Virus record (IMG/VR): IMGVR_UViG_3300016471_001035
Span: 64,001-128,000 of that record
Length of the DNA: 64,000 nucleotides
Strand: one strand, 5' to 3'
Source: a virus
Notes under the pieces: generated by a model
What the model was told of the DNA's origin: nothing
The model's database searches: none
The model's input: only the letters and a program-made list of their open reading frames with translations
Made by a program: the position numbers and the translations under genes
Shown: positions 1 through 64,000 of the stretch, piece after piece
Layout of the letters: each line of letters starts with the position of its first letter
Numbering within the stretch: the first letter of the stretch is position 1

Positions 1-785
1 CCAGAAGAAAGCTTTATTTTTTCAGCACGAGGATTTTTTGCTTTTAAGAGCCATGTTTTTAATGGTTGTGTAACGCCGTTTTTTGTATCATAATTTACAG
101 TAAAATTAGAACTTAATGCATCGTTAAAATTAACTTTTTCTTTTAAATTGATAGTAAATTCATGCTCTACATCAAATCCTTGTTTTTTAGCTATAGGGTT
201 AACTTTTTCTATTAAATTTTGTAATGCAGTTTTATCGTAAGCAATCTCTCTAGAAGCTCTGCTTTCAGAACCTCTTACCGGGCTTTTGATTTTTATAATT
301 TCATTTAAACCATGAATTGCTAAGAAATTACTAGCATAACCTATAACATTTGTTGATCCTTTAACAAATTCCATATTAAAAAGAATATTGGGATTATCCC
401 ACATTTTTAATTTTTTTAAATCCTTTTCTATACTTGGTAATGCAGAATTAAATATAGAAAGCACTATCTTACCGGTTTCGAGCATACCATGGCCTTGTGG
501 AAATCTTTGTCCTAGCCTTTCAATTGTAACGCCTTCTATATCTTCAAGTTTATTTGAGCCCCTATCCATAGCAAACTCTTTTTTACCTTCTTTATTAGTA
601 ATTAACTTAATAGAAGCATTTACACCATCTATTTTTACTGCAGCTGATTTTTTTGTCAAACTATTAACAGCTTTATTAAAAAAATTAATAAGATCCTTTC
701 CAGTATTAACGTTAGGCAAATCAAATGGGTGGGCCATATGGCCTGCTACTCCACCTTCAAGTAAGAATTGTTTAAAAGTTATCAT
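1..785 (-). CDS. T4-like phage protein with KxDG (nucleotidyltransferase/ligase-like) motif, DUF6267-like; runs off the left edge
   Basis: Not in ORF track. Read by hand from ATG 785 (ATGA overlap with the upstream stop): MITFKQFLLEGGVAGHMAHPFDLPNVNTGKDLINFFNKAVNSLTKKSAAVKIDGVNASIK... Confidence 0.65.
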   Translation of the reverse strand, partial: MITFKQFLLEGGVAGHMAHPFDLPNVNTGKDLINFFNKAVNSLTKKSAAVKIDGVNASIKLITNKEGKKEFAMDRGSNKLEDIEGVTIERLGQRFPQGHGMLETGKIVLSIFNSALPSIEKDLKKLKMWDNPNILFNMEFVKGSTNVIGYASNFLAIHGLNEIIKIKSPVRGSESRASREIAYDKTALQNLIEKVNPIAKKQGFDVEHEFTINLKEKVNFNDALSSNFTVNYDTKNGVTQPLKTWLLKAKNPRAEKIKLSS

Positions 786-2185
786 ACTATTACGTTAAAC
801 CCGCCCCTGGCTACGGTTCCTCCTGTACCCGGGTCAACTCGCTCAAATTCAGCCGATTTAGTTATACACATTTTAAGATTATAGTTATAATCATTAGTAA
901 ATTCACCTATAACTATTTGCTTGTTTGTTATACTATTAAAAAATATAATATAGCTAAATTTTTCTTTAAATTGATAATCTGCAATTTGAATACCCGAAAC
1001 TATCTTAGCAGCGTAATCAGAATTGAAAGCCTGGCCTATACTGGTAATGTAACTTAATATAAACTTTTTATCTACACTATCAGGATAAACTGAAAATTGT
1101 GAAATTTTTTCTGCTAAAACCTTAGGATCCTTTTCATAATTAAAATAATTTCTAAATGTTTTAACCTCTTTACCTTCACTACTTTTCTTATATTCATTAA
1201 TTTTATCTACAAATTGTGTACCAATTTTAGTACCGGTAAGCTTATCACCAGCTAATGCAAAAGCTTTAGTCGCTGTATTTTTGCTAACTATGGAATTTAA
1301 ATCAAAATTACCTGAATTTATTAAATTAGATAAATCAATAAATCGCTTTTGATTTTGTGTTAATCTTGCCCCGGAAAAAGATAATTTATCTTTTAAAGGT
1401 TTAAACAAATCTATAAAATCTCTCTTTAAATTAAAATCCATTTGCGCTCTAAACTTACCATATTCTGCTCTTAATGATGCCATCACTCTACTAGCTGCAT
1501 CAACAACATCTTTTTTCCCCGGTCTTCCCCCTGTATCCTCTTTAGTAGAGCCCTTTAATTCAACTTTTTTTCCGTCTTGAAAAGCTAAATCTCCTACATC
1601 AGGATTAACCATTTCACTGTACAAGGTAGCTAGCACTTCACCCGGTCCTAACGAAACATTACCTTCCGAAAAAACTAAATTTTTTTCTATATCTTTTACT
1701 AAGTTATTACTACTTAATTGTTTTAGTTTAACAGGAAAATTTGTAATAAAACTATTAAAAGTTTTACTAGATAAATTATCTTTAAAGTTATGTAGCGTTT
1801 TTTTGAGTTTTAAAATAGTATTAATATCTTCAATAATTTCTTTTACCACACCTGTATTATTTGTTTTTAAATTTCTCTCTAGTATTGTTATTAATAATGG
1901 TACACCTATGCTAATAGCTACCTGACTCCATCCGCCTGCTTGAAACCATTTACTAACTTCTTGATTAAGATTAGAAGATATTTTTTGCTCTGCTCCTAAA
2001 AGCTTGCTAGCAGTATAATCACTGGTTACTAATTCTTTTACTCTACCATCATCAAAAGTAATCTTTACTTTTGCTTCCCCTAGTATGTTTTGTCTCGGTA
2101 AAAGAGGTATTGGTTTGGCAAACGATTCCTTTAGATAGATATCTGTAAGCGGCTTATACGGCTTCTTATTTTGCTGCTTCGACAT
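782..2185 (-). CDS. hypothetical protein with PD-(D/E)XK nuclease-like motif
   Basis: 467 aa; GPGE...VGDLAFQDGKKVELKG motif. Confidence 0.45.
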   Translation of the reverse strand: MSKQQNKKPYKPLTDIYLKESFAKPIPLLPRQNILGEAKVKITFDDGRVKELVTSDYTASKLLGAEQKISSNLNQEVSKWFQAGGWSQVAISIGVPLLITILERNLKTNNTGVVKEIIEDINTILKLKKTLHNFKDNLSSKTFNSFITNFPVKLKQLSSNNLVKDIEKNLVFSEGNVSLGPGEVLATLYSEMVNPDVGDLAFQDGKKVELKGSTKEDTGGRPGKKDVVDAASRVMASLRAEYGKFRAQMDFNLKRDFIDLFKPLKDKLSFSGARLTQNQKRFIDLSNLINSGNFDLNSIVSKNTATKAFALAGDKLTGTKIGTQFVDKINEYKKSSEGKEVKTFRNYFNYEKDPKVLAEKISQFSVYPDSVDKKFILSYITSIGQAFNSDYAAKIVSGIQIADYQFKEKFSYIIFFNSITNKQIVIGEFTNDYNYNLKMCITKSAEFERVDPGTGGTVARGGFNVIV

Positions 2186-2186
2186 A

Positions 2187-2624
2187 TCATCCTAGTTTTG
2201 GATCATTACTAAATTTTTTCATAGTATTTAAAAGCTGCTTATATTTTGCCATAAAATTATTTTCGTTAATTGAACCGATAAAAGATTTAAAATGAGGATT
2301 TTCTAGTCTAATAATGTTATCTTCTGATGTCTCACTAGTACGTATAGCCGATTGCAATCCCTCTCTTACTGTTGTTGCATTTTCTTTAGTTATTGGTGTG
2401 GTAAAAAGCGTGTCTATTGAGCCTGTAGGTATATTCATTACTAATGCTTTAGCTAGCATTCTAACCATATCAACATAACCCTCTGGGGGAATAGCAGCGG
2501 TTTCTGCTGGCTGAGGTGCAGGAGCAGGTTGCTCTTGGGCAGGTGCTGGGGCTGCAGCATCTTGCGGTTGGTCTTGTTCATTAAACAGACTCATATACTT
2601 AGAAATTTTGTCGTTAAATCTCAT
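2187..2624 (-). CDS. hypothetical (probable head/internal) protein
   Basis: 145 aa; N-terminal ...SLFNE followed by a Pro/Ala/Gln linker. Confidence 0.55.
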   Translation of the reverse strand: MRFNDKISKYMSLFNEQDQPQDAAAPAPAQEQPAPAPQPAETAAIPPEGYVDMVRMLAKALVMNIPTGSIDTLFTTPITKENATTVREGLQSAIRTSETSEDNIIRLENPHFKSFIGSINENNFMAKYKQLLNTMKKFSNDPKLG

Positions 2625-2659
2625 ATAGATATACTACGTATTTAAATATTTAATAATTT

Positions 2660-3220
2660 TTACACTAAAATAAGCTGTTTTGATTTTAATTGATTAAAGT
2701 AATCTTTATTAAGAAATAACAATCCAAATTTTTTAGTAAACGTCTTTACTTTGCTAAATGTATAATTCTCAAGGCTCACGGTGTCTAAATATGCTCTTAT
2801 GCTATTAATTAATTCTGTGCTTCTACCGTCATTTTTGTGTAACAAATGAGTTAAGAAGTCAAAGGAAATAGTGGAAATAAAGATTTTAATAGGTAATAGC
2901 TTTTTTAATTGCTTAAAAATAACATTTAAAAGGTTTAAAATGTCTTCTTCTTTAAAATATTTTAAAATTTGATAGTTACCCAGTTGGTTATTATTAAAGT
3001 AGATTATACTTTTCTCTTTAATTTTGTTTTGAAGTAATGATTCACAAATTCCTAAAATTATATGATGATAAAAAAACTTCTTTGCATTAGAAGAGATTCT
3101 TTCAGTGAGCAAGCCATGCTTGTGCAAATCATTAATTATATTAAGCTCTATATCTCTAAAAAGATAATTAAAATTAATGATTCTAAAATTATATTGCTTA
3201 AACTCTAAGAACCCTATCAT
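2660..3220 (-). CDS. hypothetical protein
   Basis: 186 aa ORF tiling with neighbours. Confidence 0.55.
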   Translation of the reverse strand: MIGFLEFKQYNFRIINFNYLFRDIELNIINDLHKHGLLTERISSNAKKFFYHHIILGICESLLQNKIKEKSIIYFNNNQLGNYQILKYFKEEDILNLLNVIFKQLKKLLPIKIFISTISFDFLTHLLHKNDGRSTELINSIRAYLDTVSLENYTFSKVKTFTKKFGLLFLNKDYFNQLKSKQLILV

Positions 3221-3240
3221 TAATAAATTATGGCTTCAAT

Positions 3241-3660
3241 CTAAATCTTTTCAAGAAAATTCTTAGGCGGACGTCCTATTCTTACGTTGATAATACCATT
3301 ATAATAGTCATCTCTCATTAATACATTATTTTGTATTTGCTCCGAGATTTCAAAATATGCTAATTCCCATTTTGAACCGCATGTTTTTAAAATTTTAAAA
3401 ATAAACTTATCTTTACCATATTTTTTAATATCTTCGTTTAGCTCAGTTGATGAACTTGTATATTCCTTCCAATCAGATTCCTTTATTTCAACACGTTTAT
3501 TTTTTCTGCCTTTTAAAGGCTTGCGCTTTAATTTTGATTTACATTGCTTTTTACCAATGTATTTTCTACCATTAACAGTGTTTATTATTTCATAAATAAA
3601 TCCAAAAGTATCTTTATTTATAGAAACACCTTCTTTTAAAATCCAGTGACCTAAATCCAT
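3241..3660 (-). CDS. GIY-YIG endonuclease (DenA/Seg-like)
   Basis: FGFIYEIINTVNGRKYIGKK, W..YTSSS, YYNG motifs. Confidence 0.85.
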   Translation of the reverse strand: MDLGHWILKEGVSINKDTFGFIYEIINTVNGRKYIGKKQCKSKLKRKPLKGRKNKRVEIKESDWKEYTSSSTELNEDIKKYGKDKFIFKILKTCGSKWELAYFEISEQIQNNVLMRDDYYNGIINVRIGRPPKNFLEKI

Positions 3661-3676
3661 ATTATACTTAACAAAA

Positions 3677-3931
3677 TTACATTTCTAATCCAGGAAGCGG
3701 GCGTCTTTGAACTTTTAAAGTTATTTTTTTCTTTTTTTTCTTTGCACCTAAAATTTTAGGAATTCTAGCATCGCCCGGTGCATATGCTTTGTCGTTCTGT
3801 GAGGGAAATTGATTACCGAATTCCCCGGGAGCACCGCTTGTTCCCGCGCCAAAAACACTAGCAGGTCCGCCTGCAACATTTGATTCTAATAATTCTAAAA
3901 ACTTTGCTTTAAATGAAACAATTGATTTCAT
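3677..3931 (-). CDS. small hypothetical (probable virion) protein
   Basis: 84 aa; FLELLE leader, Gly/Pro-rich core, YAPGDARIPKILG, basic tail. Confidence 0.55.
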   Translation of the reverse strand: MKSIVSFKAKFLELLESNVAGGPASVFGAGTSGAPGEFGNQFPSQNDKAYAPGDARIPKILGAKKKKKKITLKVQRRPLPGLEM

Positions 3932-3957
3932 ATAACTTTATACTATTATTTAAGTTA

Positions 3958-4350
3958 ATGCAGCTAGAAGATTACATAAAAGAGTTAGAATTAGACTTAA
4001 AAATCAATGAGCTTGAGTTAAAAGATTATCAGCTTAAACTACCCGGAATAAAGCATAAATGGGCAGGGAGATGCATTCGTCACAAGTTGGAGCTTAACGA
4101 TTTACGTAAAAAAAGAGAATTTTTAAAACGAACTTTGGTTGAAAAGCTTCAAGAGCAGAGCCCAGTAAAACTAAACCTACCTGTCGCAGAGAGAACAGTA
4201 GAAAAGCATAGTGAGTTGGCAGAGATGGACGAGCGTATGAAACAATTAGAACTTATAGTAGAACTGCTTGAAAAGTCTGAAAAAACTTTGAGCGCAACGT
4301 CTTATGATTTAAAAAATATTATTGACATAATAAAGCTTGAGACGACATGA
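3958..4350 (+). CDS. uvsY: recombination mediator UvsY
   Basis: DLKINE..L...LPGIKHKW coiled coil directly upstream of uvsW; ATG 3958 preferred over 3913, which overlaps the opposite-strand gene. Confidence 0.75.
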   Translation: MQLEDYIKELELDLKINELELKDYQLKLPGIKHKWAGRCIRHKLELNDLRKKREFLKRTLVEKLQEQSPVKLNLPVAERTVEKHSELAEMDERMKQLELIVELLEKSEKTLSATSYDLKNIIDIIKLETT

Positions 4351-5807
4351 TTTCATTTACACTCGACGCCAAGAAAGGTATGGGGATTATTTCTGGTGAT
4401 ATGCTAGAAGATGTACGTGAATTTTTTTCAGTTAAAAATGAAGCTGCTTTTTTTATGCGTAAAAAATATGGCCGGTTTTTACCTCAGCGTACTTATGCAA
4501 TAACGCCTGCAGGTAAATTTGAGCCCGGGCTTTATTTTGAAATTAGAAAATACCTAACTAACAATCAATATGTAGGTAATGTTACTACCGATGAACAGCT
4601 ATTTAACACTATTAGCCCATCTAGAAAATGGACAGACAATCCTCAATTTTCTTCTGACATTATTTCTCTTTCATTACCCCTAAGAGATTATCAAGAGGAA
4701 ATAGTTAAGAAAGCTTTTAATATTGGTAGAGGTACAATTATATTAGCAACTGCAGGGGGCAAGACATTAACTGCTGCATCTCTTTTAACCAAGCTCTTTA
4801 TTTTGTTTGGTACTTCCTTCAAATGTCTTTACATAGTACCTGATCTAGGCCTTGTCGAGCAAACATCTAACGATTTTAAAACCTACAACGTACCTTTCTC
4901 AGTAGGCAAATGGACAGGTAATTCTCCACTAGATAGCGAGATTAAGAATGTTACAGTAGCTAATTTAGGAATTTTACAAAGTAAAAATACAGATTTAACT
5001 TGGATAGAAAATATAGATGCTCTTATTGTTGATGAGGTTCATAAAATTCGTAGAGGTAATGAAGTTAATAAAATTATTAAAAGAATTAAAACTCCAGTGC
5101 GATTTGGCTTTACTGGTACTATGCCAGAAAATCCTCTAGATCAGTGGAATATTATAGGTAAGATAGGGCCTATAATATATGAAAAAAACAGTTATGAATT
5201 AAGATTAGAAAATTTTGTAAGCAATGTACAAGTACAAATTATAAAAATATTATACAAAGAGGATCCCTTTAAAGATTCAATTATCTCTTCTTCTAATTTA
5301 TATAGAGAAGAACTTAGGTTTTTAATGCGTAATAGATTTAGAAATAATGTTATTGGAAAGCTTGGATGTAAATTATCAAACAATTCATTAATACTCGTCG
5401 ACTACATAGAGCATGGTGAAGCTCTTTATAAGACAATTAAAGAAATGTGCCCTGAAAAGCAATGTTATTTTATTAGAGGTGAAGTTGAAGTCACTGAAAG
5501 AGAAAAAATTAGAAAGTTAATGGAAGATCACCATGATGTTGTGGTGGTAGCGATTTCTAAAATATTTTCTACCGGTATTAACATTAAGAATTTACATTAT
5601 ATTATTTTTGCATGCGGTGGAAAAGCAAAAATTAAAATAGTACAATCAATAGGCAGAGGCCTTCGCTTGCATAAGGATAAAGATAAGCTTATAATATTCG
5701 ACATTGCAGATGACTTAAAATATAGTCTTTTGCATGCTGACAAAAGAATACTTTTATATGAAAAAGAAAAAATCAACTACACAATTAAAGAAGTCCAAGA
5801 AAATTAA
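4347..5807 (+). CDS. uvsW: UvsW SF2 DNA helicase
   Basis: LRDYQ, ATAGGKT, DEVH, GFTGT, STGINI, QSIGRGLR motifs. Confidence 0.92.
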   Translation: MISFTLDAKKGMGIISGDMLEDVREFFSVKNEAAFFMRKKYGRFLPQRTYAITPAGKFEPGLYFEIRKYLTNNQYVGNVTTDEQLFNTISPSRKWTDNPQFSSDIISLSLPLRDYQEEIVKKAFNIGRGTIILATAGGKTLTAASLLTKLFILFGTSFKCLYIVPDLGLVEQTSNDFKTYNVPFSVGKWTGNSPLDSEIKNVTVANLGILQSKNTDLTWIENIDALIVDEVHKIRRGNEVNKIIKRIKTPVRFGFTGTMPENPLDQWNIIGKIGPIIYEKNSYELRLENFVSNVQVQIIKILYKEDPFKDSIISSSNLYREELRFLMRNRFRNNVIGKLGCKLSNNSLILVDYIEHGEALYKTIKEMCPEKQCYFIRGEVEVTEREKIRKLMEDHHDVVVVAISKIFSTGINIKNLHYIIFACGGKAKIKIVQSIGRGLRLHKDKDKLIIFDIADDLKYSLLHADKRILLYEKEKINYTIKEVQEN

Positions 5808-6360
5808 ATCTAAGGGAACTAAGGAGGCTCTAACAGAGGAAAATACTGGCTCTGTTGAAAATGATCCTCAGCTTCAAAAGCTCTTAAAAGAAGGGAAGAT
5901 ACCTCTTGCTGCCGAGCCGGTTAAGAAAGGTAAAGACAAGGTACATTATGTTAACGGTAAAGAATTTGAAGAAGAGATAAGAAGATATTATAAATCAGGC
6001 AACGTTACACAGAAATTAGGCGAAAGCATTACAAAGATTGCACACGGACTATCTTACGCGCCTAACTTTATCAATTATAGTTATAAAGATGATATGATTG
6101 GAGACGCTATAGTAAAAATGTTCTCTGCTTTAAGAAATAAAAAGTTTAAGCTTGATACTGGATTTAGTCCTTTTTCTTATTTTACTACAATTGCTTTCCA
6201 CGCATTTATTAATCGTATTAAAAAAGAAAATAAGCATCACGCAGTATTAAATGAATACAGAGAAAAGGTGTATACCGACTTAATGTTAGATCCTGATGTC
6301 GCAGGAAATGCGCATATCTATGTTGAACCGACAGATGATAATTATAACTCTACTGGGTGA
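5734..6360 (+). CDS. gp55: late-transcription sigma factor gp55 (start may be ATG 5758)
   Basis: HYVN..EF, PNFINYSYKDDMIGDA, PFSYFTTIAFHAFINRIKKE; uvsW-55-47-46 gene order. Confidence 0.9.
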   Translation: MLTKEYFYMKKKKSTTQLKKSKKIKSKGTKEALTEENTGSVENDPQLQKLLKEGKIPLAAEPVKKGKDKVHYVNGKEFEEEIRRYYKSGNVTQKLGESITKIAHGLSYAPNFINYSYKDDMIGDAIVKMFSALRNKKFKLDTGFSPFSYFTTIAFHAFINRIKKENKHHAVLNEYREKVYTDLMLDPDVAGNAHIYVEPTDDNYNSTG

Positions 6361-7421
6361 AAGAATTTACATTAAAAACAAATAAAGTATGTTGTATAGC
6401 TGATTTGCACATAGGTGTACATCAGAACAGTATTTTTTGGCATGAAACTGCCTTAAGATGGGCTGAATGGATAAAGGAAGAATTAAACAAAAAGAAAATA
6501 AAAGATATTTTTATACTCGGAGATCTTTATCATTACAGGGATGAAATTGCTGTTAATACAATTCATGTAGTTAATCAAATTTTAAAGTTATGGTCAGAAT
6601 TTAATGTTGTAATTTTAGTAGGCAATCATGATTCATTTTATAAAGATAGGTCAGATGTAAATTCGTTATCTATTCTCGATGGCTGGAAGAACATCCTTGT
6701 TATTAGCGAGCCAACTACTTATACTATATTAGGTAAAACCGCTACGTTTTTACCATGGGGTGCTTCTTTAAAAGATATAGAAAAATCGGATATTTTATTT
6801 GGTCATTTAGAAATTGAGAGCTTTAAAATGAATAGTCATAAGCATTGTGATCACGGAATAAAAACATCTGACCTACTTAAAAAAGCAGATTTAATTATGA
6901 CCGGCCATTTTCATTTACGCGATGAAAGAAAATATGATAAAAAAACTATTTTGTATGTAGGCAATCCTTTTGAAATGGATTTTGGTGATACCGGATCAAC
7001 TAAAGGCTATTATGTGCTTGATGCCTCGAATTTAACGTATGAATTTTTTGAAAACCCCGTTTCGCCAAAACACAAAAAGCTTACTATTACTGAGCTTTTA
7101 AACTTCAAATCTTTGAGCGCTACGGAAGTCAAGGAGTTTGTAAATAATAATATCGTCAAACTGCAAGTAGATAAAAAAATATCTAGTGATAATATTGAAC
7201 TTCTAATACAAAAAATATCAACATATAAACCTTTTAATCTATCCGTTGATTATTCATTATACGATAATTCTATTACTATTAGTGATGATCAAGCTTATGA
7301 TTTATCAGGCGTTGATATGAGTAAAGCAATTGAAGAATTTATCTCTCTTTTAGACATAGAAAAGAAGAATGATATATCAAAATATTGTTTAGATCTCTAC
7401 AAGAAAGCATTACAGAAATGA
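6357..7421 (+). CDS. gp47: recombination nuclease subunit gp47 (Mre11/SbcD-like)
   Basis: DLHIG, GDLY, GNHD, GHLE, GHFH metallophosphoesterase motifs. Confidence 0.92.
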   Translation: MKEFTLKTNKVCCIADLHIGVHQNSIFWHETALRWAEWIKEELNKKKIKDIFILGDLYHYRDEIAVNTIHVVNQILKLWSEFNVVILVGNHDSFYKDRSDVNSLSILDGWKNILVISEPTTYTILGKTATFLPWGASLKDIEKSDILFGHLEIESFKMNSHKHCDHGIKTSDLLKKADLIMTGHFHLRDERKYDKKTILYVGNPFEMDFGDTGSTKGYYVLDASNLTYEFFENPVSPKHKKLTITELLNFKSLSATEVKEFVNNNIVKLQVDKKISSDNIELLIQKISTYKPFNLSVDYSLYDNSITISDDQAYDLSGVDMSKAIEEFISLLDIEKKNDISKYCLDLYKKALQK

Positions 7422-9229
7422 AATATATTACGTTTAATAAGATTAGTATAAAGAATTTTCTTTCTGTAGGCAATCAACCGGTAACCGTAGACTTTAAAAA
7501 AGGCATTCACATTATTACGGGTATTAATAAAGATAAAGAGGATAGGAGAAATGGGGTAGGTAAGTCAACTGTAGCAGATGCTATATATTTTGCGGTGTTT
7601 GGTGAAACATTACGCGATCTTAAAAAAGAAAATATAATTAACAACATCAATAAAAAAAATTGTGAAATTATTCTTGATGCAACTATTTCGAATCTAGATA
7701 ATAAAGAAGAAATACAAATTATTCGTACTCTAGAACCGTCTAAATGTTACGTTTATATTAACGGTGAAGATAAAACAAGGGATAGTATATCTAATACAAA
7801 TGCGTTTATAGCATCAAAATTTAATAGCAATACCGAGGTATTTCAAAATTGCGTTATTATGACTATTAATAATGTAATACCATTCATGGCTAAGAAGAAG
7901 CAGGAAAAGAGAAAGTTTATTGAAGATATTTTTAATCTAGGTGTATTTGGTGAAATGTTAGATATTTTAAAAAGTGATATTAATGAGAATAAAAAAGTTT
8001 TTGATTTAGAAGCAACCAAACACGATGAAATCACTAAGAATATTTTATCTCTTGTAAAACAGCAGGAAAATCTCTCACAAGAGAGATTGCGCAAAAAAGA
8101 AAAATACCTTACCAGACAAACTAGTAATGCTAGCGAAATAAATGATATTGTAAAAAAACTAAATGTATTTGTATTACCGGATATTCAGGAAATTAAAAAG
8201 AATATCTCTGAACAGGAAGCTAATAGCGCAAAAGCTGATAAAAAGCTTCAAGAAATTAGGCATTCTATATCTGAAAATACTACGTTAATATCACAAGCTA
8301 ACAAGAAGCTTTCTTCTGTAGGAACAGACAAAGACGTTTGTCCTACATGCCTGAGAAGCATTCAAGATGTAGATAGAAATCATATTAAAAATGAAAAGAA
8401 AAAGGTTAATTTAGAAATTGAGAGCTGTGAAGATACTATTTTAAAGCTTAAAGAGGATGAAAAGCAATTTATTTCAGTGCAAAATAAAATAGATGAAAAA
8501 ATACAAAAGCTTCGAGATAGCCTTATCTCTTATCAACATAAAGTAAAGGAAAAAGATAATTTAACTTCTCGACTTAATCAACTTAATACATGGCAAAAAG
8601 AATTAGAGCAGGATTTAAAAGAATTAGAAAATGACGGGCTGTCTTTTGATAATGTTATTAAAGAGCAAAAAGATAGACTAGAGCAGGTTAAACTGCAAAT
8701 TGAAAGTATAAAGGATAAACTTGGAATGCTTGATGTAGCTAAATTTGTTGTCTCAGAAGAAGGAGTTAAATCATATATTGTCAAAAAGATGCTTCAACTC
8801 TTTAATAGTAAACTTGCATATTATCTCAAAAAAATGGACGCCAATTGTATATGCACTTTTAACGAGTATTTTGAAGAAGAAATTATTGATAGCAGAGGTA
8901 AGCCCTGCTCATACTTTAATTTTAGCGGTGCGGAAAGAAAAAATATTGATTTAGCTTGCTTGTTTACATTTATGGATATAAGAAGATTGCAAGGAGATGT
9001 AACTTTTAACTTCAGTATTTATGATGAGCTTTTTGATTCGAGTTTAGATGAAAAGGGTGTAGAGCTTGTAATAGGTATTTTGAAAGAAAGAGTTGAGAAA
9101 TATAACGAGTGTATTATGGTAATTAGTCATAGAAAAGAAAGTATTAAAGCTGCGACCGGCGATATTATCTTTTTAGAAAAGTCTAACGGTATTACTAAGA
9201 GAGTTGATTATAAAGAGTATAGCAGTTAA
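7418..9229 (+). CDS. gp46: recombination ATPase gp46 (Rad50/SbcC-like)
   Basis: KNFLSVGN, NGVGKST, CPTC zinc hook, FSGAE, DELFDSSLD, ISH; ATG 7418 overlaps the gp47 stop. Confidence 0.93.
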   Translation: MKYITFNKISIKNFLSVGNQPVTVDFKKGIHIITGINKDKEDRRNGVGKSTVADAIYFAVFGETLRDLKKENIINNINKKNCEIILDATISNLDNKEEIQIIRTLEPSKCYVYINGEDKTRDSISNTNAFIASKFNSNTEVFQNCVIMTINNVIPFMAKKKQEKRKFIEDIFNLGVFGEMLDILKSDINENKKVFDLEATKHDEITKNILSLVKQQENLSQERLRKKEKYLTRQTSNASEINDIVKKLNVFVLPDIQEIKKNISEQEANSAKADKKLQEIRHSISENTTLISQANKKLSSVGTDKDVCPTCLRSIQDVDRNHIKNEKKKVNLEIESCEDTILKLKEDEKQFISVQNKIDEKIQKLRDSLISYQHKVKEKDNLTSRLNQLNTWQKELEQDLKELENDGLSFDNVIKEQKDRLEQVKLQIESIKDKLGMLDVAKFVVSEEGVKSYIVKKMLQLFNSKLAYYLKKMDANCICTFNEYFEEEIIDSRGKPCSYFNFSGAERKNIDLACLFTFMDIRRLQGDVTFNFSIYDELFDSSLDEKGVELVIGILKERVEKYNECIMVISHRKESIKAATGDIIFLEKSNGITKRVDYKEYSS

Positions 9230-9232
9230 TAT
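9204..9232 (+). promoter_or_regulatory. early sigma70-type promoter (leaderless geometry)
   Basis: TTGATT-N17-TAATAT-N5-ATG. Confidence 0.6.
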
Positions 9233-9237
9233 TAGTT

Positions 9238-10458
9238 ATGCAGTCTCTTCCCTTTGCCTCTCCTTTTGTCTCACCCTTTGCAAATCCGATTGTTTCTCCT
9301 TTTGGTAATTTAAACGTACCTAGAGAGCAAAGTCTTCCCCGCCCACCTGAAATGGATTTAAAGAGGGCTATGAACTACTACGCAGATTACAGTGGTTGCG
9401 GTTTCTGGAGAATGATATGGCCGGAGCACGTTTTAAATGCTCATCAAAAGCTAGTTATGCACGGAAGCACGGTAATGTGTTTTGATCCTAATTATTATCG
9501 AGGAACAGAGTGTATTCGAATTCAAAGACAAGCAACTGTTAGCCAATTAAGATTTGTAAAATTTTTAAAAGAATTAAGCTCTAAAGTCGGATTTAGAATG
9601 GTTTATGAAATAGACGATCTGGTTTTTAGCGAAGATATCCCAGAATACAATAAGTTTAAGCCAGCATTTACTGATCCAGAGATAAGAAAAACTGCACAAA
9701 CTATTATGGAGATGTGTGATGAAATTACTGTAACATGTGATTTCATGAAAGAGTATTATTTAGATAAAACTGCAAACAAAAATATAACGGTAATACCAAA
9801 CTATCCACCGAAGTTTTGGATGGGTAATTACTATGATGAAAAAAGGATCTCATCTAATTTTGATGAGTTTTCTAGCAAGCCAAGAATTCTTTATGCGGGC
9901 TCCGGCGCACATTTTGATGTTGATAACCGAGTAGGCCAGAATGATGACTTTTATCATGTAATTGATGCAATAATTAAAACAAGAAAAAAATATCAATGGG
10001 TATTTTTAGGAGCGTTTCCTCTCCCCTTGAAGCCGTATGTTCAAAACGGTGATCTAGAATTTCACACCTGGCAACAGCTTTATTCTTACCCGGAGAAGAT
10101 TTTTAACCTAAAAGTTAATATGATGGTCGCGCCCTTACAAAACAATACCTTTAATAAAGCAAAAAGCGATTTAAAGTATATTGAAGCATGCTGCTACGGG
10201 CTACCTATTGCTTGTCAAGATTTAGTAACATACAGTAACGCACCTATAAAATTTAATACAGGAGACGAAATGATAGGTCAGATAGAAGAAACCTTAGCCA
10301 AAAAAGGTAAATATATGAATATGTGTGCAAGATATCGTAAGGTTGCAGAAGATCGTTGGCTTGAAAATGAAGATAATATAAACAAATATGTAGAACTTTA
10401 TACCTTGCCTTTTGGGCATCCTAATAGAAGTTTATTAAACAAAATTAATAATTTATGA
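9238..10458 (+). CDS. GT-B fold glycosyltransferase
   Basis: GCGFWRM, YEIDD, VIPN, APLQNNTFNKAKSDLKYIEA..GLP motifs. Confidence 0.75.
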   Translation: MQSLPFASPFVSPFANPIVSPFGNLNVPREQSLPRPPEMDLKRAMNYYADYSGCGFWRMIWPEHVLNAHQKLVMHGSTVMCFDPNYYRGTECIRIQRQATVSQLRFVKFLKELSSKVGFRMVYEIDDLVFSEDIPEYNKFKPAFTDPEIRKTAQTIMEMCDEITVTCDFMKEYYLDKTANKNITVIPNYPPKFWMGNYYDEKRISSNFDEFSSKPRILYAGSGAHFDVDNRVGQNDDFYHVIDAIIKTRKKYQWVFLGAFPLPLKPYVQNGDLEFHTWQQLYSYPEKIFNLKVNMMVAPLQNNTFNKAKSDLKYIEACCYGLPIACQDLVTYSNAPIKFNTGDEMIGQIEETLAKKGKYMNMCARYRKVAEDRWLENEDNINKYVELYTLPFGHPNRSLLNKINNL

Positions 10459-10634
10459 GAAAGCTGTCAAAAAAAGAGATTAAAAGGTTAGAAGAAGAGG
10501 GGCGCTTAAGAGATTTAGTAGAAATTTGGGTCGATCGACATAATCATAAATTAGAATTGTTAAGAACCTTTACAAGTCTAGTAGCTGCTATTTGTTCAGC
10601 TATAGTACTTTTTAAGATTGTTCTACATTTGTAA
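10455..10634 (+). CDS. small C-terminally anchored membrane protein (59 aa)
   Basis: Not in ORF track: MRKLSKKEIKRLEEEGRLRDLVEIWVDRHNHKLELLRTFTSLVAAICSAIVLFKIVLHL; ATGA overlap with the upstream gene, fills the gap. Confidence 0.65.
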   Translation: MRKLSKKEIKRLEEEGRLRDLVEIWVDRHNHKLELLRTFTSLVAAICSAIVLFKIVLHL

Positions 10635-10662
10635 TTGTACTTTTTATTAATGTAGTTATAAT
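10635..10662 (+). promoter_or_regulatory. early promoter of gp43
   Basis: TTGTAC-N16-TATAAT-N6-GTG. Confidence 0.75.
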
Positions 10663-10668
10663 AGTATT

Positions 10669-13257
10669 GTGTATAGAAATGTTGCATATCTTCCTAGAGA
10701 GCAGCTTATGCGGCTATTTACTTGGGATAATGAGGGTAAAAGAGTAGCCCTTGATACAACCTATGAGCCGTACATTTATCTCGAAACAAATAATCATCCT
10801 GACTGTACTAGTATCTTTAACACCAAATTAAAGAAAAAAAGATTTAAAAATCAAGCTGAACGCTCTAGATATTTAAAAGACAATAAAATTGTAAGAGTAT
10901 TTGAAAATCTTAATATTCAACAGCAATTTTTAATTGATAATTTCTGGGAGCACAATGAAAAAGAGGATTTTACTAAACATCAAATAAGAGTTTTGTTTAT
11001 TGATATTGAGACTTACAGTCCCGATGAGTTTCCTAAACCCGACGATCCCACCCATCCCATTAATATTATTACAGTTTATGATACACTAAGAAATAAGTTT
11101 ATTACCTGGGGACTAAAAGCATATCATAAAAATATTGAAAACGGGCTATATATTTATTGTAAAACTGAGAAAGAGTTGTTATCAAAATTTTTAAGTTTTT
11201 TTACTTCTGATTATCCCGATATACTCTCAGGCTGGAATAGTGAATTTTTTGACGTACCTTATATTATTAATAGAATAACCCGAATTCTTGGTGAGGATGA
11301 GACAAAAAAATTATCACCAGTTGGTTATATTAGACCTATTATGTTCAAAGGTAAGTTTGGTAGAGAACAGGTGCACTGGCACATAGAGGGCGTTTCATGT
11401 GTAGATTACCTAGACATTTATAAAAGATTTTGCCCTACATTACGCGAATCATATAAACTTGATTCTATTGGTGAGATTGAATTGGGTGAAAATAAGATTG
11501 ATTACGGTGATACTAATCTTACTAGCCTTGCAGATGATAATTGGGAATTGTTTGTAGAGTATAATATCCAGGACGTTAATTTGCTGGTAAGGTTAGAGCA
11601 AAAACTTCAATATCTTGAATTATTAAGGATGATTGCTTATGCGGGGTTAACTACATTTGAAGGCGCTCTTGGTTCATTATCAGTAATTACGGGTTTATGT
11701 GCTATTAGAGCGAGGTCTCGTAATCAAAGAATCCCTACTTTTAATAAGGAAGTTCACAGCGATGAACAAAATGCTGGTGCGTATGTTGGTGAACCACGCA
11801 AAGGGTTTCAGGAGAATATAGTTTCATTTGACGCTAATAGTCTATATCCAAATGTTATGATAACATTAAACCTCTCTCCTGAAACAAAGGTAGGGGTAAT
11901 CACAGATAAAAATGATAAAGAAATAACTATACAGCATGTAAACGGACAAGAATTTAAATTATCACATCAAAGCTTTGTTGATTTTGTAAAGAAAGAAAAG
12001 ATAGCTATTTCAAAAGCAAAAGTTTTATTTACTCAGAAAGAAAAAGGAATTATACCGGTAACTGTAGATCATTTTTACAAGAAGAGAGTAGAGATTAAAA
12101 GACAGCTTAAACTTTTACAAAAGAAAATTATTTCTATAGAGAAAAACACAGATGAGTATAAGCAACTCAAATTGCAGATAGATAATTTAAATATTACTCA
12201 ACATACTATAAAAATCTTAATTAATACCATATACGGTTATTTCGGTAATAAGCACAGTCCCTTAGGCGATGATCAGCTAGCTGAGAGTATTACTCTTACA
12301 GGCCAAGCTGTAATTAAAGAATCTAATAGATTATTAGAAGAGTATGTAAAAAGTAAGACAGGAATGAGTAATGAAGATATCATAAAAGATACGCCTATAA
12401 TTTACAATGATACTGATAGTTCGTACATTTCTATTAAACATATCGTACAAAAAACAGGATTAAAAATGCTTGATAGTAAGGGTAAAATTACTTCTGAATA
12501 CTATAAAGAGGTACAGTCAATAGAGGACTATCTTAATAAAAATATTGTTGTCTGGGGTCAAACTGCGCTTGGTTCGCAAGATTGTAGGTTAAATTTTAAG
12601 AGAGAAGCTATAGCAGATGCAGGGATTTTTCTACAGAAAAAGAGATATGTACTTCACGTATTAGATGAGGAAGGCATACCATGCAATAAGTTTAAGTATA
12701 CAGGGGTAGAAGTGGTTAGGACTACTATGCCTGCGCCTATAAAGCCCCACGTTAAAAAGATTATTGAGACAATGTTATTAACAAAAGACCTAGCAGCTAC
12801 TAATAAAATTTTTAATGAAACTTATGAAATATTTAAAAACCTTAGCGTAGAAGATATAGCTTTTGTAATGGGCATTAAGGGGTATGAGAAATATTCATCG
12901 ATGTGTGACGGCTTTAAGACAGCAAAACATATGCCTATTCACGTAAAAGCTGCATATTTTTATAATATTTTGCTCGATAGGTTTAATACAGGTAAAAAGT
13001 ATGAAAAGATATCATCTGGAGATAAAGTAAGATATTTTTATGCTAAACAGCCCAACAAATTCGGTATATCTACTATCGGCTATAAGTATTCCTTTCCTAA
13101 AGAATTTAATGATGTGTTCGAACCTGATCACGAATTAATGTTTGAGAAAATTATTTTCTCAGTTATTGAGAGATTTTATGATGCAGTTAATTGGAAGCTT
13201 CAATCCCCAGGGACACAGGTTCAAACTGACCTTTTTGATCTACTAAAAGAAAGTTGA
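10669..13257 (+). CDS. gp43: family B DNA polymerase gp43
   Basis: Exo DIET, GWNSEFFD, YNIQD; Pol DANSLYP, KILINTIYG, YNDTDS, KKRY; C-terminal clamp-binding-like DLFDL. Confidence 0.96.
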   Translation: MYRNVAYLPREQLMRLFTWDNEGKRVALDTTYEPYIYLETNNHPDCTSIFNTKLKKKRFKNQAERSRYLKDNKIVRVFENLNIQQQFLIDNFWEHNEKEDFTKHQIRVLFIDIETYSPDEFPKPDDPTHPINIITVYDTLRNKFITWGLKAYHKNIENGLYIYCKTEKELLSKFLSFFTSDYPDILSGWNSEFFDVPYIINRITRILGEDETKKLSPVGYIRPIMFKGKFGREQVHWHIEGVSCVDYLDIYKRFCPTLRESYKLDSIGEIELGENKIDYGDTNLTSLADDNWELFVEYNIQDVNLLVRLEQKLQYLELLRMIAYAGLTTFEGALGSLSVITGLCAIRARSRNQRIPTFNKEVHSDEQNAGAYVGEPRKGFQENIVSFDANSLYPNVMITLNLSPETKVGVITDKNDKEITIQHVNGQEFKLSHQSFVDFVKKEKIAISKAKVLFTQKEKGIIPVTVDHFYKKRVEIKRQLKLLQKKIISIEKNTDEYKQLKLQIDNLNITQHTIKILINTIYGYFGNKHSPLGDDQLAESITLTGQAVIKESNRLLEEYVKSKTGMSNEDIIKDTPIIYNDTDSSYISIKHIVQKTGLKMLDSKGKITSEYYKEVQSIEDYLNKNIVVWGQTALGSQDCRLNFKREAIADAGIFLQKKRYVLHVLDEEGIPCNKFKYTGVEVVRTTMPAPIKPHVKKIIETMLLTKDLAATNKIFNETYEIFKNLSVEDIAFVMGIKGYEKYSSMCDGFKTAKHMPIHVKAAYFYNILLDRFNTGKKYEKISSGDKVRYFYAKQPNKFGISTIGYKYSFPKEFNDVFEPDHELMFEKIIFSVIERFYDAVNWKLQSPGTQVQTDLFDLLKES

Positions 13258-13281
13258 TTTTAAATTACTATAACATAATAT
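13254..13281 (+). promoter_or_regulatory. early promoter
   Basis: TTGATT-N16-TAATAT-N6-ATG. Confidence 0.65.
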
Positions 13282-13287
13282 ATCTAC

Positions 13288-13644
13288 ATGAGTAAAGAAA
13301 ATATTGTCACTTTTATCGATCACATTGGTAGAACTATTATTGCAACACATGTTGACCAAGATAAGTCACATTTAACTGTTAAAAACCCTGCCATTATCCA
13401 TGTTCAACCTACGCAGAACGGTCAGCTAAATGTGCAGACAATTCCTTTATTTTTTAGAGAATTTGTTGGTGAAAAATCTAAAGCTACAGGAACTACATGG
13501 AAGTTTAATTTACAAAATATTGTTCTAGGTATTGACATTGACAATGATCCTCGTCTGTTAGAACAATATAATAAGCTTTTTACTTTTGTAGCTCCATCCC
13601 CTGCAAAAGAATCAGCTCCTGTAATTAAGTTGTTCGACGAATAA
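13288..13644 (+). CDS. hypothetical protein
   Basis: 118 aa with its own early promoter, between gp43 and uvsX. Confidence 0.6.
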   Translation: MSKENIVTFIDHIGRTIIATHVDQDKSHLTVKNPAIIHVQPTQNGQLNVQTIPLFFREFVGEKSKATGTTWKFNLQNIVLGIDIDNDPRLLEQYNKLFTFVAPSPAKESAPVIKLFDE

Positions 13645-13652
13645 TATTTTAC

Positions 13653-13680
13653 TTGTTTTTTATTTTTCAGTCTTTATACT
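13653..13680 (+). promoter_or_regulatory. early promoter of uvsX
   Basis: TTGTTT-N16-TATACT-N6-ATG. Confidence 0.7.
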
Positions 13681-13686
13681 AGTTTT

Positions 13687-14805
13687 ATGAGTAAAGACCT
13701 TAATAAAATATTTGCGTCACTAGATAAGCTTAATAGCGAAGCTTCTTTTTTAAACGAAAATGCACTTAGTAAAGTTGATGAGTGGTTTGATACTGGATGC
13801 TATGCTCTTAACGCTATTCTTGGCGGGAGTTGTCGCAACGGTGGCGTACCTAAGGGAAGAATAACAGGATTCTCTGGACCTAGTCAAACTGGTAAGACTT
13901 TTATTGTAAATAAGATTTTAGCTACTGCTCAAAAAAAAGGTATTACTCCCGTTATATTTGATACTGAAATAGCTATTGATGAAAATAGTACAAAAGGTGT
14001 AGGTTTGGATCCCGAAAATGTAAAATATGTGCCTGTTGACACCATTGATCAGTGTCGTAATCAAGTTAGTGCACTACTCGATAGTATTATAGAAAATGAT
14101 GCTAGAGGTAAATTTATACTTAGTATTGACAGTTTAGGCAATCTTGCTTCACAGAAAGAGCTCGATGACGTAGCTAAAGATAAATCTGCAGCGGATATGG
14201 GTCTTCGTGCAAAGTCTTTAAAGAGTATGTTTCGCACTTTAACCTTTAAGGCTGCAAAGGCTGGCGTTACAATTCTTTTTACCAATCATACGTATGATGA
14301 TCCAGCTGCAATGTTCCCAAGTCTTGTGAAGAATCAAGCCGGTGGCTCAGGCCCTGTATATATGGCAAGTATACTTGTACAGCTTGCCAAGCGCCACGAG
14401 AAGGAGGGCGAAGGTGATTCTATGGATGTAGAGGACAAGAAGCTAGCAGAAGCCAATAAATACAGCGGTACAACACTTCGTGCATTGACTGTAAAGAATC
14501 GCTTCTTGCCTCCGTTTTTAGAGACTGAAATGTATCTTTCTTTTAAAACCGGTCTTAACAAGTACAGTGGATTGCTTGGTATGGCTGCAGTGAGAGGTAT
14601 CGTTGAACAAAACGGTGCCACATACACAGTGGGGATTACAAGCGGTAAGTACAAGAAGGGTGATAAACTAGGGTATGCAAAGACTTTTGCAAAAGATCCT
14701 GCTTTCTACGAGGAATTTATTATTCCTGAGTTAGATAAGAGATTAATAGAGGAATACAAATATAATGCCAACGAAGAAGGTAAAGAAGAAGAACCTATCG
14801 AGTAG
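13687..14805 (+). CDS. uvsX: UvsX RecA-like recombinase
   Basis: DTGCYALN, GPSQTGKT, DSLGNL, DMGLRAK, NHTY, KNRF. Confidence 0.93.
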   Translation: MSKDLNKIFASLDKLNSEASFLNENALSKVDEWFDTGCYALNAILGGSCRNGGVPKGRITGFSGPSQTGKTFIVNKILATAQKKGITPVIFDTEIAIDENSTKGVGLDPENVKYVPVDTIDQCRNQVSALLDSIIENDARGKFILSIDSLGNLASQKELDDVAKDKSAADMGLRAKSLKSMFRTLTFKAAKAGVTILFTNHTYDDPAAMFPSLVKNQAGGSGPVYMASILVQLAKRHEKEGEGDSMDVEDKKLAEANKYSGTTLRALTVKNRFLPPFLETEMYLSFKTGLNKYSGLLGMAAVRGIVEQNGATYTVGITSGKYKKGDKLGYAKTFAKDPAFYEEFIIPELDKRLIEEYKYNANEEGKEEEPIE

Positions 14806-15535
14806 GGCTGTAGTCCCTGTTAGTGGTGGCATGGACAGCTCAGTACTGCTTCATTTAGCAGCTGAACGGTATGATAAGATAGTTGCTGTAAGCTTTGCAT
14901 ATGGTCAAAAGCACGGGGTAGAAATAATTTATGCTACACGACAGCTAGGCCAAGTACTTAAAAAAGTGGGCGAAAAAAATATAGTACATAAAATTATTAA
15001 TTTACCGTTTTTTAAGGATGTTTGTCAGGTTTCTTCACTTCTTAACAATAAGATTGCAGTAGCTAAAGCCAAGGACGTAATGGGAGATCCGCAAACAGTA
15101 AACTATGTACCTTACAGAAATACGATGCTGCTAAGTATTGCATTAGCAATAGCTGAAAACTGCGGTGCTTCTACTGTTTTTCATGGTGCTGCGCAGGCTG
15201 ATAGTGTTGCGGGATTTTGGGATGGGAGTGAGGAATTTTTAGAACAAATTAACAAACTTTCATCACTCAATAGACGGAACAAGATAACCGTTCAAGCTCC
15301 TTTAATCAAAAAATCTAAATCAGATATTATTAAATTAGGTATAAAGTTGGGAGTAGATTTTAGTCAAACATGGACTTGTTATGAGGGCGGAGAACAGGCC
15401 TGCGGTGAATGTACTGCGTGTTCTTTGAGAATAAAAGGCTTTATTGACGCTGGTTATATAGACCCGGTAAATTATAAAACATTAATACCTTGGGAAAAAT
15501 ATAAGTGTAAGTTAATCTATAACTCTGCAAAATAA
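14765..15535 (+). CDS. queC: QueC-family (7-cyano-7-deazaguanine synthase-like) PP-loop ATPase
   Basis: SGGMDS PP-loop, YGQKH, YVPYRN, TWTCY-x-CGECTAC zinc motif. Confidence 0.88.
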   Translation: MPTKKVKKKNLSSRAVVPVSGGMDSSVLLHLAAERYDKIVAVSFAYGQKHGVEIIYATRQLGQVLKKVGEKNIVHKIINLPFFKDVCQVSSLLNNKIAVAKAKDVMGDPQTVNYVPYRNTMLLSIALAIAENCGASTVFHGAAQADSVAGFWDGSEEFLEQINKLSSLNRRNKITVQAPLIKKSKSDIIKLGIKLGVDFSQTWTCYEGGEQACGECTACSLRIKGFIDAGYIDPVNYKTLIPWEKYKCKLIYNSAK

Positions 15536-16608
15536 TATAATTTACCGCTTGTTGTCTTAAAATTAGCAGGGGTATGTGTCCAAGTAAAACCGTCTTCAGA
15601 AGTTAAAATTTGATCAAAATTTGAATATCCGGCAGTAGAAACGTTAGTGACCAGAAGCACAAATTTACCTTGACCATAAGTAAAGCTTCTAATTCCTCCA
15701 GAAAATAGATTAGTTGTTACATTTCCAGGAATCATATTAAATGTAGCTCCATTATCAGTAGAATATACTGCTTTCATAGAATCGCCCAACACTACCCATT
15801 TACCGTTTCCATAAGCTATAGATTGAGGATAGGAAAAGGTACTAGTATTAGGCCCACTTGAAGCGGCCCAGGATATCCCATCAGAAGAATAGCAAATACC
15901 ATAAGCAGTGGGATTTACACTGTAACCTGCAGCTAAATATCTATTATTTGCAAATAAAGCTTGAATGTACCACAGGGTAAAAGGAAGAGAGGTTGTTGCC
16001 CAACTAATACCATCATTTGAGTAGACAGCTGTATTTGTTCTAGTAGCCCCTCTACCCGGGCTTGAAGCTACAAATCTATTATTTCCGTAAGTAATAGAAG
16101 AATAATGTGATACTGTAGAGCTTGTTGGTAAAGTTGTCTGTATCCAAGAAGCAGCATTATTATTACTGTATGCGCCTCTTCCTAATTGTGTTGTACTGCC
16201 ACCTACAGCTGAAAAAATTCCGTTACCGTAAACAACATCAACTAGATTTGCTCCTGAATAAAAAACGCCCCCGTTAGACCATGTAATTCCTTTATCAGCG
16301 CTGTAAATTGATTTAGTAGAGCTTATTAGAACTAAAATATTGTTAACACTATTATAAGCTAAAGATCTCCAAGTATCTGACACTGGTAAGGATCTGCTAG
16401 TCCAGTTGGTACCGTCATCAGAAAAATAAATTAAATTTTGGGTAGAACCAACATATATAAATTTACCTACATTTTTGTTATAAACATTTTTCCATACACC
16501 TTCATTTTTTACATATCCTTTTTGAACATCTCTCCATTGACCATTATTCTTTACAAATATATTTTTTACAGCTTTCCATGTACCAGAAGATTTAATATAT
16601 GCAGGCAT
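15517..16608 (-). CDS. tail fibre / receptor-binding protein with BNR-like beta-propeller repeats
   Basis: Repeated S.DG..W and YGNG.F/W motifs; N-terminal VK..G.WK repeats. Confidence 0.65.
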   Translation of the reverse strand: MPAYIKSSGTWKAVKNIFVKNNGQWRDVQKGYVKNEGVWKNVYNKNVGKFIYVGSTQNLIYFSDDGTNWTSRSLPVSDTWRSLAYNSVNNILVLISSTKSIYSADKGITWSNGGVFYSGANLVDVVYGNGIFSAVGGSTTQLGRGAYSNNNAASWIQTTLPTSSTVSHYSSITYGNNRFVASSPGRGATRTNTAVYSNDGISWATTSLPFTLWYIQALFANNRYLAAGYSVNPTAYGICYSSDGISWAASSGPNTSTFSYPQSIAYGNGKWVVLGDSMKAVYSTDNGATFNMIPGNVTTNLFSGGIRSFTYGQGKFVLLVTNVSTAGYSNFDQILTSEDGFTWTHTPANFKTTSGKLYYFAEL

Positions 16609-16617
16609 ATATTAATA

Positions 16618-16839
16618 TTAAGTTACTTGATAGTATATATCTCCGTCGTTGCCAGTAGTATTTAATGGCGGACCGGCTGCAGTAGATACAGTTATATTTG
16701 GCTTGCCGGTTATACTTGCAAATGAAACAGGTAAGCTTGATATTTCAGCTTTACTAGTAGCAACTCCATTAGAAAAAGGTATTACGCTAGTACTATCTGG
16801 AATAGCAGGGCTTAATTCTGATATAGTAACATCACCCAT
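16618..16839 (-). CDS. short fibre anchor protein
   Basis: N-terminus MGDVTISEL shared with the fibres starting at 29791 and 31377; ends G.DGDIYYQ. Confidence 0.6.
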   Translation of the reverse strand: MGDVTISELSPAIPDSTSVIPFSNGVATSKAEISSLPVSFASITGKPNITVSTAAGPPLNTTGNDGDIYYQVT

Positions 16840-16851
16840 ATAAATCTCTTT

Positions 16852-17754
16852 TTAAGCAGTACTGTACTTGTCAAATTCGTCGAAGCTTCTTCCACCTTTA
16901 TAACCTAGCTCTCTTGCGATTGAAGTAGGCTCGTCTTCTTCAGGATATTCTTCTACCGTTTCCACTTCACCGGTACCTTCGCCTTCTTTTTTCTCAGATG
17001 AAGGTGAAAAACTATTTTTAAATTTTAATGAATCAATAAAGTCCTGTACCATTTCGCTGTCTTTAGCCATCTTTTCATCATAGGCGCGAATAATAGCCTC
17101 TTCTACTTCTTTTTTAAGCTCAGGTGAATTATAAATATCGCTACCACTAGATACAGTTATTTCATCAGGCAATTCATTAAAGATTGGCATCCATTCTTTA
17201 ATAAATCTAACATCGTTTTTTATAAAGGTATTTGTTGTAGAAGCTGGTGTTGCAGGTGATGTACCAGGTGCACCGGGAGCAACTACTTTCTTACCCTCTA
17301 CCCCAGAGGTAACAGCTTGCTTGACTTGTGCTGGGCTAGCTGCTGCACCACCTTCTACATCTACTCTTAAAACGTTTAACAAATTGTCAACTATTCTAGC
17401 AGTGTATCTAGCTTCAGTACCGCCGAGTTTAAGTTCGTTTTTAATTAAATTTTCTAAATCTGTTCTAAATTTCATCTTAGATCCCGGATAATAAAGCTTA
17501 TATTCTTTACCATCTATAGTATGAATTGCGGGTTTAAAGAGCTTTGTCTGTATTGCTTGAAGTAAACGATTTGCAATTTCTGCTTTTGTTTTACCTTCCT
17601 TTGCAGCTGTTTTACCAATACCATACCCCTTGCCAGGCGCTTTTTCAATATCACCGGTATATCCTAGCTCGTCAGCATATATAGGTGCTTCTTTTAAAAC
17701 CCTAGGTTTTTTAGTTAAATAAGCTTCGAAAATAAGCTTTGTATCTTTGTTCAT
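16852..17754 (-). CDS. hypothetical late (probable head/internal) protein
   Basis: 300 aa; MNKDTKLIFEAY leader; upstream late box. Confidence 0.55.
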   Translation of the reverse strand: MNKDTKLIFEAYLTKKPRVLKEAPIYADELGYTGDIEKAPGKGYGIGKTAAKEGKTKAEIANRLLQAIQTKLFKPAIHTIDGKEYKLYYPGSKMKFRTDLENLIKNELKLGGTEARYTARIVDNLLNVLRVDVEGGAAASPAQVKQAVTSGVEGKKVVAPGAPGTSPATPASTTNTFIKNDVRFIKEWMPIFNELPDEITVSSGSDIYNSPELKKEVEEAIIRAYDEKMAKDSEMVQDFIDSLKFKNSFSPSSEKKEGEGTGEVETVEEYPEEDEPTSIARELGYKGGRSFDEFDKYSTA

Positions 17755-17755
17755 C

Positions 17756-17795
17756 TTGAATTATTTATTCTTTATATTATAATAAATCAGGAGGT
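17756..17795 (+). promoter_or_regulatory. early promoter and Shine-Dalgarno of the GATase
   Basis: TTGAAT-N16-TATAAT-N6-GGAGGT-N7-ATT. Confidence 0.7.
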
Positions 17796-17802
17796 TATAG
17801 CT

Positions 17803-18486
17803 ATTTGCGGTATATTTGGTTCTAAAGACTTTACAACTTATGTAAAGCTTTATAAGAGCAACAAGAAACGTGGTACGTTTTCTTACGGTGGTCTACTGAT
17901 CGGCTCACATATTCACGCTGTTCTCAAGACACCAGGCACTGCCAACCTATCCAATAAGCTAGTTATAGAGTACGGTAAAAAGAGGAGAAACATTACAGAT
18001 TTTGATGTTTTTTTAGGACACACTCAAGCCCCTACATCTGAAAAAAGAACATTTTCACCAAATACATCTCATCCTTTTCAACATAAAGAATGGTTAATTG
18101 CACATAACGGGGTTTTAACAAACGATAAGGAATTAAAAAAGCTTATTAAAGATAAAAAATCTTATAACGTTGTAGATTCATCTGTTATTGCACCGCTTAT
18201 AGCTATGTTTGTTAAAGAGCTAGATGATGAGGTTGCAGGTGTTTGCAAAGCACTATCGCTACTTAAAGGTACGTTTGGCCTTTGGATATATAATCAAAAA
18301 ACTGGTAATATTTTTCTCGCACGATCCGGCAGTACAGTATTCGCAGATTTTCTATCAAACGACTTTTCTTCTTTAAAGGAAAGCGGGTTTGTCCCTCTTG
18401 ACGAAGGTACACTATACCTATTAACTAAGGAAGGGTTAACCTCCGTAGGCGTATTTAAGACTAACTCTCCGTTTTTTACACAATGA
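17803..18486 (+). CDS. class II (Ntn) glutamine amidotransferase, 227 aa, ATT start
   Basis: Frame open from ATT-TGC-GGT-ATA-TTT-GGT ([M]CGIFG) through GHTQAPTS, SHPF, IAHNGVL, VDSSVI, in frame with track ORF 18205; SD AGGAGGT at 17789-17795. Confidence 0.85.
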   Translation: MCGIFGSKDFTTYVKLYKSNKKRGTFSYGGLLIGSHIHAVLKTPGTANLSNKLVIEYGKKRRNITDFDVFLGHTQAPTSEKRTFSPNTSHPFQHKEWLIAHNGVLTNDKELKKLIKDKKSYNVVDSSVIAPLIAMFVKELDDEVAGVCKALSLLKGTFGLWIYNQKTGNIFLARSGSTVFADFLSNDFSSLKESGFVPLDEGTLYLLTKEGLTSVGVFKTNSPFFTQ

Positions 18487-19175
18487 AAACAGCATTTTAT
18501 TTTTGTACAAGAAATTCTAAAGCGCAAGATACTTTTGCATTTAAATCTCTTCAAAGAATTAAACTAGCTACTCTATGGGAGTTTACTATAATTTATAAGG
18601 AAAATAATAATGACGGATTAAGCTTAAATTATAATAGTGTTTTAGAAAAGCATGGTAAAGATTATGATAACATAGTTTTTATACACGATGATGTTTATAT
18701 TGACGATCTTGGAGTGGTAAATAAGCTAGAAAAAGCTCATAATGATTTTGATATTGTAGGTCTTGCTGGGGGGTTAAATCCTGAAATTAAAGCACCCGCC
18801 CTTTGGCATTTAATGTGTGGGGGGTTTAACAGCGGTAATTTGAGAGGAGCAGTAGCCCATAAATTTAATAATGATCAAATTTTTATGACCAATTTTGGCC
18901 CCACACCCGCTAGAGTTGCTATTTTAGATGGACTATTCCTAAGCGTTAAAACCGAATGTTTTTTAAAAAAGGAATTTAAATTTAATGAAAATTATAACTT
19001 CCATCATTATGATATTGCCACCTGTATTGATGCTAATAAAAACAAATTAAAGTTAGGGGTCGTCCCTATATGGGTAGTACATAATTCACCCGGTCTTCTT
19101 AATATCAACGATGCTACATTTAGCGCTAGTCAATCTATATTTTTAAGAGAGTATAGCAGTATTGATTCTGTATAA
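18483..19175 (+). CDS. GT-A fold (GT2-like) glycosyltransferase
   Basis: VFIHDDVYI, IVGLAG, LDGLFL, FHHYDI motifs; ATGA-coupled to the GATase. Confidence 0.75.
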   Translation: MKTAFYFCTRNSKAQDTFAFKSLQRIKLATLWEFTIIYKENNNDGLSLNYNSVLEKHGKDYDNIVFIHDDVYIDDLGVVNKLEKAHNDFDIVGLAGGLNPEIKAPALWHLMCGGFNSGNLRGAVAHKFNNDQIFMTNFGPTPARVAILDGLFLSVKTECFLKKEFKFNENYNFHHYDIATCIDANKNKLKLGVVPIWVVHNSPGLLNINDATFSASQSIFLREYSSIDSV

Positions 19176-19189
19176 TTTTAATATATCAT
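19162..19189 (+). promoter_or_regulatory. early promoter of gp41
   Basis: TTGATT-N16-TATCAT-N6-ATG. Confidence 0.7.
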
Positions 19190-19195
19190 AAGAGA

Positions 19196-20524
19196 ATGGT
19201 TAAATTAGATCTAGATTTTTTTGAGCTTATTATTGCTTATAAATCATTAACTGATGAAACCTATTTAGCTTCTGTTGTCGACCATATAAAGCCTATTTTC
19301 TTTAAAAATAAAGATATTAAAGTTATTTTTACAATAATAAGAGATTTTTATGAAAAAAGAAATGCATGTCCTACCTTAACAGAAATAAAATCGTATTTAA
19401 CTAACGATGAGCTTAAAAATTCATTTAAGAATGTTGTAACACAGTTTAATAATTTAGATAAAAATTTTAACACAGATGAATTATCTGCTAATACAGAAAC
19501 TTTTATAAAAGAAAAATCCGTATACCATACAATGATGGATGTAGTAGATGATATCAACAAAAATAGTGTCGACACTTCTAAAATTTTAGCTAAATTTGAA
19601 AAAGCTTGTAGTATATCTTTAACCACTGAAATAGGGTTAGATTTGTATGCTAATTTAGATAGAGTAATTGAAGACCTGCATTCTTCAGAAAAATATATTC
19701 CTTCTAAATGGAAATGGCTTGATGATAAAATAGGAGGTGGGTTTCTAGAATCTGGTAGAGCACTCTATTTGTTTGCAGGCGAAACAAATATTGGTAAAAG
19801 TATATTTTTAGGAAATGTAGCTATTAACATAGCTGAGCAAGGAAAGACTGTATTGCTTGTTTCTTTAGAAATGCCAGAAATAATTTATGCTAAAAGACTC
19901 GTTTCAAGTGTATCTAAAATACCATTAAGCCAATTAAAAATAGAGTCTGATTCTTTAAAAAATCAAATTAGCGAGTATTGTATTGAAAATCCAAACGCAA
20001 AAATTATTATAAAGGAGTTTCCTCCCGCAACAATTACGCCCAACCATTTAAAGGCTTTTATTAAAAAATTAATACAAAAAGGTATTAAGATAGATGCCAT
20101 AGTTTTGGATTACGTAAATCTATTACATTCGTCTATGGGTGATTCAAGCTATGAGCGTGTTAAGATTTGTACTGAACAATTAAGAGCTTTATCATATGGG
20201 TTTAATTGCCCTGTTATATCCGCTACTCAGTTAAACCGTGAGGGGTATGAAATAACTGACCCAGGTTTAAAGACAATATCAGAAAGTATAGGGTTGGCTA
20301 TGACAGGTGACGTTATTATGAGTATTTGGCAAGAAGATACAGATAAAGAACTTGGCATTATTAAAATGGGATTAATGAAAAACAGGTTTGGACCTAATTA
20401 CGGTCATTGTGCAATGAGGATAGATTATTCAACACTTACTATTACAGAAGACGAGCATATAAATGACACAGAAGCAAGCACTTCTTCAATTAGTACGTTG
20501 ACAAAATTAGCTATCGACAATTGA
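19196..20524 (+). CDS. gp41: DnaB-like replicative helicase gp41
   Basis: GETNIGKS, SLEM, IKEFP, LDYVNLL, SATQLNR, ISES, MKNRFG. Confidence 0.93.
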   Translation: MVKLDLDFFELIIAYKSLTDETYLASVVDHIKPIFFKNKDIKVIFTIIRDFYEKRNACPTLTEIKSYLTNDELKNSFKNVVTQFNNLDKNFNTDELSANTETFIKEKSVYHTMMDVVDDINKNSVDTSKILAKFEKACSISLTTEIGLDLYANLDRVIEDLHSSEKYIPSKWKWLDDKIGGGFLESGRALYLFAGETNIGKSIFLGNVAINIAEQGKTVLLVSLEMPEIIYAKRLVSSVSKIPLSQLKIESDSLKNQISEYCIENPNAKIIIKEFPPATITPNHLKAFIKKLIQKGIKIDAIVLDYVNLLHSSMGDSSYERVKICTEQLRALSYGFNCPVISATQLNREGYEITDPGLKTISESIGLAMTGDVIMSIWQEDTDKELGIIKMGLMKNRFGPNYGHCAMRIDYSTLTITEDEHINDTEASTSSISTLTKLAIDN

Positions 20525-20549
20525 TTTATCTATTTAGTTAGATAATTAG

Positions 20550-20846
20550 TTGTTGAATGTGAAAGGTTACGATCCTTCTGAGCAATTAACAGATTATGAA
20601 CAAACTCATTTGTTTTTATCTTTCTGTTCGTTTGTAACACTCACTAATACAAAAAAATTAAATCTTGCTAATGTTTTTATTACCCTTCTTAAGAATAAAG
20701 AATTTAGAGAGATTTTTAAAATTTATTGTGATTTAAAAAATGATTTTTCAGCTGTAAAATTTTTCTTGCAATTTGATTCAAGCTTGTATAAAAGTAAATA
20801 TATAATGAAATTTTTAAACTCAAATAAAAAGGCGCTTTTCCTATGA
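20550..20846 (+). CDS. hypothetical protein
   Basis: About 98 aa; start uncertain (TTG 20550 or GTG 20559). Confidence 0.55.
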   Translation: MLNVKGYDPSEQLTDYEQTHLFLSFCSFVTLTNTKKLNLANVFITLLKNKEFREIFKIYCDLKNDFSAVKFFLQFDSSLYKSKYIMKFLNSNKKALFL

Positions 20847-21055
20847 GCAATATTGTTAATGCTTCTGTAACTTTAGATAAGAAGAAATGTACAGATAAAG
20901 TTTATTTTGATAAAGCCTACAAAAGGTTTGCAAGAGAATTTTTAAGGTCGGGTGTGTTAGAGGATTTAAGATTTAAAAGGTGTTATTATAAACCAAGCGT
21001 GTTGCGTAAGTTAAAAAAGCAAGTTGCAAGACAGAAGTGGAAGTTTTACAATTGA
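20843..21055 (+). CDS. rpsU: phage-encoded ribosomal protein bS21
   Basis: 70 aa, basic; FDKAYKRFAR...SGVLEDLRFKRCYYKPSVLRK matches the bS21 pattern (ALRRFKR..G...R.R..YEKPS..R). Confidence 0.8.
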   Translation: MSNIVNASVTLDKKKCTDKVYFDKAYKRFAREFLRSGVLEDLRFKRCYYKPSVLRKLKKQVARQKWKFYN

Positions 21056-21693
21056 TTACCGAGTTTGAAAAGCACATTTATAATTCTTATTTAAAAGTCA
21101 CTAGATCAAATAGTGAACTACCTTACAAACTTAGAAAAAATTTTGAAAAAGTTGACGATAAGCTTTATGTAGCCTTAAAAAAGCTTTCTTCTTTTTTTAA
21201 GAGATACCCCCATATAAAAATAGAGGATTTTTTTCGCGCGCCTTATTCTCTTTACCCTGACGAAAAATATTTTCCAATAGAATATTTTTATTCACTTAAA
21301 GCTATAAAGTCCTATACTTTGTTTAATAAGCAACAGACAAATCTTGATCCGGATAGCGATGAACAGCTTAATAGCATTAAAAATTCATTAATTTTTATAA
21401 AAAGTTTTTGTAGAGATAATAATTTAAATGTAGAAAATTATATTTTTCACAAAACAAAAAATGAATATTCATTTATTTTGCACTTAAAAGAACATAATGT
21501 CAACGTATATACTTTATTAGGATTTAATAACTTTGAGAAAATTCTTAGAGGCTGTAACCCCGATATTACAAAATTTATTATTGGTGAGGATATATACAAC
21601 AACATCCAGGTATTTAGAACACGTCTTTATAATTCAAAAAAAGCAAGTAAAGTTGTCGAATATGGACTTAAAAAAATATTAGAAAAAGCTTGA
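21052..21693 (+). CDS. hypothetical protein, possible gp59 helicase loader
   Basis: About 213 aa, basic/aromatic, immediately upstream of gp32 as gene 59 is in T4; TTG 21052 overlaps the rpsU stop. Confidence 0.45.
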   Translation: MITEFEKHIYNSYLKVTRSNSELPYKLRKNFEKVDDKLYVALKKLSSFFKRYPHIKIEDFFRAPYSLYPDEKYFPIEYFYSLKAIKSYTLFNKQQTNLDPDSDEQLNSIKNSLIFIKSFCRDNNLNVENYIFHKTKNEYSFILHLKEHNVNVYTLLGFNNFEKILRGCNPDITKFIIGEDIYNNIQVFRTRLYNSKKASKVVEYGLKKILEKA

Positions 21694-21717
21694 TTAAGCA
21701 AATAAAGTTATTATTAT
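21690..21717 (+). promoter_or_regulatory. early promoter of gp32
   Basis: TTGATT-N16-TATTAT-N6-ATG. Confidence 0.7.
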
Positions 21718-21723
21718 TATTCT

Positions 21724-22578
21724 ATGAGTACATTTACCACATCGATGTTTGAAAGTATTAAGGGCGCTTTGACGAAAAATAACGAATCTACTGCTTCGAA
21801 GGTTAAAGACTATCTTCGCTGTGAAGCCGGCAACACATATACAGTTAGACTTATTCCTAATGTAAAAGACCCATCTAAGACGTTTTTTCACTATTATTCA
21901 TACGGCTGGAATAGTTTTGCTACTGGTGAGCTTATTACTGCAGTAAGCCCTACTACATGGAATCAGCGTGATCCTATTGCTGAAGAAAGGTATCGTATTT
22001 TGAGAACAGGTACAGAGAAAGAGAAGGAAAAGGCTTTGGCTATTAAGCGTAGAGAAAATTGGTTAGTTAATGTTTATATTATTAACGATCCCGTAAACTC
22101 TGATAATAATGGGAAGGTAAAGCTCTTACGTTTTGGTCGCCAGCTACATAAAATTATTATGGATGCTATTGAAGGTGAAGAAGCCGCAGAGCTTGGTCCT
22201 CGTATATTTGACCTATCTCCTAAAGGCTGTAACCTTAGAATTAAAGTTGAGAAGCAGGGTGACTACCCCACATACGTTTCATCTAAGTTTTCTACTCCTA
22301 AGGAAATAGAGGGGTTGGACGAAGATGATTATAAGAAAGTTTATAACAGCTCATTTGATCTTGAGTCATATGTTAGTGTTAAGAGCTACGAAGAGCTTAA
22401 AAATCTACTTGATGCGCATTACTATGGCACCAAGGATGTTGAAGAGGACGGCGCTGTTACTGCTGAAGTTAAAGCACCTAAGCCTTCAGTTAATGTAACT
22501 ATTAATTCTAAGAAGGCTGAGACGAAAGAGACTACAGCCGACGATCAGCAAATAGACGAATTACTTAAAGATCTATAA
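21724..22578 (+). CDS. gp32: single-stranded DNA-binding protein gp32
   Basis: VRLIP, NVYIINDP..NNGKVKL, IFD...GCN, YPTY..SKF; acidic tail IDELLKDL. Confidence 0.88.
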   Translation: MSTFTTSMFESIKGALTKNNESTASKVKDYLRCEAGNTYTVRLIPNVKDPSKTFFHYYSYGWNSFATGELITAVSPTTWNQRDPIAEERYRILRTGTEKEKEKALAIKRRENWLVNVYIINDPVNSDNNGKVKLLRFGRQLHKIIMDAIEGEEAAELGPRIFDLSPKGCNLRIKVEKQGDYPTYVSSKFSTPKEIEGLDEDDYKKVYNSSFDLESYVSVKSYEELKNLLDAHYYGTKDVEEDGAVTAEVKAPKPSVNVTINSKKAETKETTADDQQIDELLKDL

Positions 22579-22976
22579 TGGAAGATACTTTTAGAGAGTT
22601 AACTCCAGAAGAAATTAAACTGGCTACTATCCAGTTTATGGGCCAGCACCTAACTGGAGAAATGAAAGAACTCAATAAAAATATTATCGGCGAAAGCGCT
22701 ACACTTAGATCTTTATCCATAGACCCCTTAAAAGTTATTCAAACAATTCCAGGGGATAAACGTCCATATGCTACAACTGTTAATGCTGGGATAAATATTG
22801 CTCCTAACGCTATTCATCATCCTATTCCAGTACAGCAATCTCAACAACCCACAGTAGATCCTAATCAACTTGAATTTGATTTTGGTAAGTCAAATTTAGC
22901 AAATTCTATTTTAGATCGGTTAGATTCGTTGAGCTCAAAATTAGATAAAGTTATAGCCTTACTTAAAAAAGATTGA
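22578..22976 (+). CDS. hypothetical protein
   Basis: 132 aa; DPNQLEFDF motif, C-terminal coiled coil. Confidence 0.55.
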   Translation: MEDTFRELTPEEIKLATIQFMGQHLTGEMKELNKNIIGESATLRSLSIDPLKVIQTIPGDKRPYATTVNAGINIAPNAIHHPIPVQQSQQPTVDPNQLEFDFGKSNLANSILDRLDSLSSKLDKVIALLKKD

Positions 22977-23000
22977 TAATTAGTAGTTATATCTTATTAT
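22973..23000 (+). promoter_or_regulatory. early promoter of gp45
   Basis: TTGATA-N16-TATTAT-N6-GTG. Confidence 0.7.
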
Positions 23001-23006
23001 AAATGT

Positions 23007-23738
23007 GTGAATTTAAGTATAAAAGATAGAGATAACTTTTTAAATAATTTTGTAATTCCGTTAAGTAAGATAACAGACAGCGCAGTTATAAAAATTGCTC
23101 CAGGCAAGATAACATCTTTAATTTCCACAAGCGATAATACAATTATTGTTAATTCAGAGTATAACGATGATAGTATAAAAGCAGTTAAAACTTTAAACGT
23201 ACCTGACTTAAAGAAGCTTTGCAGAGTTATTTCATGTATAGATGAAACAACTTTTAATTTAGATATATCATCAAATTTTATAGGCTACGATTCTCGTAAT
23301 GTTAGGTTTAAGTATCATTTGTATGACGATGGCATTATTGCATCACCTAAGCTTAGTATAGATAAACTTAATTCTTTAGAATTTGATGGTAAGTTCACCC
23401 TACCTCTCGCCTCTGTCATAAACCTTATCAAAGGCAGCTCCATAAGCACCGAAACAAATAAGATTTATTTGTCTGTTAAAGACAAGCAGATATTTGGTGA
23501 ATTAACAGATAAGACTAGATCTAATATTGATTCATATGGTATTAATATTTCTGATGATTATAGCGGAACTCAGTTTGCAGTTGCTATACCCTTGAATTTT
23601 GAGATATTTAGAATAATTTCTTCTATGAGATTTAAGGAGCTTCAAGCAAACCTAATAACAAAAATGGGCGTATTAACGTTAGACTTAAACTTAGATAATT
23701 CTAAATTTAAGTTTGTTATTTCTGCTCTAGCCAACTAA
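23007..23738 (+). CDS. gp45: sliding clamp gp45
   Basis: 243 aa beta-rich, N.PDLKKL pattern, size and context. Confidence 0.65.
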   Translation: MNLSIKDRDNFLNNFVIPLSKITDSAVIKIAPGKITSLISTSDNTIIVNSEYNDDSIKAVKTLNVPDLKKLCRVISCIDETTFNLDISSNFIGYDSRNVRFKYHLYDDGIIASPKLSIDKLNSLEFDGKFTLPLASVINLIKGSSISTETNKIYLSVKDKQIFGELTDKTRSNIDSYGINISDDYSGTQFAVAIPLNFEIFRIISSMRFKELQANLITKMGVLTLDLNLDNSKFKFVISALAN

Positions 23739-24101
23739 ATGAGCAAAAATAAAATTAAAACACCTAGCTATTTTGTAAAGCGTTTAAGAGACAACGGCTT
23801 TATAGCTATTAAGTTATTTGGGGTATTTGCTAAGCAAGATCCAAGACAATGGGTAGTTCTTGTCAATCCTAGTGAGGCATCGGTTCTTGTTACCTGTTAT
23901 TTAAACAAGGATAATCTCAATGAAGTTCTATTTGAATTTAATGACGGTGATAGACATATACCTAGAAATTTTTCTATTAAAACTGATTCTATTGAAGTAA
24001 TTATAGACTATTTGCTTAGACACGGTGTTTCTAATAATAAAGATTACCCAGGCCGCGATAGATATTTGTCAAAAAGATTAAATACTTATGATGAAAAATA
24101 A
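23739..24101 (+). CDS. hypothetical protein
   Basis: 120 aa ORF abutting gp45. Confidence 0.55.
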   Translation: MSKNKIKTPSYFVKRLRDNGFIAIKLFGVFAKQDPRQWVVLVNPSEASVLVTCYLNKDNLNEVLFEFNDGDRHIPRNFSIKTDSIEVIIDYLLRHGVSNNKDYPGRDRYLSKRLNTYDEK

Positions 24102-24414
24102 AAATTCATCCAAGGGTAAAGATCAGAATAAAAGCTTTAATCCTAATGAAAATAAAGAAATCAAAGAGCTTACTCATAAAGCACTTTTATCATTTCTTCG
24201 TGATCAAATTAGTGAAAAAAACTCTAATAAAAAAGATATAGAAGCGCTAAATGCTCAAATATTAGAATTTTTAAATTGCTTTATTTTAATTGGATATAAC
24301 TTTAATGGCGAGCCAATATCTATGATATCTGCGCACAACCAGCAAGAAGCAGATTCTCTGGGCACACTTATTAATAAGTTTATATTTAATTCATCTAAAG
24401 ACTCTGGAGAATAG
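24091..24414 (+). CDS. hypothetical late protein
   Basis: 107 aa; second ATG chosen from late-box spacing. Confidence 0.55.
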   Translation: MKNKNSSKGKDQNKSFNPNENKEIKELTHKALLSFLRDQISEKNSNKKDIEALNAQILEFLNCFILIGYNFNGEPISMISAHNQQEADSLGTLINKFIFNSSKDSGE

Positions 24415-24437
24415 TTAGTTTGTTAATATAATATTTT

Positions 24438-25274
24438 GTGGTAAAAGTATTAATACTTGGCAAAGGATTTATAGGTAATAAACTTGCAAAATACTTGCAA
24501 GAAAATAATGTTGATATTTTTCATATAGCACAAAATGAAATAGATTACACTCGCCATACCACTTTAAGCATGCTCTTAAGAGAATATAATTTTTCTCATG
24601 TAGTTAATTGCTGCGGTTATACAGGCAAGCCTAATGTTGATGGCTGTGAAAATAATAAGGAAGATTGCTGGAAGTATAATGTAACAGTTGCTTCTTACAT
24701 AGACAGGCTATGTCATTGCTATGGAAGAAAGATTATACATATTTCAAGCGGTTGTATATACACAGGCTACGAAAAAGAATTTACAGAAACAGACGTCCCA
24801 AACTTCGGTCTTTTTAATCCCAACTCTAGCTTTTATTCTAAGAGCAAACACGCATTAGAATCAGTAGTCAATACAAATTTTTCTACTGTTTTTAGAATAA
24901 GAATGCCATTTACAAATCTGAAAGAAGATAAAAATTATATTTATAAAATATTGAAATATGATAATCTTTTGAGTATGCCAAACAGTCTTACAAGTGTAAC
25001 AGACCTCTGTAGTGTAGTTCAGCAATTTATAGAGGAGCATAGGCCTGGAATTTTTAATGTTGTCAATCCGCAACCGGCTGAAGCTAAGGAGATTGTCACT
25101 CTTCTAAAAAAATATAACCATATTAATCCTAATTGGAAGTTCGTAGAATATAAGGATCTTGACATCATAGCTAATAGATCTAATTGTATTTTAAGCTCTG
25201 ATAAACTTAAGACTATAGGCCTATGTTTACCTGATACATTCGAATCTCTAGAGAAATGTATAAAGGAGTTATGA
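24438..25274 (+). CDS. RmlD-like NDP-4-keto-rhamnose reductase (extended SDR, NRS/ER-like)
   Basis: GKGFIG Rossmann motif, TGKPNVDGCE, SSGCIY, YSKSK, RIRMP. Confidence 0.85.
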   Translation: MVKVLILGKGFIGNKLAKYLQENNVDIFHIAQNEIDYTRHTTLSMLLREYNFSHVVNCCGYTGKPNVDGCENNKEDCWKYNVTVASYIDRLCHCYGRKIIHISSGCIYTGYEKEFTETDVPNFGLFNPNSSFYSKSKHALESVVNTNFSTVFRIRMPFTNLKEDKNYIYKILKYDNLLSMPNSLTSVTDLCSVVQQFIEEHRPGIFNVVNPQPAEAKEIVTLLKKYNHINPNWKFVEYKDLDIIANRSNCILSSDKLKTIGLCLPDTFESLEKCIKEL

Positions 25275-25564
25275 AATTTTCATTTTTAAATAAGCACCCC
25301 AAAAAGCGTATTATATATGCTATTACTGGGGGCTATTATTTAGGCGAATTATTTGTTTTTATGGAAAAGACAGATGAAAAATATATATTTCTCTCCCTAC
25401 CTGAAATGCACATTAGAGAGGTGCCAATCGATAAATTTGAGTTTGGATTGAACCAAAACATTATAGATATAGTTAAAAAAATACCAAATTTTGTTTATAA
25501 AGTATGTAAAGCGCAATATACCAAAAATAAAACACGTGACTTACAGTCTTTAAAGGATAAATAG
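25271..25564 (+). CDS. hypothetical protein
   Basis: 97 aa; ATGA overlap with the upstream gene. Confidence 0.55.
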   Translation: MKFSFLNKHPKKRIIYAITGGYYLGELFVFMEKTDEKYIFLSLPEMHIREVPIDKFEFGLNQNIIDIVKKIPNFVYKVCKAQYTKNKTRDLQSLKDK

Positions 25565-25568
25565 TTAT

Positions 25569-25757
25569 ATGGATTTTATTTCACCAAAACCAATCGTGTC
25601 CCCTATTAGCGGTCAAGTAGTAAGACCGGTCTTAAAAACGTATGTTCGTGAAGGCAAAGAAATTGTAGAAGCTGAATATATCGACCCAGCTAGTGGTTCT
25701 TTTATCCGTAAAGGTATTGTTTCTGTAAGAGATTTAAAGAAACCCTCCGAAAAATAA
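25569..25757 (+). CDS. small late hypothetical protein
   Basis: 62 aa; TAAATA 5 nt upstream. Confidence 0.6.
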   Translation: MDFISPKPIVSPISGQVVRPVLKTYVREGKEIVEAEYIDPASGSFIRKGIVSVRDLKKPSEK

Positions 25758-25759
25758 TC

Positions 25760-25787
25760 TTGTAAGTTAGTTGTTTTGTACTATAAT
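25760..25787 (+). promoter_or_regulatory. early promoter of primase
   Basis: TTGTAA-N16-TATAAT-N6-GTG. Confidence 0.75.
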
Positions 25788-25793
25788 TAAAAT

Positions 25794-26831
25794 GTGTTAA
25801 TACCGACCGAATATATACTGCAAAAATTTTATCAGTACGCTGGCTATCCTCAATATAAAAAGAGTAGCAACACTTATATTGCAGGGTGCCCTATATGCAG
25901 AGAAGGAAAATCGTGGGGTAAAAAAAGAAGATGCATTTTTATTGTTGAAGACAATGCTATATGCTGTCATAATTGTGGTTGGTATAGTGATGCGGTAAAA
26001 TGGATTTGCGAGGTATCGGGGCTAAATTTTTCTGAAGTACTTAATGAATCTAAAAATTTTGATATCTTACCATTAAACGCATATACTGACGAAACTAAAC
26101 AGGAAAAGCCTAAACCAACACATACACTCCCTACCGACTGTATAAATTTATTTGATAATAATCAAATTGAATTTTATAAAGATAATAAGATTGTTAATGA
26201 CGCTCTTTCTATTGTTATTAATAGAAGACTAGATAGAGCAGTTAATAGACCAGATACATTGTATGTTACCTGTAAAGATAAAATTCATAAAAACAGAATT
26301 GTAATACCTTTTTATGACGATAATAATAATAATATTATTTTTTATCAAACAAGGCTTATTTATAAAAACGATGAAAAGCTGTATCCTAAGTATCTAAGCA
26401 AGGTAAATGGAGAGAAATCCCTATACAATATCAATAAAATAGATCCGCAATTAGAATATATTTTTATTTTTGAAGGCCCTATCGATTCTTTTTTCGTAAA
26501 AAACGGTACTGCTGTTGCAGGTATTCAAGAGAATAGTAGCAATACATTTTCAACACTCCAGGAACAACAACTCATACCTTTTAAGTTTTTTAAAAAGATA
26601 TGGGTGTTAGACAGCCAGTGGGCTGATACAGCAAGTAGAAATAAGACGAGTAAGTTAATTGAAAATGAAGAAACTGTTTTTATATGGCCAGAGGATTTAG
26701 GTAAAAAATATAAAGATATAAATGAGTACTGTGTTAGTAATAAATTAGACAGTATTGATCCAGAGTTTTTAATTAATAATTCTTATTCAGGAATTAAAGC
26801 CAAGCTTTTAATGTCTATTATCTGTCGTTAG
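25794..26831 (+). CDS. gp61: DNA primase gp61
   Basis: CPIC...CHNC zinc finger, IVIPF, FEGPIDS TOPRIM, KDINE. Confidence 0.92.
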   Translation: MLIPTEYILQKFYQYAGYPQYKKSSNTYIAGCPICREGKSWGKKRRCIFIVEDNAICCHNCGWYSDAVKWICEVSGLNFSEVLNESKNFDILPLNAYTDETKQEKPKPTHTLPTDCINLFDNNQIEFYKDNKIVNDALSIVINRRLDRAVNRPDTLYVTCKDKIHKNRIVIPFYDDNNNNIIFYQTRLIYKNDEKLYPKYLSKVNGEKSLYNINKIDPQLEYIFIFEGPIDSFFVKNGTAVAGIQENSSNTFSTLQEQQLIPFKFFKKIWVLDSQWADTASRNKTSKLIENEETVFIWPEDLGKKYKDINEYCVSNKLDSIDPEFLINNSYSGIKAKLLMSIICR

Positions 26832-27225
26832 CAGAAATTAAATAGCCTTTAAGAGATTCGCTCAAAGAACTAAGCTCTGCTGCTAGTCTTGCTATTTTCT
26901 TTTTCTCGCTTCTAGCAATATCTTCAAAAATAGAATCACAAGCTGCTGTGTGAAGCTGTACCTGCATGCTGCTAGCATCTGTACTATTTAAAAACTTAAT
27001 AAACTCATCTATTTGAGTAATCCAGCCTTTAAGCTTGGAAATCTGCTCTGCTTTTTTATGATCTTGTACTTGCTCTCTTCCTCCCTGAACGTCAAAATCT
27101 TCAGGCTTAGCAGTATCAAGCGTAGATGCCATAGCTTCTTTATCGGTTTGAGGAGCTACAGCTGGAGCAGGTTCCGTCTCATCAGCTTCTAATAATGTGG
27201 TAAACTTACTAACAAAAGAACTCAT
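26818..27225 (-). CDS. hypothetical late (probable head) protein
   Basis: 135 aa; MSSFVSKFTTLLE leader; late box. Confidence 0.6.
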   Translation of the reverse strand: MSSFVSKFTTLLEADETEPAPAVAPQTDKEAMASTLDTAKPEDFDVQGGREQVQDHKKAEQISKLKGWITQIDEFIKFLNSTDASSMQVQLHTAACDSIFEDIARSEKKKIARLAAELSSLSESLKGYLISANDR

Positions 27226-27230
27226 ATTAT

Positions 27231-27250
27231 TATTTATTATTGAATAAATA
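27231..27250. promoter_or_regulatory. back-to-back divergent late promoters
   Basis: TATTTATT-attg-AATAAATA; each TAAATA is 5 nt from a start codon (27225 minus, 27256 plus). Confidence 0.75.
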
Positions 27251-27255
27251 TTTTT

Positions 27256-27642
27256 GTGAGAAAAAAGTTAGTTTTTGAAGATATTTTAAATTACAATAAA
27301 TGGGTTTCTGGTATTGCTTCAAGAGAGCTTGCCTCACAAAGAGTTAGCTTAAGAGATTTATTTAACAACCCTTATGTCGATCAAAATCCTAATGATGCTA
27401 GAGCAGAGCCAGTTATGCCATATCCATTGCAAAGCGTGGTACCGCAGATAGGGGACCTTTACATTTATGCATGTAATACTAAAGATTTGTTTAAATCATC
27501 ATTATCAAATCCTCTTGTTGCAAAAAATAAAATTGCCAAAGAAACTGTATTAGATATTGTAAGTAAATTAGATGCTGTTATTGACATTATTAAAGGTATA
27601 ATTGAACAAGCCAATAAACCGGTTGCAAAAAAAGTTAAATAA
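27256..27642 (+). CDS. hypothetical late protein
   Basis: 128 aa; GTG start 5 nt after TAAATA. Confidence 0.6.
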   Translation: MRKKLVFEDILNYNKWVSGIASRELASQRVSLRDLFNNPYVDQNPNDARAEPVMPYPLQSVVPQIGDLYIYACNTKDLFKSSLSNPLVAKNKIAKETVLDIVSKLDAVIDIIKGIIEQANKPVAKKVK

Positions 27643-27650
27643 GTTATAAT
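27623..27650 (+). promoter_or_regulatory. early promoter
   Basis: TTGCAA-N16-TATAAT-N6-ATG. Confidence 0.75.
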
Positions 27651-27656
27651 ATATTG

Positions 27657-28106
27657 ATGGTAAAGAAAGTAATATCACAATTACTACCTCTTTTAGGCGT
27701 TGCAACGCTTACAAGTTTTTTGCTAGCAACCTGGGGCGTTAATTATTTTATTGGTGCCTTAGTTGGCATTTTAATTCAATTTGTTGCCTTTTATTCATTC
27801 AAAAGCATTCTTATAGCAGTTGTTGCTTTGAGAAATAAAAAACTAGATAATGAGAGAATAAAAGAATTATCTTACCAAGGACTAGAGGTGGTCTGCCCTT
27901 GTTTTAAACAAATTAAGGAATTTGTTCCAATAAAGCTAAATATAGCAAACTACTATAAATGCAGTGAATGTAAAAAAACTATTGGAGTCGTAATTACACC
28001 GGAAACTGCAATTGTAACAGAGCCCGCTGATTCAAGCCAAGAAGCAGTAAATAAACTGCTAGCACAAGGCATTCTGAATGTATCTAAACCAAATGCAAAT
28101 ACCTAA
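27657..28106 (+). CDS. membrane protein with two TM helices and a Cys (zinc-ribbon-like) motif
   Basis: Hydrophobic N-terminal hairpin; CPC...CSEC; ATG 27657 from promoter spacing. Confidence 0.6.
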   Translation: MVKKVISQLLPLLGVATLTSFLLATWGVNYFIGALVGILIQFVAFYSFKSILIAVVALRNKKLDNERIKELSYQGLEVVCPCFKQIKEFVPIKLNIANYYKCSECKKTIGVVITPETAIVTEPADSSQEAVNKLLAQGILNVSKPNANT

Positions 28107-28566
28107 TAGCATAAACAATCTTACTGCTGATAAAGCAGCTGATGTATTCTTATCAAATACAAAGCTTCCAGAGATACCTTTAGATGAAATAGTTCTTGCA
28201 ATTAAGAGGTCATTACCGGTAAAAGAACTTGAGTCTTTTGAATTAGGGCTAGCTTACTTTAAAAAGGATGTAGAGATAGATAAAGCTATTATTAAAAATA
28301 TTTTATCTTTAATAAACGAGTCTTTAACTAGAGCTGTAAATGATAGTCAAATTGATATTGAAATAAGGCACTTAATTAACTCACAACTCAAGACAGCAAT
28401 GGAAAGTATGTCTTATAATTTTGACTCTTTTTATAATATATTAAATATTTTAAATAAACAAAAGAATTTACTTGACGTTAAGAACTTTATCCTGATAATA
28501 ATAGGATATGCCATCAGTCTTCTCAAAAAAATACATAACAATACAAACAAGCAAAACAACTCATAA
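28078..28566 (+). CDS. hypothetical protein
   Basis: 162 aa; start could be ATG 28093. Confidence 0.5.
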   Translation: MYLNQMQIPNSINNLTADKAADVFLSNTKLPEIPLDEIVLAIKRSLPVKELESFELGLAYFKKDVEIDKAIIKNILSLINESLTRAVNDSQIDIEIRHLINSQLKTAMESMSYNFDSFYNILNILNKQKNLLDVKNFILIIIGYAISLLKKIHNNTNKQNNS

Positions 28567-28816
28567 ATTTAAGGCTGAAGAATATGCCAGGTGGCTTTGT
28601 TTAATAGAAGCTTTAGATATTGTTACTCGCGGTGCAGATAGATTTAAAGTCGATCTAAATAACAAAGATATTGATTGGATTAAGCCTCTGTCTTTTCAAA
28701 AATATGTGGCCGAGCGCTTTGAATCAATGATTGATGAGGTGTCGATGAACGAAGGTGTAAAGATAAATATTAAAAAATTACCATGCATTACATCGTCGGA
28801 ACCAGTTTTAGAGTAA
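28508..28816 (+). CDS. hypothetical protein
   Basis: 102 aa; upstream TTGACG promoter. Confidence 0.55.
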   Translation: MPSVFSKKYITIQTSKTTHKFKAEEYARWLCLIEALDIVTRGADRFKVDLNNKDIDWIKPLSFQKYVAERFESMIDEVSMNEGVKINIKKLPCITSSEPVLE

Positions 28817-29058
28817 CACCTAATCCCAAAGCTTTAATTAGGGACAAAAGATTCGAACCACAGCAAATCTATACTTTAATTCATATAGTTAAAAGAGATA
28901 ATAAAGTCACATATACTTTTTTAGGTAATGGAAAAAAAATATTAGTAGACTTTAATAGTTGTAGAGAAGGCGATCAGTTTATTTCAAAATTTAGAAATGA
29001 AAATTTACCTAATTACGAGGCCCAATTATCCCCTGTAACAGATAATATAGCAGATTAA
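28783..29058 (+). CDS. hypothetical protein
   Basis: 91 aa; TAAATA upstream. Confidence 0.5.
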   Translation: MHYIVGTSFRVTPNPKALIRDKRFEPQQIYTLIHIVKRDNKVTYTFLGNGKKILVDFNSCREGDQFISKFRNENLPNYEAQLSPVTDNIAD

Positions 29059-29059
29059 G

Positions 29060-29791
29060 TTACCATTCTAAAATAACACACCCACCTACACCGCTACCGC
29101 TGTTTGCAGATCCGCCAAAACCAAAATTAGAAAATATTTTTCCAGGTAAATTATTTGTACCGTTTAAGATTATTATTCCACCTGATCCGCTACCACCACC
29201 ACCCTGTCCCCCACTGCCTCCAGCAGAATTGTTACCACAATTTTTAAATGCTCCTCCACCGCCATTTCCGCCTGTAGCTACTATGCTGCCTACTGATGTA
29301 GATCCTCCTACTTGACCAGCACCTGCAGTAACGCCACAACCCGTGCTTCCACCACCGCCACCGCCATTTCCAATAGAAATTGATAGCTGTTGCCCAGGTG
29401 TTACATCTAAAATACCTAAACAGCATCCACCCCCACCACCAGCTCCGCCTCCATATGCTCCATAGCTAGAGGATGCACCTCCCCCTGCACCGCCCCCACC
29501 ACCTATACATGTAACTTTTAATTTTGTTATATTAGAAGGTACAGTAAATGTACTGGATGAGGTAAATAGCTGTAAGCCGCTAAACGTAGAAAAAGATGGT
29601 TTATTTAACAAATCGGTGTAACTACCAGTTGTCGCAACAGTAGCTAATGTAGGCTTGTTGGCTATATTAGTATAATCTACTTGTAAAGCTGATAATTGTG
29701 CTTTACCGGTTGTACTTCCATTTGATATAGGGACAACCAGAGAGCCTTGAGGAGTTATATCATTTAATTGAGATATAGTTATATCAGCCAT
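29060..29791 (-). CDS. tail fibre protein with glycine-rich domain
   Basis: MADITISQL anchor, TVATTGSYTDLLNKP fibre repeat, FTVP..IGGGGG..GG.G..ILEW Gly-rich domain. Confidence 0.75.
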   Translation of the reverse strand: MADITISQLNDITPQGSLVVPISNGSTTGKAQLSALQVDYTNIANKPTLATVATTGSYTDLLNKPSFSTFSGLQLFTSSSTFTVPSNITKLKVTCIGGGGGAGGGASSSYGAYGGGAGGGGGCCLGILDVTPGQQLSISIGNGGGGGGSTGCGVTAGAGQVGGSTSVGSIVATGGNGGGGAFKNCGNNSAGGSGGQGGGGSGSGGIIILNGTNNLPGKIFSNFGFGGSANSGSGVGGCVILEW

Positions 29792-30519
29792 TATTGATAA
29801 CCTCCATATACATCTGAATAATCTGTTTTGCTATAGTCAAAAACATTTTTTGATGCTACATTGACATCGTAGCTATAAGGCTTTTGTGCTCCTGAAGCTG
29901 TAGGCGACGTGGTGTCATCAAATACTTGATCATTTTGCGCTTCTGGCGTTACTCCAGGTTCAAACGAGTATTCGAATCTCTTAGCTTTTATCAACCAAAC
30001 ATAATGACCTGCAAGAGGATTAATTTGTGCTATATCTTGATCTAATCTTTGGGTAATTTCATATATATTACCGTTTCTACCCCCCGGCCTATCATTACCA
30101 TATTCGGTTAATTGAAAAAGATCGCCAGCTTTAGGTTCTGCACCCTGCCCAAAAGTAGCATAAAACGCGCTTATATGAACAAATGCAGTGACTTCGTCAT
30201 CTGATACTAAGCCAAACTTACTTAAAAGCAATGCATTTTCATTTAAATTAATAGCTATAATTAAATCTTGAGGAGGAGAGTATTGTTGTGTTGGCTGCTC
30301 TCCGTAAAGCATGTCTGCACTTAATGTACTAGTATTATTAACTATATAACCAACTTTCTGTCCATAAAGATTAATTTGTTCTCTCCAGTAATTAGATATA
30401 ATGTTTCTTTCGTCTGTATTTTTACTTTTATCTGTAAATCTAAAACAAGTATTATCTACAAAAAAGAAAGGGTATGTCTTAGACTGTTCTAGATTACCTG
30501 TATAATATTCTGTAGACAT
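29791..30519 (-). CDS. gp14: neck / head-closure protein gp14
   Basis: EQINLYGQKVGY, LYGE, LSKFGL..DDE, EPKAGDL. Confidence 0.75.
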   Translation of the reverse strand: MSTEYYTGNLEQSKTYPFFFVDNTCFRFTDKSKNTDERNIISNYWREQINLYGQKVGYIVNNTSTLSADMLYGEQPTQQYSPPQDLIIAINLNENALLLSKFGLVSDDEVTAFVHISAFYATFGQGAEPKAGDLFQLTEYGNDRPGGRNGNIYEITQRLDQDIAQINPLAGHYVWLIKAKRFEYSFEPGVTPEAQNDQVFDDTTSPTASGAQKPYSYDVNVASKNVFDYSKTDYSDVYGGYQ

Positions 30520-30525
30520 ATTAAG

Positions 30526-31377
30526 TTAAGAGATTTTGCTTACCCCTAATCCAGTTAGCTTTATCCAATAGTAGCCTTGGCCATTATAAGACCCTGCAGA
30601 TTTGCTTATAACTAAATCTGTATTATCCCAGGTAACCGACCAATTGCCTGCTGTACCATTATTAGAATTGTAATATGTAGTAATATCTTTTATAGACCAT
30701 GGAGCTCCCCCTAGGGCAAAAGCCGCAAAATAAGTACAACCATAAGTATTAACATAACCATAGTGCGAGAATGTTGCTTCAATTTTAAAAGGCCCTCCTA
30801 TTTCAGGTCTTGCTTTATGGGTAATTACTGAATTTCCTGCAGAATACCCTGCCCATGCGAGATCAGAAACACCATCTAGAGAAAAAGATTTTTGTGCAGA
30901 TACAGTACCATAAACTGATAATTGCCCATCCTGTTGTAACGTCATTCTCCTGTAAACTACCGGTGTTTGAAAATTGCTACCTCCACTAGGCCCTTGAATA
31001 AATTGTAAATTACCTGTCAATCCGGTATTATCAGTTAAATTGTCCGGGCTTACAAATATATGCCAACTTCTATAGTTGTTACTATTACTATTTTCAGGAA
31101 ATGTTAACCCTTCATAAGGCCCGGTTTCATTCCAATATAAATTGTTTAAACCTCTTATATCACCGTTATTGAGTTGTAAACAAATAATACCAGGACTACC
31201 AGCGGGAACAGTATCCCAAGTTAACGTAGAACTTAAAAGACTTATTCTAGAAGAATCGCTATAGAGAATAGAAGATACGGGAATGGATTTAGTTGTACCA
31301 CCGTTAGCTACAGGTAATAAAGCATTACCTCTTGTAACCGTTGCTATTGGTAATCCAGATATTGTAACATCTGCCAT
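30526..31377 (-). CDS. tail fibre-like protein
   Basis: MADVTISGL anchor, RMTLQQDGQLSV fibre repeat, beta-rich C-terminal domain. Confidence 0.65.
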   Translation of the reverse strand: MADVTISGLPIATVTRGNALLPVANGGTTKSIPVSSILYSDSSRISLLSSTLTWDTVPAGSPGIICLQLNNGDIRGLNNLYWNETGPYEGLTFPENSNSNNYRSWHIFVSPDNLTDNTGLTGNLQFIQGPSGGSNFQTPVVYRRMTLQQDGQLSVYGTVSAQKSFSLDGVSDLAWAGYSAGNSVITHKARPEIGGPFKIEATFSHYGYVNTYGCTYFAAFALGGAPWSIKDITTYYNSNNGTAGNWSVTWDNTDLVISKSAGSYNGQGYYWIKLTGLGVSKIS

Positions 31378-31378
31378 A

Positions 31379-31699
31379 TTATTTCTCTAAAACCGCCTTT
31401 CCTATTAATGGATCAAATCTAAGACTTATACCCGTATTACCTAGTTTTTTAGGTGTAGTACTAGAATATTTTAAGTTAAATTGATCTTCAACATCTTTTA
31501 TATCAGAACTATTAATAGCAATCTTACCTGTTTTTTTTCTTAATAAGCTTAATACTCTTTGGTTCTTAAGTATTGTTTGATGTGCTTTGGGAACAAACCT
31601 CGCTTGTGAGGGTAGAGTTTCTCCTAAACCCTCATGTCGCTTTTTAACAAAATCTCCTTTTTTGTTGAATTTACGCCAATGATCTTTAAACGTATTCAC
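31379..31699 (-). CDS. hypothetical basic late protein
   Basis: 106 aa; GTG start 5 nt after TAAATA. Confidence 0.55.
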   Translation of the reverse strand: MNTFKDHWRKFNKKGDFVKKRHEGLGETLPSQARFVPKAHQTILKNQRVLSLLRKKTGKIAINSSDIKDVEDQFNLKYSSTTPKKLGNTGISLRFDPLIGKAVLEK

Positions 31700-31713
31700 T
31701 TAAGTATTTAAGC

Positions 31714-31744
31714 AAAAAAAAGGGCCTAATTTGACTTAGGCCCT
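31714..31744 (-). terminator. rho-independent terminator
   Basis: Stem AGGGCCTAA / TTAGGCCCT (31721-31744) followed by a U-tract on the minus strand, after gene 31771..32679. Confidence 0.85.
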
Positions 31745-31770
31745 AATTTTTACTATTTTTGACTAATTTA

Positions 31771-32679
31771 TTATTTTAGTCCTGCTAGATAAGCACCTAC
31801 TTTGCTTGTCTTAGAGGCAACTACATTAGCCTTACCCTTTGGAGATGTTGGGGCACCACCCTTAACACCTGCACCTACTAGGGCATGGCCCTTTTCACCA
31901 TCATTACCAACTTTATCCGTTACCTTGCCATCGCCTTCACCGTGAGAAACAAGGCTCTTTGTTACATCACCAACCTTGTTATCTTTCTTTTGAAGGGACT
32001 GACCGGCTGAATCGGGAAGTTCTTTTAATTCTGTGGCTTCTTTAGCAACGCCGTCTTCTTCGTCTTCATCCTTCTTATCGTCCTTCTTATCTTCTTTCTT
32101 TTTCTCTTCGTTGGACTCTTCAGGAGTTGTTTCATCACCGGCTTCTTCACCACCTAAATCTTCTTCGCCAGCGGCTTCCTCATCACCAAGAACTGCCACC
32201 AAAGCATCGTGTAGCTTTTGGGCTAGATCCTTAGAGAGAGTAACTGTTACTTCTTCACCACCGACATCTTCACCAGCATCGCCCGAGGGCAACCCGAGAG
32301 CAGCGGCGTCATTTGCCTCGGTATCATCTGGCTGACCGGACATTACGTCCTCATATAGTTTGTCAAAAATAGATTTGCTCATAAAAGTATTTATTGTTTG
32401 AGTTTCTGTTTTTTCAAGGTTTTGTGAGAATTTTTTAGGCTCATAAAAATTTTCTTTTTTAGCGGTTTTAGGATCAATAATATCCTTATTAAATCCATCT
32501 GCGTTTTCAGGGCCAGAAGCTTTAGGAAGAATAGCGCTTTTATCAGCTTTTGCTTCAACAGGCTTCTTATCTTCAACACGCTTAAAAGTATCCTTAGGAG
32601 GAAATACACTTTTCTTTTCTTCAATAACTTGCTTTTCATAGTATTCACCTAATTTAACTAGCGTTCTGACACCGTTCAT
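31771..32679 (-). CDS. acidic prohead core/scaffold-like protein
   Basis: 302 aa; E/D/K-rich low complexity, late box, own terminator; nested start at 32382. Confidence 0.55.
   Translation of the reverse strand: MNGVRTLVKLGEYYEKQVIEEKKSVFPPKDTFKRVEDKKPVEAKADKSAILPKASGPENADGFNKDIIDPKTAKKENFYEPKKFSQNLEKTETQTINTFMSKSIFDKLYEDVMSGQPDDTEANDAAALGLPSGDAGEDVGGEEVTVTLSKDLAQKLHDALVAVLGDEEAAGEEDLGGEEAGDETTPEESNEEKKKEDKKDDKKDEDEEDGVAKEATELKELPDSAGQSLQKKDNKVGDVTKSLVSHGEGDGKVTDKVGNDGEKGHALVGAGVKGGAPTSPKGKANVVASKTSKVGAYLAGLK
32388..32393 (-). promoter_or_regulatory. intragenic late promoter
   Basis: aaTAAATA-ctttt-ATG (32382) inside the 302-aa gene. Confidence 0.6.
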
Positions 32680-32685
32680 ATTAAG

Positions 32686-32691
32686 TATTTA
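32686..32691 (-). promoter_or_regulatory. late promoter
   Basis: TAAATA-N6-ATG (32679). Confidence 0.65.
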
Positions 32692-32699
32692 TTATATAT

Positions 32700-34406
32700 A
32701 TGCCTAAAAAACAAGAAAGTCAATTTTATTTAGGTAATCAAAATCTACCTACAGCTGATGCAACTTTTGATTATGAAGCACATCCAGAGTGGGTAGAAGA
32801 TATAGCTAAATGTAGAAAAAATATTTTATATTTTGCAGAAAACTTTTTCTTTATTACTAATTTAGATGAAGGTAAGATGAAAATTAAGCTCCATACCTAT
32901 CAAAAAAGAATATTAAGAAGTTTAAGAGACAATAGATTTGTATGTCTATTAGCTTCAAGACAGATAGGTAAAACCACATTAATGACGATATATGCATTAT
33001 GGATAGCATCTTTTTTTGAAGATCAGCGTATTTTAATTGTAGCAAACAAAGAACAGACAGCTATTAACATTTTTAAAAGAGTTCGTTTAGCTTATGAAAA
33101 GCTACCTAATTATCTTAAACCAGGAACCGTAGAATATGGAAAAACATCAATGTCTTTGGGAAATGGGTCTAGTATTGGTATTTCGACGACCAGCAGTGAT
33201 GCTGGTAGAGGCGATAGCTGTAATGTTCTTATTTTGGACGAGCTAGCATTTATTGACAACCATCTCGTAGAGCAGTTTTGGAGCTCAGTTTACCCAATTA
33301 TTTCATCCTCTAAAAAATCTAAGATATTTGTTGCTTCAACTCCAAATGGAACAGGTAATCTTTTTCACGAATTATATTCTGGAGCTGTTGAAGGTAAGAA
33401 CGATTGGCACGCAGAAAAAGTTGATTGGTGGGAATTCCCTGGTCGTGATGATGTATGGAAGGAAAAAACAATTCGTACCTTGGGTAGTAGAGAAGTTTTT
33501 GACCAAGAATTTGGTAATGTATTTTTACAGGCTGGTGAAAGCGCTATAGATGAAAAACTTTTTGAACAGATGAAATCAGAATGTATAGAACCAAATTTTG
33601 TTTTTGAAAATGGAAAATATTTAATGTGGGATGAACCAAGTAAAGAAAATATTTATGTTGTAGGGGTTGATATAAGTGAGGGGGTAGGCGAGGCTGCTAG
33701 CGTTGTACAAGTCTTAGACATTACAGATTTAAGAGAAATAAAACAAGTAGCCATTTATCATGATAGAACAATAAGCCCTTACAATTTTACTTCCAAGCTT
33801 CATGAAATTTTAAAACACTGGGGATCGCCTCTAGCATTAATTGAAAGAAACAATTGCGGTGCTCAGGTTGTAGATCAATTAAAGAATACACACGGATATG
33901 AAAATATAGTTTCATACGGGATAAAAGCAGGGCCTATAAATTACAATAAAATTGGTGTACAAGCACATACTAACACAAAATATAAAGGGGTAGTTAACAT
34001 GAGATATTGGATGTCTGAATTAAAAGTTTTAAAAATTAGAGATTTAAAAACTTTAAACGAATTAAAAGGGTTTGTAAGATATCCAAACGGTACGTGGGCT
34101 GCAAAGCAAGGGGTTGATAGTTGGGATGATAGGGTTATGAGCCTTGTGTGGAGCTTAATGATTTTAGAAAACGATTTAGTAGAAAAATATTTTGAAGTAG
34201 TAGAATATGATTCAAATAGAAAACCATTAAAACTTAAATCATTAGATTACGGAGTCAAATATTTTGTAAATCCCGCTTCAATTTATAGCAATGAAAAACT
34301 AGGTGACGGATTACCACCTCTACCTATAGTCATACAGGGGGATAACTCTAATGAATTTGACGAAATAAAAGACTTAGAATCTCAAGGTTGGCAGAGGTTA
34401 CAATAA
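32700..34406 (+). CDS. gp17: terminase large subunit gp17
   Basis: SRQIGKTT, LDELAF, STPNG, FDQEF, GVDISEG, IERN, DDRVM. Confidence 0.95.
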   Translation: MPKKQESQFYLGNQNLPTADATFDYEAHPEWVEDIAKCRKNILYFAENFFFITNLDEGKMKIKLHTYQKRILRSLRDNRFVCLLASRQIGKTTLMTIYALWIASFFEDQRILIVANKEQTAINIFKRVRLAYEKLPNYLKPGTVEYGKTSMSLGNGSSIGISTTSSDAGRGDSCNVLILDELAFIDNHLVEQFWSSVYPIISSSKKSKIFVASTPNGTGNLFHELYSGAVEGKNDWHAEKVDWWEFPGRDDVWKEKTIRTLGSREVFDQEFGNVFLQAGESAIDEKLFEQMKSECIEPNFVFENGKYLMWDEPSKENIYVVGVDISEGVGEAASVVQVLDITDLREIKQVAIYHDRTISPYNFTSKLHEILKHWGSPLALIERNNCGAQVVDQLKNTHGYENIVSYGIKAGPINYNKIGVQAHTNTKYKGVVNMRYWMSELKVLKIRDLKTLNELKGFVRYPNGTWAAKQGVDSWDDRVMSLVWSLMILENDLVEKYFEVVEYDSNRKPLKLKSLDYGVKYFVNPASIYSNEKLGDGLPPLPIVIQGDNSNEFDEIKDLESQGWQRLQ

Positions 34407-34409
34407 ATA
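34404..34409 (+). promoter_or_regulatory. late promoter (gp3)
   Basis: TAAATA-N5-ATG; includes the gp17 stop codon. Confidence 0.65.
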
Positions 34410-34414
34410 ATTAA

Positions 34415-35029
34415 ATGGCAAACTTAGTACCATACACTCAAAGCCCTTTCAATAAAGCGCGTAAAGACAAATTTTTACTAGTGCTTAATTTTCCTCAAGG
34501 CTTAAAAGACATATCACAAAAAATGATTAGATCTAATAAAACTATAATTCCCGATTCCATTCAGTTTTCTGTGTTTGGTGCAGTTGTGCCAGAAATAGAA
34601 GTACCGGTAGTAAATGTTAGATACTCTGGACAAACGTTAGCAGCGTCTAGCCATTCTCGTGAACCGTACCCTCCAGTCACGGTTAACTTTACCGTTGATA
34701 ACAGATTCAACAATTATTATGTCATTTATAAATGGTTAGATATTTTAAACAGCAGTAAAACTAGTATTTTTGACGAAAATAATATTATAGAGGCTAAGAA
34801 GTCAACCAGTGGGGGTAATGATAACATGCTTTACAGAGCTAATATATCTATTTTCGCATTAGACGAATACGATAAAAGAATAGTAGAATTTGTCTATACA
34901 AATGCATTTCCTATTAATTTAGGAGGTATTACATTTAATAATAGGGATGCAGGAGAAGTAGAAGCTTCATTTACATTTGTTTACTCTCAACTTCAGGTTT
35001 CTTTGGTAGAATATATAGATAGTTTATAA
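34415..35029 (+). CDS. gp3: tail completion / tube terminator gp3-like
   Basis: Y.PVTVNFTVDNRFNNY..IYKWL and NAFPINLGG tube-fold motifs. Confidence 0.7.
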   Translation: MANLVPYTQSPFNKARKDKFLLVLNFPQGLKDISQKMIRSNKTIIPDSIQFSVFGAVVPEIEVPVVNVRYSGQTLAASSHSREPYPPVTVNFTVDNRFNNYYVIYKWLDILNSSKTSIFDENNIIEAKKSTSGGNDNMLYRANISIFALDEYDKRIVEFVYTNAFPINLGGITFNNRDAGEVEASFTFVYSQLQVSLVEYIDSL

Positions 35030-35058
35030 AAAATTAAAAAGTTTTATCCAAAAAAACA

Positions 35059-35064
35059 TAAATA
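35059..35064 (+). promoter_or_regulatory. late promoter (gp18)
   Basis: caTAAATA-N6-ATG. Confidence 0.7.
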
Positions 35065-35070
35065 CTTTAT

Positions 35071-37368
35071 ATGGCACGCACAATTCAAAGCCCCGGAGTG
35101 GAAATTAATGAAATCGATTTATCGCTTAGAAATGCAGGAGCCCCAGCTACAGTAGTTTTTGTACCCGGGTTTGCACCTAAAGGGCCTACATCTGAACCTA
35201 TTAGCGTAACATCCCTCTCTGAATTTGAACAAATTTTCGGTCAGCCTACTAATTCTGCTGAAAGATATTTTTATCATTCGGTAAAAGGTGTCCTGCAATC
35301 GCCAGCCAATCCAATCGTTTATCGCTTACCTTATGGTGAAGGCGCCGGTGTTGATACAAGCGATGAATATAGTGCATTAGTATTTCCTGTCAAAGCATAT
35401 TGCCCTTCTACAGGGTATATTGAAACAGATTTAACTAAGCCCGATTCAAGATACTTTTTCGGTTCACCCACACACCTTAAGCTTACACAAAATGAATACC
35501 TTTCAATTTTAAAGGGCGACGGTTTTAGTTGGGCAGCTGATACACAAAACACAACAACATTTAGTAGTGTTTCTGCACTTAGTGGTGCAGGTGTTATTAT
35601 TCTCAATAAAGCTCAATCAACTATTAATACAAAATTTGAAGGTGTTTATATTAGTATTGCTGATAATACGAATCTTAACCCTGCAACACCCTTTAATGAT
35701 GTAAACGCAGTTCTTAGCGTTAATAATGAAACTAAAGCAATTTTTGGCAATGGTTATGTTAGCATTCCAGATGTAAGATTAAACTTTACTCTGTCAGCGG
35801 ATGCAGCAGGGTTACAAGGTAGCGTGTCCGAGGTACTAGAGAATATACCTACATTTGATATTTCATCAAACCAGTATGATGATACCGTAACACTTGGTGT
35901 ATTTAAGCTTAGACAGTCTGTATTCTCACCTGATACAATTGCGCTTGACTATGTGCTGCAAGAAGGATATACCGCATCATTTGATGCACACAGACAAATT
36001 AACAGCGTTAATGGCGGGCCGCCCATCAGTTTCTTCTTAGAGATTGCTGACCAGACTTCAACAAATATAACAACAATTATTAACCCCTACATTTCTAATA
36101 AGGGTGGAAATACCTGGCTTGATACTAATGGTGTACCAGCTAAGAAAGTTCGTTTCCTTAGCTCTCAACTTCTAACACCTTTAGCAAATGAAACTGCAAG
36201 TGCTTATACGACTCGTGTTGGTGCTCCTTCCGGGCAAGTCGCTACATTAGCAAGCCAACTAGGTACAACAAATGCTTTATACGCTCTAGGTGATTACAGC
36301 GATGAAGATCTATCAACAAAAATTATTGGTAATGTACCTGCAAAGCTCACTACAGCTACTGAAAAGCTAGCTAATGTAGATTTATATCCGCTTAATATAT
36401 CAATAGAAGCCGGTTTAGGTACTATATATGCAAACTCATTTAACCCTTCCACATATCAATATTTTGATGATAGTGTTCCTTTTGACGCTTTAGTTGAAGA
36501 ATTAGCAGTACAAAACCCTTCTAGCACACCATCTTGCGTACAACATTATAATGCAGTTGTAGGGCCTTTCATAAACCTTACAAATAGCCGTAAGGACCAT
36601 TTGTTTATTGCTGATCCATTTACAAATATCTTTATTCAGGGTGCTAACTTAAAGACATTAGATATACCTGAAAAGTCGTTCCCCACAGATATTTATTGGT
36701 CTTTAAAAAATCAATTTGGCAGCATTGATTCAAGTTATGTTGCAACATTTGCAAATGTTGCTAAAGTAGCAGATATTGCTACAAATCAGCAAGTATGGGT
36801 ACCATTCTCCGGATTTGCAGCAGGATCAATGGCTTCAACTGATAATAACTTCCAGCCTTGGTATGCACCTGCAGGATTTACTCGCGGTATAATTAGCGGT
36901 ATAGTAGATCTTGCTATATATCCTAAGCAAAAACATCGCGATCAGCTATATCGTATTAATTTAAATCCTGTTACATTCTTCCCTTCAGAAGGGTTTGTAA
37001 TATTTGGACAGAAAACAATGCAGAAGAAACCTAGCGCATTTGATCGTATTAATGTTCGTAGATTGTTCTTAAATCTAGAAACTGCAACTAGAGATACAGT
37101 AAAGTATTTCTTGTTTGAGCCTAATACGCTCTTTACTAGAACACAGATTATTAATAGTTTAACACCGATCTATGATAACGCTAAAAATACTCAAGGTATT
37201 TATGATTATCTATTAATATGTGATGAGCGCAATAATACGCCCGAAACTATTGATGATAATACAATCGTTATAGACGTCTATATTAAGCCAGTAAGAGCTG
37301 CAGAGTATATACTATGTAACTTCTACTGCACTAGAACCGGAACAAATTTCCAGGAGATAGTAACTTAA
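35071..37368 (+). CDS. gp18: tail sheath protein gp18
   Basis: SPGVEINEIDLS, WYAPAGFTRG, FGQKT, AFDRINVRRLF, FEPN. Confidence 0.95.
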   Translation: MARTIQSPGVEINEIDLSLRNAGAPATVVFVPGFAPKGPTSEPISVTSLSEFEQIFGQPTNSAERYFYHSVKGVLQSPANPIVYRLPYGEGAGVDTSDEYSALVFPVKAYCPSTGYIETDLTKPDSRYFFGSPTHLKLTQNEYLSILKGDGFSWAADTQNTTTFSSVSALSGAGVIILNKAQSTINTKFEGVYISIADNTNLNPATPFNDVNAVLSVNNETKAIFGNGYVSIPDVRLNFTLSADAAGLQGSVSEVLENIPTFDISSNQYDDTVTLGVFKLRQSVFSPDTIALDYVLQEGYTASFDAHRQINSVNGGPPISFFLEIADQTSTNITTIINPYISNKGGNTWLDTNGVPAKKVRFLSSQLLTPLANETASAYTTRVGAPSGQVATLASQLGTTNALYALGDYSDEDLSTKIIGNVPAKLTTATEKLANVDLYPLNISIEAGLGTIYANSFNPSTYQYFDDSVPFDALVEELAVQNPSSTPSCVQHYNAVVGPFINLTNSRKDHLFIADPFTNIFIQGANLKTLDIPEKSFPTDIYWSLKNQFGSIDSSYVATFANVAKVADIATNQQVWVPFSGFAAGSMASTDNNFQPWYAPAGFTRGIISGIVDLAIYPKQKHRDQLYRINLNPVTFFPSEGFVIFGQKTMQKKPSAFDRINVRRLFLNLETATRDTVKYFLFEPNTLFTRTQIINSLTPIYDNAKNTQGIYDYLLICDERNNTPETIDDNTIVIDVYIKPVRAAEYILCNFYCTRTGTNFQEIVT

Positions 37369-37372
37369 TAGA

Positions 37373-37378
37373 TAAATA
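37373..37378 (+). promoter_or_regulatory. late promoter (gp19)
   Basis: gaTAAATA-N5-ATG. Confidence 0.7.
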
Positions 37379-37383
37379 ATTTT

Positions 37384-37932
37384 ATGGCAGACGTAAATCA
37401 ATTAATTACTGACTTTTACAGAGTAGCGACGAACCGTGAGTTTGCACGCGATTATAACTTTAGAGTATTATCTATTAATACAGGAGGTGCTAGTGATGTA
37501 ACGTTTGATCAAGATGATTTAGTTTATGTTAAGACAGCTTCATTACCTGCACGTCAAATTAAAAATGTTGAAGTACCTTATATGGGATTAAATTTTAATC
37601 TCCCTGGTAACGCCACATATCCAGGTTCTGATGCATATGAAATGACATTTTATGCTGATGCACAGTCGAGAATACGTCAAAAGTTTGAACAATGGTCATT
37701 AGACATTTTTAATGACGCTAATTCAACCGGTAATTACTTTGCACCAAAACAAACTGCTATTATTGATCTTGTACAGCTAGATAACCAGCTTAATAAAGTT
37801 GCTCAATATCAACTAGTAGGTGTATCAGTTCGCAATGTAGGTCCGATAAGCTATAATATAGCTACTGGTACTGGAGAGACAATTGAATTTACAGCTACAG
37901 TTTCTTATCACTACTGGAGAAACATTGGTTAA
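37384..37932 (+). CDS. gp19: tail tube protein gp19
   Basis: TASLPA...VPYMG..PG, IEFTATVSY.YW; follows the sheath gene. Confidence 0.88.
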   Translation: MADVNQLITDFYRVATNREFARDYNFRVLSINTGGASDVTFDQDDLVYVKTASLPARQIKNVEVPYMGLNFNLPGNATYPGSDAYEMTFYADAQSRIRQKFEQWSLDIFNDANSTGNYFAPKQTAIIDLVQLDNQLNKVAQYQLVGVSVRNVGPISYNIATGTGETIEFTATVSYHYWRNIG

Positions 37933-37943
37933 TTAGTTTGGGT

Positions 37944-37951
37944 TATAAATA
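37944..37951 (+). promoter_or_regulatory. late promoter
   Basis: TATAAATA-N5-GTG (full T4 late consensus). Confidence 0.7.
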
Positions 37952-37956
37952 ATTAG

Positions 37957-38865
37957 GTGAACAATCCGTTTACCAGTGCCCTTAATGGTTTAGGACAAAA
38001 TTTTACAGGTCTTTTTACTGGTACAAACCCATCATTTGCCCCTCAAATAACCGATCTATTTGGGTTTAATATACCTGGAGTACCCTTAATTTCTGTAAGA
38101 GATTATTTTCTCGTGCAGATGGAATCTTGGTTTACTTCCATTCCTAACTCGAGTCAGTGGATAATAGTAATTGATAAATATCCACCTGCTCTACAATCAA
38201 GTGTTATACAGGGACTAGAGAGAGTTGATGGTAGCCGTAAGGGGTATGATATTAGTACAGCTAAAAATATTTTAGCAAGTTTTCCTCTTCAAAAAATTAT
38301 TGGATGTTTATTTGCCCATGAAGTTACAATACCAACAGAACAGTTTGATATACTCTCTGCATCTGTACCCAACAATAGAGGATTTTTACCGGGTATTTTA
38401 GGCGGAGGTAGAAACACAGAACCGCCCGCTTTAGTAGTTGATTTTAGAGAAACCAATACGTCGTTTATTGACTTTGTTGTTAGACCGTGGGTCATTCTTG
38501 GCTCACATTTTGGTATGGCAGCTCGCCCGGGCGATACCTCTAATTCTAAAAGCTTTTATAATATGAAATGTAATATGACACTTATAAATTTTGCAGCTAC
38601 CATACAAGGTATTTCGATGATTCCTAGAAAAGTTTTTAATTTCTTCAATTGTATGCCATATCAGGTGTCTGAGCAAAGCTATGACTACACTGATTCTAGA
38701 CTAACCTCTTACAATACAAGATGGACATATTCACACTATACTGTAGAAAATAATTTATACTTGCCTATTGCTGATATAGTTAATAGAATATCTCAAGGTG
38801 AAATACCAAGAGTTACAAGCTTCCAAAACGGGCTTAGCATAACTAATCCTTTAGGCTTTTTATAA
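37957..38865 (+). CDS. baseplate tube initiator (gp54-like)
   Basis: Tube-like fold (DFRETN, FFNCMP); position. Confidence 0.5.
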   Translation: MNNPFTSALNGLGQNFTGLFTGTNPSFAPQITDLFGFNIPGVPLISVRDYFLVQMESWFTSIPNSSQWIIVIDKYPPALQSSVIQGLERVDGSRKGYDISTAKNILASFPLQKIIGCLFAHEVTIPTEQFDILSASVPNNRGFLPGILGGGRNTEPPALVVDFRETNTSFIDFVVRPWVILGSHFGMAARPGDTSNSKSFYNMKCNMTLINFAATIQGISMIPRKVFNFFNCMPYQVSEQSYDYTDSRLTSYNTRWTYSHYTVENNLYLPIADIVNRISQGEIPRVTSFQNGLSITNPLGFL

Positions 38866-39698
38866 TGTCATTTTATTTAAACTTTACAGCTCCAACTACC
38901 AAAAAAAGTTTAAGATTAAAAGAGCTTAACTTTTTACAATACAAGACTCTTAATAAATTTTTAATTAATAACAATAATACACATATTGCAGAATATTTTG
39001 ATCAGATTTTAAAAGAATGTATTTTAGACGAAGCCACAGAACTTACTAACTTTGATAAGTTTTGTGCTCTTTTTCTACTAAGATGTACTTGCGTTTCACC
39101 AGATATAGAATTTTACATAGGTACAAACACTCAAAAAACATCCTTATTAAATTTTCTTAAAGATTGCTTAGACTTTGATACTGAGTTTAATAGAAAAATT
39201 TCTATTGACAAAAGTATAGAATTACAATTATCGTTACCAAAAAATTTAAACTTTGAAACAACTTTCGATGCATTGCATGATTGTATAACAGGGGTGATTT
39301 ATGAAGGAAAAAAATTAATTTACAGAAATGTAAATGAACTTATTGAAGTTCTACCAGCAGGTATTACCACTCACTTAAAGGATTTTAGCGATGATTTAGA
39401 AAAAAGTTTTAAAAAGCTAATCTTTAAAGTAGGAGTCAAAGAATCAGAACAATTCTCTATTTCTCCTTTTAATTTGTCTTTATTAGAAGTTTTAAAAGCT
39501 TTATTTAGCTCTAATTTAAAAAATATTTTAGAACTGCAATATCTACTTGTAAGCAAATGTAGATACAACCCAGATTACATTGATAAGAGTACATTAATGG
39601 AGAACCTAATTTTAGTCAACATATACGAAACAGAAGTTAAAGCTATAAACGAAGAGCAAGATAAAGCATTGGAGAAAACCAAGCCTGGTAATAAATAG
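38865..39698 (+). CDS. baseplate hub assembly protein (gp26/gp51-like)
   Basis: Position; paralogous-looking pattern with the next gene. Confidence 0.4.
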   Translation: MSFYLNFTAPTTKKSLRLKELNFLQYKTLNKFLINNNNTHIAEYFDQILKECILDEATELTNFDKFCALFLLRCTCVSPDIEFYIGTNTQKTSLLNFLKDCLDFDTEFNRKISIDKSIELQLSLPKNLNFETTFDALHDCITGVIYEGKKLIYRNVNELIEVLPAGITTHLKDFSDDLEKSFKKLIFKVGVKESEQFSISPFNLSLLEVLKALFSSNLKNILELQYLLVSKCRYNPDYIDKSTLMENLILVNIYETEVKAINEEQDKALEKTKPGNK

Positions 39699-39702
39699 GT
39701 TT

Positions 39703-40455
39703 ATGGATAACTTTTCTAGTGCATTAAATTCTTTAGAAAGCCTGACAAAAGCATACGATATTTTTGTCCCCTCTTTAAACAAAAAAGTTAAATTTAAAGG
39801 CTTAACAACAAAGCAACAAAAAGACGCAGTAAAAACCGCGTTAGATAAGAACATTACAGGCTTAACATTCTCTAATCTTTTAAACAAAATAATTTCTGAA
39901 AATTCATTAGAAAAAAATGTATATCTACTAACTGATAGAAATTACATTGTAACTGCTTTGAGAGTTTTATCTTTATCAACAAAAGTCACGGTTGAAGAAG
40001 AAGAAAAGGATATATCGTTTGTAACTAATTTTAACTTGCCTCTTCCTGAGGAATTAAAAAAATTAGATATTTCTGACGATAACGTTTTAATTTCAGTATC
40101 GATACCAACTCTTGAAAAAGATACGTTTGTAAACAATGAAACAAGAAAAAAGCTCGCTCCCTTACCAGATGACGATAATTTCGCTAAAGAGTCTTTAGGT
40201 GAAGTTTATGTAAATGAGCTCATAAAATATTTAGACAAAGTTTCAGTTACTGCGGGAGGCAACGTTAACGTTATAGTAATGAATGACCTAACATTTGACC
40301 AAAAGACGCAGCTAGTAGAAAAGCTTCCATTAAATATTAATACTAAATTAGTAAATTACATTAATAATGTAAAAGCGTTTGAAAAGAAATACTTTACATC
40401 ACCTTCCGGCGAAGAATTAGACATTAATATAGACCCCACTCTTTTCACTGTCTAA
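39703..40455 (+). CDS. baseplate hub assembly chaperone (gp26-like)
   Basis: VPSLNKKVKFKGLTTKQQK, DRNYI..LR..S patterns. Confidence 0.55.
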   Translation: MDNFSSALNSLESLTKAYDIFVPSLNKKVKFKGLTTKQQKDAVKTALDKNITGLTFSNLLNKIISENSLEKNVYLLTDRNYIVTALRVLSLSTKVTVEEEEKDISFVTNFNLPLPEELKKLDISDDNVLISVSIPTLEKDTFVNNETRKKLAPLPDDDNFAKESLGEVYVNELIKYLDKVSVTAGGNVNVIVMNDLTFDQKTQLVEKLPLNINTKLVNYINNVKAFEKKYFTSPSGEELDINIDPTLFTV

Positions 40456-40481
40456 ATTAATATTTTAATTAAATATTAATA

Positions 40482-42407
40482 ATGAAAGATGACGGAACGT
40501 CTTCAATGATAGGCGACTCCTCCTCCGTACAAGAACAATTAACAACTATTATTGGGCTTTTAACTAAAAAGGCAGCCACAGAAGAAGCATTAAAGCCAGG
40601 AATATTAAAAAACCTACAGGACAGTCTATTCCCAGAGCAAAAAAGCGAGAGATCATCATTTAGAAGACTAAAACAAAAGCAAAAAACATATCAGGGGATA
40701 CCTATTGCAATTGATTCAATTACTCCTGAAGGCAGGAGAGATATTAAAAGAGCATTTTCAAATGTAATATCTTTTGAGGTAGACTATGAAAAGCCAAATG
40801 TTAAAAGCGGTCCTTGGGCAAAATTTTTCTTCTTTTTAGCTTTATTATTTGGAATACTTGTAGGTGCAATTACTCAAATTATTAAAGATGTAAGAGGTTT
40901 ATTTAGAATAATAAAAACTAAATTTAAAAATCTCTTTACTTTTTTAGGTAAAACTAAAATAGGTCAGTTTATAACAAAACTTTTTAATGGTATTAAAAGT
41001 AAATTTTTAAATGCAATAAAATTTATTAAAAACAATTCAATAGTAAAAGCAATATCCGGGTTTTTTACTAACATAAAAAATAATCTTTTAAATAAATTTA
41101 AAAAAATTACAGATTTAGCTAGTAAGCTTTTTAAAACAATAAGCGCTAGAGTAATAGCGTTTTTTAATACAGTAAAAAATATTGTTGTAAAAATAAGAAA
41201 TTTTTTTAAGCCAATAACTGCTTTTTTAAGTAAATTTACTAAAATAGGTTCTGTTATAGGAAAAGCTGGTAAAATGTTTCAAGGATTTTTAGGTTTTTTT
41301 GGCAAACTATCAAAGTTTTTTGGTTTGGGGTTAAAATTAGGCAGGCTATTAGGTAAAGCTTTATTTCCTTTGTTTTTATTAATTGATACCGTAGGAGGAT
41401 TATTTAAATCATTTAATGATCCAAAATTAAAAGATAAAAGCCTTTTTCAAAAAATTATTACAGGTCTTGTAGCAGGTATAGCTAAATTTTTTGATATATT
41501 TGAAATATTTGGGTTAGAGCTATTTGGCTTTGATGAAATAAGAGATAGATTTGATAAAATATTTACAGCCTTTAAAGGTGGAATTATAAATGGTATTTTA
41601 GAATGGTTTAATCAAATTCAATCGTATGCCATAGGGTTAATTGGTAAAGTTATTGGTTGGATAGTTGGGTGGTTTAATAAAGATGCCGGTAAAGCTATAA
41701 CAGAATGGTCTAAAAATTTTGATTTAGGTAAATTTATAATAGAAACTGTAGGAGCAGTAGTAAAATGGTTTAAAAAAATATTTAATTTTATAGGCGGTAT
41801 TAAAGACACAGTTGCTAGCGCTTATGGGAAGATAAAAGAATTTGCTACCGGTCTTTACGATAAAATTATAGGATTTGTAAAAAACGTAGTAGACGCTATT
41901 GCTAATATTTTTAACATTAAAAAAATTAAAGATTGGATAAAAGACAAATTAGGGTTTGGCCCTACAGAAAAACAAGTTGAAATTAAATCACCCACACCTG
42001 TTGGAGACATAGTTGATACTAGTGATAGGACTATTTTTTCAAAACGAGGTTCTTATTCATTAGATAAAAACGATGAAATTCTTGCTATGAAAAAGGGCGG
42101 ACCTATAGCAGAAATTATGTTAAATAACACAAGAGGGTCGTTAGATGCTCTTAAAAATTTAAATGATACTGCTAAAAAAATTAATGAAGCTGTTGATAGA
42201 TTTGCAAAATCAGCAAATTCTATGCAAGATAGAGAGATAAAGCTTATGCAAGAAAATCTTATACTGTTAAAAGACCTAAAAGATAAGAATAATTCATCTA
42301 ATGTAGTAGTGCAAAACAATTCAAATAGTAATGTATTTAGTGAAAAAACTAGCTCGAATATTGATATGAGAAAAGACCTGGCTTTAAGGAGTAGCTTTCC
42401 TTTTTAA
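40482..42407 (+). CDS. tape measure protein-like (gp29 position)
   Basis: 641 aa; long amphipathic F/W-periodic helical repeats with TM-like segments. Confidence 0.7.
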   Translation: MKDDGTSSMIGDSSSVQEQLTTIIGLLTKKAATEEALKPGILKNLQDSLFPEQKSERSSFRRLKQKQKTYQGIPIAIDSITPEGRRDIKRAFSNVISFEVDYEKPNVKSGPWAKFFFFLALLFGILVGAITQIIKDVRGLFRIIKTKFKNLFTFLGKTKIGQFITKLFNGIKSKFLNAIKFIKNNSIVKAISGFFTNIKNNLLNKFKKITDLASKLFKTISARVIAFFNTVKNIVVKIRNFFKPITAFLSKFTKIGSVIGKAGKMFQGFLGFFGKLSKFFGLGLKLGRLLGKALFPLFLLIDTVGGLFKSFNDPKLKDKSLFQKIITGLVAGIAKFFDIFEIFGLELFGFDEIRDRFDKIFTAFKGGIINGILEWFNQIQSYAIGLIGKVIGWIVGWFNKDAGKAITEWSKNFDLGKFIIETVGAVVKWFKKIFNFIGGIKDTVASAYGKIKEFATGLYDKIIGFVKNVVDAIANIFNIKKIKDWIKDKLGFGPTEKQVEIKSPTPVGDIVDTSDRTIFSKRGSYSLDKNDEILAMKKGGPIAEIMLNNTRGSLDALKNLNDTAKKINEAVDRFAKSANSMQDREIKLMQENLILLKDLKDKNNSSNVVVQNNSNSNVFSEKTSSNIDMRKDLALRSSFPF

Positions 42408-42410
42408 TTT

Positions 42411-43694
42411 ATGAATCATGTATTTTCAATAAGCAGATCTACCTCGTTAAATAGCTTTAAGCAAAGCAACACGGTAGACGTTGAACCGCCTTTACTAGTT
42501 TCTCCTCAAAATACCCCTTTAGGGTCTGGTATAGGTAAAAGCACTGCTACACCTCAAGGCAATATAGTCAACGTGGTAAGAGATTTTTATTGGACACATT
42601 CAAAATTAGTTGGGTCAAGAAAAGAAGTACCTAGAATTATATTATCTGAAAAAAGACTAAAAGCTAATGCATTAATTTCGCAGCTAAAATATGCTTTTGG
42701 TGTTAGTTCAGCCGCGGTAGGTGAATTTGTTAATAATTTACCTGAAAACATAAAATCACCGCTACAAACTTTTGGAAAAAAATTAGCTGAATCACAAACT
42801 GGGCAAGCAACAACCGATTTTGTTAATAGAATTAATGAGGGGCTTAATATAGATGATGATAATAATGTTTATAAACAAAATCCGTTTTTATCTCCTTATC
42901 AAAACCTCTATATAACTGAACCTACAGGTTGGGAGTTTATATTACCCTACTTTGATAATTACAATAATGCGGCTGCAAACGCATTTACTGAAGATATGGG
43001 CGGAGCTTCCGGTTTAAGCTTTTTAAAAGAAGGTGTTGATTTAGTCACAGGGTTTGCACAGATGGCAAGCGTCTTAAGAGCTCCCACACAAGTAACATTT
43101 GTAGAAAAAGCAAAATTTTATAATTATCCCACAGAGGGTGAAGAATTTACTTTTGGATTTCCTCTAATAAACACCGGGTCTGCGACATTTGATGATGTCG
43201 TACGCAATTGGGAATTATTATTTTTATTACTTTATAATAATAAACCGTCAAGAAAAAATGTATCTGTAATAGACCCTCCTGTTATTTATCAAGTAGAAAT
43301 ACCAGGGGTAAAGTTCCTACCTTTCTGCTACATTCAAAGCATTGCAGTCGATTTTCAAGGCTCGAGGCGCGAAATAGATTTTAACCTACAATTAGTTGAC
43401 AACATAAATGTTGATGCGTCAACCCCAAATCTGCAAAATGGACCAGTAAGGCCCGGTGAGCAGCTATCAGAAAATGTTGTAAGGTTCTTTAATAATCAAA
43501 TAACTAACAGGTCTGTTAGTACTATAGTTCCGGATGCATACAATATAAAAATAACTGTAAAAAGCTTATTACCAGAGACTAAGAATTTTATGTATACTGT
43601 TTTAAACAAAAATAATATAGTTTCAGCGAGAACTCTTGGAGCTGAAGCCGAAGGTACTCTAAATCCAATAGTAAATCCCACTGGTGGACCGTAA
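42411..43694 (+). CDS. baseplate tube cap (gp48-like)
   Basis: F.FPL.N, PPVIYQV.IPG..F.P.CYI..I.VDF.G motifs. Confidence 0.55.
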   Translation: MNHVFSISRSTSLNSFKQSNTVDVEPPLLVSPQNTPLGSGIGKSTATPQGNIVNVVRDFYWTHSKLVGSRKEVPRIILSEKRLKANALISQLKYAFGVSSAAVGEFVNNLPENIKSPLQTFGKKLAESQTGQATTDFVNRINEGLNIDDDNNVYKQNPFLSPYQNLYITEPTGWEFILPYFDNYNNAAANAFTEDMGGASGLSFLKEGVDLVTGFAQMASVLRAPTQVTFVEKAKFYNYPTEGEEFTFGFPLINTGSATFDDVVRNWELLFLLLYNNKPSRKNVSVIDPPVIYQVEIPGVKFLPFCYIQSIAVDFQGSRREIDFNLQLVDNINVDASTPNLQNGPVRPGEQLSENVVRFFNNQITNRSVSTIVPDAYNIKITVKSLLPETKNFMYTVLNKNNIVSARTLGAEAEGTLNPIVNPTGGP

Positions 43695-43714
43695 GTTGTC
43701 TAATAAGTATTTTT

Positions 43715-44077
43715 ATGGAAGGTGAATACCAGAGCGATATTAACGAACTACCTTTTTTAAAAAGTTACAGATATGAAAATATCTTTAAAATCTATAAAAA
43801 CGGTGACGATCAATACTACTATAACTTACTACAAAGCGTTTTTTTACCCGACAAAATAGATGAAGATTATGTATATTATCAATTAGTTACTAAAACTATG
43901 CCTTGGACTATCGTAAGTTTTAACGCTTATAAAACTATAGAACTTTGGTGGCTGGTTTGCTTAGCAAACAAAATCTACAATCCAATTGTGTTACCTAAAG
44001 AAAATCAATTACTTAAAATAATAAGACCACAATTTGTACCTAATGTTGTTAACGAAATTACTCAAGCGTTGAGATAA
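43715..44077 (+). CDS. gp53: baseplate wedge gp53-like (LysM-like)
   Basis: SFNAYKTIELWWLVCLANKIYNP. Confidence 0.75.
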   Translation: MEGEYQSDINELPFLKSYRYENIFKIYKNGDDQYYYNLLQSVFLPDKIDEDYVYYQLVTKTMPWTIVSFNAYKTIELWWLVCLANKIYNPIVLPKENQLLKIIRPQFVPNVVNEITQALR

Positions 44078-44081
44078 TATT

Positions 44082-45713
44082 ATGGCTACAGCTATTACAC
44101 CAGAAATTGCATCAGGAAAAGTACCTCCTCTGGGGTCAGAGAAGCGCACAACTAACATAATAAATAATAATCCATACAAATTTAATGTAAGTCTTATTAC
44201 AGCAGACGGAAGATATCAAGAGCTTAGAATAGGTGCTATAAATTCGTTAGTTATAGAAGACACCTTTACAAATTTCTACCATAAAGGCTACATTATACTG
44301 AATAATACCTTTGATGCATTAGAGAGAATTGTAGAGATGGAGAAACCAAGAGATCAATCGTCTGGTAATTCAGCTAATTCTGTCTCAAAGCAAAAAGGGT
44401 TTTTAATGAGAGGAGATTCACGAGATTTATTAGTCGTAGATATAATGCCTATATTTGATGACGATAAAGATAGTGTTGATACATCTATGAATGACGAAGA
44501 TGCAAACAAAGCATTTTTAATTTCAATAGTTTTTAGTATTTACAACACTGAAGAAGTTATAGGTTCATCACCCGGGCAAAAGTTTAAAAAACTGTATTTT
44601 TGGGACATGCACTATGAGCTTTTAAGAGAGAAAAACTCTTACTTCTCCACTGCTAAAAGCTTTAAAGAAGGTACTCTGGTAACATCTTTAGATGATAGCG
44701 AAAGAGCTCTATATACCGGAGATGCAATAAAAGAGTTTTTACTAGATTTCTTTAAAGAAGAAGATGGTTGGCCTATTAAAATAGATGAAGAGCATTTTGA
44801 TCAGGGGTCTACTAAGGTATTTTTTTCAGCTCCCGCGAGATTTAAAGGAATAGATTGTTTAGAATACTTAACTAACAGACATACTTCAAGTATAAAAAAC
44901 AACTTTGATCAAGCCTTTTTAAATATAGAAAGAAATACTTCATTATTTAGTTTTAAGAGTTTAGCCGATGTATACAAGACCGCTTTAAATAATATTTCTA
45001 ATAATAACGTAGTTTTAGGTAGTAGTTATTTAGAAACATTTAAACTAGGTGCTTATTCTGAAACATCTAATACAGAAGAAACAATGACTTTAGAAAGAGT
45101 AGATTTCACTCCCGCAGGTGCTCTATTTTTTGATAAATATGGAACTATAAACAATTTTTCCTATGACCCTCTTCCTGGTGAAATTACCCAACACAATATT
45201 GCTCCTGTGCTAGTCCATAGCTACGATCATGACTGTAAACAATTTAATATAGATTTTGAACGCAATAGTATGCAATCTACACTGTCTACATTTAAAGAAA
45301 ATTACGTAGATACATTTAAAAAAGCTAGTAAGACATTTAACAATGTTTATGAAAATGTATTTCCTGGTGAATATAGATTAAAAAATAAGAATGTAAGAAA
45401 TGTGTTTACTATTATTAATGACCCTGATCAACGACTTTCGCAAGGAAGAAACAAAGTACTATACAATTCTATTTTTATGAATAGTACCATTACTTTTAAA
45501 GTGCCCGGCTCTACTCACCGTCAAGCCGGTCATTTCATAGGATTAAATTTTGACGGCGCTTCTAACTCTAGTGAATTTAATAAAAAACTGCTAGGTGTGT
45601 ATTTTCTAATTAATGTAAAACATATATTTGAAGGTAATGAATATTTCAATGAAATCCGCGCAGTTAAAACCTACAATTACGAGGATTTACTACTAAATAA
45701 GGAGAGCAGATAA
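44082..45713 (+). CDS. baseplate hub protein (gp27-like)
   Basis: IED...GYI N-terminus; VPG...AG..I..G.Y.LI.VKH.F...Y.N.I C-terminus. Confidence 0.6.
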   Translation: MATAITPEIASGKVPPLGSEKRTTNIINNNPYKFNVSLITADGRYQELRIGAINSLVIEDTFTNFYHKGYIILNNTFDALERIVEMEKPRDQSSGNSANSVSKQKGFLMRGDSRDLLVVDIMPIFDDDKDSVDTSMNDEDANKAFLISIVFSIYNTEEVIGSSPGQKFKKLYFWDMHYELLREKNSYFSTAKSFKEGTLVTSLDDSERALYTGDAIKEFLLDFFKEEDGWPIKIDEEHFDQGSTKVFFSAPARFKGIDCLEYLTNRHTSSIKNNFDQAFLNIERNTSLFSFKSLADVYKTALNNISNNNVVLGSSYLETFKLGAYSETSNTEETMTLERVDFTPAGALFFDKYGTINNFSYDPLPGEITQHNIAPVLVHSYDHDCKQFNIDFERNSMQSTLSTFKENYVDTFKKASKTFNNVYENVFPGEYRLKNKNVRNVFTIINDPDQRLSQGRNKVLYNSIFMNSTITFKVPGSTHRQAGHFIGLNFDGASNSSEFNKKLLGVYFLINVKHIFEGNEYFNEIRAVKTYNYEDLLLNKESR

Positions 45714-45714
45714 T

Positions 45715-48096
45715 ATGGCAACTACATTTACAAGAGATACGGCGACATCTACTAGTACTATTTTAAACAAAGCTATAATGGGTATGGCTCTACCTCATGA
45801 TCAAGCTAGAGATTACAGTACCTTTCTTCAGGTAATGGGTAGTAATGCAGAGCCTAACCCCGGTTTAGGCACTTCATCTAGTGTAGGCACGTTTAGTAGA
45901 TCTGCAACGCCAACTGGAGGCGCACTAGTACCAAACAGTAGAGGTAAAGTTAATAGCGGTGCGCTTTATAACTTTCTAAAGCAAGAGATAGAAAATTCTA
46001 AATTATTGGGGTTTGTTCCTAAAGACGGTAAGAAATACGGAATTGATGGATCCGGAGATTCTTATGCAGATTTCATGACTCAAACTGCTCAATGGGAATC
46101 GGGGTTTAGAGTAAATGCTAAAGGCGATGTTGGAAGATATAGGGGCGGTTCTAATGGTTTATTCCAGCTGTCACCTGACGACGCTCTTACGTATAAAATT
46201 CAAAAAACACCTTTTACTATTCAACAGCTACAAGACCCGGCTTTAAACGCCAGGGTTGCTGTAAAGATATTAGAAGATAACGTATTGAGAGACGGTGTAA
46301 TGGTAGGTCAATCAGGCCCAAGCACGTTTTTAGGGGCTTCAGCTTATTGGGGCCCTCACAGACCAAATAGACCTTCAGATCAACGTATAAAAATAACTCC
46401 TGGTAAATTTATACCCGCTAGTACAGCTGCTAAAGATATAGAATCAGATACTGTACAAACGCTTAGTAGAATATCTACAGAATATAAGAGAACATTAACG
46501 TCACCGGCGCCTGTAAATCAGCGTACTATATTTTTTACTAGTTTTGACGGTAAGGTAATATCAAATAATTTAGATAATAGACATGCGTTTGATTACTTTA
46601 GGGCTTTTTCATCACAAGCAGAATCCATGTATGAATCTGTACCTAGTAGTTTATTTGATGAAGATTCCTTTTTAAGCCCCCCTAGCGATTCGCTAGGGTT
46701 TTTCTCAACAAATGTGTTTCCTAAGTTTACGCCAGGTGTTGCTCCTGCTTGGGATTTTAATAGCTTTGGAGCTATACAAGACAATAATGCTTTAATTTTT
46801 TCAAAAGATACTTGGTCTACTAGCTATGGCGGACCTTACATGTTTGCTGGTAATAATGTTCAAAAAGTTTCAGATAACACTTACATGATGACTGTTGATA
46901 TGAGTGATATAACTCAATCTCTGCATAATTATAATTTTCAAAATATAGTAAGAAAAAATCAGAGTAGTGATGTATTTGGTGGAGGAGATCAAACCCAGTC
47001 TTCTCAACTAGTAGGAACTACTGATTTACCAAGCTACATAGATCATTACAATAATAAAAGCTATTACCTAGAAGATTTTAAAGGGCTTTTTCCTAATACT
47101 TTTGAGTATATATCATATTTTAACACAGTAAACGATAATCCTGGCTATAATCCCCGTGATTATAAGAGTAAAAATCTTGAAAAAATGGAAGATATATATG
47201 CAGAACTCAATGTTGAGGGTCAAATTATAAAAGTCGACCTACTTTTAAAAAAATATAAGAAACCTGTTAGTAACAGAAGTATAAAAAGATCATTATGTTT
47301 ATGTGAAGGGTGTGGAGAAGCTAAAGATAACCAGGAAGGCGGCGAAACTCTAGATACAGCTACGATAAATAAAAGATTTCTAGAGCAAGGAACCACAAGA
47401 GGCGGGTTAGAAAGTGCTAAAACAAAGGGTTTATTTAGTGCTAATAGAGGAGCATTAGAAAGTGCTAAAGTAAAGGGAATTTTAAATAGTAATCTCTCAA
47501 TATTTGACAAAGCTGAAGATAAATTAGAACAGGCTAGAGAAGCTTTTTCACTACCTCAACAAAAAGTTGCAGAGTTACAAGCTAAAATAAGTCAGGTAGG
47601 TATTAATAATATTCCAGGACTACAGGATATTACTAGTCCTATTAATGATTTGTTGGGATCGGCGTCAGGGCTAACATCTATATTACAGACGCCTTTAAAT
47701 CTTCCTAACATTCTACCCTCTGTTGACGCCGGTTCTTTCCCTCAAATTGCAGGATTGCTAATGAATACTAATTGGAAGAACTTGGATGTAGGTAGTACTG
47801 TAGAAATTGCAAAACAATTAAATACTATTTTATGCGATTTTAGATTACCAATTATAGGTAAAATAGAATGGGAAGATATTTTCGATATTGATATTGAGGA
47901 TTTTGATATTGGAGAAGAATTTGATAAGTTTATTCAAGGGTTTAAAAAGAAATTTGATAAACTCTTTACAGATCTGCAAGATAAATTTAAGAATTTATTG
48001 CCTAATTTCTTTAAGAACTTAGAAAACTTCTTTAAAGACATATTTACTTGCGACGAAAAACCTAATGTTAAAGATTCAGATAAAAAAGTTAATTAA
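45715..48096 (+). CDS. baseplate/tail protein with lytic transglycosylase (SLT) domain
   Basis: AQWESGF...SNGLFQL...DPALNARVAVKIL lysozyme-like motifs. Confidence 0.65.
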   Translation: MATTFTRDTATSTSTILNKAIMGMALPHDQARDYSTFLQVMGSNAEPNPGLGTSSSVGTFSRSATPTGGALVPNSRGKVNSGALYNFLKQEIENSKLLGFVPKDGKKYGIDGSGDSYADFMTQTAQWESGFRVNAKGDVGRYRGGSNGLFQLSPDDALTYKIQKTPFTIQQLQDPALNARVAVKILEDNVLRDGVMVGQSGPSTFLGASAYWGPHRPNRPSDQRIKITPGKFIPASTAAKDIESDTVQTLSRISTEYKRTLTSPAPVNQRTIFFTSFDGKVISNNLDNRHAFDYFRAFSSQAESMYESVPSSLFDEDSFLSPPSDSLGFFSTNVFPKFTPGVAPAWDFNSFGAIQDNNALIFSKDTWSTSYGGPYMFAGNNVQKVSDNTYMMTVDMSDITQSLHNYNFQNIVRKNQSSDVFGGGDQTQSSQLVGTTDLPSYIDHYNNKSYYLEDFKGLFPNTFEYISYFNTVNDNPGYNPRDYKSKNLEKMEDIYAELNVEGQIIKVDLLLKKYKKPVSNRSIKRSLCLCEGCGEAKDNQEGGETLDTATINKRFLEQGTTRGGLESAKTKGLFSANRGALESAKVKGILNSNLSIFDKAEDKLEQAREAFSLPQQKVAELQAKISQVGINNIPGLQDITSPINDLLGSASGLTSILQTPLNLPNILPSVDAGSFPQIAGLLMNTNWKNLDVGSTVEIAKQLNTILCDFRLPIIGKIEWEDIFDIDIEDFDIGEEFDKFIQGFKKKFDKLFTDLQDKFKNLLPNFFKNLENFFKDIFTCDEKPNVKDSDKKVN

Positions 48097-48557
48097 TTTA
48101 TTACTTCAGAATCGATTATTTTTACGCTTTTGTTAGCATTATCAATTAACATTTTAAATACTTGTTCTCTAGTTGCTAGCAACCTTGCCTGGTTATCAGA
48201 TTCTTTTAATTCTTTTCTTGAATTAATATCCATTTCCTTAGCCTTCAACAAAGTTTCGTTTTTCTTATCAGTAACTATTATTTTATTAAGAGTTTCTATG
48301 GCAGTAGCTGTTGCAGCTATTAGTTCTGCAAGAGACCCTACATCTTTACTTTCTGGAGCAGATGAAATATAGTCCTTTACATTGGACATAACGTCTAAAC
48401 TCTCTTCTACTAATCTACCAGCTTTTTCAACAACAAACTTTTCCATATTTTCTTTAGTTAGAGGATTAGCCTCTTTTTTAACTTGCTCTACTTGCTTATT
48501 GGCATCGCTAAGTTGTTCGAGTAGATCACCTACCATTTCATTAAGCTCTTCGCTCAC
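48093..48557 (-). CDS. gp16: terminase small subunit gp16-like
   Basis: 154 aa helical hairpin (APESKDVGSLAELI), C-terminal ATREQVFKML; late box. Confidence 0.55.
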   Translation of the reverse strand: MSEELNEMVGDLLEQLSDANKQVEQVKKEANPLTKENMEKFVVEKAGRLVEESLDVMSNVKDYISSAPESKDVGSLAELIAATATAIETLNKIIVTDKKNETLLKAKEMDINSRKELKESDNQARLLATREQVFKMLIDNANKSVKIIDSEVIN

Positions 48558-48562
48558 AAAAT

Positions 48563-48568
48563 TATTTA
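48563..48568 (-). promoter_or_regulatory. late promoter (gp16)
   Basis: caTAAATA-N5-GTG. Confidence 0.65.
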
Positions 48569-48577
48569 TGTAAAATA

Positions 48578-48605
48578 TTGAATTTCTACAGTTATAATAT
48601 ATAAT
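48578..48605 (+). promoter_or_regulatory. early promoter of dut-gp44
   Basis: TTGAAT-N16-TATAAT-N6-ATG. Confidence 0.75.
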
Positions 48606-48611
48606 TTAAGT

Positions 48612-49091
48612 ATGTATAATATTAATCCCTATTCTAATAGAGACATAGATCCAAATATACAGTTTATTCCTGTATTAAAGTTTGAGAAAACCCATGAATT
48701 AGCTAAATTACCTTCCAAAAACCATGAATCTGATACAGGATATGACGTCTATTCAATTGAAAGTAAAGTAATACCTGCTAAATCTAGCGCTACAGTAGGC
48801 GTTGGATTAAAATTTGCTTATATTCCTGACGGCTATTGGGTAAAGGTAGAATCTAGAAGCGGTCTAGGGTTTAAGCACAGTATACTAGCTCATCCCGGTA
48901 TTATAGATAGTGGTTATAGAGGTGATGCTGGGGTAAAACTGTACAATTTGTCTGATAAAGATTATGAAATTAAAGAAGGAGATAGAATAGCTCAATTTGT
49001 CATATATTTTAATATTTCTATGCCAGTAGAATGGGGGGTCGCAGAAAAATCTGAAAGAGGTGAAAAGGGATTTGGATCATCCGGTAAGTAA
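48612..49091 (+). CDS. dut: trimeric dUTPase
   Basis: GYDV, SRSGL, GIIDSGYRG, DRIAQ, RGEKGFGSSG. Confidence 0.95.
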   Translation: MYNINPYSNRDIDPNIQFIPVLKFEKTHELAKLPSKNHESDTGYDVYSIESKVIPAKSSATVGVGLKFAYIPDGYWVKVESRSGLGFKHSILAHPGIIDSGYRGDAGVKLYNLSDKDYEIKEGDRIAQFVIYFNISMPVEWGVAEKSERGEKGFGSSGK

Positions 49092-50029
49092 TGAATAGTG
49101 ATTTTAATAATTTATGGATTGAAAAGTATAGACCTGCTTGTTTATCTGATTATGTAATCAGCGAAACAAACAAGAAAATTATTGAATCGTTTAAAACAAA
49201 AAAAGAAATACCTAATCTCTTATTTTTAGGCACACCAGGGCTTGGTAAAACAACTTTAGCTAAGATTATAGTTAATAATATTCTAAATTGTCAATATCTC
49301 TACATTAATGCAAGCGACGAAAACGGTATAGATACAATCAGAACTAAAGTTACTAGCTTTGCACAGACAAAAAGCATTGATGGTACAATAAAAGTTATTA
49401 TTTTAGATGAGACTGATGGTCTATCCATTGATGCTCAACGTGCACTTAGAAATACAATGGAAGAGTTTGCTAGAATTACACGGTTTATTTTAACTGCTAA
49501 CTACAAATATAGAGTTATAAATGCATTACAAAGCAGATGTCAAAGTATAGACTTAACGCCTCCTTTGGACGGTGTAGTAAAACGTGTTGGTTTTATTTTA
49601 AAGAATGAAAAAATAGATATTAAAGCTGAACACAAGCCAAAGTTACTATCGTTTATAAGAGAAAACTATCCAGATCTTCGTAAAATAGTAAATGAGGTTC
49701 AAAAACACTCTACAACTGGTTCACTTAATCTAAGTGGTATTGATAATAATGAGATATTATCTTTAATCTTTGGTGAGATAAAGAAAAATAACACGCTTAA
49801 TTTAAGAAAAGCGCTAATAGAGAATGAATCACAGTTTAATTCTGATTACGTAAATCTATTACGAAATCTTTTTAATTATATAGACTCTAACGAACAGAAT
49901 GTATCCGTGAAGAAGCAGTATTTATTATTAATTGCTGAACATCTTTACAGGAGTAGCTTTGTAGTAGACCAAGAAATTAACTGTTATTCTTGTTTTATTG
50001 CTCTAAGCAATGTTACGGCAAGTAGTTAG
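49091..50029 (+). CDS. gp44: clamp loader AAA+ subunit gp44
   Basis: WIEKYRP, GTPGLGKTT, NASDENG, LDETD, SRC. Confidence 0.92.
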   Translation: MNSDFNNLWIEKYRPACLSDYVISETNKKIIESFKTKKEIPNLLFLGTPGLGKTTLAKIIVNNILNCQYLYINASDENGIDTIRTKVTSFAQTKSIDGTIKVIILDETDGLSIDAQRALRNTMEEFARITRFILTANYKYRVINALQSRCQSIDLTPPLDGVVKRVGFILKNEKIDIKAEHKPKLLSFIRENYPDLRKIVNEVQKHSTTGSLNLSGIDNNEILSLIFGEIKKNNTLNLRKALIENESQFNSDYVNLLRNLFNYIDSNEQNVSVKKQYLLLIAEHLYRSSFVVDQEINCYSCFIALSNVTASS

Positions 50030-50615
50030 CAGTGTAGCTAGCAGGGTCTTTGTGACCTACTGCAGGAGATGAAGGTATCTTAACATTGATATTTTGTAAT
50101 TCTCTATCACCCTTACTTAGTTTCTTATTACCGACATCAGAAAGTCTGGTCTGACCAGGAGATAGAAATGGAACTTCTTGATTTTCATCTTTAAATTTCT
50201 TAGGCTTTATATTAGTTCTTTTGCCGGGATCATCTTTTTTAAATACCTCAGGAACATCCGGTAAATTTGGATATGAACTCTTTGGCTGTACTAAATGAGC
50301 AGGAATAGTTACGAAATCCTTATATCTGCCAGGTGCAATCTCGGATGTTATGTCTAAAACTACTTCGCCATTGTTATAGTCGTTGTTACCAGCGCCCTGA
50401 ACTGCAGGTAAAAGAGTTTTTACTGCTGATACCCTGAGGTTTAAACCACTATTCATCATTTCCTTGATCTTCTCTACGGTATTAACACCTTTATCCTTAA
50501 ACCAGGGATCTCTCAATGCATTTTCTTTAAAAATAACAAGATCTCCTGCTAAGAAGCCACCTAAAGTATAGCGCTGCATCCACGACTCATACAATTTGAC
50601 AAAATTACGGCTCAT
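50013..50615 (-). CDS. hypothetical late protein
   Basis: 200 aa; MSRNFVKLYE leader; late box. Confidence 0.55.
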   Translation of the reverse strand: MSRNFVKLYESWMQRYTLGGFLAGDLVIFKENALRDPWFKDKGVNTVEKIKEMMNSGLNLRVSAVKTLLPAVQGAGNNDYNNGEVVLDITSEIAPGRYKDFVTIPAHLVQPKSSYPNLPDVPEVFKKDDPGKRTNIKPKKFKDENQEVPFLSPGQTRLSDVGNKKLSKGDRELQNINVKIPSSPAVGHKDPASYTANYLP

Positions 50616-50671
50616 TTAAATTATTTATTGTTTTGCATTGCTTAAAATCGTTTTTAAAACATAAAAATCGA

Positions 50672-50679
50672 TATAAATA
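50672..50679 (+). promoter_or_regulatory. late promoter (gp25)
   Basis: TATAAATA-N5-GTG. Confidence 0.7.
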
Positions 50680-50684
50680 TGTAT

Positions 50685-51167
50685 GTGGCTACTATAAAAG
50701 TACAATCTATTGCTGAGCCAGAAAAGTCAGAAAGTAGTTTTTTGTATACAGATTTAAAACTAGATCTTCAAATAGACTATACAAAGAACAATGAGTTTTT
50801 AAAACGAAAAGAAGTAAGAGATTTACAAATAGATTATGATTACGCAGCTGTAAGAAACTCTATATTCAATTTATTTACAACAATTCCTGGTCAACGCATT
50901 TTAAACCCCGAATTTGGTTTAGGGCTACAAAAATATTTGTTTAACCCTGTCGATGAAGATATTGCCAGACTTATAGGTAATGATATTTTAAGAGGATTAA
51001 ATATTTTTGAACCTAGAGTTAGAGCTAACAGCATAGATGTTGTAGCTGATGAGTTAGAGCAGCAATACACCATAACTTTAATACTTACCTTATTAACTAT
51101 TGATCCTGTAACTGGTTTTAGATTGGTAGGTATATTAAGTAATACAGGATTCACATTTACAACATAA
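50685..51167 (+). CDS. gp25: baseplate wedge gp25
   Basis: SIFNLFTTIPGQRILNPEFG, FEPRV; GTG 50685 chosen from late-box spacing. Confidence 0.88.
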   Translation: MATIKVQSIAEPEKSESSFLYTDLKLDLQIDYTKNNEFLKRKEVRDLQIDYDYAAVRNSIFNLFTTIPGQRILNPEFGLGLQKYLFNPVDEDIARLIGNDILRGLNIFEPRVRANSIDVVADELEQQYTITLILTLLTIDPVTGFRLVGILSNTGFTFTT

Positions 51168-51168
51168 T

Positions 51169-53022
51169 ATGGCAACATTTAACGATTTTACATTATCCAA
51201 AGACGGCTACGTAGCATTTGATGCTTTGAGCTTGAAAAGCCTTATCAAGACTCGGCTTAATACTAATCGTATATTTACAGATCAAAATTTTGAGGGCAGC
51301 AATCTTTCCTCAGTTATAGATATTATTGCATATGCATATCACGTTTTAATTTTTTATTTAAATAGATCTGCTGCTGAAAGCACCTTTACAACCGCTGAAT
51401 TATATGAAAACATTAATAAAATTGTAAAAATTTTAAATTATAATCCTATAGGTAATCAAACATCTATTTTATCTTTTCTTGCAAAAGCATTACCTTCACT
51501 CTTACCGAATACCTATACAATTCCTCGATATTCTTATTTTACTATAAATGGTGCATCATATTCGTTTAATCAAGATGTTACTTTTTCTAAAAATACTACA
51601 GAAGAAGAAGTTTTAACTAATTTACAAGAAAGTAATTTATTGTATCAAGGAAGCTATAATGAATATCCTACATACATAGCCACAGGTGAACCTTTTGAAG
51701 TTTTAACTATGACATTAGTTAATACAGAAGGTGAAAATATAGTATTAGATCATTTTAATATGGATGTTTATGTAAAAGATAACACCATTTTAAATGCAGT
51801 TTGGGAAAAATGGTCTCCTACTCAATCTTTATTTTTAGAAAGATCTAATTCTAAGGTTTATGAAGTTAGATTGAATGAAAATGGTAGATATGAGTTTCGT
51901 TTTGGTAATAATGTTACTGGAAAACAGTTAAATGAGGGCGATGAAGTGGCTATTTATTATTTAAAATCTGATGGAAAGAAAGGTGAAGTAGGCCCGGGGT
52001 TGTTAGACAATAATAAATTATATTTTTACAGTACCACAAGGTTTAATCAAATAAAATCTGATACCACTCCTTCGAATTTAACACTTATCACAGAAGCACA
52101 ATCAAATAGTATAAACTTTTCTAATATTGACGCCTCTTCTCCTTTTGTTGCACGTGAATCTGTTGATAGTATTAAAATTAATTCTCTTAATACGTTTAGA
52201 AGCCAGTATAGATTAATTACATCAGAAGATTTTACAAACTATGTACTAAAGAACTACAGTAATATAATTTCTTCTACCGTCGCCGTCAATAACTGGGACT
52301 ATATCTCAGGACATTTAAAATACTTTTTTGATTTAGGTGTTGATAAACCAAATTATGAAAGCAGAGTGCTTTTTAATCAAGTAAAATTCGCTGACTCTTG
52401 TAATTTTAACAACGTTTACATATATGCAGTACCTAAATTAGAAAAACTTACCTCATTAACTACTAGAACTAATTACTTAAATACAGCTCAAAAGCAGCTT
52501 ATTATTAACGACCTACAAAAGGTAAAACTTACTACTGCAGAGGTTATTATAAACGACCCCGTTTATGTCGCAATAGATCTAGGTGTAAGATTTCCAAGCG
52601 AAATTCTTTCTCCCTCTATTTCAGACAATACATTCTTGGAAATACAACGAGATATTACCGCTAAAAGAAATCCAGAAGCCTTAAAACAGCAAGTTGCGCA
52701 AATATTTAAAGACTATTTTTCAACTTTAAAAGATAATTTAGGTTTGACTATTAGCTTGACAGACATTACAAATAAAATTCTTGCTATAGAAGGCGTAAAA
52801 GGTATTAATACAGTTCGTACTGAGGGCACCAATACAATTACTATACCCGGTATAAGCTTATTAATCTATAACCCGGTTTACCCGTTCGATGATATAAGAA
52901 TTACAACACAAGATGAAAAGCTACCATTCTTTAAGTTTCCTTTTTTAAATAATCCGCTAGATTTCAAAAACAAAATAAATGTCATAACACCATCTATTCA
53001 GACATTACAACGTGAGTTTTAA
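51169..53022 (+). CDS. gp6: baseplate wedge gp6
   Basis: FTDQNFEGSN, FGNNVTGK, ESVDSIK, QYRLIT..DF. Confidence 0.85.
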   Translation: MATFNDFTLSKDGYVAFDALSLKSLIKTRLNTNRIFTDQNFEGSNLSSVIDIIAYAYHVLIFYLNRSAAESTFTTAELYENINKIVKILNYNPIGNQTSILSFLAKALPSLLPNTYTIPRYSYFTINGASYSFNQDVTFSKNTTEEEVLTNLQESNLLYQGSYNEYPTYIATGEPFEVLTMTLVNTEGENIVLDHFNMDVYVKDNTILNAVWEKWSPTQSLFLERSNSKVYEVRLNENGRYEFRFGNNVTGKQLNEGDEVAIYYLKSDGKKGEVGPGLLDNNKLYFYSTTRFNQIKSDTTPSNLTLITEAQSNSINFSNIDASSPFVARESVDSIKINSLNTFRSQYRLITSEDFTNYVLKNYSNIISSTVAVNNWDYISGHLKYFFDLGVDKPNYESRVLFNQVKFADSCNFNNVYIYAVPKLEKLTSLTTRTNYLNTAQKQLIINDLQKVKLTTAEVIINDPVYVAIDLGVRFPSEILSPSISDNTFLEIQRDITAKRNPEALKQQVAQIFKDYFSTLKDNLGLTISLTDITNKILAIEGVKGINTVRTEGTNTITIPGISLLIYNPVYPFDDIRITTQDEKLPFFKFPFLNNPLDFKNKINVITPSIQTLQREF

Positions 53023-53024
53023 AG

Positions 53025-56000
53025 ATGGCTAATTTTGTAAATTATACTTATGTATATTTCTACATAACTAACTATACCGGTACTAATACACTTACTTCCT
53101 ACACTCTACCAAATACGCCAGTAACATTTTATCCGGATTTTACCACTTCAGCTATTTTAACTGCTACAGATAACATATCTAATAAGATTATAAGATGGGA
53201 TTTTGGTGATGGTACTTTTTCTAATGAGTTAACAGCTGTTCATCATTATGAATGGCCGGGAGAATATAGCGTAAGGCTTACTGTTTATGATAAACAGGGC
53301 AGTAGCTTCGATAGCTCTTACAGACCAGTAGTAAAAATATATGATTATGTTTATGATCAGCTGCAATTTAGAGATTATATAAAATTTATATACGATGTAC
53401 CTGCTAGCAAAATACAAGACCCTCTCATTATTGAAAGGCAGAATAGCTGGCAATCATATCCCGCGCTTAGTGCTAATGGATATACTTTAAATCTTTATGC
53501 CTCAGGCGCAAACGGTCAATATCAGAACATTGATAACTTTTATGACGACAAATGGTCACATCTAAGAGCTTTAAGTAGGTTTTACATAAAAAATAGAATA
53601 GGAGCAAATTTTGAATTTAAATCTGTAAGTCAAGTAACAACCACCAATGAAGAAATTTATGTAAAATTAGCAAATAAAAAATTAATTTTATGTAAAAAAG
53701 ATGATGAGGGTGCTGTTTTAGCAGGCACAAAAGGAACTGCAGAAATTTATTACGTAGATGATGTAGCTAAAAATTTTACTACAAGAGAACCTCCTATTTT
53801 CGTATTTGCAACATTTGATAGTTCAAAATTTGAGGACTGGTACAGCATATTACATAATTCCTACCCTACAATAAATTATCCACCTTATGGGTTTCAAAAT
53901 TTAAAGCCTGCAGTACTTCCCATTATTAAGGTTAGACACAATGAAGCAACTAGACTATCCATTACTACAACAGGAATTGATGGCGAAGGATATCTTTCCG
54001 CAACCAACTTTAATATGCCAGAGATTAGCTGGCAAAACACAGAAATACCTTTCGTTATTAGAATGAAAGATAGAGATAACTATACAACAAAAACTTATCC
54101 TCCACTGTCCTCATCTACAATTAATTCATCTTTATCAACCTTAACTGCATTTGATGTAAAGTTTGGTTTAATTGAACAGACTAATACAGGATTTAAAGAA
54201 GTAAGTACAATAAAATTTTACGAAGATTTTAATTCAGAAATTCCACAAAGTATTGGAGCTTTTTATAAAGGCTATTTTGTATCACCCGAAACAACTTATA
54301 ACTGTAAGCTTACAGCTCAAATGACTGTAGTTGACCCTCTTAATTTTCCTAAAGACTCGTTAATAGGTTGGATAGCAGCCCCACAATACAATAAACTGTT
54401 AAGATTTTTTAGACAACAAATTTATAGTAATTGCCCTGGATATCTTACTGTTACAATTTCTGCATCAAGACAATATTTTAATTCATTTGAAAATAGAAAT
54501 GTATATGCAATTCAGGTCGCGCCCTCAGGAAATGGTCCAGGAAAAGATTATGAAACTTGGTTTGCTGATGGAACAAGTGATAGGGTATTCAAATTTAATG
54601 CAAGCGGAGATATATTACTAGACATACCTTTAAATAATGCCCCTACTTTATCTGGAGGTCAAATAATAAATGTAAATTACCTTTCCCCTGTACTAAGTAG
54701 TGCGGCTCCAGGTAGTATTACTTTGGATAGAAATAACGATATATGGGTAGCTTTATTTGATTCTGTATCCTGTATAAAGATCGATGCTACAGAAGGATAT
54801 GTTAAGGCTGTAGCTTATCCTCCGTATAATAATATTGTATATAGCTTAAGTTCCAGTTACAATATACCTACATTAAGTGGTTTTGCCGGTGAAAACCTGC
54901 TGCTACCTTCTTCAGTAGATACTGACAGAGAAGATAATTTATGGGTCTCATATACTCACCCCGCATCAAACTTCTTAGTAAAGTATGATTCTCAAGGAAA
55001 TTATTTATTTACTGTGGGGATGTCTGCATTACATTCACCAGTAGAAATAGTAATAGATAGAAATCGTTTTGTATGGCTATCAACTTATAATCTTACTACT
55101 AGCGGTGCTTCACTTACTTCTAGAAACGACTTTTTATATAAATTTACCTCAACTGGTGCATTAGTTAGCGGCTACCCTCTTTCTGGCTTTAGATTTATAG
55201 GTAATTTAACAGTTGACGGTAATCAAAATGCGTGGGTAGTACATAATAAAGATACAGTTACTAGAGTAAGCGGTGAAGATGGTACAACAACTGATTATAT
55301 TGCAGGCTCAGGAAATTTTACAAACTACATAGGTAGCATTGGCGGTATTGCTGTTGATACTAGTTCTTATCTATGGGTAATTAATAATTTAAATCAAAGA
55401 TTGTATCTTATAGATACGCTACTACCTCCAGCATCATCTTTAGAAGATTATGAATATGTTGAAATAGAGTACCCCGCAACATCCCCTGAAAACCAGCCAT
55501 CAACTTTTGAAGACAAACAGCTTCAAGCTTACGGTGACTGGCTAGGTAGTAGATGGATTAACAAGCATATGTTAGCAGAAACCACAACACGTGTAATTAC
55601 TGGCGAATCAACTAGCTTTAACATATATCCTCTATCAGGCGTTTACAATATTCAAAAAGTAAACGAGAATTTTAATACTGAAAAATTTTATAAAGATTTA
55701 ATATTTACAGAAAATTTAGAAGATAAAAAAATATTTTTTGAAGACTTTTTAGGCACTATAGTAGGCGATGGCAAATCTATGCCCTACGAACTAGGTAAAA
55801 CAATTTACGAAAAAATTGCAAATTATGTAAATAATACTTCTGATATAGATTCGTGTAATTTAGACCAGCTACTTTCATTTTGCGATGAGCTATCAGTTCA
55901 GTTCGAACAGTATAATTATCCATTCCCACCACAGCTTTTAAGACTAGTAAACCTACTTTCCATTAAACATAAAAAGCTGTGGGGCGATTTAAACAAATAT

Positions 56001-56456
56001 GATATATTATTTTTAAGAGATACAACAAAGCTTACAGAGTATAACACATTAACAAGTACTATTTCTTGCGGTTATCCTATTGTAGCGAAAGAAAAATTTT
56101 CAGACCTCTATACTGTAGTAAACAATAATATAATAAGCAATTACACTTACGGGTATGTGTTGCCTTTATCCGATTATTCTGTTGAATGGGGTTGGGGATT
56201 GGTAGCACCTAGAGGTCTTTCAGGTGATAGAATCTCAGATTATTATAAATTTTATGAGTATAAGCCTGTAGAGGATACAAGGTATTTTAATAATATTATC
56301 GATTGGGACAACTCAATGAATACACTTACATTTAATAATAGCTCTTTTAATAATTGGAAAAAAGATAATGGAATGATGCAAAATATGCTAAGTTACGAGC
56401 TAACTAAAGGATTAAGACTGTTTTTAAGCGGTAGTAACATTGTATATAACAATTAA
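53025..56456 (+). CDS. large baseplate protein with PKD domain and NHL/Vgb-like propeller (gp7-like position)
   Basis: WDFGDG..H.Y..PG.Y.V.L PKD motif; repeated D...N.WV blades. Confidence 0.65.
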   Translation: MANFVNYTYVYFYITNYTGTNTLTSYTLPNTPVTFYPDFTTSAILTATDNISNKIIRWDFGDGTFSNELTAVHHYEWPGEYSVRLTVYDKQGSSFDSSYRPVVKIYDYVYDQLQFRDYIKFIYDVPASKIQDPLIIERQNSWQSYPALSANGYTLNLYASGANGQYQNIDNFYDDKWSHLRALSRFYIKNRIGANFEFKSVSQVTTTNEEIYVKLANKKLILCKKDDEGAVLAGTKGTAEIYYVDDVAKNFTTREPPIFVFATFDSSKFEDWYSILHNSYPTINYPPYGFQNLKPAVLPIIKVRHNEATRLSITTTGIDGEGYLSATNFNMPEISWQNTEIPFVIRMKDRDNYTTKTYPPLSSSTINSSLSTLTAFDVKFGLIEQTNTGFKEVSTIKFYEDFNSEIPQSIGAFYKGYFVSPETTYNCKLTAQMTVVDPLNFPKDSLIGWIAAPQYNKLLRFFRQQIYSNCPGYLTVTISASRQYFNSFENRNVYAIQVAPSGNGPGKDYETWFADGTSDRVFKFNASGDILLDIPLNNAPTLSGGQIINVNYLSPVLSSAAPGSITLDRNNDIWVALFDSVSCIKIDATEGYVKAVAYPPYNNIVYSLSSSYNIPTLSGFAGENLLLPSSVDTDREDNLWVSYTHPASNFLVKYDSQGNYLFTVGMSALHSPVEIVIDRNRFVWLSTYNLTTSGASLTSRNDFLYKFTSTGALVSGYPLSGFRFIGNLTVDGNQNAWVVHNKDTVTRVSGEDGTTTDYIAGSGNFTNYIGSIGGIAVDTSSYLWVINNLNQRLYLIDTLLPPASSLEDYEYVEIEYPATSPENQPSTFEDKQLQAYGDWLGSRWINKHMLAETTTRVITGESTSFNIYPLSGVYNIQKVNENFNTEKFYKDLIFTENLEDKKIFFEDFLGTIVGDGKSMPYELGKTIYEKIANYVNNTSDIDSCNLDQLLSFCDELSVQFEQYNYPFPPQLLRLVNLLSIKHKKLWGDLNKYDILFLRDTTKLTEYNTLTSTISCGYPIVAKEKFSDLYTVVNNNIISNYTYGYVLPLSDYSVEWGWGLVAPRGLSGDRISDYYKFYEYKPVEDTRYFNNIIDWDNSMNTLTFNNSSFNNWKKDNGMMQNMLSYELTKGLRLFLSGSNIVYNN

Positions 56457-56459
56457 ATA
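56454..56459 (+). promoter_or_regulatory. late promoter
   Basis: TAAATA-N5-ATG; includes the upstream stop codon. Confidence 0.6.
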
Positions 56460-56464
56460 CTTAA

Positions 56465-59400
56465 ATGGTATCTAATAATAGATTTATTGATGAGAAGCTA
56501 TCAGTATCCATTACTTCTCTTGTTGCACCATCAAACCCTGTAGATAGCAATAAGCCTTTATCTTTTCAAGAATGGCTAAAATATAATAATTCTTTATTCA
56601 CTAATGCAGACGACTTTTTATCTAGATATCAATCTTATCTTAATAATTGGTATGAGATAAAAAATATTGCTAAGCCTGAGCAGGTTGCTATAACTAAATC
56701 ACTTTACACCTTATTAATTAATGAAATTGTACTTTCCTTTACTTCTACAGATGAAAGACGGTTTTTAAAAAATATTGATTTTAATAATAATAGAGATCTA
56801 GCTGTTGCTGTACCTTTTTTTGCTAAAAAAATTAAAGATATATGCTTATATTACAGTACATTAAGAGATGACGTTAAATCTTCTGTTGTACAGTACAATT
56901 TAAAAGGTTCTATTTACGGTACAAAAAACTTAATTTATAATCAAATATCAAAGTCATTAGAAACTGAAGATTTGACAGACTTAATTAGAACTTTAAACTA
57001 CTCTTTATCAGATATTAGAAATAATATGGTGGTAGATATAGAAGAGCTATATGATACTAATCAAAACTATTTTGATGTTAGCCCTTACCTTCCTGCATCA
57101 TCTTATGATGTCACAGAAGGTGAAAGAGAAAAATATTTTTCTGTTAATCAGTACGATATTGACCCAAATTTGTTTTTAAACTTTGATACTTCAATAGTAG
57201 ATGCAATTACGTCTTACCCGTTCTTTTTGCTAGAGTTTGGTACTAATAATTTTTCTGCTAACATACCAGGTCTTTCTTCTGAATCGCTAAACTATCTCAA
57301 AGATAGAGATTATATTAATACTGTTAACACAGAAGACAGAGACAATTTAAATCTTAATTTAAATTTAAACCAAATTACAAAGTTTATAGGTACTGATTTT
57401 TACTATATATCTACCAATTCTACTGGGGTAGAGTATCTTTCCGGTAGACTGTTTGTTGCAGATAATAATTTTGCAAATTATCTTAATAAAAGATACCCAT
57501 CTGTAGCAGCTATCCCGTCTTCTGAATTTATTAAATCAGGTAAAGATATAGGGCTTTTTTTTAAGCCTGATAAATTAGGGTTATCTAACTTCTACAGCTT
57601 TGGACTAGCTACGACAATTAAAAACTCAGTATTAAGTGCAGATACTGTATATGTGTTTCCAGATCCTTCTATTTACGGAGACATTTCTAGTTTAACTGAA
57701 GAGGAATTTAACTCCCCCATTGTTTATACAGACTTATCTTATTTTAATAAAATAGATTTTTCAAATCAATTTAAATTTGGTGATACTATAAGCGGGCCTT
57801 ATTTTCAAACTTTAAGAGCATATCAAGCACGTGAACAATCACTTGGCATAGGACTACAGGGGCTATCAAGATATACAGATTCACAAGATTTTTTTGAAGG
57901 GTATAAGAAAAATGTTTGGTCTAACAAAGATGTTTTTCCTATTATACCACAAAATGTTTTTCCTATAGATAATAGAATAGAAAAACTATATTCAATTAAT
58001 AAAACTATTACACAGCAAAAATCTGATATTTACGGTAACGATTATGTATTATATAAAGACGTTGAACCTTTAAAAAGACTATCTAATACCCCAACTAATC
58101 AAGGCGGATTAAAAATTTATTACTGCCTTTACATTGATGGGCATGTCTTTTTTGATGCTATTTCCGGCTACAACTTTGATTATACTGAATATTTACCTGC
58201 AAAAAATTATACAGGCATTCTATTAAAAACTACAACAAACATCCCACCAGGCACAGGGTATTATGTGCAGGGTCCTAATTATCTCACACCATCACCTCTT
58301 TCTGCTTCAAAATACAACAACGGTATTCCGGAATTTACTTTACCCTCATTAACAGCCGTTATAGTTTCATACAGATTTCAACCCGATACATTCTGCCCTG
58401 ATGAGATAAAAGTTAAGTTTGATTGTAGTGTTTACGACGGCGAAACTTTTGTATCACCTGCAAGCGGTCTTTTACCCGATACTTCATCCGACGAGCCAAC
58501 TTTTGATCCCGAAATAGCAAATGTTTATTATGGTATTTTAGTCGACGGTGGTGTTAATCCTAACGGTCCAGATTATAGAGCTAATTTTGTTTACCCTGGA
58601 GAATTTACCTTTACCCCACCGGTGTCTGCAGTAGAAGATGTTAACGGTAGTATTTTTGCTTATAATAGTGCTTCCCCTTGCGGTGATGATAATGTGTTTT
58701 CAGTATCCTATATTGAAAAGAGTAATTTCATGGATTATAAAATTCCTTTTAGAAATACACAGGTTATAGAAGGGCTTTCAGGTATTGATTCTAAGAGAAC
58801 GTTATATGAAACTAATTTTATAGATTATGGTCAACTTTATTATAGAAATTCTAATTCTTCTATAGTAGGTCCAGCATCAGCTGCATTAAGCGGAATGTAT
58901 TTAAAGTATAGTGTTAATATTGTAAATGAACTTAATAATAATCTAATTAACTTTGATATTGTATACGACACTATTATATTTGAAACAGAAAATTATCTTA
59001 TAGCGGACAAGCTTGTATTCGATTATGAGCAAAATAAAAACATAGATATATCAAAAAATGATTGTTATTTTCAGCGTAATGCCAATAAAGAGTTAGAAAA
59101 AATTTCTACTATATGGTATAACGAAGAAATAGATACGTTTTTCTTCTGTAAAACTGTATTATATAATCAGCTTAGCGCAACTAATTATAAAATAGTTTAT
59201 CCTGAAATTTATGCAATTAATGCTTCGAATTTAACTTTTAATAAAATTTATCCTCAAGTTTCTAATTCTGAATTAACTATAGATTACTTAAAAATGTTTT
59301 CATTATCTGGAAATAATATTGAAGTTAATATTATCAAAATAGATAAACCTTTATTTAATTATAATAATGAAACAGGTCTATACACTATTACCTGGCTAGG

Positions 59401-59608
59401 TAAAGATATTGCAAATAGCTTCTACATATTTAAAACATTCTTTAAATATATTAATGGCGTTATAACTAATATTAGCAATTCAATGTTTAAACTACTTCCA
59501 AATGTTAATACTATTAATTTTACAGGCGCTCTTTCTTCTTACTATGCAACACAAAACATTGCTGGTGAAGTAGGTGAAGTAACGAACGGAGAATTTATCT
59601 TTAACTAA
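56465..59608 (+). CDS. large baseplate/structural protein
   Basis: 1047 aa; late box; DIYGNDY motif; structural cluster. Confidence 0.55.
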
Positions 59609-59609
59609 T

Positions 59610-62006
59610 ATGCCTACATTTTATCAAACAACTTCTGCAGACAAGACATCTATTTTGTATGATTTTAAAACTATAGATACGTCAAGAGACGTAGTTATAT
59701 CTTTTGACTATAATTGTTCACTATTTAACTCTACAGGAGTTGATGGGTTTAGTCTTTTTTTAGCTGAAAGTATTAATGCTCCAGTGGGAGGTGCTGTTGG
59801 CCCGGGGTTAGGCGCAACATCCTTAGTAGCACTATCTACTGTAGGTTATTTTACTAACCCTTTACCGCCTTTTGATCTTCTGCCTGTAAACGTTCCAGTT
59901 GTTTTTAATGGTGCTGAAACTAGTGCACTTGTAATAGGTTTTGATATAAGTGGTAGATTTGGCTCTGGTAATTATTACGGGTTAAACGGACCTTCACAAG
60001 AAATACCTAATACAATAACTTTAAGAGGAGGTAAAGATCAAGGATTTCAATTTCTTTATAAAACACCTCAACTGAATACTTCTGCATTCGAAGAGCCTTT
60101 CTATCTTTATACTGCTTCAGCTACAGCATTCAATACATTTAGAGCAAGACTAACAAATTTAGGTAAAACTATTATTTTAGATCATAAGATTGGAACAGGT
60201 AAATATAATAATATTTTTAGTTATAATCTACCATATTTTCTTCCTCAATATGTGTATCCATGTCTAGGATTCAGTACAAATATAGATTTTAATACAATAA
60301 ATTTACGCGTAAAAAACTTTCATGAAAACGGATTTTTTGTAACACCTACTAATACACCATCATGGACACCCACAGTTACGCCTACACCTACAGTTACGCC
60401 TACTAGAACCGCTACTCCCACGGTTACACCTACTAATACAGTTACACCGTCTGTTACGCCTTCTAATACCGTTACACCTTCCGTCACACCTTCTAATACC
60501 GTCACACCATCAATAACCCCGTCTAATACAGTTACTCCTTCTATTACACCTTCCAATACTGCTACGCCATCAGAAACACCTACTAACACGCCTACGCATT
60601 CAGAAACACCTACCAACACGCCTACACCAACAGAAACACCTACCAACACACCCACACCCACTCAAACAGTAACACCTACAGTAACGCCTTCTAATACACG
60701 TACGCCAACAGCAACGCCGACTAGAACTGTAACACCTACAGTAACGCCTTCTAATACTGCTTCACCTACGGTAACCCCGTCTATAACACCGACCAATACA
60801 CGTACTCCTACGGTCACACCGTCCGTCACTCCTTCAGCTACAAATATTAACTATACGGTATTCCCATCTAATCAAACAAATATTATTATTAATGATAATA
60901 CTGTTGCAACCCCGTATCCTGTAGAATTTACAGTTTCAGGTATTACAAGAATAGTAGATAAGATTACTATAAAGTTAATAAACTATAATCATGATTTTGC
61001 TGCTGACGTTGCTATGTTGTTAGTAGCACCTAATGGTCAATCAACCATCGTAGTTGGCAGGGTAGGCGAAGGCCCCGCTATTAATGTAGACGTAATGCTA
61101 GATCAAAATGCAAGCCAAGCTTGGGATGGTTATTCATCAGGTACTTACAAGCCTAATACAATATCGGATGATTTCCCATTCGACAATATAAATGGGTGCC
61201 CCGTTGGCCCTTATAATACATCGCTTGACACATTCTTCTATATGTCACCAGGTGACGTTAATGGTACCTGGAAATTATACATACAAGACTTTGCACCTGT
61301 TGATGTAGGGACTATGCAAAGCGCACAGTTATATGTATATCAAGTATCACCATTTGCATCACCTACACCTACTGCTTCGCCTACTGTTACGCCTTCAGTT
61401 ACACCCACAATAACACCTACATTCCCTCTACCTACATCAAGCGTAACACCTACTAATACTCCTACAGTTACTAATACGCCTTCACCTACAGTAACGCAAT
61501 CACAAATAGACTATATTTCATTCCTATCGAGTACCAGTAATCTCATTATAAATGATGAAAGTATAGCTACTCCTTATCCACTCACATTTAATGTCTCTGG
61601 GCTAGCATCTACATATTCTAGAGTAACTGTACAATTAAGCGGGTATAATCATGACTTTACTGAAGATGTTGTCATGCTTCTTGTTTCTCCTACTAATACT
61701 ACTTGTTTATTAGCCGGTAGAGTTGGTTTAAATTCTGCCGTTGATACTACAGTAGTATTAGATCAAAGCGCATCTATTGCTTGGGATGGGTATAGTTCAG
61801 GGTATTACAAACCTAACACTACTTCTAATACATTTGCAATGAGTAGTAATAACGGTTGCCCCGCAGGCCCGTATAACACAACATTAAATATATTTAACAA
61901 TATAAATTCTGCAAACGCCAACGGTACTTGGAAGCTATATATTCAAGACTTTGCATTCGGAGATATTGGCAGCCTTAGCAACGCTACTTTAAGATTCCAT
62001 TCATAA
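59610..62006 (+). CDS. virion surface protein: lectin-like domain, Thr/Pro mucin-like linkers, two proprotein-convertase P-domain-like modules
   Basis: DGFS.F..LVIGFD..G L-lectin-like domain; TPT/TPS repeats; two H....D..MLLV.P...[13 protein letters not shown] modules. Confidence 0.7.
60340..60840 (+). repeat. degenerate 30-nt (10-aa) tandem repeats encoding a Thr/Pro/Ser tract
   Basis: cagaaacacctac at 60571, 60601, 60631; exact 29-nt duplicate at 60669 and 60729. Confidence 0.9.
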
Positions 62007-62014
62007 ATTTTTAT

Positions 62015-62042
62015 TTGATTTAAATACATTGTGTATTAAAAT
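62015..62042 (+). promoter_or_regulatory. early promoter of the glycosyltransferase cluster
   Basis: TTGATT-N16-TAAAAT-N6-GTG. Confidence 0.7.
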
Positions 62043-62048
62043 ATTAAA

Positions 62049-63317
62049 GTGAAAAATAACAAAGAATTAATTTTTATTTCAATAGCTTCATATAGAGATC
62101 CGCAGTTAGTACCTACTTTAAGAGATTGTGTTGCCAATGCTAAATATCCTGAAAATTTAAGGTTTAATATTTGTTGGCAAAAAGACGAGAAGGAATCATT
62201 AGAAGAGTTTACAAATGATTCGAGAGTTAAATACATTGAAGTTCCTTATAACGAGAGCAAAGGGACATGCTGGGCAAGAAGCAGAATTCAAGATAATTAT
62301 GATGGTGAAAAATATTATTTACAGCTAGACAGTCATCATCGCTTTGTAAAAGATTGGGATGAAAAATGTATTGGAATGGTCAAGCAACTTCAAAAGAAAG
62401 GACATAAAAAGCCTCTGCTAACTGGTTATATTTCTAGTTTCAATCCAGATAATGATCCCGCTGAACGTATACAAATACCATGGAAAATGAATTTCGATAG
62501 ATTTATACCAGAGGGAGCAGTTTTCTTTTTACCCGCATCAATCGACGATTATAAAGAACGAACTGAACCGCTACCAGCAAGATTTGTTTCAGCTCATTTT
62601 ATTTTTACACTTGGTAAATGGGTAAAGGAAGTTCCTTACGATCCTAATTATTATTTTCATGGTGAAGAAATTAACCTTGCTGTGAGATCATTTACTTGGG
62701 GATATGACTTATTTCACCCTCATATGGTAATCGCATGGCATGAATATACTAGACGAGGAAGAACGAAACACTGGGATGATGTTAAGGAATGGGGCGAATT
62801 TAACAGACTTTCGCACCTACGTAATCGTAAATTGTTTGGTATGGATGGTGAGATCGATGATATTAAGTGGGGAAAGTATGGATTTGGTAAGAAGAGAACA
62901 TTACAGGATTATGAAAAATATTCCGGTCTTTGTTTTAAAAAGCGTGCAGTTCAAAGATGGACGCTAGAAAATAAACTAGCACCAAATCCTAATGACAATC
63001 TTAGTGCGGAAGAATATGAAAAGTCTTTCTTAAAGATATTTAAGCATTGTATTGATGTCGGATATGACAAAGTGCCTGAAAAAGACTATGACTTTTGGTG
63101 TGTAGCATTTAAAGATAAAGAAGGTAAAGATGTATATAGAAAAGATGCTGATAGAGCTGAAATAGATAGAATGTTTAATGATCCGGACAAATATTGTAAG
63201 ATTTGGCGTGAGTTTAATGCAGAAGAAATGCCTCATAGCTGGATTGTATGGCCTCACAGTGTATCTAAAGGGTGGTCAGATCCTATAACTGGTGTAATAG
63301 GTAATAAAGTCAGCTAA
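62049..63317 (+). CDS. GT60-like (Skp1/polypeptide alpha-GlcNAc transferase family) glycosyltransferase
   Basis: IFISIASYRD, G.CWAR, LQLDSHHRF..WD, EVPYDP..YFHGEE, HEY. Confidence 0.8.
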   Translation: MKNNKELIFISIASYRDPQLVPTLRDCVANAKYPENLRFNICWQKDEKESLEEFTNDSRVKYIEVPYNESKGTCWARSRIQDNYDGEKYYLQLDSHHRFVKDWDEKCIGMVKQLQKKGHKKPLLTGYISSFNPDNDPAERIQIPWKMNFDRFIPEGAVFFLPASIDDYKERTEPLPARFVSAHFIFTLGKWVKEVPYDPNYYFHGEEINLAVRSFTWGYDLFHPHMVIAWHEYTRRGRTKHWDDVKEWGEFNRLSHLRNRKLFGMDGEIDDIKWGKYGFGKKRTLQDYEKYSGLCFKKRAVQRWTLENKLAPNPNDNLSAEEYEKSFLKIFKHCIDVGYDKVPEKDYDFWCVAFKDKEGKDVYRKDADRAEIDRMFNDPDKYCKIWREFNAEEMPHSWIVWPHSVSKGWSDPITGVIGNKVS

Positions 63318-64000
63318 TGAAATACACGTATTGTATTGCATCAGAGGCTCATTATCCTAACTATACGAAAAGAGTTAAGGAGAACAGTCTTAAATCATAC
63401 TTTAACCTTGAACTTGACAAAAAAAATATACCATATTATATTTCAACAAACAGAATTCAGGATTTTGATGAATTCAAGGACCACCCTACAGTAAAAATAA
63501 TAGATATTAACGAAGCAAGAAGAGATGTTCCCGAATCTTTTAATTACGAGCTTTATCCCGACGACCCCACGGGTATCTACCCGGCTAGATATCCATGGAA
63601 CATGCGTAGATTTTTAGTTAGACGCGCCGGACTGGACGGGCTTTGTGGCTGCTATGTAATAGATGCTGATTCTGTTAGTCACCCTTCAATTAGTAAGGAT
63701 AATTTTGTAGATCATATGGATAAAATATATGAGCCTAAGGTCTGTGGGTCAAATGCTGCTATATTTAAATATTCTCCCGGCTCTACATTTGAAGTGTTTG
63801 CGAGACATGATGCTTATATAAAGCATTTCGGGTTTACATTTACACCCGATCAGTATACTACTATAGACGGCCCGGCAATGTTTTTTATGGGCGAGACTAG
63901 TCAAGATCTTATTAATTTATATGAGAAATGGAATTTCTTTGCTTTGTTTGGCTATAAAAAGGAGTTTGGCTTCGGTTGTGAAAGTAATTTCCATACCAAT
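63317..64000 (+). CDS. putative GT-A glycosyltransferase; runs off the right edge
   Basis: Not in ORF track: MKYTYCIASEAHYPNY...YPWNMRRF...YVIDADS (DxD); TAATG coupling. Confidence 0.55.
   Translation, partial: MKYTYCIASEAHYPNYTKRVKENSLKSYFNLELDKKNIPYYISTNRIQDFDEFKDHPTVKIIDINEARRDVPESFNYELYPDDPTGIYPARYPWNMRRFLVRRAGLDGLCGCYVIDADSVSHPSISKDNFVDHMDKIYEPKVCGSNAAIFKYSPGSTFEVFARHDAYIKHFGFTFTPDQYTTIDGPAMFFMGETSQDLINLYEKWNFFALFGYKKEFGFGCESNFHTN

Follow-up and report, generated by a model that had tools for sequence, protein, structure and literature searches.

The promoter-proximal genes of the uncultured T4-like phage analysed here are in all likelihood expressed as leaderless mRNAs, a conclusion that we hold as a strong inference and not as a demonstration. 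Seen in the sequence are two classes of promoter motif in exact register with start codons, the absence of Shine–Dalgarno (SD) sequences, the coupling geometry of genes, conservation across a clade and a gp55 gene. The window is the 64,000-nt stretch at positions 64,001 to 128,000 of the IMG/VR record IMGVR_UViG_3300016471_001035.

Register of the sigma70-class promoters

The first-pass annotation of the window had listed 11 genes in which the first T of a TTGnnn -35 box lies exactly 34 nt before the start codon, and all 11 are verified, each with a long ORF beginning at this ATG or GTG; ten of them read TTGnnn-N16-TAnnnT-N6-start and one (9204) reads N17/N5, as it had also stated. The layout TTGNNN-N16-TANNNT-N6-start occurs 21–22 times in the 139.6-kb contig. 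With the count limited to one start per ORF, the most upstream, 21 genes have the motif in register; 1000 dinucleotide-preserving shuffles, the type of control that the annotation had proposed, give 0.12 on average and never more than 2. An annotation-free histogram of distances to the starts of ORFs of at least 50 codons places 22 sites in the spacer-16/6-nt bin, about 0–3 in other bins and six in the 9-nt bin. A chance origin of the 34-nt spacing is excluded. The 16-nt spacer, in which the annotation had seen a possible fingerprint of a host sigma, is kept clade-wide (126 sites versus 16 with N17) and, with both classes taken together, a promoter stands in register before 92 of the 188 genes of the whole genome. 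The earlier description of a programme across the window is supported but too narrow, since the layout extends to the whole genome, the clade and a late class. The label "early" is loose: the boxes precede replication genes, and outside the window there is a separate, stronger early cluster of TTGACT type; nine stronger sites are found outside it at genome positions 2–9 kb.

In the N6 layout, the start codon begins 7 bp past the -10 box, which is the modal start of sigma70 transcription (PMC5730371), in agreement with the 6–7 nt that had been assumed, and therefore no room is left for a leader or an SD sequence, as previously claimed. Sigma70 typically initiates on a purine (+1) that follows a pyrimidine (-1), and starts more than 1 bp upstream of the mode are rare (PMC5730371). 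Here, the +1 base is always A or G, as noted before for the ATG and GTG starts, TTG starts are found in none of the 92 in-register genes, and the -1 base is T in 58–64% of in-register starts. Some sites lie at N5, N7 or N9, which implies leaders of 0–3 nt or flexibility of the start site. Moreover, the sigma70-class sites carry the TANNNT starting about 12 nt before the start that serves as the published criterion for leaderless genes (PMC3160421; PMC6028130), and the Bacteroidota TAnnTTTG pattern is absent, as the annotation had observed. Its proposal that transcripts of the core replication genes would begin with the start codon itself is supported by all the sequence-level tests that were run.

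On the plus strand, the site of a glycosyltransferase (406 aa; PHROG; 9204..9240, TTGATT-N17-TAATAT-N5-ATG) is moderately conserved, with 19 of 42 distinct relatives keeping the register. The promoter of the family-B DNA polymerase gp43 (10635..10671, TTGTAC-N16-TATAAT-N6-GTG) has a weak hairpin and T-run immediately 5' of it; its -10 box lies at N5–7 in 28 of 31 relatives, 20 of these with the full sigma70 N6 motif, and distant polymerases align from residue 2. The TGA stop of the polymerase gene sits within the -35 TTGA of the promoter of a 118-aa ORF (13254..13290, TTGATT-N16-TAATAT-N6-ATG; N6 in 27 of 34 relatives), and upstream TGA stops also lie within the -35 boxes of gp32, the ssDNA-binding protein (21690..21726, TTGATT-N16-TATTAT-N6-ATG; N6 in 36 and N7 in 12 of 57 relatives), and of a 243-aa ORF (22973..23009, TTGATA-N16-TATTAT-N6-GTG; sigma70 motif at N5–7 in 34 of 47). 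The RecA-like UvsX (13653..13689, TTGTTT-N16-TATACT-N6-ATG) and the primase (25760..25796, TTGTAA-N16-TATAAT-N6-GTG) keep the motif at N6 in 24 of 37 and 31 of 43 relatives, respectively, while at the gp41 helicase (19162..19198, TTGATT-N16-TATCAT-N6-ATG) the -10 box is found at N5–7 in 37 of 61 distinct relatives, with a discriminator of variable sequence and a constant length of 6. A 149-aa ORF (27623..27659, TTGCAA-N16-TATAAT-N6-ATG) keeps its motif at N5–7 in 29 of 31 relatives; a start at TTG 27654 was rejected for this ORF, which begins at ATG 27657. The dUTPase promoter (48578..48614, TTGAAT-N16-TATAAT-N6-ATG) is retained in eight of nine relatives with an aligned start, and the gp44 clamp loader coupled behind dUTPase is motif-free in 49 of 50. 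Among 34 relatives with an aligned start, 19 have the promoter of a further glycosyltransferase (422 aa; 62015..62051, TTGATT-N16-TAAAAT-N6-GTG) in register. One site had been omitted from the list, on the minus strand, before a 186-aa ORF starting at 3220 (3218..3254, TTGAAA-N16-CATAAT-N6-ATG; N5–6 in 17 of 44 relatives). Two additional plus-strand sites reported at 36 nt are present but weak: the candidate at 3922..3960 (TTGATT-N18-TTATTT-N6-ATG) is in register in just 15 of 52 relatives, and that at 28472..28510 is probably not a promoter, its motif being absent in 18 of 26. Position 3913 was discarded as an ORF start, the start codon being absent in 31 of 40 relatives, which favour 3958.

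Across relatives, the promoter-bearing genes retain class and register, gene by gene in about 300 uncultured loci and down to about 35% N-terminal identity, and their N-terminal peptides are conserved. Homolog alignments begin at residues 1–4, including those with distant T4-like phages, and nearly all sigma70-class sites have no upstream in-frame start. The contig ends of relatives show no enrichment at start codons, and the sigma70-class layout is absent in T4, a cyanophage and a pelagiphage.

Late-class boxes and gene packing

The core of the T4 late promoter, TAAATA, lies 5–6 nt before about 50 virion-gene starts (37 at N5 and 15 at N6, over a background of about 1 per bin). This peak is just 1–2 nt wide, and TAAAAA (658 copies) and all other one-base variants of TAAATA are flat, with no distance peak. 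The two classes split by function, sigma70 with replication genes and TAAATA with virion genes; they differ in geometry and share the same predicted +1. The TAAATA class is likely read by a gp55 late-sigma homolog, detected by tblastn at 5734..6360 on the plus strand (42% identity to gp55 of the pelagiphage Mosig, E 4e-24, and 35% to T4 gp55). Homologs of gp33 and gp45 were looked for in the genome and not detected.

Plus-strand boxes of the form TAAATA-N5-ATG precede a 62-aa ORF (25556..25571), a tail-tube paralog (34402..34417), the tail tube (37371..37386), the baseplate hub (39690..39705; N5/6 in 14 of 16 relatives) and a 1047-aa virion ORF (56452..56467; N5 in 28 of 29). TAAATA-N6-ATG is found on this strand at 24077..24093, before the tail sheath (35057..35073) and before a tape-measure-like protein (40468..40484; N6 in eight of nine), and TAAATA-N5-GTG before a 302-aa ORF (37944..37959) and the baseplate wedge starting at 50685 (50672..50687; N5 in 45 of 47); ATG 50679, which overlaps the TAAATA box, is probably not the wedge start. 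On the minus strand, TAAATA-N6-ATG opens another 302-aa ORF (32677..32693) and a 200-aa ORF (50613..50629; N5–7 in 44 of 49), TAAATA-N5-GTG opens a 154-aa ORF divergent from the dUTPase promoter (48555..48570; N5 in 22 of 44), and TAAATA-N7-ATG opens a 300-aa ORF (17752..17769; N7 in 28 of 39), for which a 2-nt leader is predicted. A divergent late pair occupies a 30-nt intergenic gap (27223..27258), with TAAATA-N5-ATG on the minus strand (start 27225) and TAAATA-N5-GTG on the plus strand (start 27256), at N5 in 27 of 34 and 24 of 26 relatives. Some strong terminators are directly followed by TAAATA-N5-start; at 31697..31745 on the minus strand, a hairpin (-15.5 kcal/mol) and T-run precede TAAATA-N5-GTG, with just 21 nt from T-run to start.

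No SD peak is found at any distance in the whole genome, and the same script gives clear peaks in T4 and Mosig. The upstream stop is at most 10 nt away in 64 of the 78 same-strand genes that carry no motif, and 46 overlap it (-4 in twenty, -1 in eleven); such coupled genes are motif-free in this genome and in its relatives. The phage also encodes bS21, whose place on the ribosome is next to the anti-SD (PMC10491246). Intrinsic terminators are few, promoters occur every few hundred bases and gaps measure about 30 nt; given so few terminators, read-through polycistronic transcripts must also exist.

Alternative readings

Promoters could fire at the start codon while the 5'-terminal cistrons are mostly translated from read-through polycistronic mRNAs begun upstream, in which case the abutting promoters would mainly serve a compact genome by raising the transcription of genes further downstream. 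We consider this unlikely. The scarcity of terminators, the density of promoters and the gaps of about 30 nt agree with it, and the overlap of 7 of 29 promoters with the upstream stop codon indicates compaction pressure. However, compaction alone would not fix the 6-nt distance, or the 5-nt distance of TAAATA, across relatives with diverged flanks, nor does it explain the exclusion of TTG starts; moreover, these genes would still have no SD, and their distance of about 30 nt to the upstream stop exceeds what simple coupling would allow.

It is highly improbable that the AT-rich boxes are non-SD ribosome-binding or enhancer motifs within longer mRNAs, even though GeneMarkS-2 has found, in genomes of Flavobacterium, a member of Bacteroidota, a TAAAAA motif some 7 nt upstream of start codons (PMC6028130), and the present genome lacks SD sequences and encodes bS21. 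Only TAAATA peaks, in a 1–2-nt range where TAAAAA and its other one-base variants do not, and it matches the T4 late box in a genome with gp55. The sigma70-class motif has two parts, its -35 box being separated from the -10 box by a constant 16-nt spacer. The two motifs also segregate by temporal gene class, are missing from coupled genes here and in relatives, and in some cases directly follow terminators. There is very little likelihood, too, that true promoters stand before mis-called start codons, with translation from a downstream codon and the apparent N-terminal codons forming a 5' UTR. The starts are predicted, and in two ORFs translation probably does not begin at the first ATG (3913 versus 3958; 50679 versus 50685), but homologs, among them distant T4-like phages, align from residues 1–4, N-terminal peptides are conserved, and the box is tied with single-nucleotide precision to the first possible start of the ORF, a precision for which there would be no selection at an untranslated codon.

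Known systems and the proposed mode of expression

Leaderless genes of Actinobacteria and Deinococcus-Thermus, compared through the sequence criterion of Zheng et al. 2011 and group C of GeneMarkS-2, also have TANNNT about 12 nt before the start, no SD and ATG or GTG, never TTG (PMC3160421; PMC6028130; PMC4633059), and in mycobacteria a 5' ATG or GTG is necessary and sufficient for leaderless translation (PMC4633059). However, the present genome is that of a phage with 33% GC and combines a strong -35 box with a spacer fixed at 16 nt, about half of its genes are affected, a second, phage-sigma class has the same layout, and its internal cistrons lack the SD that group C genomes use. Leaderless mRNAs are poorly translated by E. 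coli (PMC4633059). In the Thermus phage phiYS40, a large lytic phage whose largely leaderless programme resembles the one predicted here, most middle and late transcripts are leaderless, and IF2 rises and IF3 falls during infection (PMC3594737). However, phiYS40 is unrelated, has a family-A polymerase (PMC9324360) and infects a host phylum rich in leaderless genes, while the present T4-like phage has both host-sigma and gp55-type promoters fused to starts. The cI mRNA of lambda from pRM, the classic leaderless message of a phage, begins at AUG and is translated without SD (PMC10491246), as is predicted here, but it represents a single regulatory gene, and in the present phage the layout is the default for about half of the gene set.

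T4 late promoters (TATAAATA at -13 to -6; gp55, gp33, gp45; PMC2988020) share with this phage the core of the late box, the lack of a -35 element, an AT-rich segment 3' of the box and gp55, and early and replication promoters are of sigma70 type in both. However, the promoters of T4 are found tens of bases upstream, and its leaders carry an SD, the latter as the annotation had stated; 100 kb of T4 run through the same script give the SD peaks and no fixed-distance spike; no MotA-type middle box is seen in the present genome. The cultured, T4-like Pelagibacter myophage Mosig encodes bS21 and gp55 and has a weak late-class layout (TAAATA-N5-ATG 11 times versus 3 in a reversed-pattern control, one being the annotated tail-tube start), but differs in having SD peaks and no sigma70-class spike.

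From this layout we infer the transcription start points, the sigma factor assigned to each box and the way in which ribosomes load. TTGAnT-N16-TATAAT promoters before genes of replication and nucleotide metabolism would be read by the host RNA polymerase with its primary sigma and, later, (A)ATAAATA boxes before virion genes by polymerase with the phage gp55 sigma. In both cases transcription would start with the initial A or G of the start codon, 6 nt past the -10 hexamer or 5–6 nt past TAAATA. The resulting 5'-AUG/GUG mRNAs would be initiated without SD contact, through direct binding of ribosomes with initiator tRNA, and downstream cistrons, since each overlaps or adjoins the stop before it, would be translated by termination–reinitiation coupling.

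Promoters in register with start codons

Promoters in this phage lie in register with start codons, that is, at a fixed distance that places the predicted +1 on the A or G of ATG or GTG. This observation is confirmed for a sigma70-type class with the form TTGnnn-N16-TAnnnT-N6-start, where N16 is the spacer between the -35 and -10 boxes and N6 the nucleotides between the -10 box and the start codon, and for a late class consisting of TAAATA followed by N5 or N6 and the start. In the first-pass annotation, 11 sites had been listed with a TTG 34 nt before a start codon, and all 11 have it at exactly this distance upstream of ATG or GTG, 10 of them in the N16/N6 form and one as N17/N5. Two further sites that had been placed at 36 nt (3922 and 28472) are likewise present in the sequence, but the former is weak and the latter is not conserved in relatives. 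When the count was limited to the earliest start in every ORF, 21 genes were in register, whereas 1000 dinucleotide-preserving shuffles gave 0.12 on average and never more than 2, so the excess of the 34-nt spacing over chance holds. Moreover, an annotation-free search for TTGNNN-N(15-18)-TANNNT on the two strands of the entire contig, in which the distance to an ATG or GTG that opens at least 50 codons was recorded, gave 22 sites in the bin with a 16-nt spacer and 6 nt to the start, and 0-3 in nearly all other bins. In these 22 sites, a -10-like TANNNT box occupies positions -12 to -7, which agrees with the sequence pattern by which leaderless genes are generally recognised, namely a TANNNT that begins about 12 nt ahead of the start (PMC3160421, PMC6028130).

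The consensus of the sigma70 class, TTGa.t-N16-TATAAT, fits the sigma70 rule of 17 +/- 1 bp between boxes, and close relatives have 126 sites with N16 and 16 with N17. Position 7 after the -10 box is A or G at every site of this class; hence the purine claimed for the predicted +1 is found throughout, as read from the sequence, and 58-64% of the genes in register have T as base -1. In three cases (13254-13257, 21690-21693, and 22973-22976), the preceding gene ends in a TGA stop codon contained in the TTGA of the next -35 box, which produces exact 30-nt intergenic gaps, and genome-wide the -35 box overlaps an upstream stop in 7 of 29 sigma70-type promoters. The segment from -14 to -7 reads nnTATAAT, unlike that of Bacteroidota promoters, which have TTTG at -33 and TAnnTTTG at -7, and the latter element shows no positional peak before starts in this genome; the earlier remark that the boxes do not follow the Bacteroidota pattern is borne out, and the promoters are of the classical sigma70 type.

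The -35 boxes of the replication-gene promoters are TTGATT-like. Outside the window, at genome positions 2147-8763, at least nine near-identical promoter modules stand ahead of ORFs of 55-113 aa. They combine TTGACT, a -35 box of the TTGAC type, and TATAAT, with a conserved spacer of 16 nt between them, followed by a purine-rich AGGAGT-like discriminator and ATG, and are more stereotyped than the replication set. This cluster looks like the true (immediate-)early region, and its purine-rich discriminator should fix the start site at position 7.

In the late class, TAAATA lies at exactly 5 nt (n = 37) or 6 nt (n = 15) from the starts of long ORFs, with about one occurrence per bin elsewhere. 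The logo reads aATAAATA.TtaT-start, with an AT-rich pentamer after the box and no conserved -35 or upstream element, and corresponds to the T4-type late box TATAAATA, but with the first two positions A-rich instead of TA. The T4 box has its first T at -13 and spans -13 to -6 (PMC2988020), and therefore TAAATA-N5-ATG would set +1 on the A of ATG. Late-class sites precede virion genes, including those for the sheath, two tube paralogs, the baseplate hub and wedge, and the tape measure. Their presumed reader, a homolog of the late sigma factor gp55, is encoded at 5734-6360 and shares 42% identity with gp55 of the pelagiphage Mosig and 35% with that of T4. On this contig, which is about 66% complete and carries the gp44 clamp loader, there was no match to the gp45 sliding clamp using T4 and Mosig gp45 by tblastn or Pfam PF09116, or to the gp33 co-activator using S-CRM01 gp33 by tblastn. 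At 17752-17769 (minus strand), TAAATA is followed by N7, and N7 rather than N5 is found in 28 of 39 relatives; this conserved arrangement predicts either a 2-nt leader (AG) or a displaced start site. Over the whole contig, GTG is used as the start codon more often by in-register genes of the late class (13 of 50) than by coupled genes (6 of 96).

Genome layout and its conservation

The IMG/VR virus contig of which the window forms bases 64001-128000 (139,594 bp, 33% GC, record class linear, with a CheckV completeness estimate of 66%) encodes a T4-type replication set, comprising a family-B polymerase (gp43), UvsX, gp41 helicase, gp32, primase, and gp44 clamp loader, and a T4-type virion set with terminase, sheath, tube, and baseplate. 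Replication and virion proteins of its closest cultured phages share only 29-39% identity with its own, and 20 kb searched by megablast against cultured phages gave no match. Given these identities, there is no cultured relative to compare with, and the contig therefore represents a deep-branching, uncultured T4-like phage. Kinship with phiYS40, a Thermus phage of similar size and GC content, is ruled out, since the polymerase of that unrelated phage belongs to family A (PMC9324360), whereas gp43, gp41, gp32, and UvsX are of the T4 type here. Glycosyltransferases, a QueC-like enzyme, and a nucleotide-sugar epimerase are interspersed among the replication genes (9238-10458, 14765-15535, 24438-25274, and 62049-63317), several of them with their own sigma70-type promoter, and may form a DNA or virion modification pathway. 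No tRNA genes were found in the 64-kb window.

A promoter in register precedes 92 of the 188 ORFs (29 sigma70-type, 7 with the -10 box only, 50 with TAAATA, and 6 with near-TAAATA), and none of these 92 genes starts with TTG. Same-strand genes that lack a promoter motif number 78, and 64 of them are no more than 10 nt away from the preceding stop, with 20 overlaps of -4 and 11 of -1; thus, nearly all genes are either promoter-abutted or translationally coupled. The histograms of GGAG, AGGA, and GAGG in this genome are flat at all distances from starts, and only 6 nt are left after the -10 box, in line with the claim that there is no room for a Shine-Dalgarno (SD) sequence. The identical script recovers clear SD peaks in Mosig and in T4, the latter as expected for the SD-led starts that had been ascribed to it. 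Intrinsic terminators are very scarce, with two sites in a search for perfect stems and, in a relaxed energy-based search, five candidates of a hairpin plus T-run within 70 nt upstream of genes, which are too few for statistics; extensive read-through transcription is therefore likely.

Start codons appear to be well placed, because homolog alignments begin at residues 1-4 and in-frame starts further upstream are absent for almost all sigma70-class sites. Nevertheless, two first ATGs are probably not the real starts, judging from the alignments: at 50672-50687, ATG 50679 overlaps the late box and relatives favour GTG 50685, and at 3913-3960, most relatives have no start codon at 3913 and alignments start at 3958.

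Both spikes are kept among the approximately 300 related loci obtained from IMG/VR scans, in three groups of differing divergence with helicase identities as low as 56%, the counts being 126, 48, and 49 for N16/N6 and 88, 31, and 35 for TAAATA-N5. Orthologs retain promoter class and register gene by gene. Thus, the full sigma70-type N6 arrangement precedes PolB in 20 of 31 relatives, and the sigma70-type N6 is found before gp32 in 36 of 57 (another 12 being at N7), before the primase in 31 of 43, before orf13288 in 27 of 34, and before orf27657 in 22 of 31. The late N5 is kept in the pair 27225/27256 (27 of 34 and 24 of 26 relatives, respectively), before orf56465 (28 of 29), and before the baseplate wedge gene (45 of 47), and the coupled genes gp44 (49 of 50), orf53025 (40 of 44), and orf4347 (62 of 62) stay motif-free. 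Upstream of gp41, the six bases separating box and ATG vary among relatives and their count is constant. With regard to the 11 sites at 34 nt, nine are well conserved in relatives and those at 9204 and 62015 only moderately. Among 80 related IMG/VR loci, contig ends show no enrichment at start codons, so these records are DNA assemblies.

The sigma70-class spike is absent from 100 kb of T4, 50 kb of Mosig, and 50 kb of the freshwater cyanophage S-CRM01. The late class shows a weak excess in the whole Mosig record, with 11 TAAATA-N5-ATG sites versus 3 in a reversed-pattern control, one of which is the annotated tail-tube start (24964), and T4 has 10 such sites versus 5 in the control; by this comparison, a weak late layout may be older than the present clade.

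Proposed leaderless initiation, its alternatives, and the host

Sigma70 polymerase most often initiates 7 bp past the -10 box, at a purine that follows a pyrimidine (+1 and -1, respectively), and seldom more than 1 bp upstream of that position (PMC5730371). With six nucleotides after the box, position 7 is the A or G of the start codon. It would otherwise be hard to explain that two promoter classes of differing geometry share the same predicted +1. Moreover, a 5' ATG or GTG, and not TTG, is necessary and sufficient for leaderless initiation in mycobacteria (PMC4633059), and the in-register starts of this phage, which are exclusively ATG or GTG, match that codon usage. At the level of sequence, the evidence supports the proposal that the replication genes are transcribed from the first base of the start codon.

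For the late class, the strongest competing explanation is that its box could be an A-rich ribosome site of the Flavobacterium type, in which the non-SD element TAAAAA is located about 7 nt upstream of starts (PMC6028130). This explanation fails, since TAAATA alone peaks, whereas TAAAAA is twice as common genome-wide and yet flat, as are AAAAAA, TAAAAT, and all one-base variants of TAAATA. In addition, a ribosome site would be expected neither to be missing from coupled genes, which have no motif, nor to split by function into one motif class for replication genes and another for virion genes. TAAATA-N5-start is also found directly after strong terminators, as at 31699 (minus strand), where just 21 nt extend from the T-run to the start, and two boxes fit in the 30-nt gap of divergent gene pairs. 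That the start codons are mis-called is unlikely, given the conserved N-termini. A milder rival accepts that the abutting promoters fire and supposes that much of the protein may derive from read-through transcripts, but this leaves the selection for exact register unexplained.

Returning to transcription from the start codon itself, a more far-reaching possibility, to which we give rather little credence, is that SD-led initiation has been lost across the clade. Each transcription unit, read by host sigma or gp55, would then start on its own start codon with all other cistrons coupled, SD-independent loading at 5' AUG or GUG plus reinitiation would be the sole mode of translation, and the phage ribosomal protein bS21 might tune host ribosomes to such messages as a takeover device. 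The gene for this protein (20843-21055; PF01165, E 4.5e-11) lies shortly after that of the helicase, a position conserved in relatives whose helicases are at least 66% identical. In the ribosome, bS21 adjoins the anti-SD, and without it the leaderless lambda cI mRNA is favoured in E. coli (PMC10491246). However, five more distant records (26-59% complete) keep the leaderless layout with no PF01165 match, which weakens bS21 as a requirement for the layout, and for this reason its link with leaderless initiation is only a hypothesis.

As for the host, single-sequence and profile scans of bacterial genomes gave no close cellular homolog of the phage bS21, a protein atlas search returned only viral S21 clusters, and in a comparison with solved ribosomes all bS21 proteins were about equally distant from it, so that no host is indicated. 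The complete lack of SD resembles phages of SD-poor hosts, although the promoters are classical sigma70-type.

Implications for T4-like phages

T4 serves as the textbook model of gene expression in phages, and viruses related to it rank among the most abundant in water. Known leaderless mRNAs include that of lambda cI (PMC10491246) and those of Actinobacteria and Deinococcus-Thermus (PMC3160421, PMC6028130). In the Thermus phage phiYS40, most middle and late transcripts are leaderless, and infection shifts the host IF2/IF3 levels in a manner that favours leaderless mRNA (PMC3594737). Literature searches gave no report of a T4-like phage with promoters fused to starts. If true, the present case would be the first T4-type example of a mostly leaderless programme, with host-type and gp55-type promoters fused to starts and no SD.

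A gene caller tuned to ribosome-binding sites will put starts in the wrong place in genomes like these, for instance 27654 versus 27657, 3913 versus 3958, and 50679 versus 50685, and the exact register provides a single-nucleotide rule to call both promoters and starts in uncultured relatives. The predicted host would have ribosomes that are efficient on 5'-AUG and 5'-GUG mRNAs, which narrows the host search. Furthermore, the clade would offer a natural system for studying the choice of start site by gp55-RNA polymerase and how leaderless and coupled translation could sustain a whole lytic cycle.

Follow-up and report, generated by a model that had tools for sequence, protein, structure and literature searches.

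A conserved ATT codon behind a Shine-Dalgarno sequence is the probable start of an early glutaminase-type gene in freshwater T4-like phages

Among the genes of Escherichia coli, only infC and pcnB start at AUU, a codon that falls in the non-canonical class rejected by initiation factor IF3; the AUU of infC is itself the target of IF3, and in some extracts AUU yields 40–75% of the output obtained with AUG (PMC5499595). The AUU of pcnB limits the output of an enzyme that is harmful in excess in E. coli, as Binns and Masters (2002) are cited in PMC5499595. On leaderless mRNAs, initiation in E. coli and Caulobacter works only with AUG, and an excess of IF3 inhibits it (PMC9031893); the antagonism is also described in PMC10491246. 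In Bacteroidia, ribosomal protein bS21 sequesters the anti-Shine-Dalgarno (anti-SD) sequence, and a lone gene with a strong Shine-Dalgarno (SD) sequence is translated by ribosomes that are free of bS21 (PMC9976891, PMC13000457). Full-text literature searches for a phage gene that starts at AUU (ATT in the DNA) returned no case.

The gene described here belongs to an uncultured lake phage and lies in a window of 64,000 nucleotides, by which we mean the whole stretch of DNA that was analysed (positions 64,001 to 128,000 of record IMGVR_UViG_3300016471_001035). A first-pass annotation, made from the sequence alone, had proposed that a glutamine amidotransferase gene must begin here at an ATT at 17803. 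Translation together with the list of open reading frames confirmed its description of the frame, which is open for 134 codons upstream of 18205, the first ATG, GTG or TTG in it, and holds no such codon between the stop at 17716 and that position. Read from the ATT, the coding sequence (17803–18486, plus strand) comprises 227 codons with the initiator and specifies a mature product of 226 residues, whose N-terminal residue is the catalytic Cys encoded by codon 2 (TGC, 17806–17808). The product matched Pfam GATase_6 (40.5 bits; cut-off 27) and GATase_7 (29.4 bits; cut-off 25), and its AlphaFold2 model (pLDDT 91.4, pTM 0.90) found its best Foldseek matches in the glutaminase domain of GlmS (1xff/1jxa; TM 0.72–0.74, probability 1.00), followed by PurF. 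The predicted model thus has the four-layer alpha-beta-beta-alpha fold of Ntn enzymes, and the proposal of an amidotransferase with Cys directly after the ATT was borne out. ESM Atlas returned only viral "GATase domain" clusters for this protein.

In a profile alignment to 1xff, the HNG motif of the phage family pairs with the HNG of GlmS, and the Asp of its VDS motif pairs with the Asp of the GlmS TDT; both HNG and the VDS Asp are invariant across the family. We take the Asn-Gly of HNG to be the oxyanion hole and the aligned Asp to bind the amino group of glutamine, as expected of a class-II enzyme. The motif GHTQAPT is also invariant in the phage family, and HMMER alignments to PDB chains begin after that region; the Arg that contacts the glutamine carboxylate in GlmS and PurF (Arg73) would presumably correspond to the Gln of this motif. 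TGY follows the start codon immediately in all recognised loci, a count that is partly a matter of construction, as the filter for the comparison set demanded TGY at this place. Over the N-terminal 130 codons, comparison with relatives gave dN/dS values of 0.04–0.13 with synonymous sites near saturation (pS 0.62–0.88). The polypeptide (226 aa; homologues 225–232 aa) contains no acceptor (synthase) domain. We conclude that 17803–18486 is a real, strongly conserved gene whose product is a stand-alone class-II (Ntn) domain of the glutaminase type.

These results bear directly on whether the ATT could be an artefact, either as an assembly error at 17805 or as the mark of an ATG-less pseudogene in which the real ORF is the 93-aa frame from the ATG at 18205. 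Public gene callers do shorten close relatives to 174–216 aa, and extend one to 248 aa, as such a reading would predict, but it is refuted by the strong purifying selection on the region upstream of 18205, by the full Ntn fold predicted with high confidence, by the finding of ATT at 59 distinct loci spread over many metagenomes, and by the agreement of a unitig assembly: a Logan contig from run X1, which is possibly the source sample, spans 17500–17834 at depth 12 with zero differences, which includes the T at 17805. We therefore give it practically no credence. Recent loss of a start codon, the other possibility that the first-pass annotation had raised against its own proposal, fares no better, given that ATT is invariant in these loci while synonymous sites are saturated.

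The signals around the presumed start are compact. The initiation codon (ATT, 17803–17805, plus strand) is preceded by an invariant T at 17802 and by the SD sequence AGGAGGT (17789–17795), the core of which, GGAGG at 17790–17794, is separated from the ATT by an 8-nt spacer (17795–17802). Upstream lies a putative early promoter of the sigma70 type on the same strand, with the -35 hexamer TTGAAT (17756–17761), kept in nearly all relatives that have the promoter, a 16-nt spacer and the -10 hexamer TATAAT (17778–17783). Its predicted transcription start is 17790, which is the 7th nucleotide after the -10 hexamer and the first G of GGAGG. This prediction, calibrated within the same genome only, follows from the early promoters of the phage (TTGACT/TATAAT, sigma70-type): among 48 sites of the form TTGnnn-N16/17-TAnnnT before an ORF-opening ATG, 19 have the ATG at a distance of exactly 6 nt from the -10 hexamer, and by this rule the amidotransferase mRNA would begin at its SD, as had been suggested from the promoter geometry. 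The resulting 13-nt leader, from 17790 to the ATT, would consist of the SD and the spacer, so that the mRNA would not be leaderless. None of the runs listed with this sequence is an RNA run. Folding of the 80-nt stretch 17790–17869 gave no significant RNA structure (z = -1.46), and masking of the SD or the AUU by structure was rejected on this ground.

This arrangement stands apart from the rest of the genome. GGAGG or AGGAG occurs 4–10 nt upstream of only 3 of 151 crudely called genes (2%) vs 0.9% of random ATGs; the phage is nearly SD-free, with a predicted leaderless geometry in most genes. TAAATA occurs 4–7 nt before the ATG in 20% of genes vs 1% of random ATGs. A scan of the 139.6-kb contig identified the amidotransferase as the sole long ORF with a strong SD and a near-cognate start but no canonical one, and it found no further convincing ATT or other near-cognate starts. 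Two other ways to account for the start region were tried and rejected. A Bacteroidia-type TAnnTTTG promoter overlapping the start is matched in a few relatives, where chance accounts for it, and is not matched in the window. A phage initiator tRNA that reads AUU was discarded as well: the sole tRNA(CAT) (G000, 10751–10825) lacks bacterial initiator hallmarks and is not initiator-like because its first acceptor base pair is paired and its anticodon stem is A/U-rich. The phage contig gave no match to PF00707 and thus no phage IF3 gene.

We compared the locus with its relatives in a set of 106 distinct homologous phage loci. The start codon is ATT in 59 and ATG in 47, and GTG, TTG, CTG, ATA or ATC in none of the 106. 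The claim that the SD is real holds well: GGAGG or AGGAG lies 5–11 nt upstream in 58 of the 59 ATT loci, the remaining one having no clear SD. In the first set of 44 ATT loci, GGAGG lies 8–10 nt before the ATT in every case, and none of the 44 departs from ATT, the T at -1 or GGAGG, while neighbouring third positions vary freely; across ATT-type relatives GGAGG begins 5–6 nt after the -10 hexamer. Thus, as in AUU-initiated genes of the infC/pcnB type, AUU is the sole possible start and is conserved among orthologues, and the SD (8 nt away here) stands at a working distance, its function being judged from conservation. We conclude that ATT at 17803, GGAGG 8 nt upstream and the T at -1 are the only conserved initiation signals of the gene. 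The ATG loci look different. A -10 hexamer lies 5–9 nt upstream and an SD is absent in 42 of the 47, which are for these two reasons predicted to be leaderless; four have other arrangements, and one has AGGAG at N11. Wherever the SD is well spaced the start is ATT (58/58), and the only two ATG loci with an SD-like sequence have it mis-spaced, at 11–13 nt. By these sequence comparisons, orthologues use two main designs, a strong SD with ATT or an ATG without SD 5–9 nt after the -10 hexamer. No DNA match to the locus was found among the INPHARED GenBank phages, where weak protein matches (31%) fell in unannotated Listeria phage contigs and no cultured relative with usable annotation turned up.

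The two designs have been exchanged repeatedly. The gene tree requires at least nine changes between ATG and ATT, six of them on supported branches, and the combination of SD and ATT occurs in at least four distinct upstream architectures. An identical upstream block was found in three protein clades, and recombination of the upstream region between phages may therefore inflate the number of independent switches. Phylogenetically independent pairs gave 4:0 in favour of an association with the SD, with 2 ties, in a sign test that is underpowered (p = 0.125).

Such repeated switching could also be expected if the start codon had no regulatory meaning, that is, if ATT were mildly deleterious, had been fixed by AT-biased mutation and were compensated by the strong SD, the two designs being neutral alternatives. 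A strong SD is able to compensate for a weak start codon and could do so here, the genome has 33.5% G+C, and a change from ATG to ATT is a change from GC to AT. However, with synonymous sites saturated, neutrality predicts a mixture of ATG, ATA, ATC, GTG and TTG behind the SD, in contrast to the uniform ATT of the well-spaced SD loci; ATA, the likelier product as a G-to-A transition, never appears, the T at -1 does not vary, and single-step reversion to ATG is absent in all 59 loci. We regard neutrality as unlikely, if still deserving of attention.

Far less probable is that translation begins at another site, be it a near-cognate codon further upstream (ATA 17797, for example) or the out-of-frame TTG 17805, with Cys1 exposed by autoproteolysis of a propeptide. 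Ntn hydrolases can self-process, some PurF enzymes lose a propeptide in this way, and one ATT-type relative (L198), which has a degraded SD, carries an in-frame ATG four codons before its ATT. Against this, two relatives (L006 and L009) have an in-frame stop three codons upstream, which leaves one non-start codon and the ATT, and many others have a stop within 3–8 codons (4–8 outside these two) with no canonical start between. The codons that precede the ATT are unconserved among relatives, ATA 17797 is just 2 nt from the SD, and TTG 17805 lies in a different frame, where it opens an ORF of 6 codons.

The amidotransferase is followed by a glycosyltransferase-like gene (Pfam Glyco_tranf_2_5; 18483–19175, plus strand), the ATG of which overlaps the amidotransferase stop as ATGA (18483–18486). 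A homologue of this gene lies downstream in 80 of 80 loci, and the ATGA overlap is present in 56 of 59 distinct junctions, among both ATT and ATG forms. Next comes a replicative helicase gene of the gp41/DnaB type (19196–20524, plus strand; syntenic in 75/80 loci), which is predicted to have a leaderless early promoter of its own (-10, N6, ATG). On the other side, a divergent 300-aa gene (16852–17754, minus strand; ATG complementary to 17752–17754) has a similarly placed homologue in 44 of 80 loci. A T4-type late-promoter core, TAAATA, is found 7 nt before the ATG of this gene on the minus strand (17762–17767), within the spacer of the plus-strand promoter, and the presence of this element explains why the spacer TATTTATTC hardly varies among relatives. 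The divergent gene had no Pfam or PHROG match, and PHROG searches with the glycosyltransferase-like gene and with two neighbours likewise gave none. The amidotransferase opens an early module of two genes, and the ATGA-overlapping glycosyltransferase-like gene completes it. As the glutaminase stands alone, the ATGA-coupled protein is a likely candidate for its separate partner.

We consider the likeliest explanation, and one that we hold to be somewhat better than an even bet, to be that a weak, strictly SD-dependent start discriminated by IF3, SD plus AUU, replaces the leaderless AUG of the orthologues and also sets the output of the coupled glycosyltransferase-like gene. Pairing of the SD with the anti-SD would anchor the 30S subunit on a leader of 13 nt with the SD at its very 5' end, and the AUU would be read as fMet by the initiator tRNA; deformylase and then methionine aminopeptidase would expose Cys1. 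As a non-canonical codon, AUU is rejected by IF3, and for this reason initiation would be weak, would absolutely require the SD and would respond to the balance of IF3 and IF2, like initiation at a leaderless AUG. Given this shared factor sensitivity, SD plus AUU could take over the function of the leaderless AUG, and it would hold the glutaminase, together with the partner coupled to it, at low, factor-sensitive and matched amounts. The low output of the AUU start is assumed from E. coli data. A weak, IF3-sensitive and anti-SD-dependent start, as the first-pass annotation had suggested, would fit the comparison of start codons, in which ATT comes with a strong SD, ATG without one, and GTG or TTG never.

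A bolder version of this explanation, which we think quite unlikely, is that SD plus AUU acts as a purpose-built sensor, in the one phage message that needs both a free anti-SD and permissive IF3, by which the phage would time or meter the two-gene module against its own remodelling of host translation. Possible triggers would be bS21, a G-rich SD-like small RNA encoded elsewhere in the genome, or a changed ratio of IF3 to ribosomes after host shut-off. If it were true, leaderless AUG and SD plus AUU would be interchangeable members of one IF3-discriminated class of starts.

One specific trigger had been put forward by the first-pass annotation, namely that phage bS21 could switch the gene off by masking the anti-SD: as the sole anti-SD-dependent message, the amidotransferase would be shut off while leaderless messages continue. 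The phage indeed encodes bS21 (70 aa; 20843–21055, plus strand; PF01165, 40.2 bits) 3 kb further on, within the same block of genes, its genome is otherwise SD-poor, bS21 is present in 25 of 25 testable loci of the ATT clade to which the window belongs, and the Bacteroidia provide the precedent described above. Among loci followed by at least 4.5 kb of sequence, however, bS21 was present in 25 and absent in 4 with ATT, and present in 8 and absent in 14 with ATG; syntenic bS21 thus accompanies 8 leaderless-ATG loci and is missing from 4 SD-plus-ATT loci, and one ATT-type contig of 79 kb has no bS21 at all. These counts, with which a further co-occurrence test agreed, indicate that bS21 follows one half of the gene tree, i.e., the phage lineage, rather than the type of start, and so the proposed switch was not upheld. 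The sigma70-type early promoters of the phage are also at odds with such a timer, being, as we presume, unlike the Bacteroidia promoter consensus. Protein searches with the phage bS21 gave phage homologues only, and comparison with PDB bS21 chains gave no clear lineage signal; the protein shows no affinity to any host lineage. Only AGGAGGT matches the canonical SD complement, so that the SD here extends over 6–7 nt vs the 13-bp extended helix of rpsU (PMC13000457), and the bS21 of E. coli aids the anti-SD instead of blocking it (PMC10491246). We therefore judge a bS21 timer, argued by analogy with rpsU autoregulation in Flavobacterium, to be improbable.

If the favoured explanation, a weak SD-dependent AUU start, is right, this gene family would join infC and pcnB as a third well-supported class of bacterial-type genes with an AUU start, with support from 59 independent natural sequences and not from one genome. 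It also offers a natural experiment, in which the same gene at the same operon position toggles between leaderless AUG and SD plus AUU with almost no other combination. In public data the genes of the ATT clade are called wrongly: about 45 protein clusters are shortened to 159–216 aa or lengthened to 248 aa, which removes the catalytic Cys; pipelines that forbid ATT would miss the active site of the family. Finally, the locus marks an early module, conserved in a widespread group of T4-like phages from fresh water, that pairs a glutaminase with a coupled glycosyltransferase-like protein.

When set beside the described systems, the gene resembles each in part. Like infC, it has an AUU behind a good SD that is kept in many orthologues although a single base change would give AUG (PMC5499595); unlike infC, it is viral, its orthologues alternate with leaderless AUG and, as the product is not IF3, an autoregulatory loop of the infC type is not possible. 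It shares with pcnB an AUU start on an enzyme gene, but pcnB is a single-species case whereas the phage codon persists in 59 divergent loci and changes together with the type of leader. Leaderless mRNAs such as lambda cI from pRM resemble the orthologues and most genes of the phage, which have ATG at the predicted +1, in contrast to the predicted 13-nt leader of SD and spacer in the window. With rpsU of Flavobacterium johnsoniae it has in common that a single strong-SD gene stands in an otherwise SD-free set with a bS21 gene nearby (PMC9976891, PMC13000457); it differs in that the gene does not encode bS21, the SD is short, the promoters are of the sigma70 type and the SD-plus-ATT design is not tracked by the presence of bS21. 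As in the glutaminase domains of GlmS and PurF, Cys comes right after the initiator in an Ntn fold with the HNG and Asp motifs, but the phage protein is a lone 226-aa domain without a synthase or isomerase domain.

The amidotransferase gene occupies 17803–18486 of the plus strand, in a frame that is open between a stop at 17716 and its own stop at 18484–18486 and that holds no ATG, GTG or TTG between 17716 and 18205. Ahead of it, on the same strand, lie a -35 hexamer (TTGAAT, 17756–17761), a 16-nt spacer, a -10 hexamer (TATAAT, 17778–17783), six bases, the SD core GGAGG (17790–17794), eight bases and the codon ATT (17803–17805), directly followed by TGC for Cys (17806–17808). Upon re-reading the sequence, the coordinates in the first-pass annotation, and its count of 134 open codons upstream of the ORF called at 18205, were all correct. 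It had also placed +1 at 17790 by an early-promoter rule, which we were able to re-derive: an ORF-opening ATG lies exactly 6 nt past the -10 hexamer in 19 of 48 TTGnnn-N16/17-TAnnnT sites of this genome (every other distance occurs at most 4 times among the 48), so that the A of ATG falls at the usual transcription start position. By this rule the amidotransferase transcript is predicted to start with the SD core itself, G17790 being its first base. Where ATT relatives have this promoter, GGAGG begins 5–6 nt past the -10. Folding revealed no significant RNA structure masking the SD or the start.

The 226-residue product, counted from Cys, scored above the Pfam thresholds for GATase_6 and GATase_7, and its HNG and Asp motifs aligned, through the family profile, to those of GlmS from E. 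coli, within the glutaminase domain. An AlphaFold2 model (pLDDT 91.4) superposed on the glutaminase domains of GlmS and PurF (TM 0.72–0.74); the phage protein is a domain of this type and lacks an acceptor domain. Across the 130 codons before the first ATG, dN/dS against eight relatives was 0.04–0.13, with pS of 0.62–0.88, near saturation. 17803–18486 is a real gene that needs its N-terminus. The nucleophile of class-II (Ntn) glutaminases is a free N-terminal Cys, so translation must begin either at the codon immediately ahead of TGC or farther upstream, with the product processed afterwards. The GHTQAPTS motif (residues 71–78) is invariant in the family and would place Gln where GlmS and PurF carry the Arg that binds the glutamine carboxylate; if so, the substrate may be other than free glutamine.

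Scans of viral and metagenome contigs yielded 106 distinct loci, 58 with ATT and GGAGG/AGGAG 5–11 nt upstream, one with ATT and no clear SD, 42 with ATG and a -10-like hexamer 5–9 nt upstream without SD, four with ATG in another context and one with ATG and AGGAG 11 nt upstream; GTG, TTG, CTG, ATA or ATC served as start codon in none of the 106. All 33 viral loci with ≥68% protein identity to the window carry ATT, and in the first set of ATT loci (n = 44) ATT, the preceding T and GGAGG are invariant, with adjacent third-codon positions varying among three bases. Unitigs assembled separately from sequencing run X1 span 17500–17834 at depth 12 with zero differences, including at 17805, which is weak support since X1 is possibly the source sample. 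An assembly error or a recent start loss is ruled out, decisively by the comparative loci. For most relatives, in-frame stops rule out an upstream start followed by a propeptide; in many ATT loci they lie 3–8 codons upstream with no canonical start between, and two loci (L006 and L009), with the stop at three codons, are left with ATT as the sole near-cognate candidate.

Public gene calls of the ATT clade are systematically wrong, and the catalytic Cys is lost from them. A set of 5.8 billion proteins holds close relatives only as N-terminally truncated calls (159–216 aa) plus one over-extended call (248 aa), and relatives at the 52–60% level as full-length proteins with an MC start. The ATT-clade clusters P0001–P0050 have starts called at internal GTG/ATG/TTG codons (159–216 aa) or far upstream (248 aa). 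Two individual loci merit description. L198 (Ga0247844_1000534), the sole ATT relative with a decayed SD block (~20 nt upstream of the gene), has an in-frame ATG four codons before ATT that would extend the N-terminus by five residues ahead of the catalytic Cys; the locus may represent a transition between forms or a protein that requires processing. L215 (Ga0114973_10043308) is missing two bases just after ATT TGC when compared to its nearest relative, L208; this shifts the frame, and the copy is either misassembled or dead.

The source contig (IMG/VR virus; 139.6 kb; 33.5% G+C; estimated completeness 66%), of which the window covers bases 64001–128000, comes from a T4-like phage of fresh water. 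No cultured phage has a gp41-type helicase more than 28% identical to its own. Comparing a crude set of 151 of its genes with random ATGs, we found the full early-promoter geometry before ATG in 15% versus 1.3%, TAAATA 4–7 nt before ATG in 20% versus 1.0%, and GGAGG/AGGAG 4–10 nt before ATG in 2% (3 genes) versus 0.9%. These frequencies predict a phage that is largely leaderless and SD-free. Scanning this genome for genes that have a strong SD and a near-cognate start codon but lack any canonical one returned the amidotransferase gene as sole match. Elsewhere on the contig (G000:C1 4000–9600, contig coordinates), a series of early promoters has AGGAGT or AGGAGG as the six bases between TATAAT and ATG; lying upstream of the predicted +1, these hexamers would not be transcribed. 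At ~5560–5610 on the minus strand, a TTGACC-N16-TACAAT promoter is directed away from the early genes, with a G-rich stretch ~24 nt downstream holding two SD-like runs (AGGAGG...GGAGGA); RNA from it could pair with the anti-SD.

At least four kinds of upstream region carry the SD+ATT design. Besides the window-type promoter, these are a block that has a GGAGAGGAGGG stretch but no -10 next to it, promoters with other -10 variants, and an unrelated upstream region in one locus (L235). On the protein tree we counted at least nine changes between ATG and ATT, six of them on well-supported branches, although recombination may inflate the number of independent events since one upstream block is common to three protein clades. 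Phylogenetically independent pairs placed the SD with ATT in four cases, against it in none and showed no difference in two (p = 0.125, an underpowered test). Two ATG loci have an SD-like element, mis-spaced at 11–13 nt.

The first-pass annotation had proposed that phage bS21, by masking the anti-SD, could switch the gene off, and the phage does encode bS21 (20843–21055). We searched the loci with 7-kb flanks, requiring ≥4.5 kb of downstream sequence, with a profile from phage bS21 proteins. Syntenic bS21 was present in 25 ATT loci and absent from 4, and present in 8 ATG loci and absent from 14, in agreement with whole-contig Pfam searches. The gene tree divides into a half with bS21 and a half without, and both start designs occur in each. 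The proposal is not supported as a general explanation: such a switch might act in the window's own clade but cannot account for SD+ATT across the family. Also against it, the amidotransferase SD is short, unlike the 13-bp helix of Flavobacterium rpsU (PMC13000457), and in E. coli the protein aids pairing with the SD (PMC10491246).

The region between the ATT and a divergent minus-strand gene (16852–17754), whose start is one base from the -35 hexamer, is only 48 bp (17755–17802). Within the promoter spacer, TATTTA at 17762–17767 reads TAAATA on the minus strand, 7 nt before the divergent gene's ATG, matching a T4-type late promoter; its position there explains why the spacer is nearly invariant among relatives. 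The putative early (plus) and late (minus) promoters overlap back to back. At the other end, the amidotransferase stop and the start codon of the next gene, which is glycosyltransferase-like (Pfam Glyco_tranf_2_5), overlap in the four bases ATGA (18483–18486). A homologue of that gene lies downstream in 80/80 loci, and of 59 distinct junctions 56 show the overlap, ATT and ATG forms alike. This gene has neither an SD nor a promoter of its own, so it is probably translated by ribosomes completing the amidotransferase gene; the helicase gene next downstream has its own leaderless-type promoter. Coupling would hold both products in step, as for a two-subunit enzyme, and the overlap in both phage types suggests that coupling is obligatory and the enzyme two-subunit.

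From sequence, an SD-anchored, IF3-discriminated AUU start is most likely. The SD would anchor the 30S subunit to a leader of only 13 nt, the initiator tRNA would read AUU as fMet, and removal of Met would expose Cys1. AUU belongs to the class rejected by IF3 (PMC5499595), so initiation would be weak and would depend fully on the SD. Leaderless starts, too, are restricted, being confined to AUG and inhibited by excess IF3 (PMC9031893). Both designs would thus share a modest output and sensitivity to IF3/IF2 state, which would explain the absence of a well-spaced SD with AUG, of leaderless AUU, and of GTG/TTG, weaker codons that IF3 accepts. We found no IF3 gene in the phage contig. A special initiator tRNA was rejected: the contig's sole tRNA (G000:C1 10751–10825; CAT anticodon) is paired at the first position of its acceptor stem and rich in A/U in its anticodon stem, features of an elongator Met or lysidine-type Ile tRNA and not of an initiator. 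The nearest precedents are infC and pcnB, likewise AUU genes with an SD; new here are the occurrence of such a start in a virus, how deeply it is conserved and the way it strictly alternates with leaderless AUG among orthologues.

Follow-up and report, generated by a model that had tools for sequence, protein, structure and literature searches.

The DNA analysed here, referred to as the window, is a stretch of 64,000 nucleotides that corresponds to bases 64001-128000 of a 139,594-bp IMG/VR viral record with a CheckV completeness of 66% and a GC content of 33.5%. Its replication operon contains a small open reading frame of 70 codons, located between the genes for a replicative helicase and a single-stranded DNA-binding protein (Table 1). 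The gene order gp41-orf-rpsU-gp59-like-gp32, read from the sequence in the original prediction, is correct according to profile matches and, in the case of gp59, a structure match.

Table 1. Features of the replication operon in window coordinates, and the second S21 type found in relatives.
Feature	Position	Strand	Composition or basis of assignment
Sigma70-like promoter on helicase start	19162..19195	+	TTGATT (19162-19167), 16 nt, TATCAT (19184-19189), 6 nt, ATG 19196
gp41/DnaB-type replicative helicase, 442 aa	19196..20524	+	Pfam DnaB_C 3.8e-27, PHROG 19 2.1e-74
Conserved ORF, 98 aa from TTG	20550..20846	+	Kept in 80/80 related loci, with or without S21
Phage bS21 paralogue "type A", 70 aa	20843..21055	+	Pfam, TIGR00030 and PHROG profile matches; PDB bS21 chains
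gp59-like helicase loader, 213-218 aa	21052..21693	+	AlphaFold model, structural match to T4 gp59
Sigma70-like promoter on gp32 start	21690..21723	+	TTGATT, 16 nt, TATTAT, 6 nt, ATG 21724
gp32 single-stranded DNA-binding protein (SSB)	21724..22578	+	Pfam gp32 1e-16, PHROG 224 1.3e-40
Type-B S21, non-orthologous to type A	1495-1677 in extracted pieces of both the 193-kb and the 199-kb relative

The assignment of the 70-aa product as a bS21 homologue was confirmed by HMM search, with scores above the curated cut-offs of both Pfam PF01165 Ribosomal_S21 (E 2e-10, 40.7 bits; cut-off 27) and TIGR00030 S21p (32.1 bits; cut-off 28.95). A match to PHROG 21469, 'ribosomal protein S21', was obtained as well, and the size of the protein falls within the ~55-75 aa of the bS21 family. 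The best solved bS21 chain was that of Lactococcus (5myj, 1.9e-6), with 5nd8 also among the best PDB matches. The profile match is limited to profile positions 10-53, and both the HMM and the PDB matches start at approximately residue 20-22 of the query, equivalent to profile position 10-11. Consequently, a non-matching stretch of about 10 additional residues precedes the canonical start, in agreement with the divergent N-terminus that had been proposed (HMM match from residue 22). The core of the protein features K27-R28-F29 (the (R/K)RF motif), K50-P51-S52 (KPS) and a basic C-terminal helix, and the chain ends in KWKFYN, the aromatic C-terminus pointed out previously, in which K65 and W66 are conserved at ≥90% in 41 distinct homologues. 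In an AlphaFold model (pLDDT 84) residues 1-18 are non-helical and are followed by helices at 19-36, 38-46 and 51-68. A Foldseek search with this small model returned a single weak match, chain u of the chlororibosome (E 3.3).

Searching 5.8 billion proteins recovered 16 homologues at 56-90% identity. Likewise, a full HMMER scan of 1.84 billion representatives gave six proteins at E ≤1e-9, matching over nearly the full length with 45-74% identity and with the K-W motif mostly kept, while the remaining matches, at E 1e-5 or weaker, are presumably ordinary S21s. Identity to any cellular S21 was at most ~45% (E ~1e-5 or weaker), and no cellular donor lineage was found in the same scan. Among the 41 distinct proteins V9, L11, K19, Y21, F22, F29, K50-P51-S52, K58, K65 and W66 are conserved at ≥90%, F29, P51 and S52 being invariant or nearly so, and the C-terminal end follows the pattern K-W-K-[F/Y]-Y. 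A median pairwise dN/dS of 0.22 over 148 pairs reveals purifying selection which, in combination with this conservation, rules out a pseudogene or chance ORF. A nucleotide search with window positions 19000-23000 against 50,697 phage records gave no match, and the closest phage isolates are only ~30% identical in DNA polymerase. The 70-aa protein is a genuine, selected and clade-specific variant of an already known type of phage bS21 gene.

The ORF directly upstream of the S21 gene more likely starts at GTG 20559 (95 aa) than at the TTG, and had no match in Pfam, PHROG, NCBIfam or the protein Atlas. Gene 33 often occupies the corresponding place in T4-like genomes. An identity as gp33 found no support, with no BLASTP alignment to the gp33-like protein of Melnitz and nothing retrieved from the protein Atlas. 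The downstream ORF similarly had no sequence-profile match, and BLASTP against the HTVC008M loader reached only E 0.01. Its AF2 model (pLDDT 93) placed T4 gp59 (1c1k) at Foldseek rank 1 with a probability of 0.93, and the VIA comparison with 1c1k yielded a Z of 7.0 over 173/217 residues, covering both domains, the next entry reaching 3.8. Both the two-domain all-helical gp59 fold and the adjacency to gp32 are thus found for this ORF. The gene probably begins at TTG 21052, overlapping the S21 stop codon (TTGA), and not at GTG 21037 of the longest ORF; relatives begin the gene at the point matching 21052, and one of them has a stop codon inside the extension.

The start codon of the S21 gene overlaps the TGA stop of the upstream ORF (ATGA), a junction that reads TATGA in 35 of 39 distinct loci, and its own TGA shares bases with the gp59-like start codon, as TTGA in the window and as ATGA, TTGA or GTGA in relatives. 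No promoter abuts the S21 gene, and the best anti-Shine-Dalgarno (anti-SD) pairing in the region -20..-4 amounts to merely -3.4 kcal/mol. In combination, these observations mark S21 as an internal and probably translationally coupled cistron, and the transcription unit containing it likely starts at the predicted promoter on the helicase start. A T4-late-type TAAATA at 20795-20800 was considered as a promoter for S21 and discarded: it encodes part of a conserved stretch (K-S-K-Y) of the upstream ORF product and is missing in about one third of the 39 distinct loci. The placement between the helicase and the gp59-like/gp32 genes holds in 61/61 S21-carrying loci, with terminase and tail genes located 11-14 kb downstream.

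The mRNAs of this phage had been described as leaderless in appearance, with two promoter classes. A simple ORF call on the record gave 172 ORFs covering 94.5% of its length, 171 of which have enough upstream sequence for scoring. G is not enriched upstream of the starts (9-13% from -13 to -5), and no general SD signal is present. Conversely, 70 of the 171 genes (41%) have a sigma70-like (29 genes) or T4-late-like (41 genes) motif 5-6 nt before the start codon. The sigma70-like motif TTG-N18-20-TAnnnT peaks at a spacer of 6 nt with a count of 24, other spacings giving 0-7, and is associated with DNA polymerase, UvsX, primase, helicase and gp32. The late-like TAAATA peaks at spacers of 5 or 6 nt (counts of 37 and 15, against 0-3 elsewhere) and precedes large terminase, tail tube, sheath and tape measure genes. 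Sigma70 promoters have their -10 hexamer at -12 to -7, and the last base of the T4 late box is at about -6; with the observed spacings, the predicted transcript start is therefore the first base of the start codon. Both elements of the earlier description hold: the gene starts look leaderless far more often than chance would allow, and motifs of either promoter class abut start codons.

GTG starts are enriched among the promoter-abutted genes (15/70, against 5/101 of the other genes), for example in DNA polymerase and primase. In leaderless translation E. coli requires AUG, while mycobacteria accept GUG, and the enrichment may be a clue to the host. GTG codons at predicted leaderless 5' ends are located at window positions 10669, 23007, 24438 and 25794, among others. 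An SD-like site of ≤ -6 kcal/mol precedes 13 of the 101 non-promoter genes, compared to 5% of random 17-mers, which indicates that a few real SDs exist. Strong and well-spaced examples in internal genes are AAGGAG, upstream of the start at 45715 of a late gene of 793 aa, and GGAGG, upstream of the gene 29060-29791, which starts at 29791 on the minus strand.

Type-A S21 is found at exactly the same position in 61 of 80 related IMG/VR loci, whose helicases are 59-94% identical to that of the window. In the other 19 loci no S21 is present between the upstream ORF and the gp59-like gene, and these two genes then abut. The spacing between promoter motifs and starts in loci without the operon S21 is nevertheless the same as in the window's phage. 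Both near-complete genomes without the operon gene (198.8 kb, 91% complete, and 193.2 kb, 88%) carry one other S21 elsewhere (Table 1). This second type, type B, has 60 aa and a canonical N-terminus, lacks both KPS and Trp, scores 51-61 Pfam bits, and was found in eight viral contigs. Exactly one S21 was present in each of 12 further records that were checked, including five type-A genomes, five partial type-B contigs and the window's own record; the five partial type-B contigs lack the helicase locus and were left out of the mutual-exclusion comparison. No sufficiently complete member of the clade was without S21. As the near-complete genomes lacking type A carry type B, and the others have exactly one S21, the S21 function itself appears to be kept across the clade. 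In a quick tree of helicase and gp32, type A is found in the deepest branches, and its distribution requires at least three changes of state. The type-B genomes show the same layout of gene starts without the N-terminal extension or the KW motif, and the features specific to type A are therefore dispensable for the leaderless layout.

The original prediction went further, proposing that the variant replaces host bS21 and masks the anti-SD of 16S rRNA, so that ribosomes leave SD-led host mRNAs for the leaderless mRNAs of the phage. Its premises, that bS21 adjoins the anti-SD and that phage-borne copies are documented, are confirmed by published work (PMC7797042, PMC6375957, PMC9723584), and in Flavobacterium bS21 controls anti-SD availability (PMC7797042, PMC9976891). 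In the anti-SD-sequestering bS21 of Bacteroidia, Tyr54 stacks on A1534 and the tail is weakly basic, with special bS18 and bS6 also needed (Jha et al. 2020, PMC7797042). Neither the aromatic residue at the Tyr54 position nor the weakly basic tail was found in type-A S21 by alignment and composition. In a gapless alignment of query residues 20-62 to residues 10-52 of the F. johnsoniae protein (7jil_z), the equivalent of Tyr54 is Q64 and that of Ile55 is K65. Position 64 is variable in the clade (N/Q/F in the 70-aa subset), and the 18-residue tail after KPS is strongly basic, with seven K/R, no D/E and a pI of 11.3. The conserved W66 is situated two residues past the Tyr54-equivalent position, a point in favour of masking, and a register shift placing it at that position is conceivable from the alignment. 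The strong SD that marks autoregulation of the gene in Flavobacteriia is likewise absent upstream of type-A S21, where pairing stops at the -3.4 kcal/mol given above and the start codon overlaps the upstream stop instead.

The aromatic end as such is not exceptional, as the endings ...KRKKY and ...RKF occur in short S21s of the Firmicutes type. The bS21 of gamma- and betaproteobacteria touches the 30S head with its terminal RLY or KLY (PMC7550191), from a tail 10 residues longer than that of type A. A terminal [RK]-L-Y on a long tail (~28 residues after KPT in E. coli) was not found in type A, whose 18-residue tail ends in K-F-Y-N; in length and ending this tail resembles the short Firmicutes type (...RKRKKY), the source of the best PDB matches 5myj and 5nd8.

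The co-occurrence of S21 and leaderless promoter geometry was further studied outside the clade, using one 42-50-kb stretch per genome of HTVC008M, Mosig, Melnitz, T4, S-SSM4 and C48C1. In HTVC008M, which encodes S21, nine annotated CDS starts display (A)TAAATA-N5-ATG, and no sigma70-N6 peak was observed. These late-spacing starts are located in NC_020484.1, 1-50000, at 6280, 7562, 11972, 18943, 19456, 31132 and 49760 on the plus strand and at 18916 and 16007 on the minus strand. Mosig and Melnitz also carry S21 and gave no peak at any spacing. No peak was observed in C48C1, which has no S21, nor in T4, for which no S21 is known, or in S-SSM4. The expected co-occurrence is thus seen in the clade and, for the late class only, in HTVC008M, and it fails in Mosig and Melnitz. 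S21 consequently also occurs in phages that lack leaderless geometry, and the two are at best partly associated. We found no paper mentioning the late leaderless (A)TAAATA-N5 geometry of HTVC008M, and none linking phage S21 with leaderless mRNAs.

Taken together, a masking function of this kind, which would leave ribosomes free for leaderless and SD-free phage mRNAs, is unlikely. It would fit the scarcity of SDs and the exact leaderless geometry in 41% of the genes, the single S21 kept in every sufficiently complete genome of the clade, and the nine late starts of the S21 phage HTVC008M. Support can also be drawn from E. coli ribosomes carrying HTVC008M bS21, on which an SD-led GFP template gave ~5% of the wild-type signal, an effect left unexplained by the authors (PMC6375957). 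However, the replacement of Tyr54 by a variable residue and the strongly basic tail argue against the Bacteroidia mechanism, as does the dependence of sequestration in F. johnsoniae on features of the host's bS18 and bS6 (PMC7797042). Moreover, sister phages with type-B S21 share the geometry without the N-terminal extension or the KW motif, so that the features pointed out in the original prediction are not required, Mosig and Melnitz have S21 without any leaderless peak, and SD-like sites are retained in some non-promoter genes, such as that before 45715. In E. coli it is the loss of bS21 together with uS2 that favours the leaderless lambda cI mRNA (PMC10491246). A broader variant would have S21 of either type, in this clade of T4-like phages, as obligatory partner of a nearly fully SD-independent leaderless programme, with ribosomes poor at SD-led initiation while initiation at 5'-AUG/GUG and by coupling stays intact. 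It is doubtful to a similar degree, and if true would also explain the ~95% inactivity of HTVC008M-S21 ribosomes on the SD-led reporter.

The reading that we favour places the general function of S21, common to other S21 phages, at its core, with incorporation into the ribosome assumed by homology. The S21 gene would be transcribed from the sigma70-like promoter that abuts the helicase start, as part of the early/middle replication unit, and, having neither its own promoter nor a usable SD, would be translated by termination-reinitiation coupling, as suggested by the overlaps of its start with the upstream stop and of its TGA with the gp59-like start. Its product would then exchange into the host 30S subunit at the bS21 platform site, beside the 3' tail of 16S rRNA, as expected from bS21 in general and from the HTVC008M protein. 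There it could keep or set the initiation properties of the ribosome pool during shut-down of host gene expression, which would favour the phage messages, most of them without an SD and many leaderless. The retained ribosome-binding core, the purifying selection, the fixed position in 61/80 loci, the presence of type A in the deepest branches, the single S21 of each record checked and the ATGA/NTGA overlaps on both sides all support this reading. The unmatched first 10 profile positions and the low identity to cellular S21s leave some room for a changed or non-ribosomal role. In addition, HTVC008M bS21 incorporates into E. coli 70S ribosomes (PMC6375957), and bS21 is a late-binding, exchangeable protein adjoining the anti-SD (PMC7797042, PMC7550191). 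On this analysis, the gene probably encodes a functional, fast-evolving phage paralogue of bS21 whose most likely action is exchange into host 30S subunits, securing or tuning initiation on the SD-poor messages of the phage. It may in addition select against SD-led host mRNA.

A simpler version of ribosome exchange is that the phage merely supplies a spare part, replacing a labile and loosely bound host protein after shut-off with no change in ribosome specificity. Phages encode S21 far more often than any other ribosomal protein, and across unrelated phages and hosts (PMC6375957), it is present also in phages without leaderless geometry, and two non-orthologous types are interchangeable within the clade, all of which such a role would accommodate. 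However, type A is distant from cellular S21s, and its clade-specific N-terminal extension and K65-W66 (≥90%) look like adaptation and not like a copy of a host protein. The HTVC008M protein, furthermore, leaves E. coli ribosomes nearly inactive (PMC6375957), although incompatibility could also account for this. A pure replacement is accordingly regarded as a minor possibility, somewhat less remote than masking.

An S21-fold protein could alternatively have been recruited to a non-ribosomal task, e.g. as a small basic nucleic-acid-binding accessory of replication or helicase loading. The gene is embedded in the helicase/ORF/gp59-like/gp32 module with stop/start coupling to both flanking genes, its N-terminus has diverged, and an extraribosomal partner of bS21 is described for the OLE RNP (PMC12054373). 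Against this, relatives have lost the gene cleanly from the module and encode an S21 of canonical type in an unrelated place, which points to an S21 function and not to a replication function, and the ribosome-binding core motifs are conserved in type A. Recruitment to a non-ribosomal task is therefore considered highly improbable, and exchange into the ribosome is retained as the preferred explanation.

Some indications of the host are available from the remainder of the record. The early promoters are canonical, TTGAC(T/A)-N16/17-TATAAT, while Bacteroidota promoters are of the TTTG/TAnnTTTG type, which would argue against a Bacteroidota host. Neither WhiB, an actinophage marker, nor CsgG, a marker of pelagimyophages and Melnitz, was detected in the 139.6-kb record. 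S21-bearing T4-like isolates infect SAR11 and OM43, and a streamlined low-GC freshwater or marine heterotroph would be our guess. The sole tRNA of the record is a tRNA-Met(CAT) at genome positions 10751-10825, 53 kb before the window; its AT-rich anticodon stem shows that it is not an initiator, leaving elongator tRNA-Met and tRNA-Ile2 as candidates. A scan of genome contigs returned one related marine contig of 7.7 kb, NYZO01000029.1, binned as 'MAG: archaeon isolate ARS54'. It shares the gene order and has a helicase of 57% identity, but S21 is missing at this place and the upstream ORF abuts the gp59-like gene; it is probably a fragment of the window's phage clade mis-binned as archaeal.

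To our knowledge, the function of a phage-encoded bS21 has never been demonstrated. The clade provides an unusually clean setting in which to do so, with promoter-proximal genes that are nearly all predicted to be leaderless, rare SDs, and two non-orthologous S21s that swap between sister genomes. New observations here are the second S21 type in relatives lacking the replication-operon gene and the late leaderless spacing in the cultured HTVC008M. The latter makes the question directly testable, as the S21 of this phage is already known from published work to cripple an SD-led reporter. Should S21 bias ribosomes between leadered and leaderless mRNAs, this would constitute a new mode of viral translation takeover and would also inform the role of bS21 in initiation.

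Among known systems, the bS21 of F. johnsoniae (PMC7797042; McNutt et al. 2023, PMC9976891) served as the mechanistic model behind the original prediction. The two proteins are of one family and presumably share a binding site next to the 3' tail of 16S rRNA, but the signature Tyr54, weakly basic tail and strong autoregulatory SD of the Flavobacterium system are all absent here, and the bS18 and bS6 features on which it depends would be those of the host. Translation of leaderless lambda cI by E. coli ribosomes without uS2 and bS21 (PMC10491246) similarly connects bS21 and anti-SD position with a leaderless phage mRNA, yet in the opposite direction: there the absence of bS21 helps, whereas here a mostly leaderless phage adds bS21.

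The freshwater, putatively Bacteroidota-infecting myoviruses of Chen et al. (2022, PMC9723584) resemble the present phage in being uncultured and large, in consistently having one bS21 and in its divergent N-terminal region, and selective translation of phage mRNA has been proposed for both. In contrast, their S21 gene resides in the head/terminase module (terminase/capsid/portal) and is expressed late, while that described here is part of an early/middle replication operon. Their proteins also keep an aromatic residue at the Tyr54 position, which is Q64 in the window, and the early promoters differ in being canonical TTGACx/TATAAT here.

HTVC008M (Mizuno et al. 2019, PMC6375957) differs in that its bS21 is host-like, 54% identical to that of Pelagibacter, with a canonical N-terminus and no aromatic end, and in that the gene lies outside the replication operon, at ~91 kb. 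A tblastn search with the window protein did not find it, and the sigma70-N6 peak of the window's phage is absent from the HTVC008M stretch. Still, both are T4-like aquatic myoviruses with S21 and a GC content of ~33-34%, both have a 5-nt spacing between the late motif (A)TAAATA and start codons, and substitution into the ribosome has been proposed for the S21 of both.
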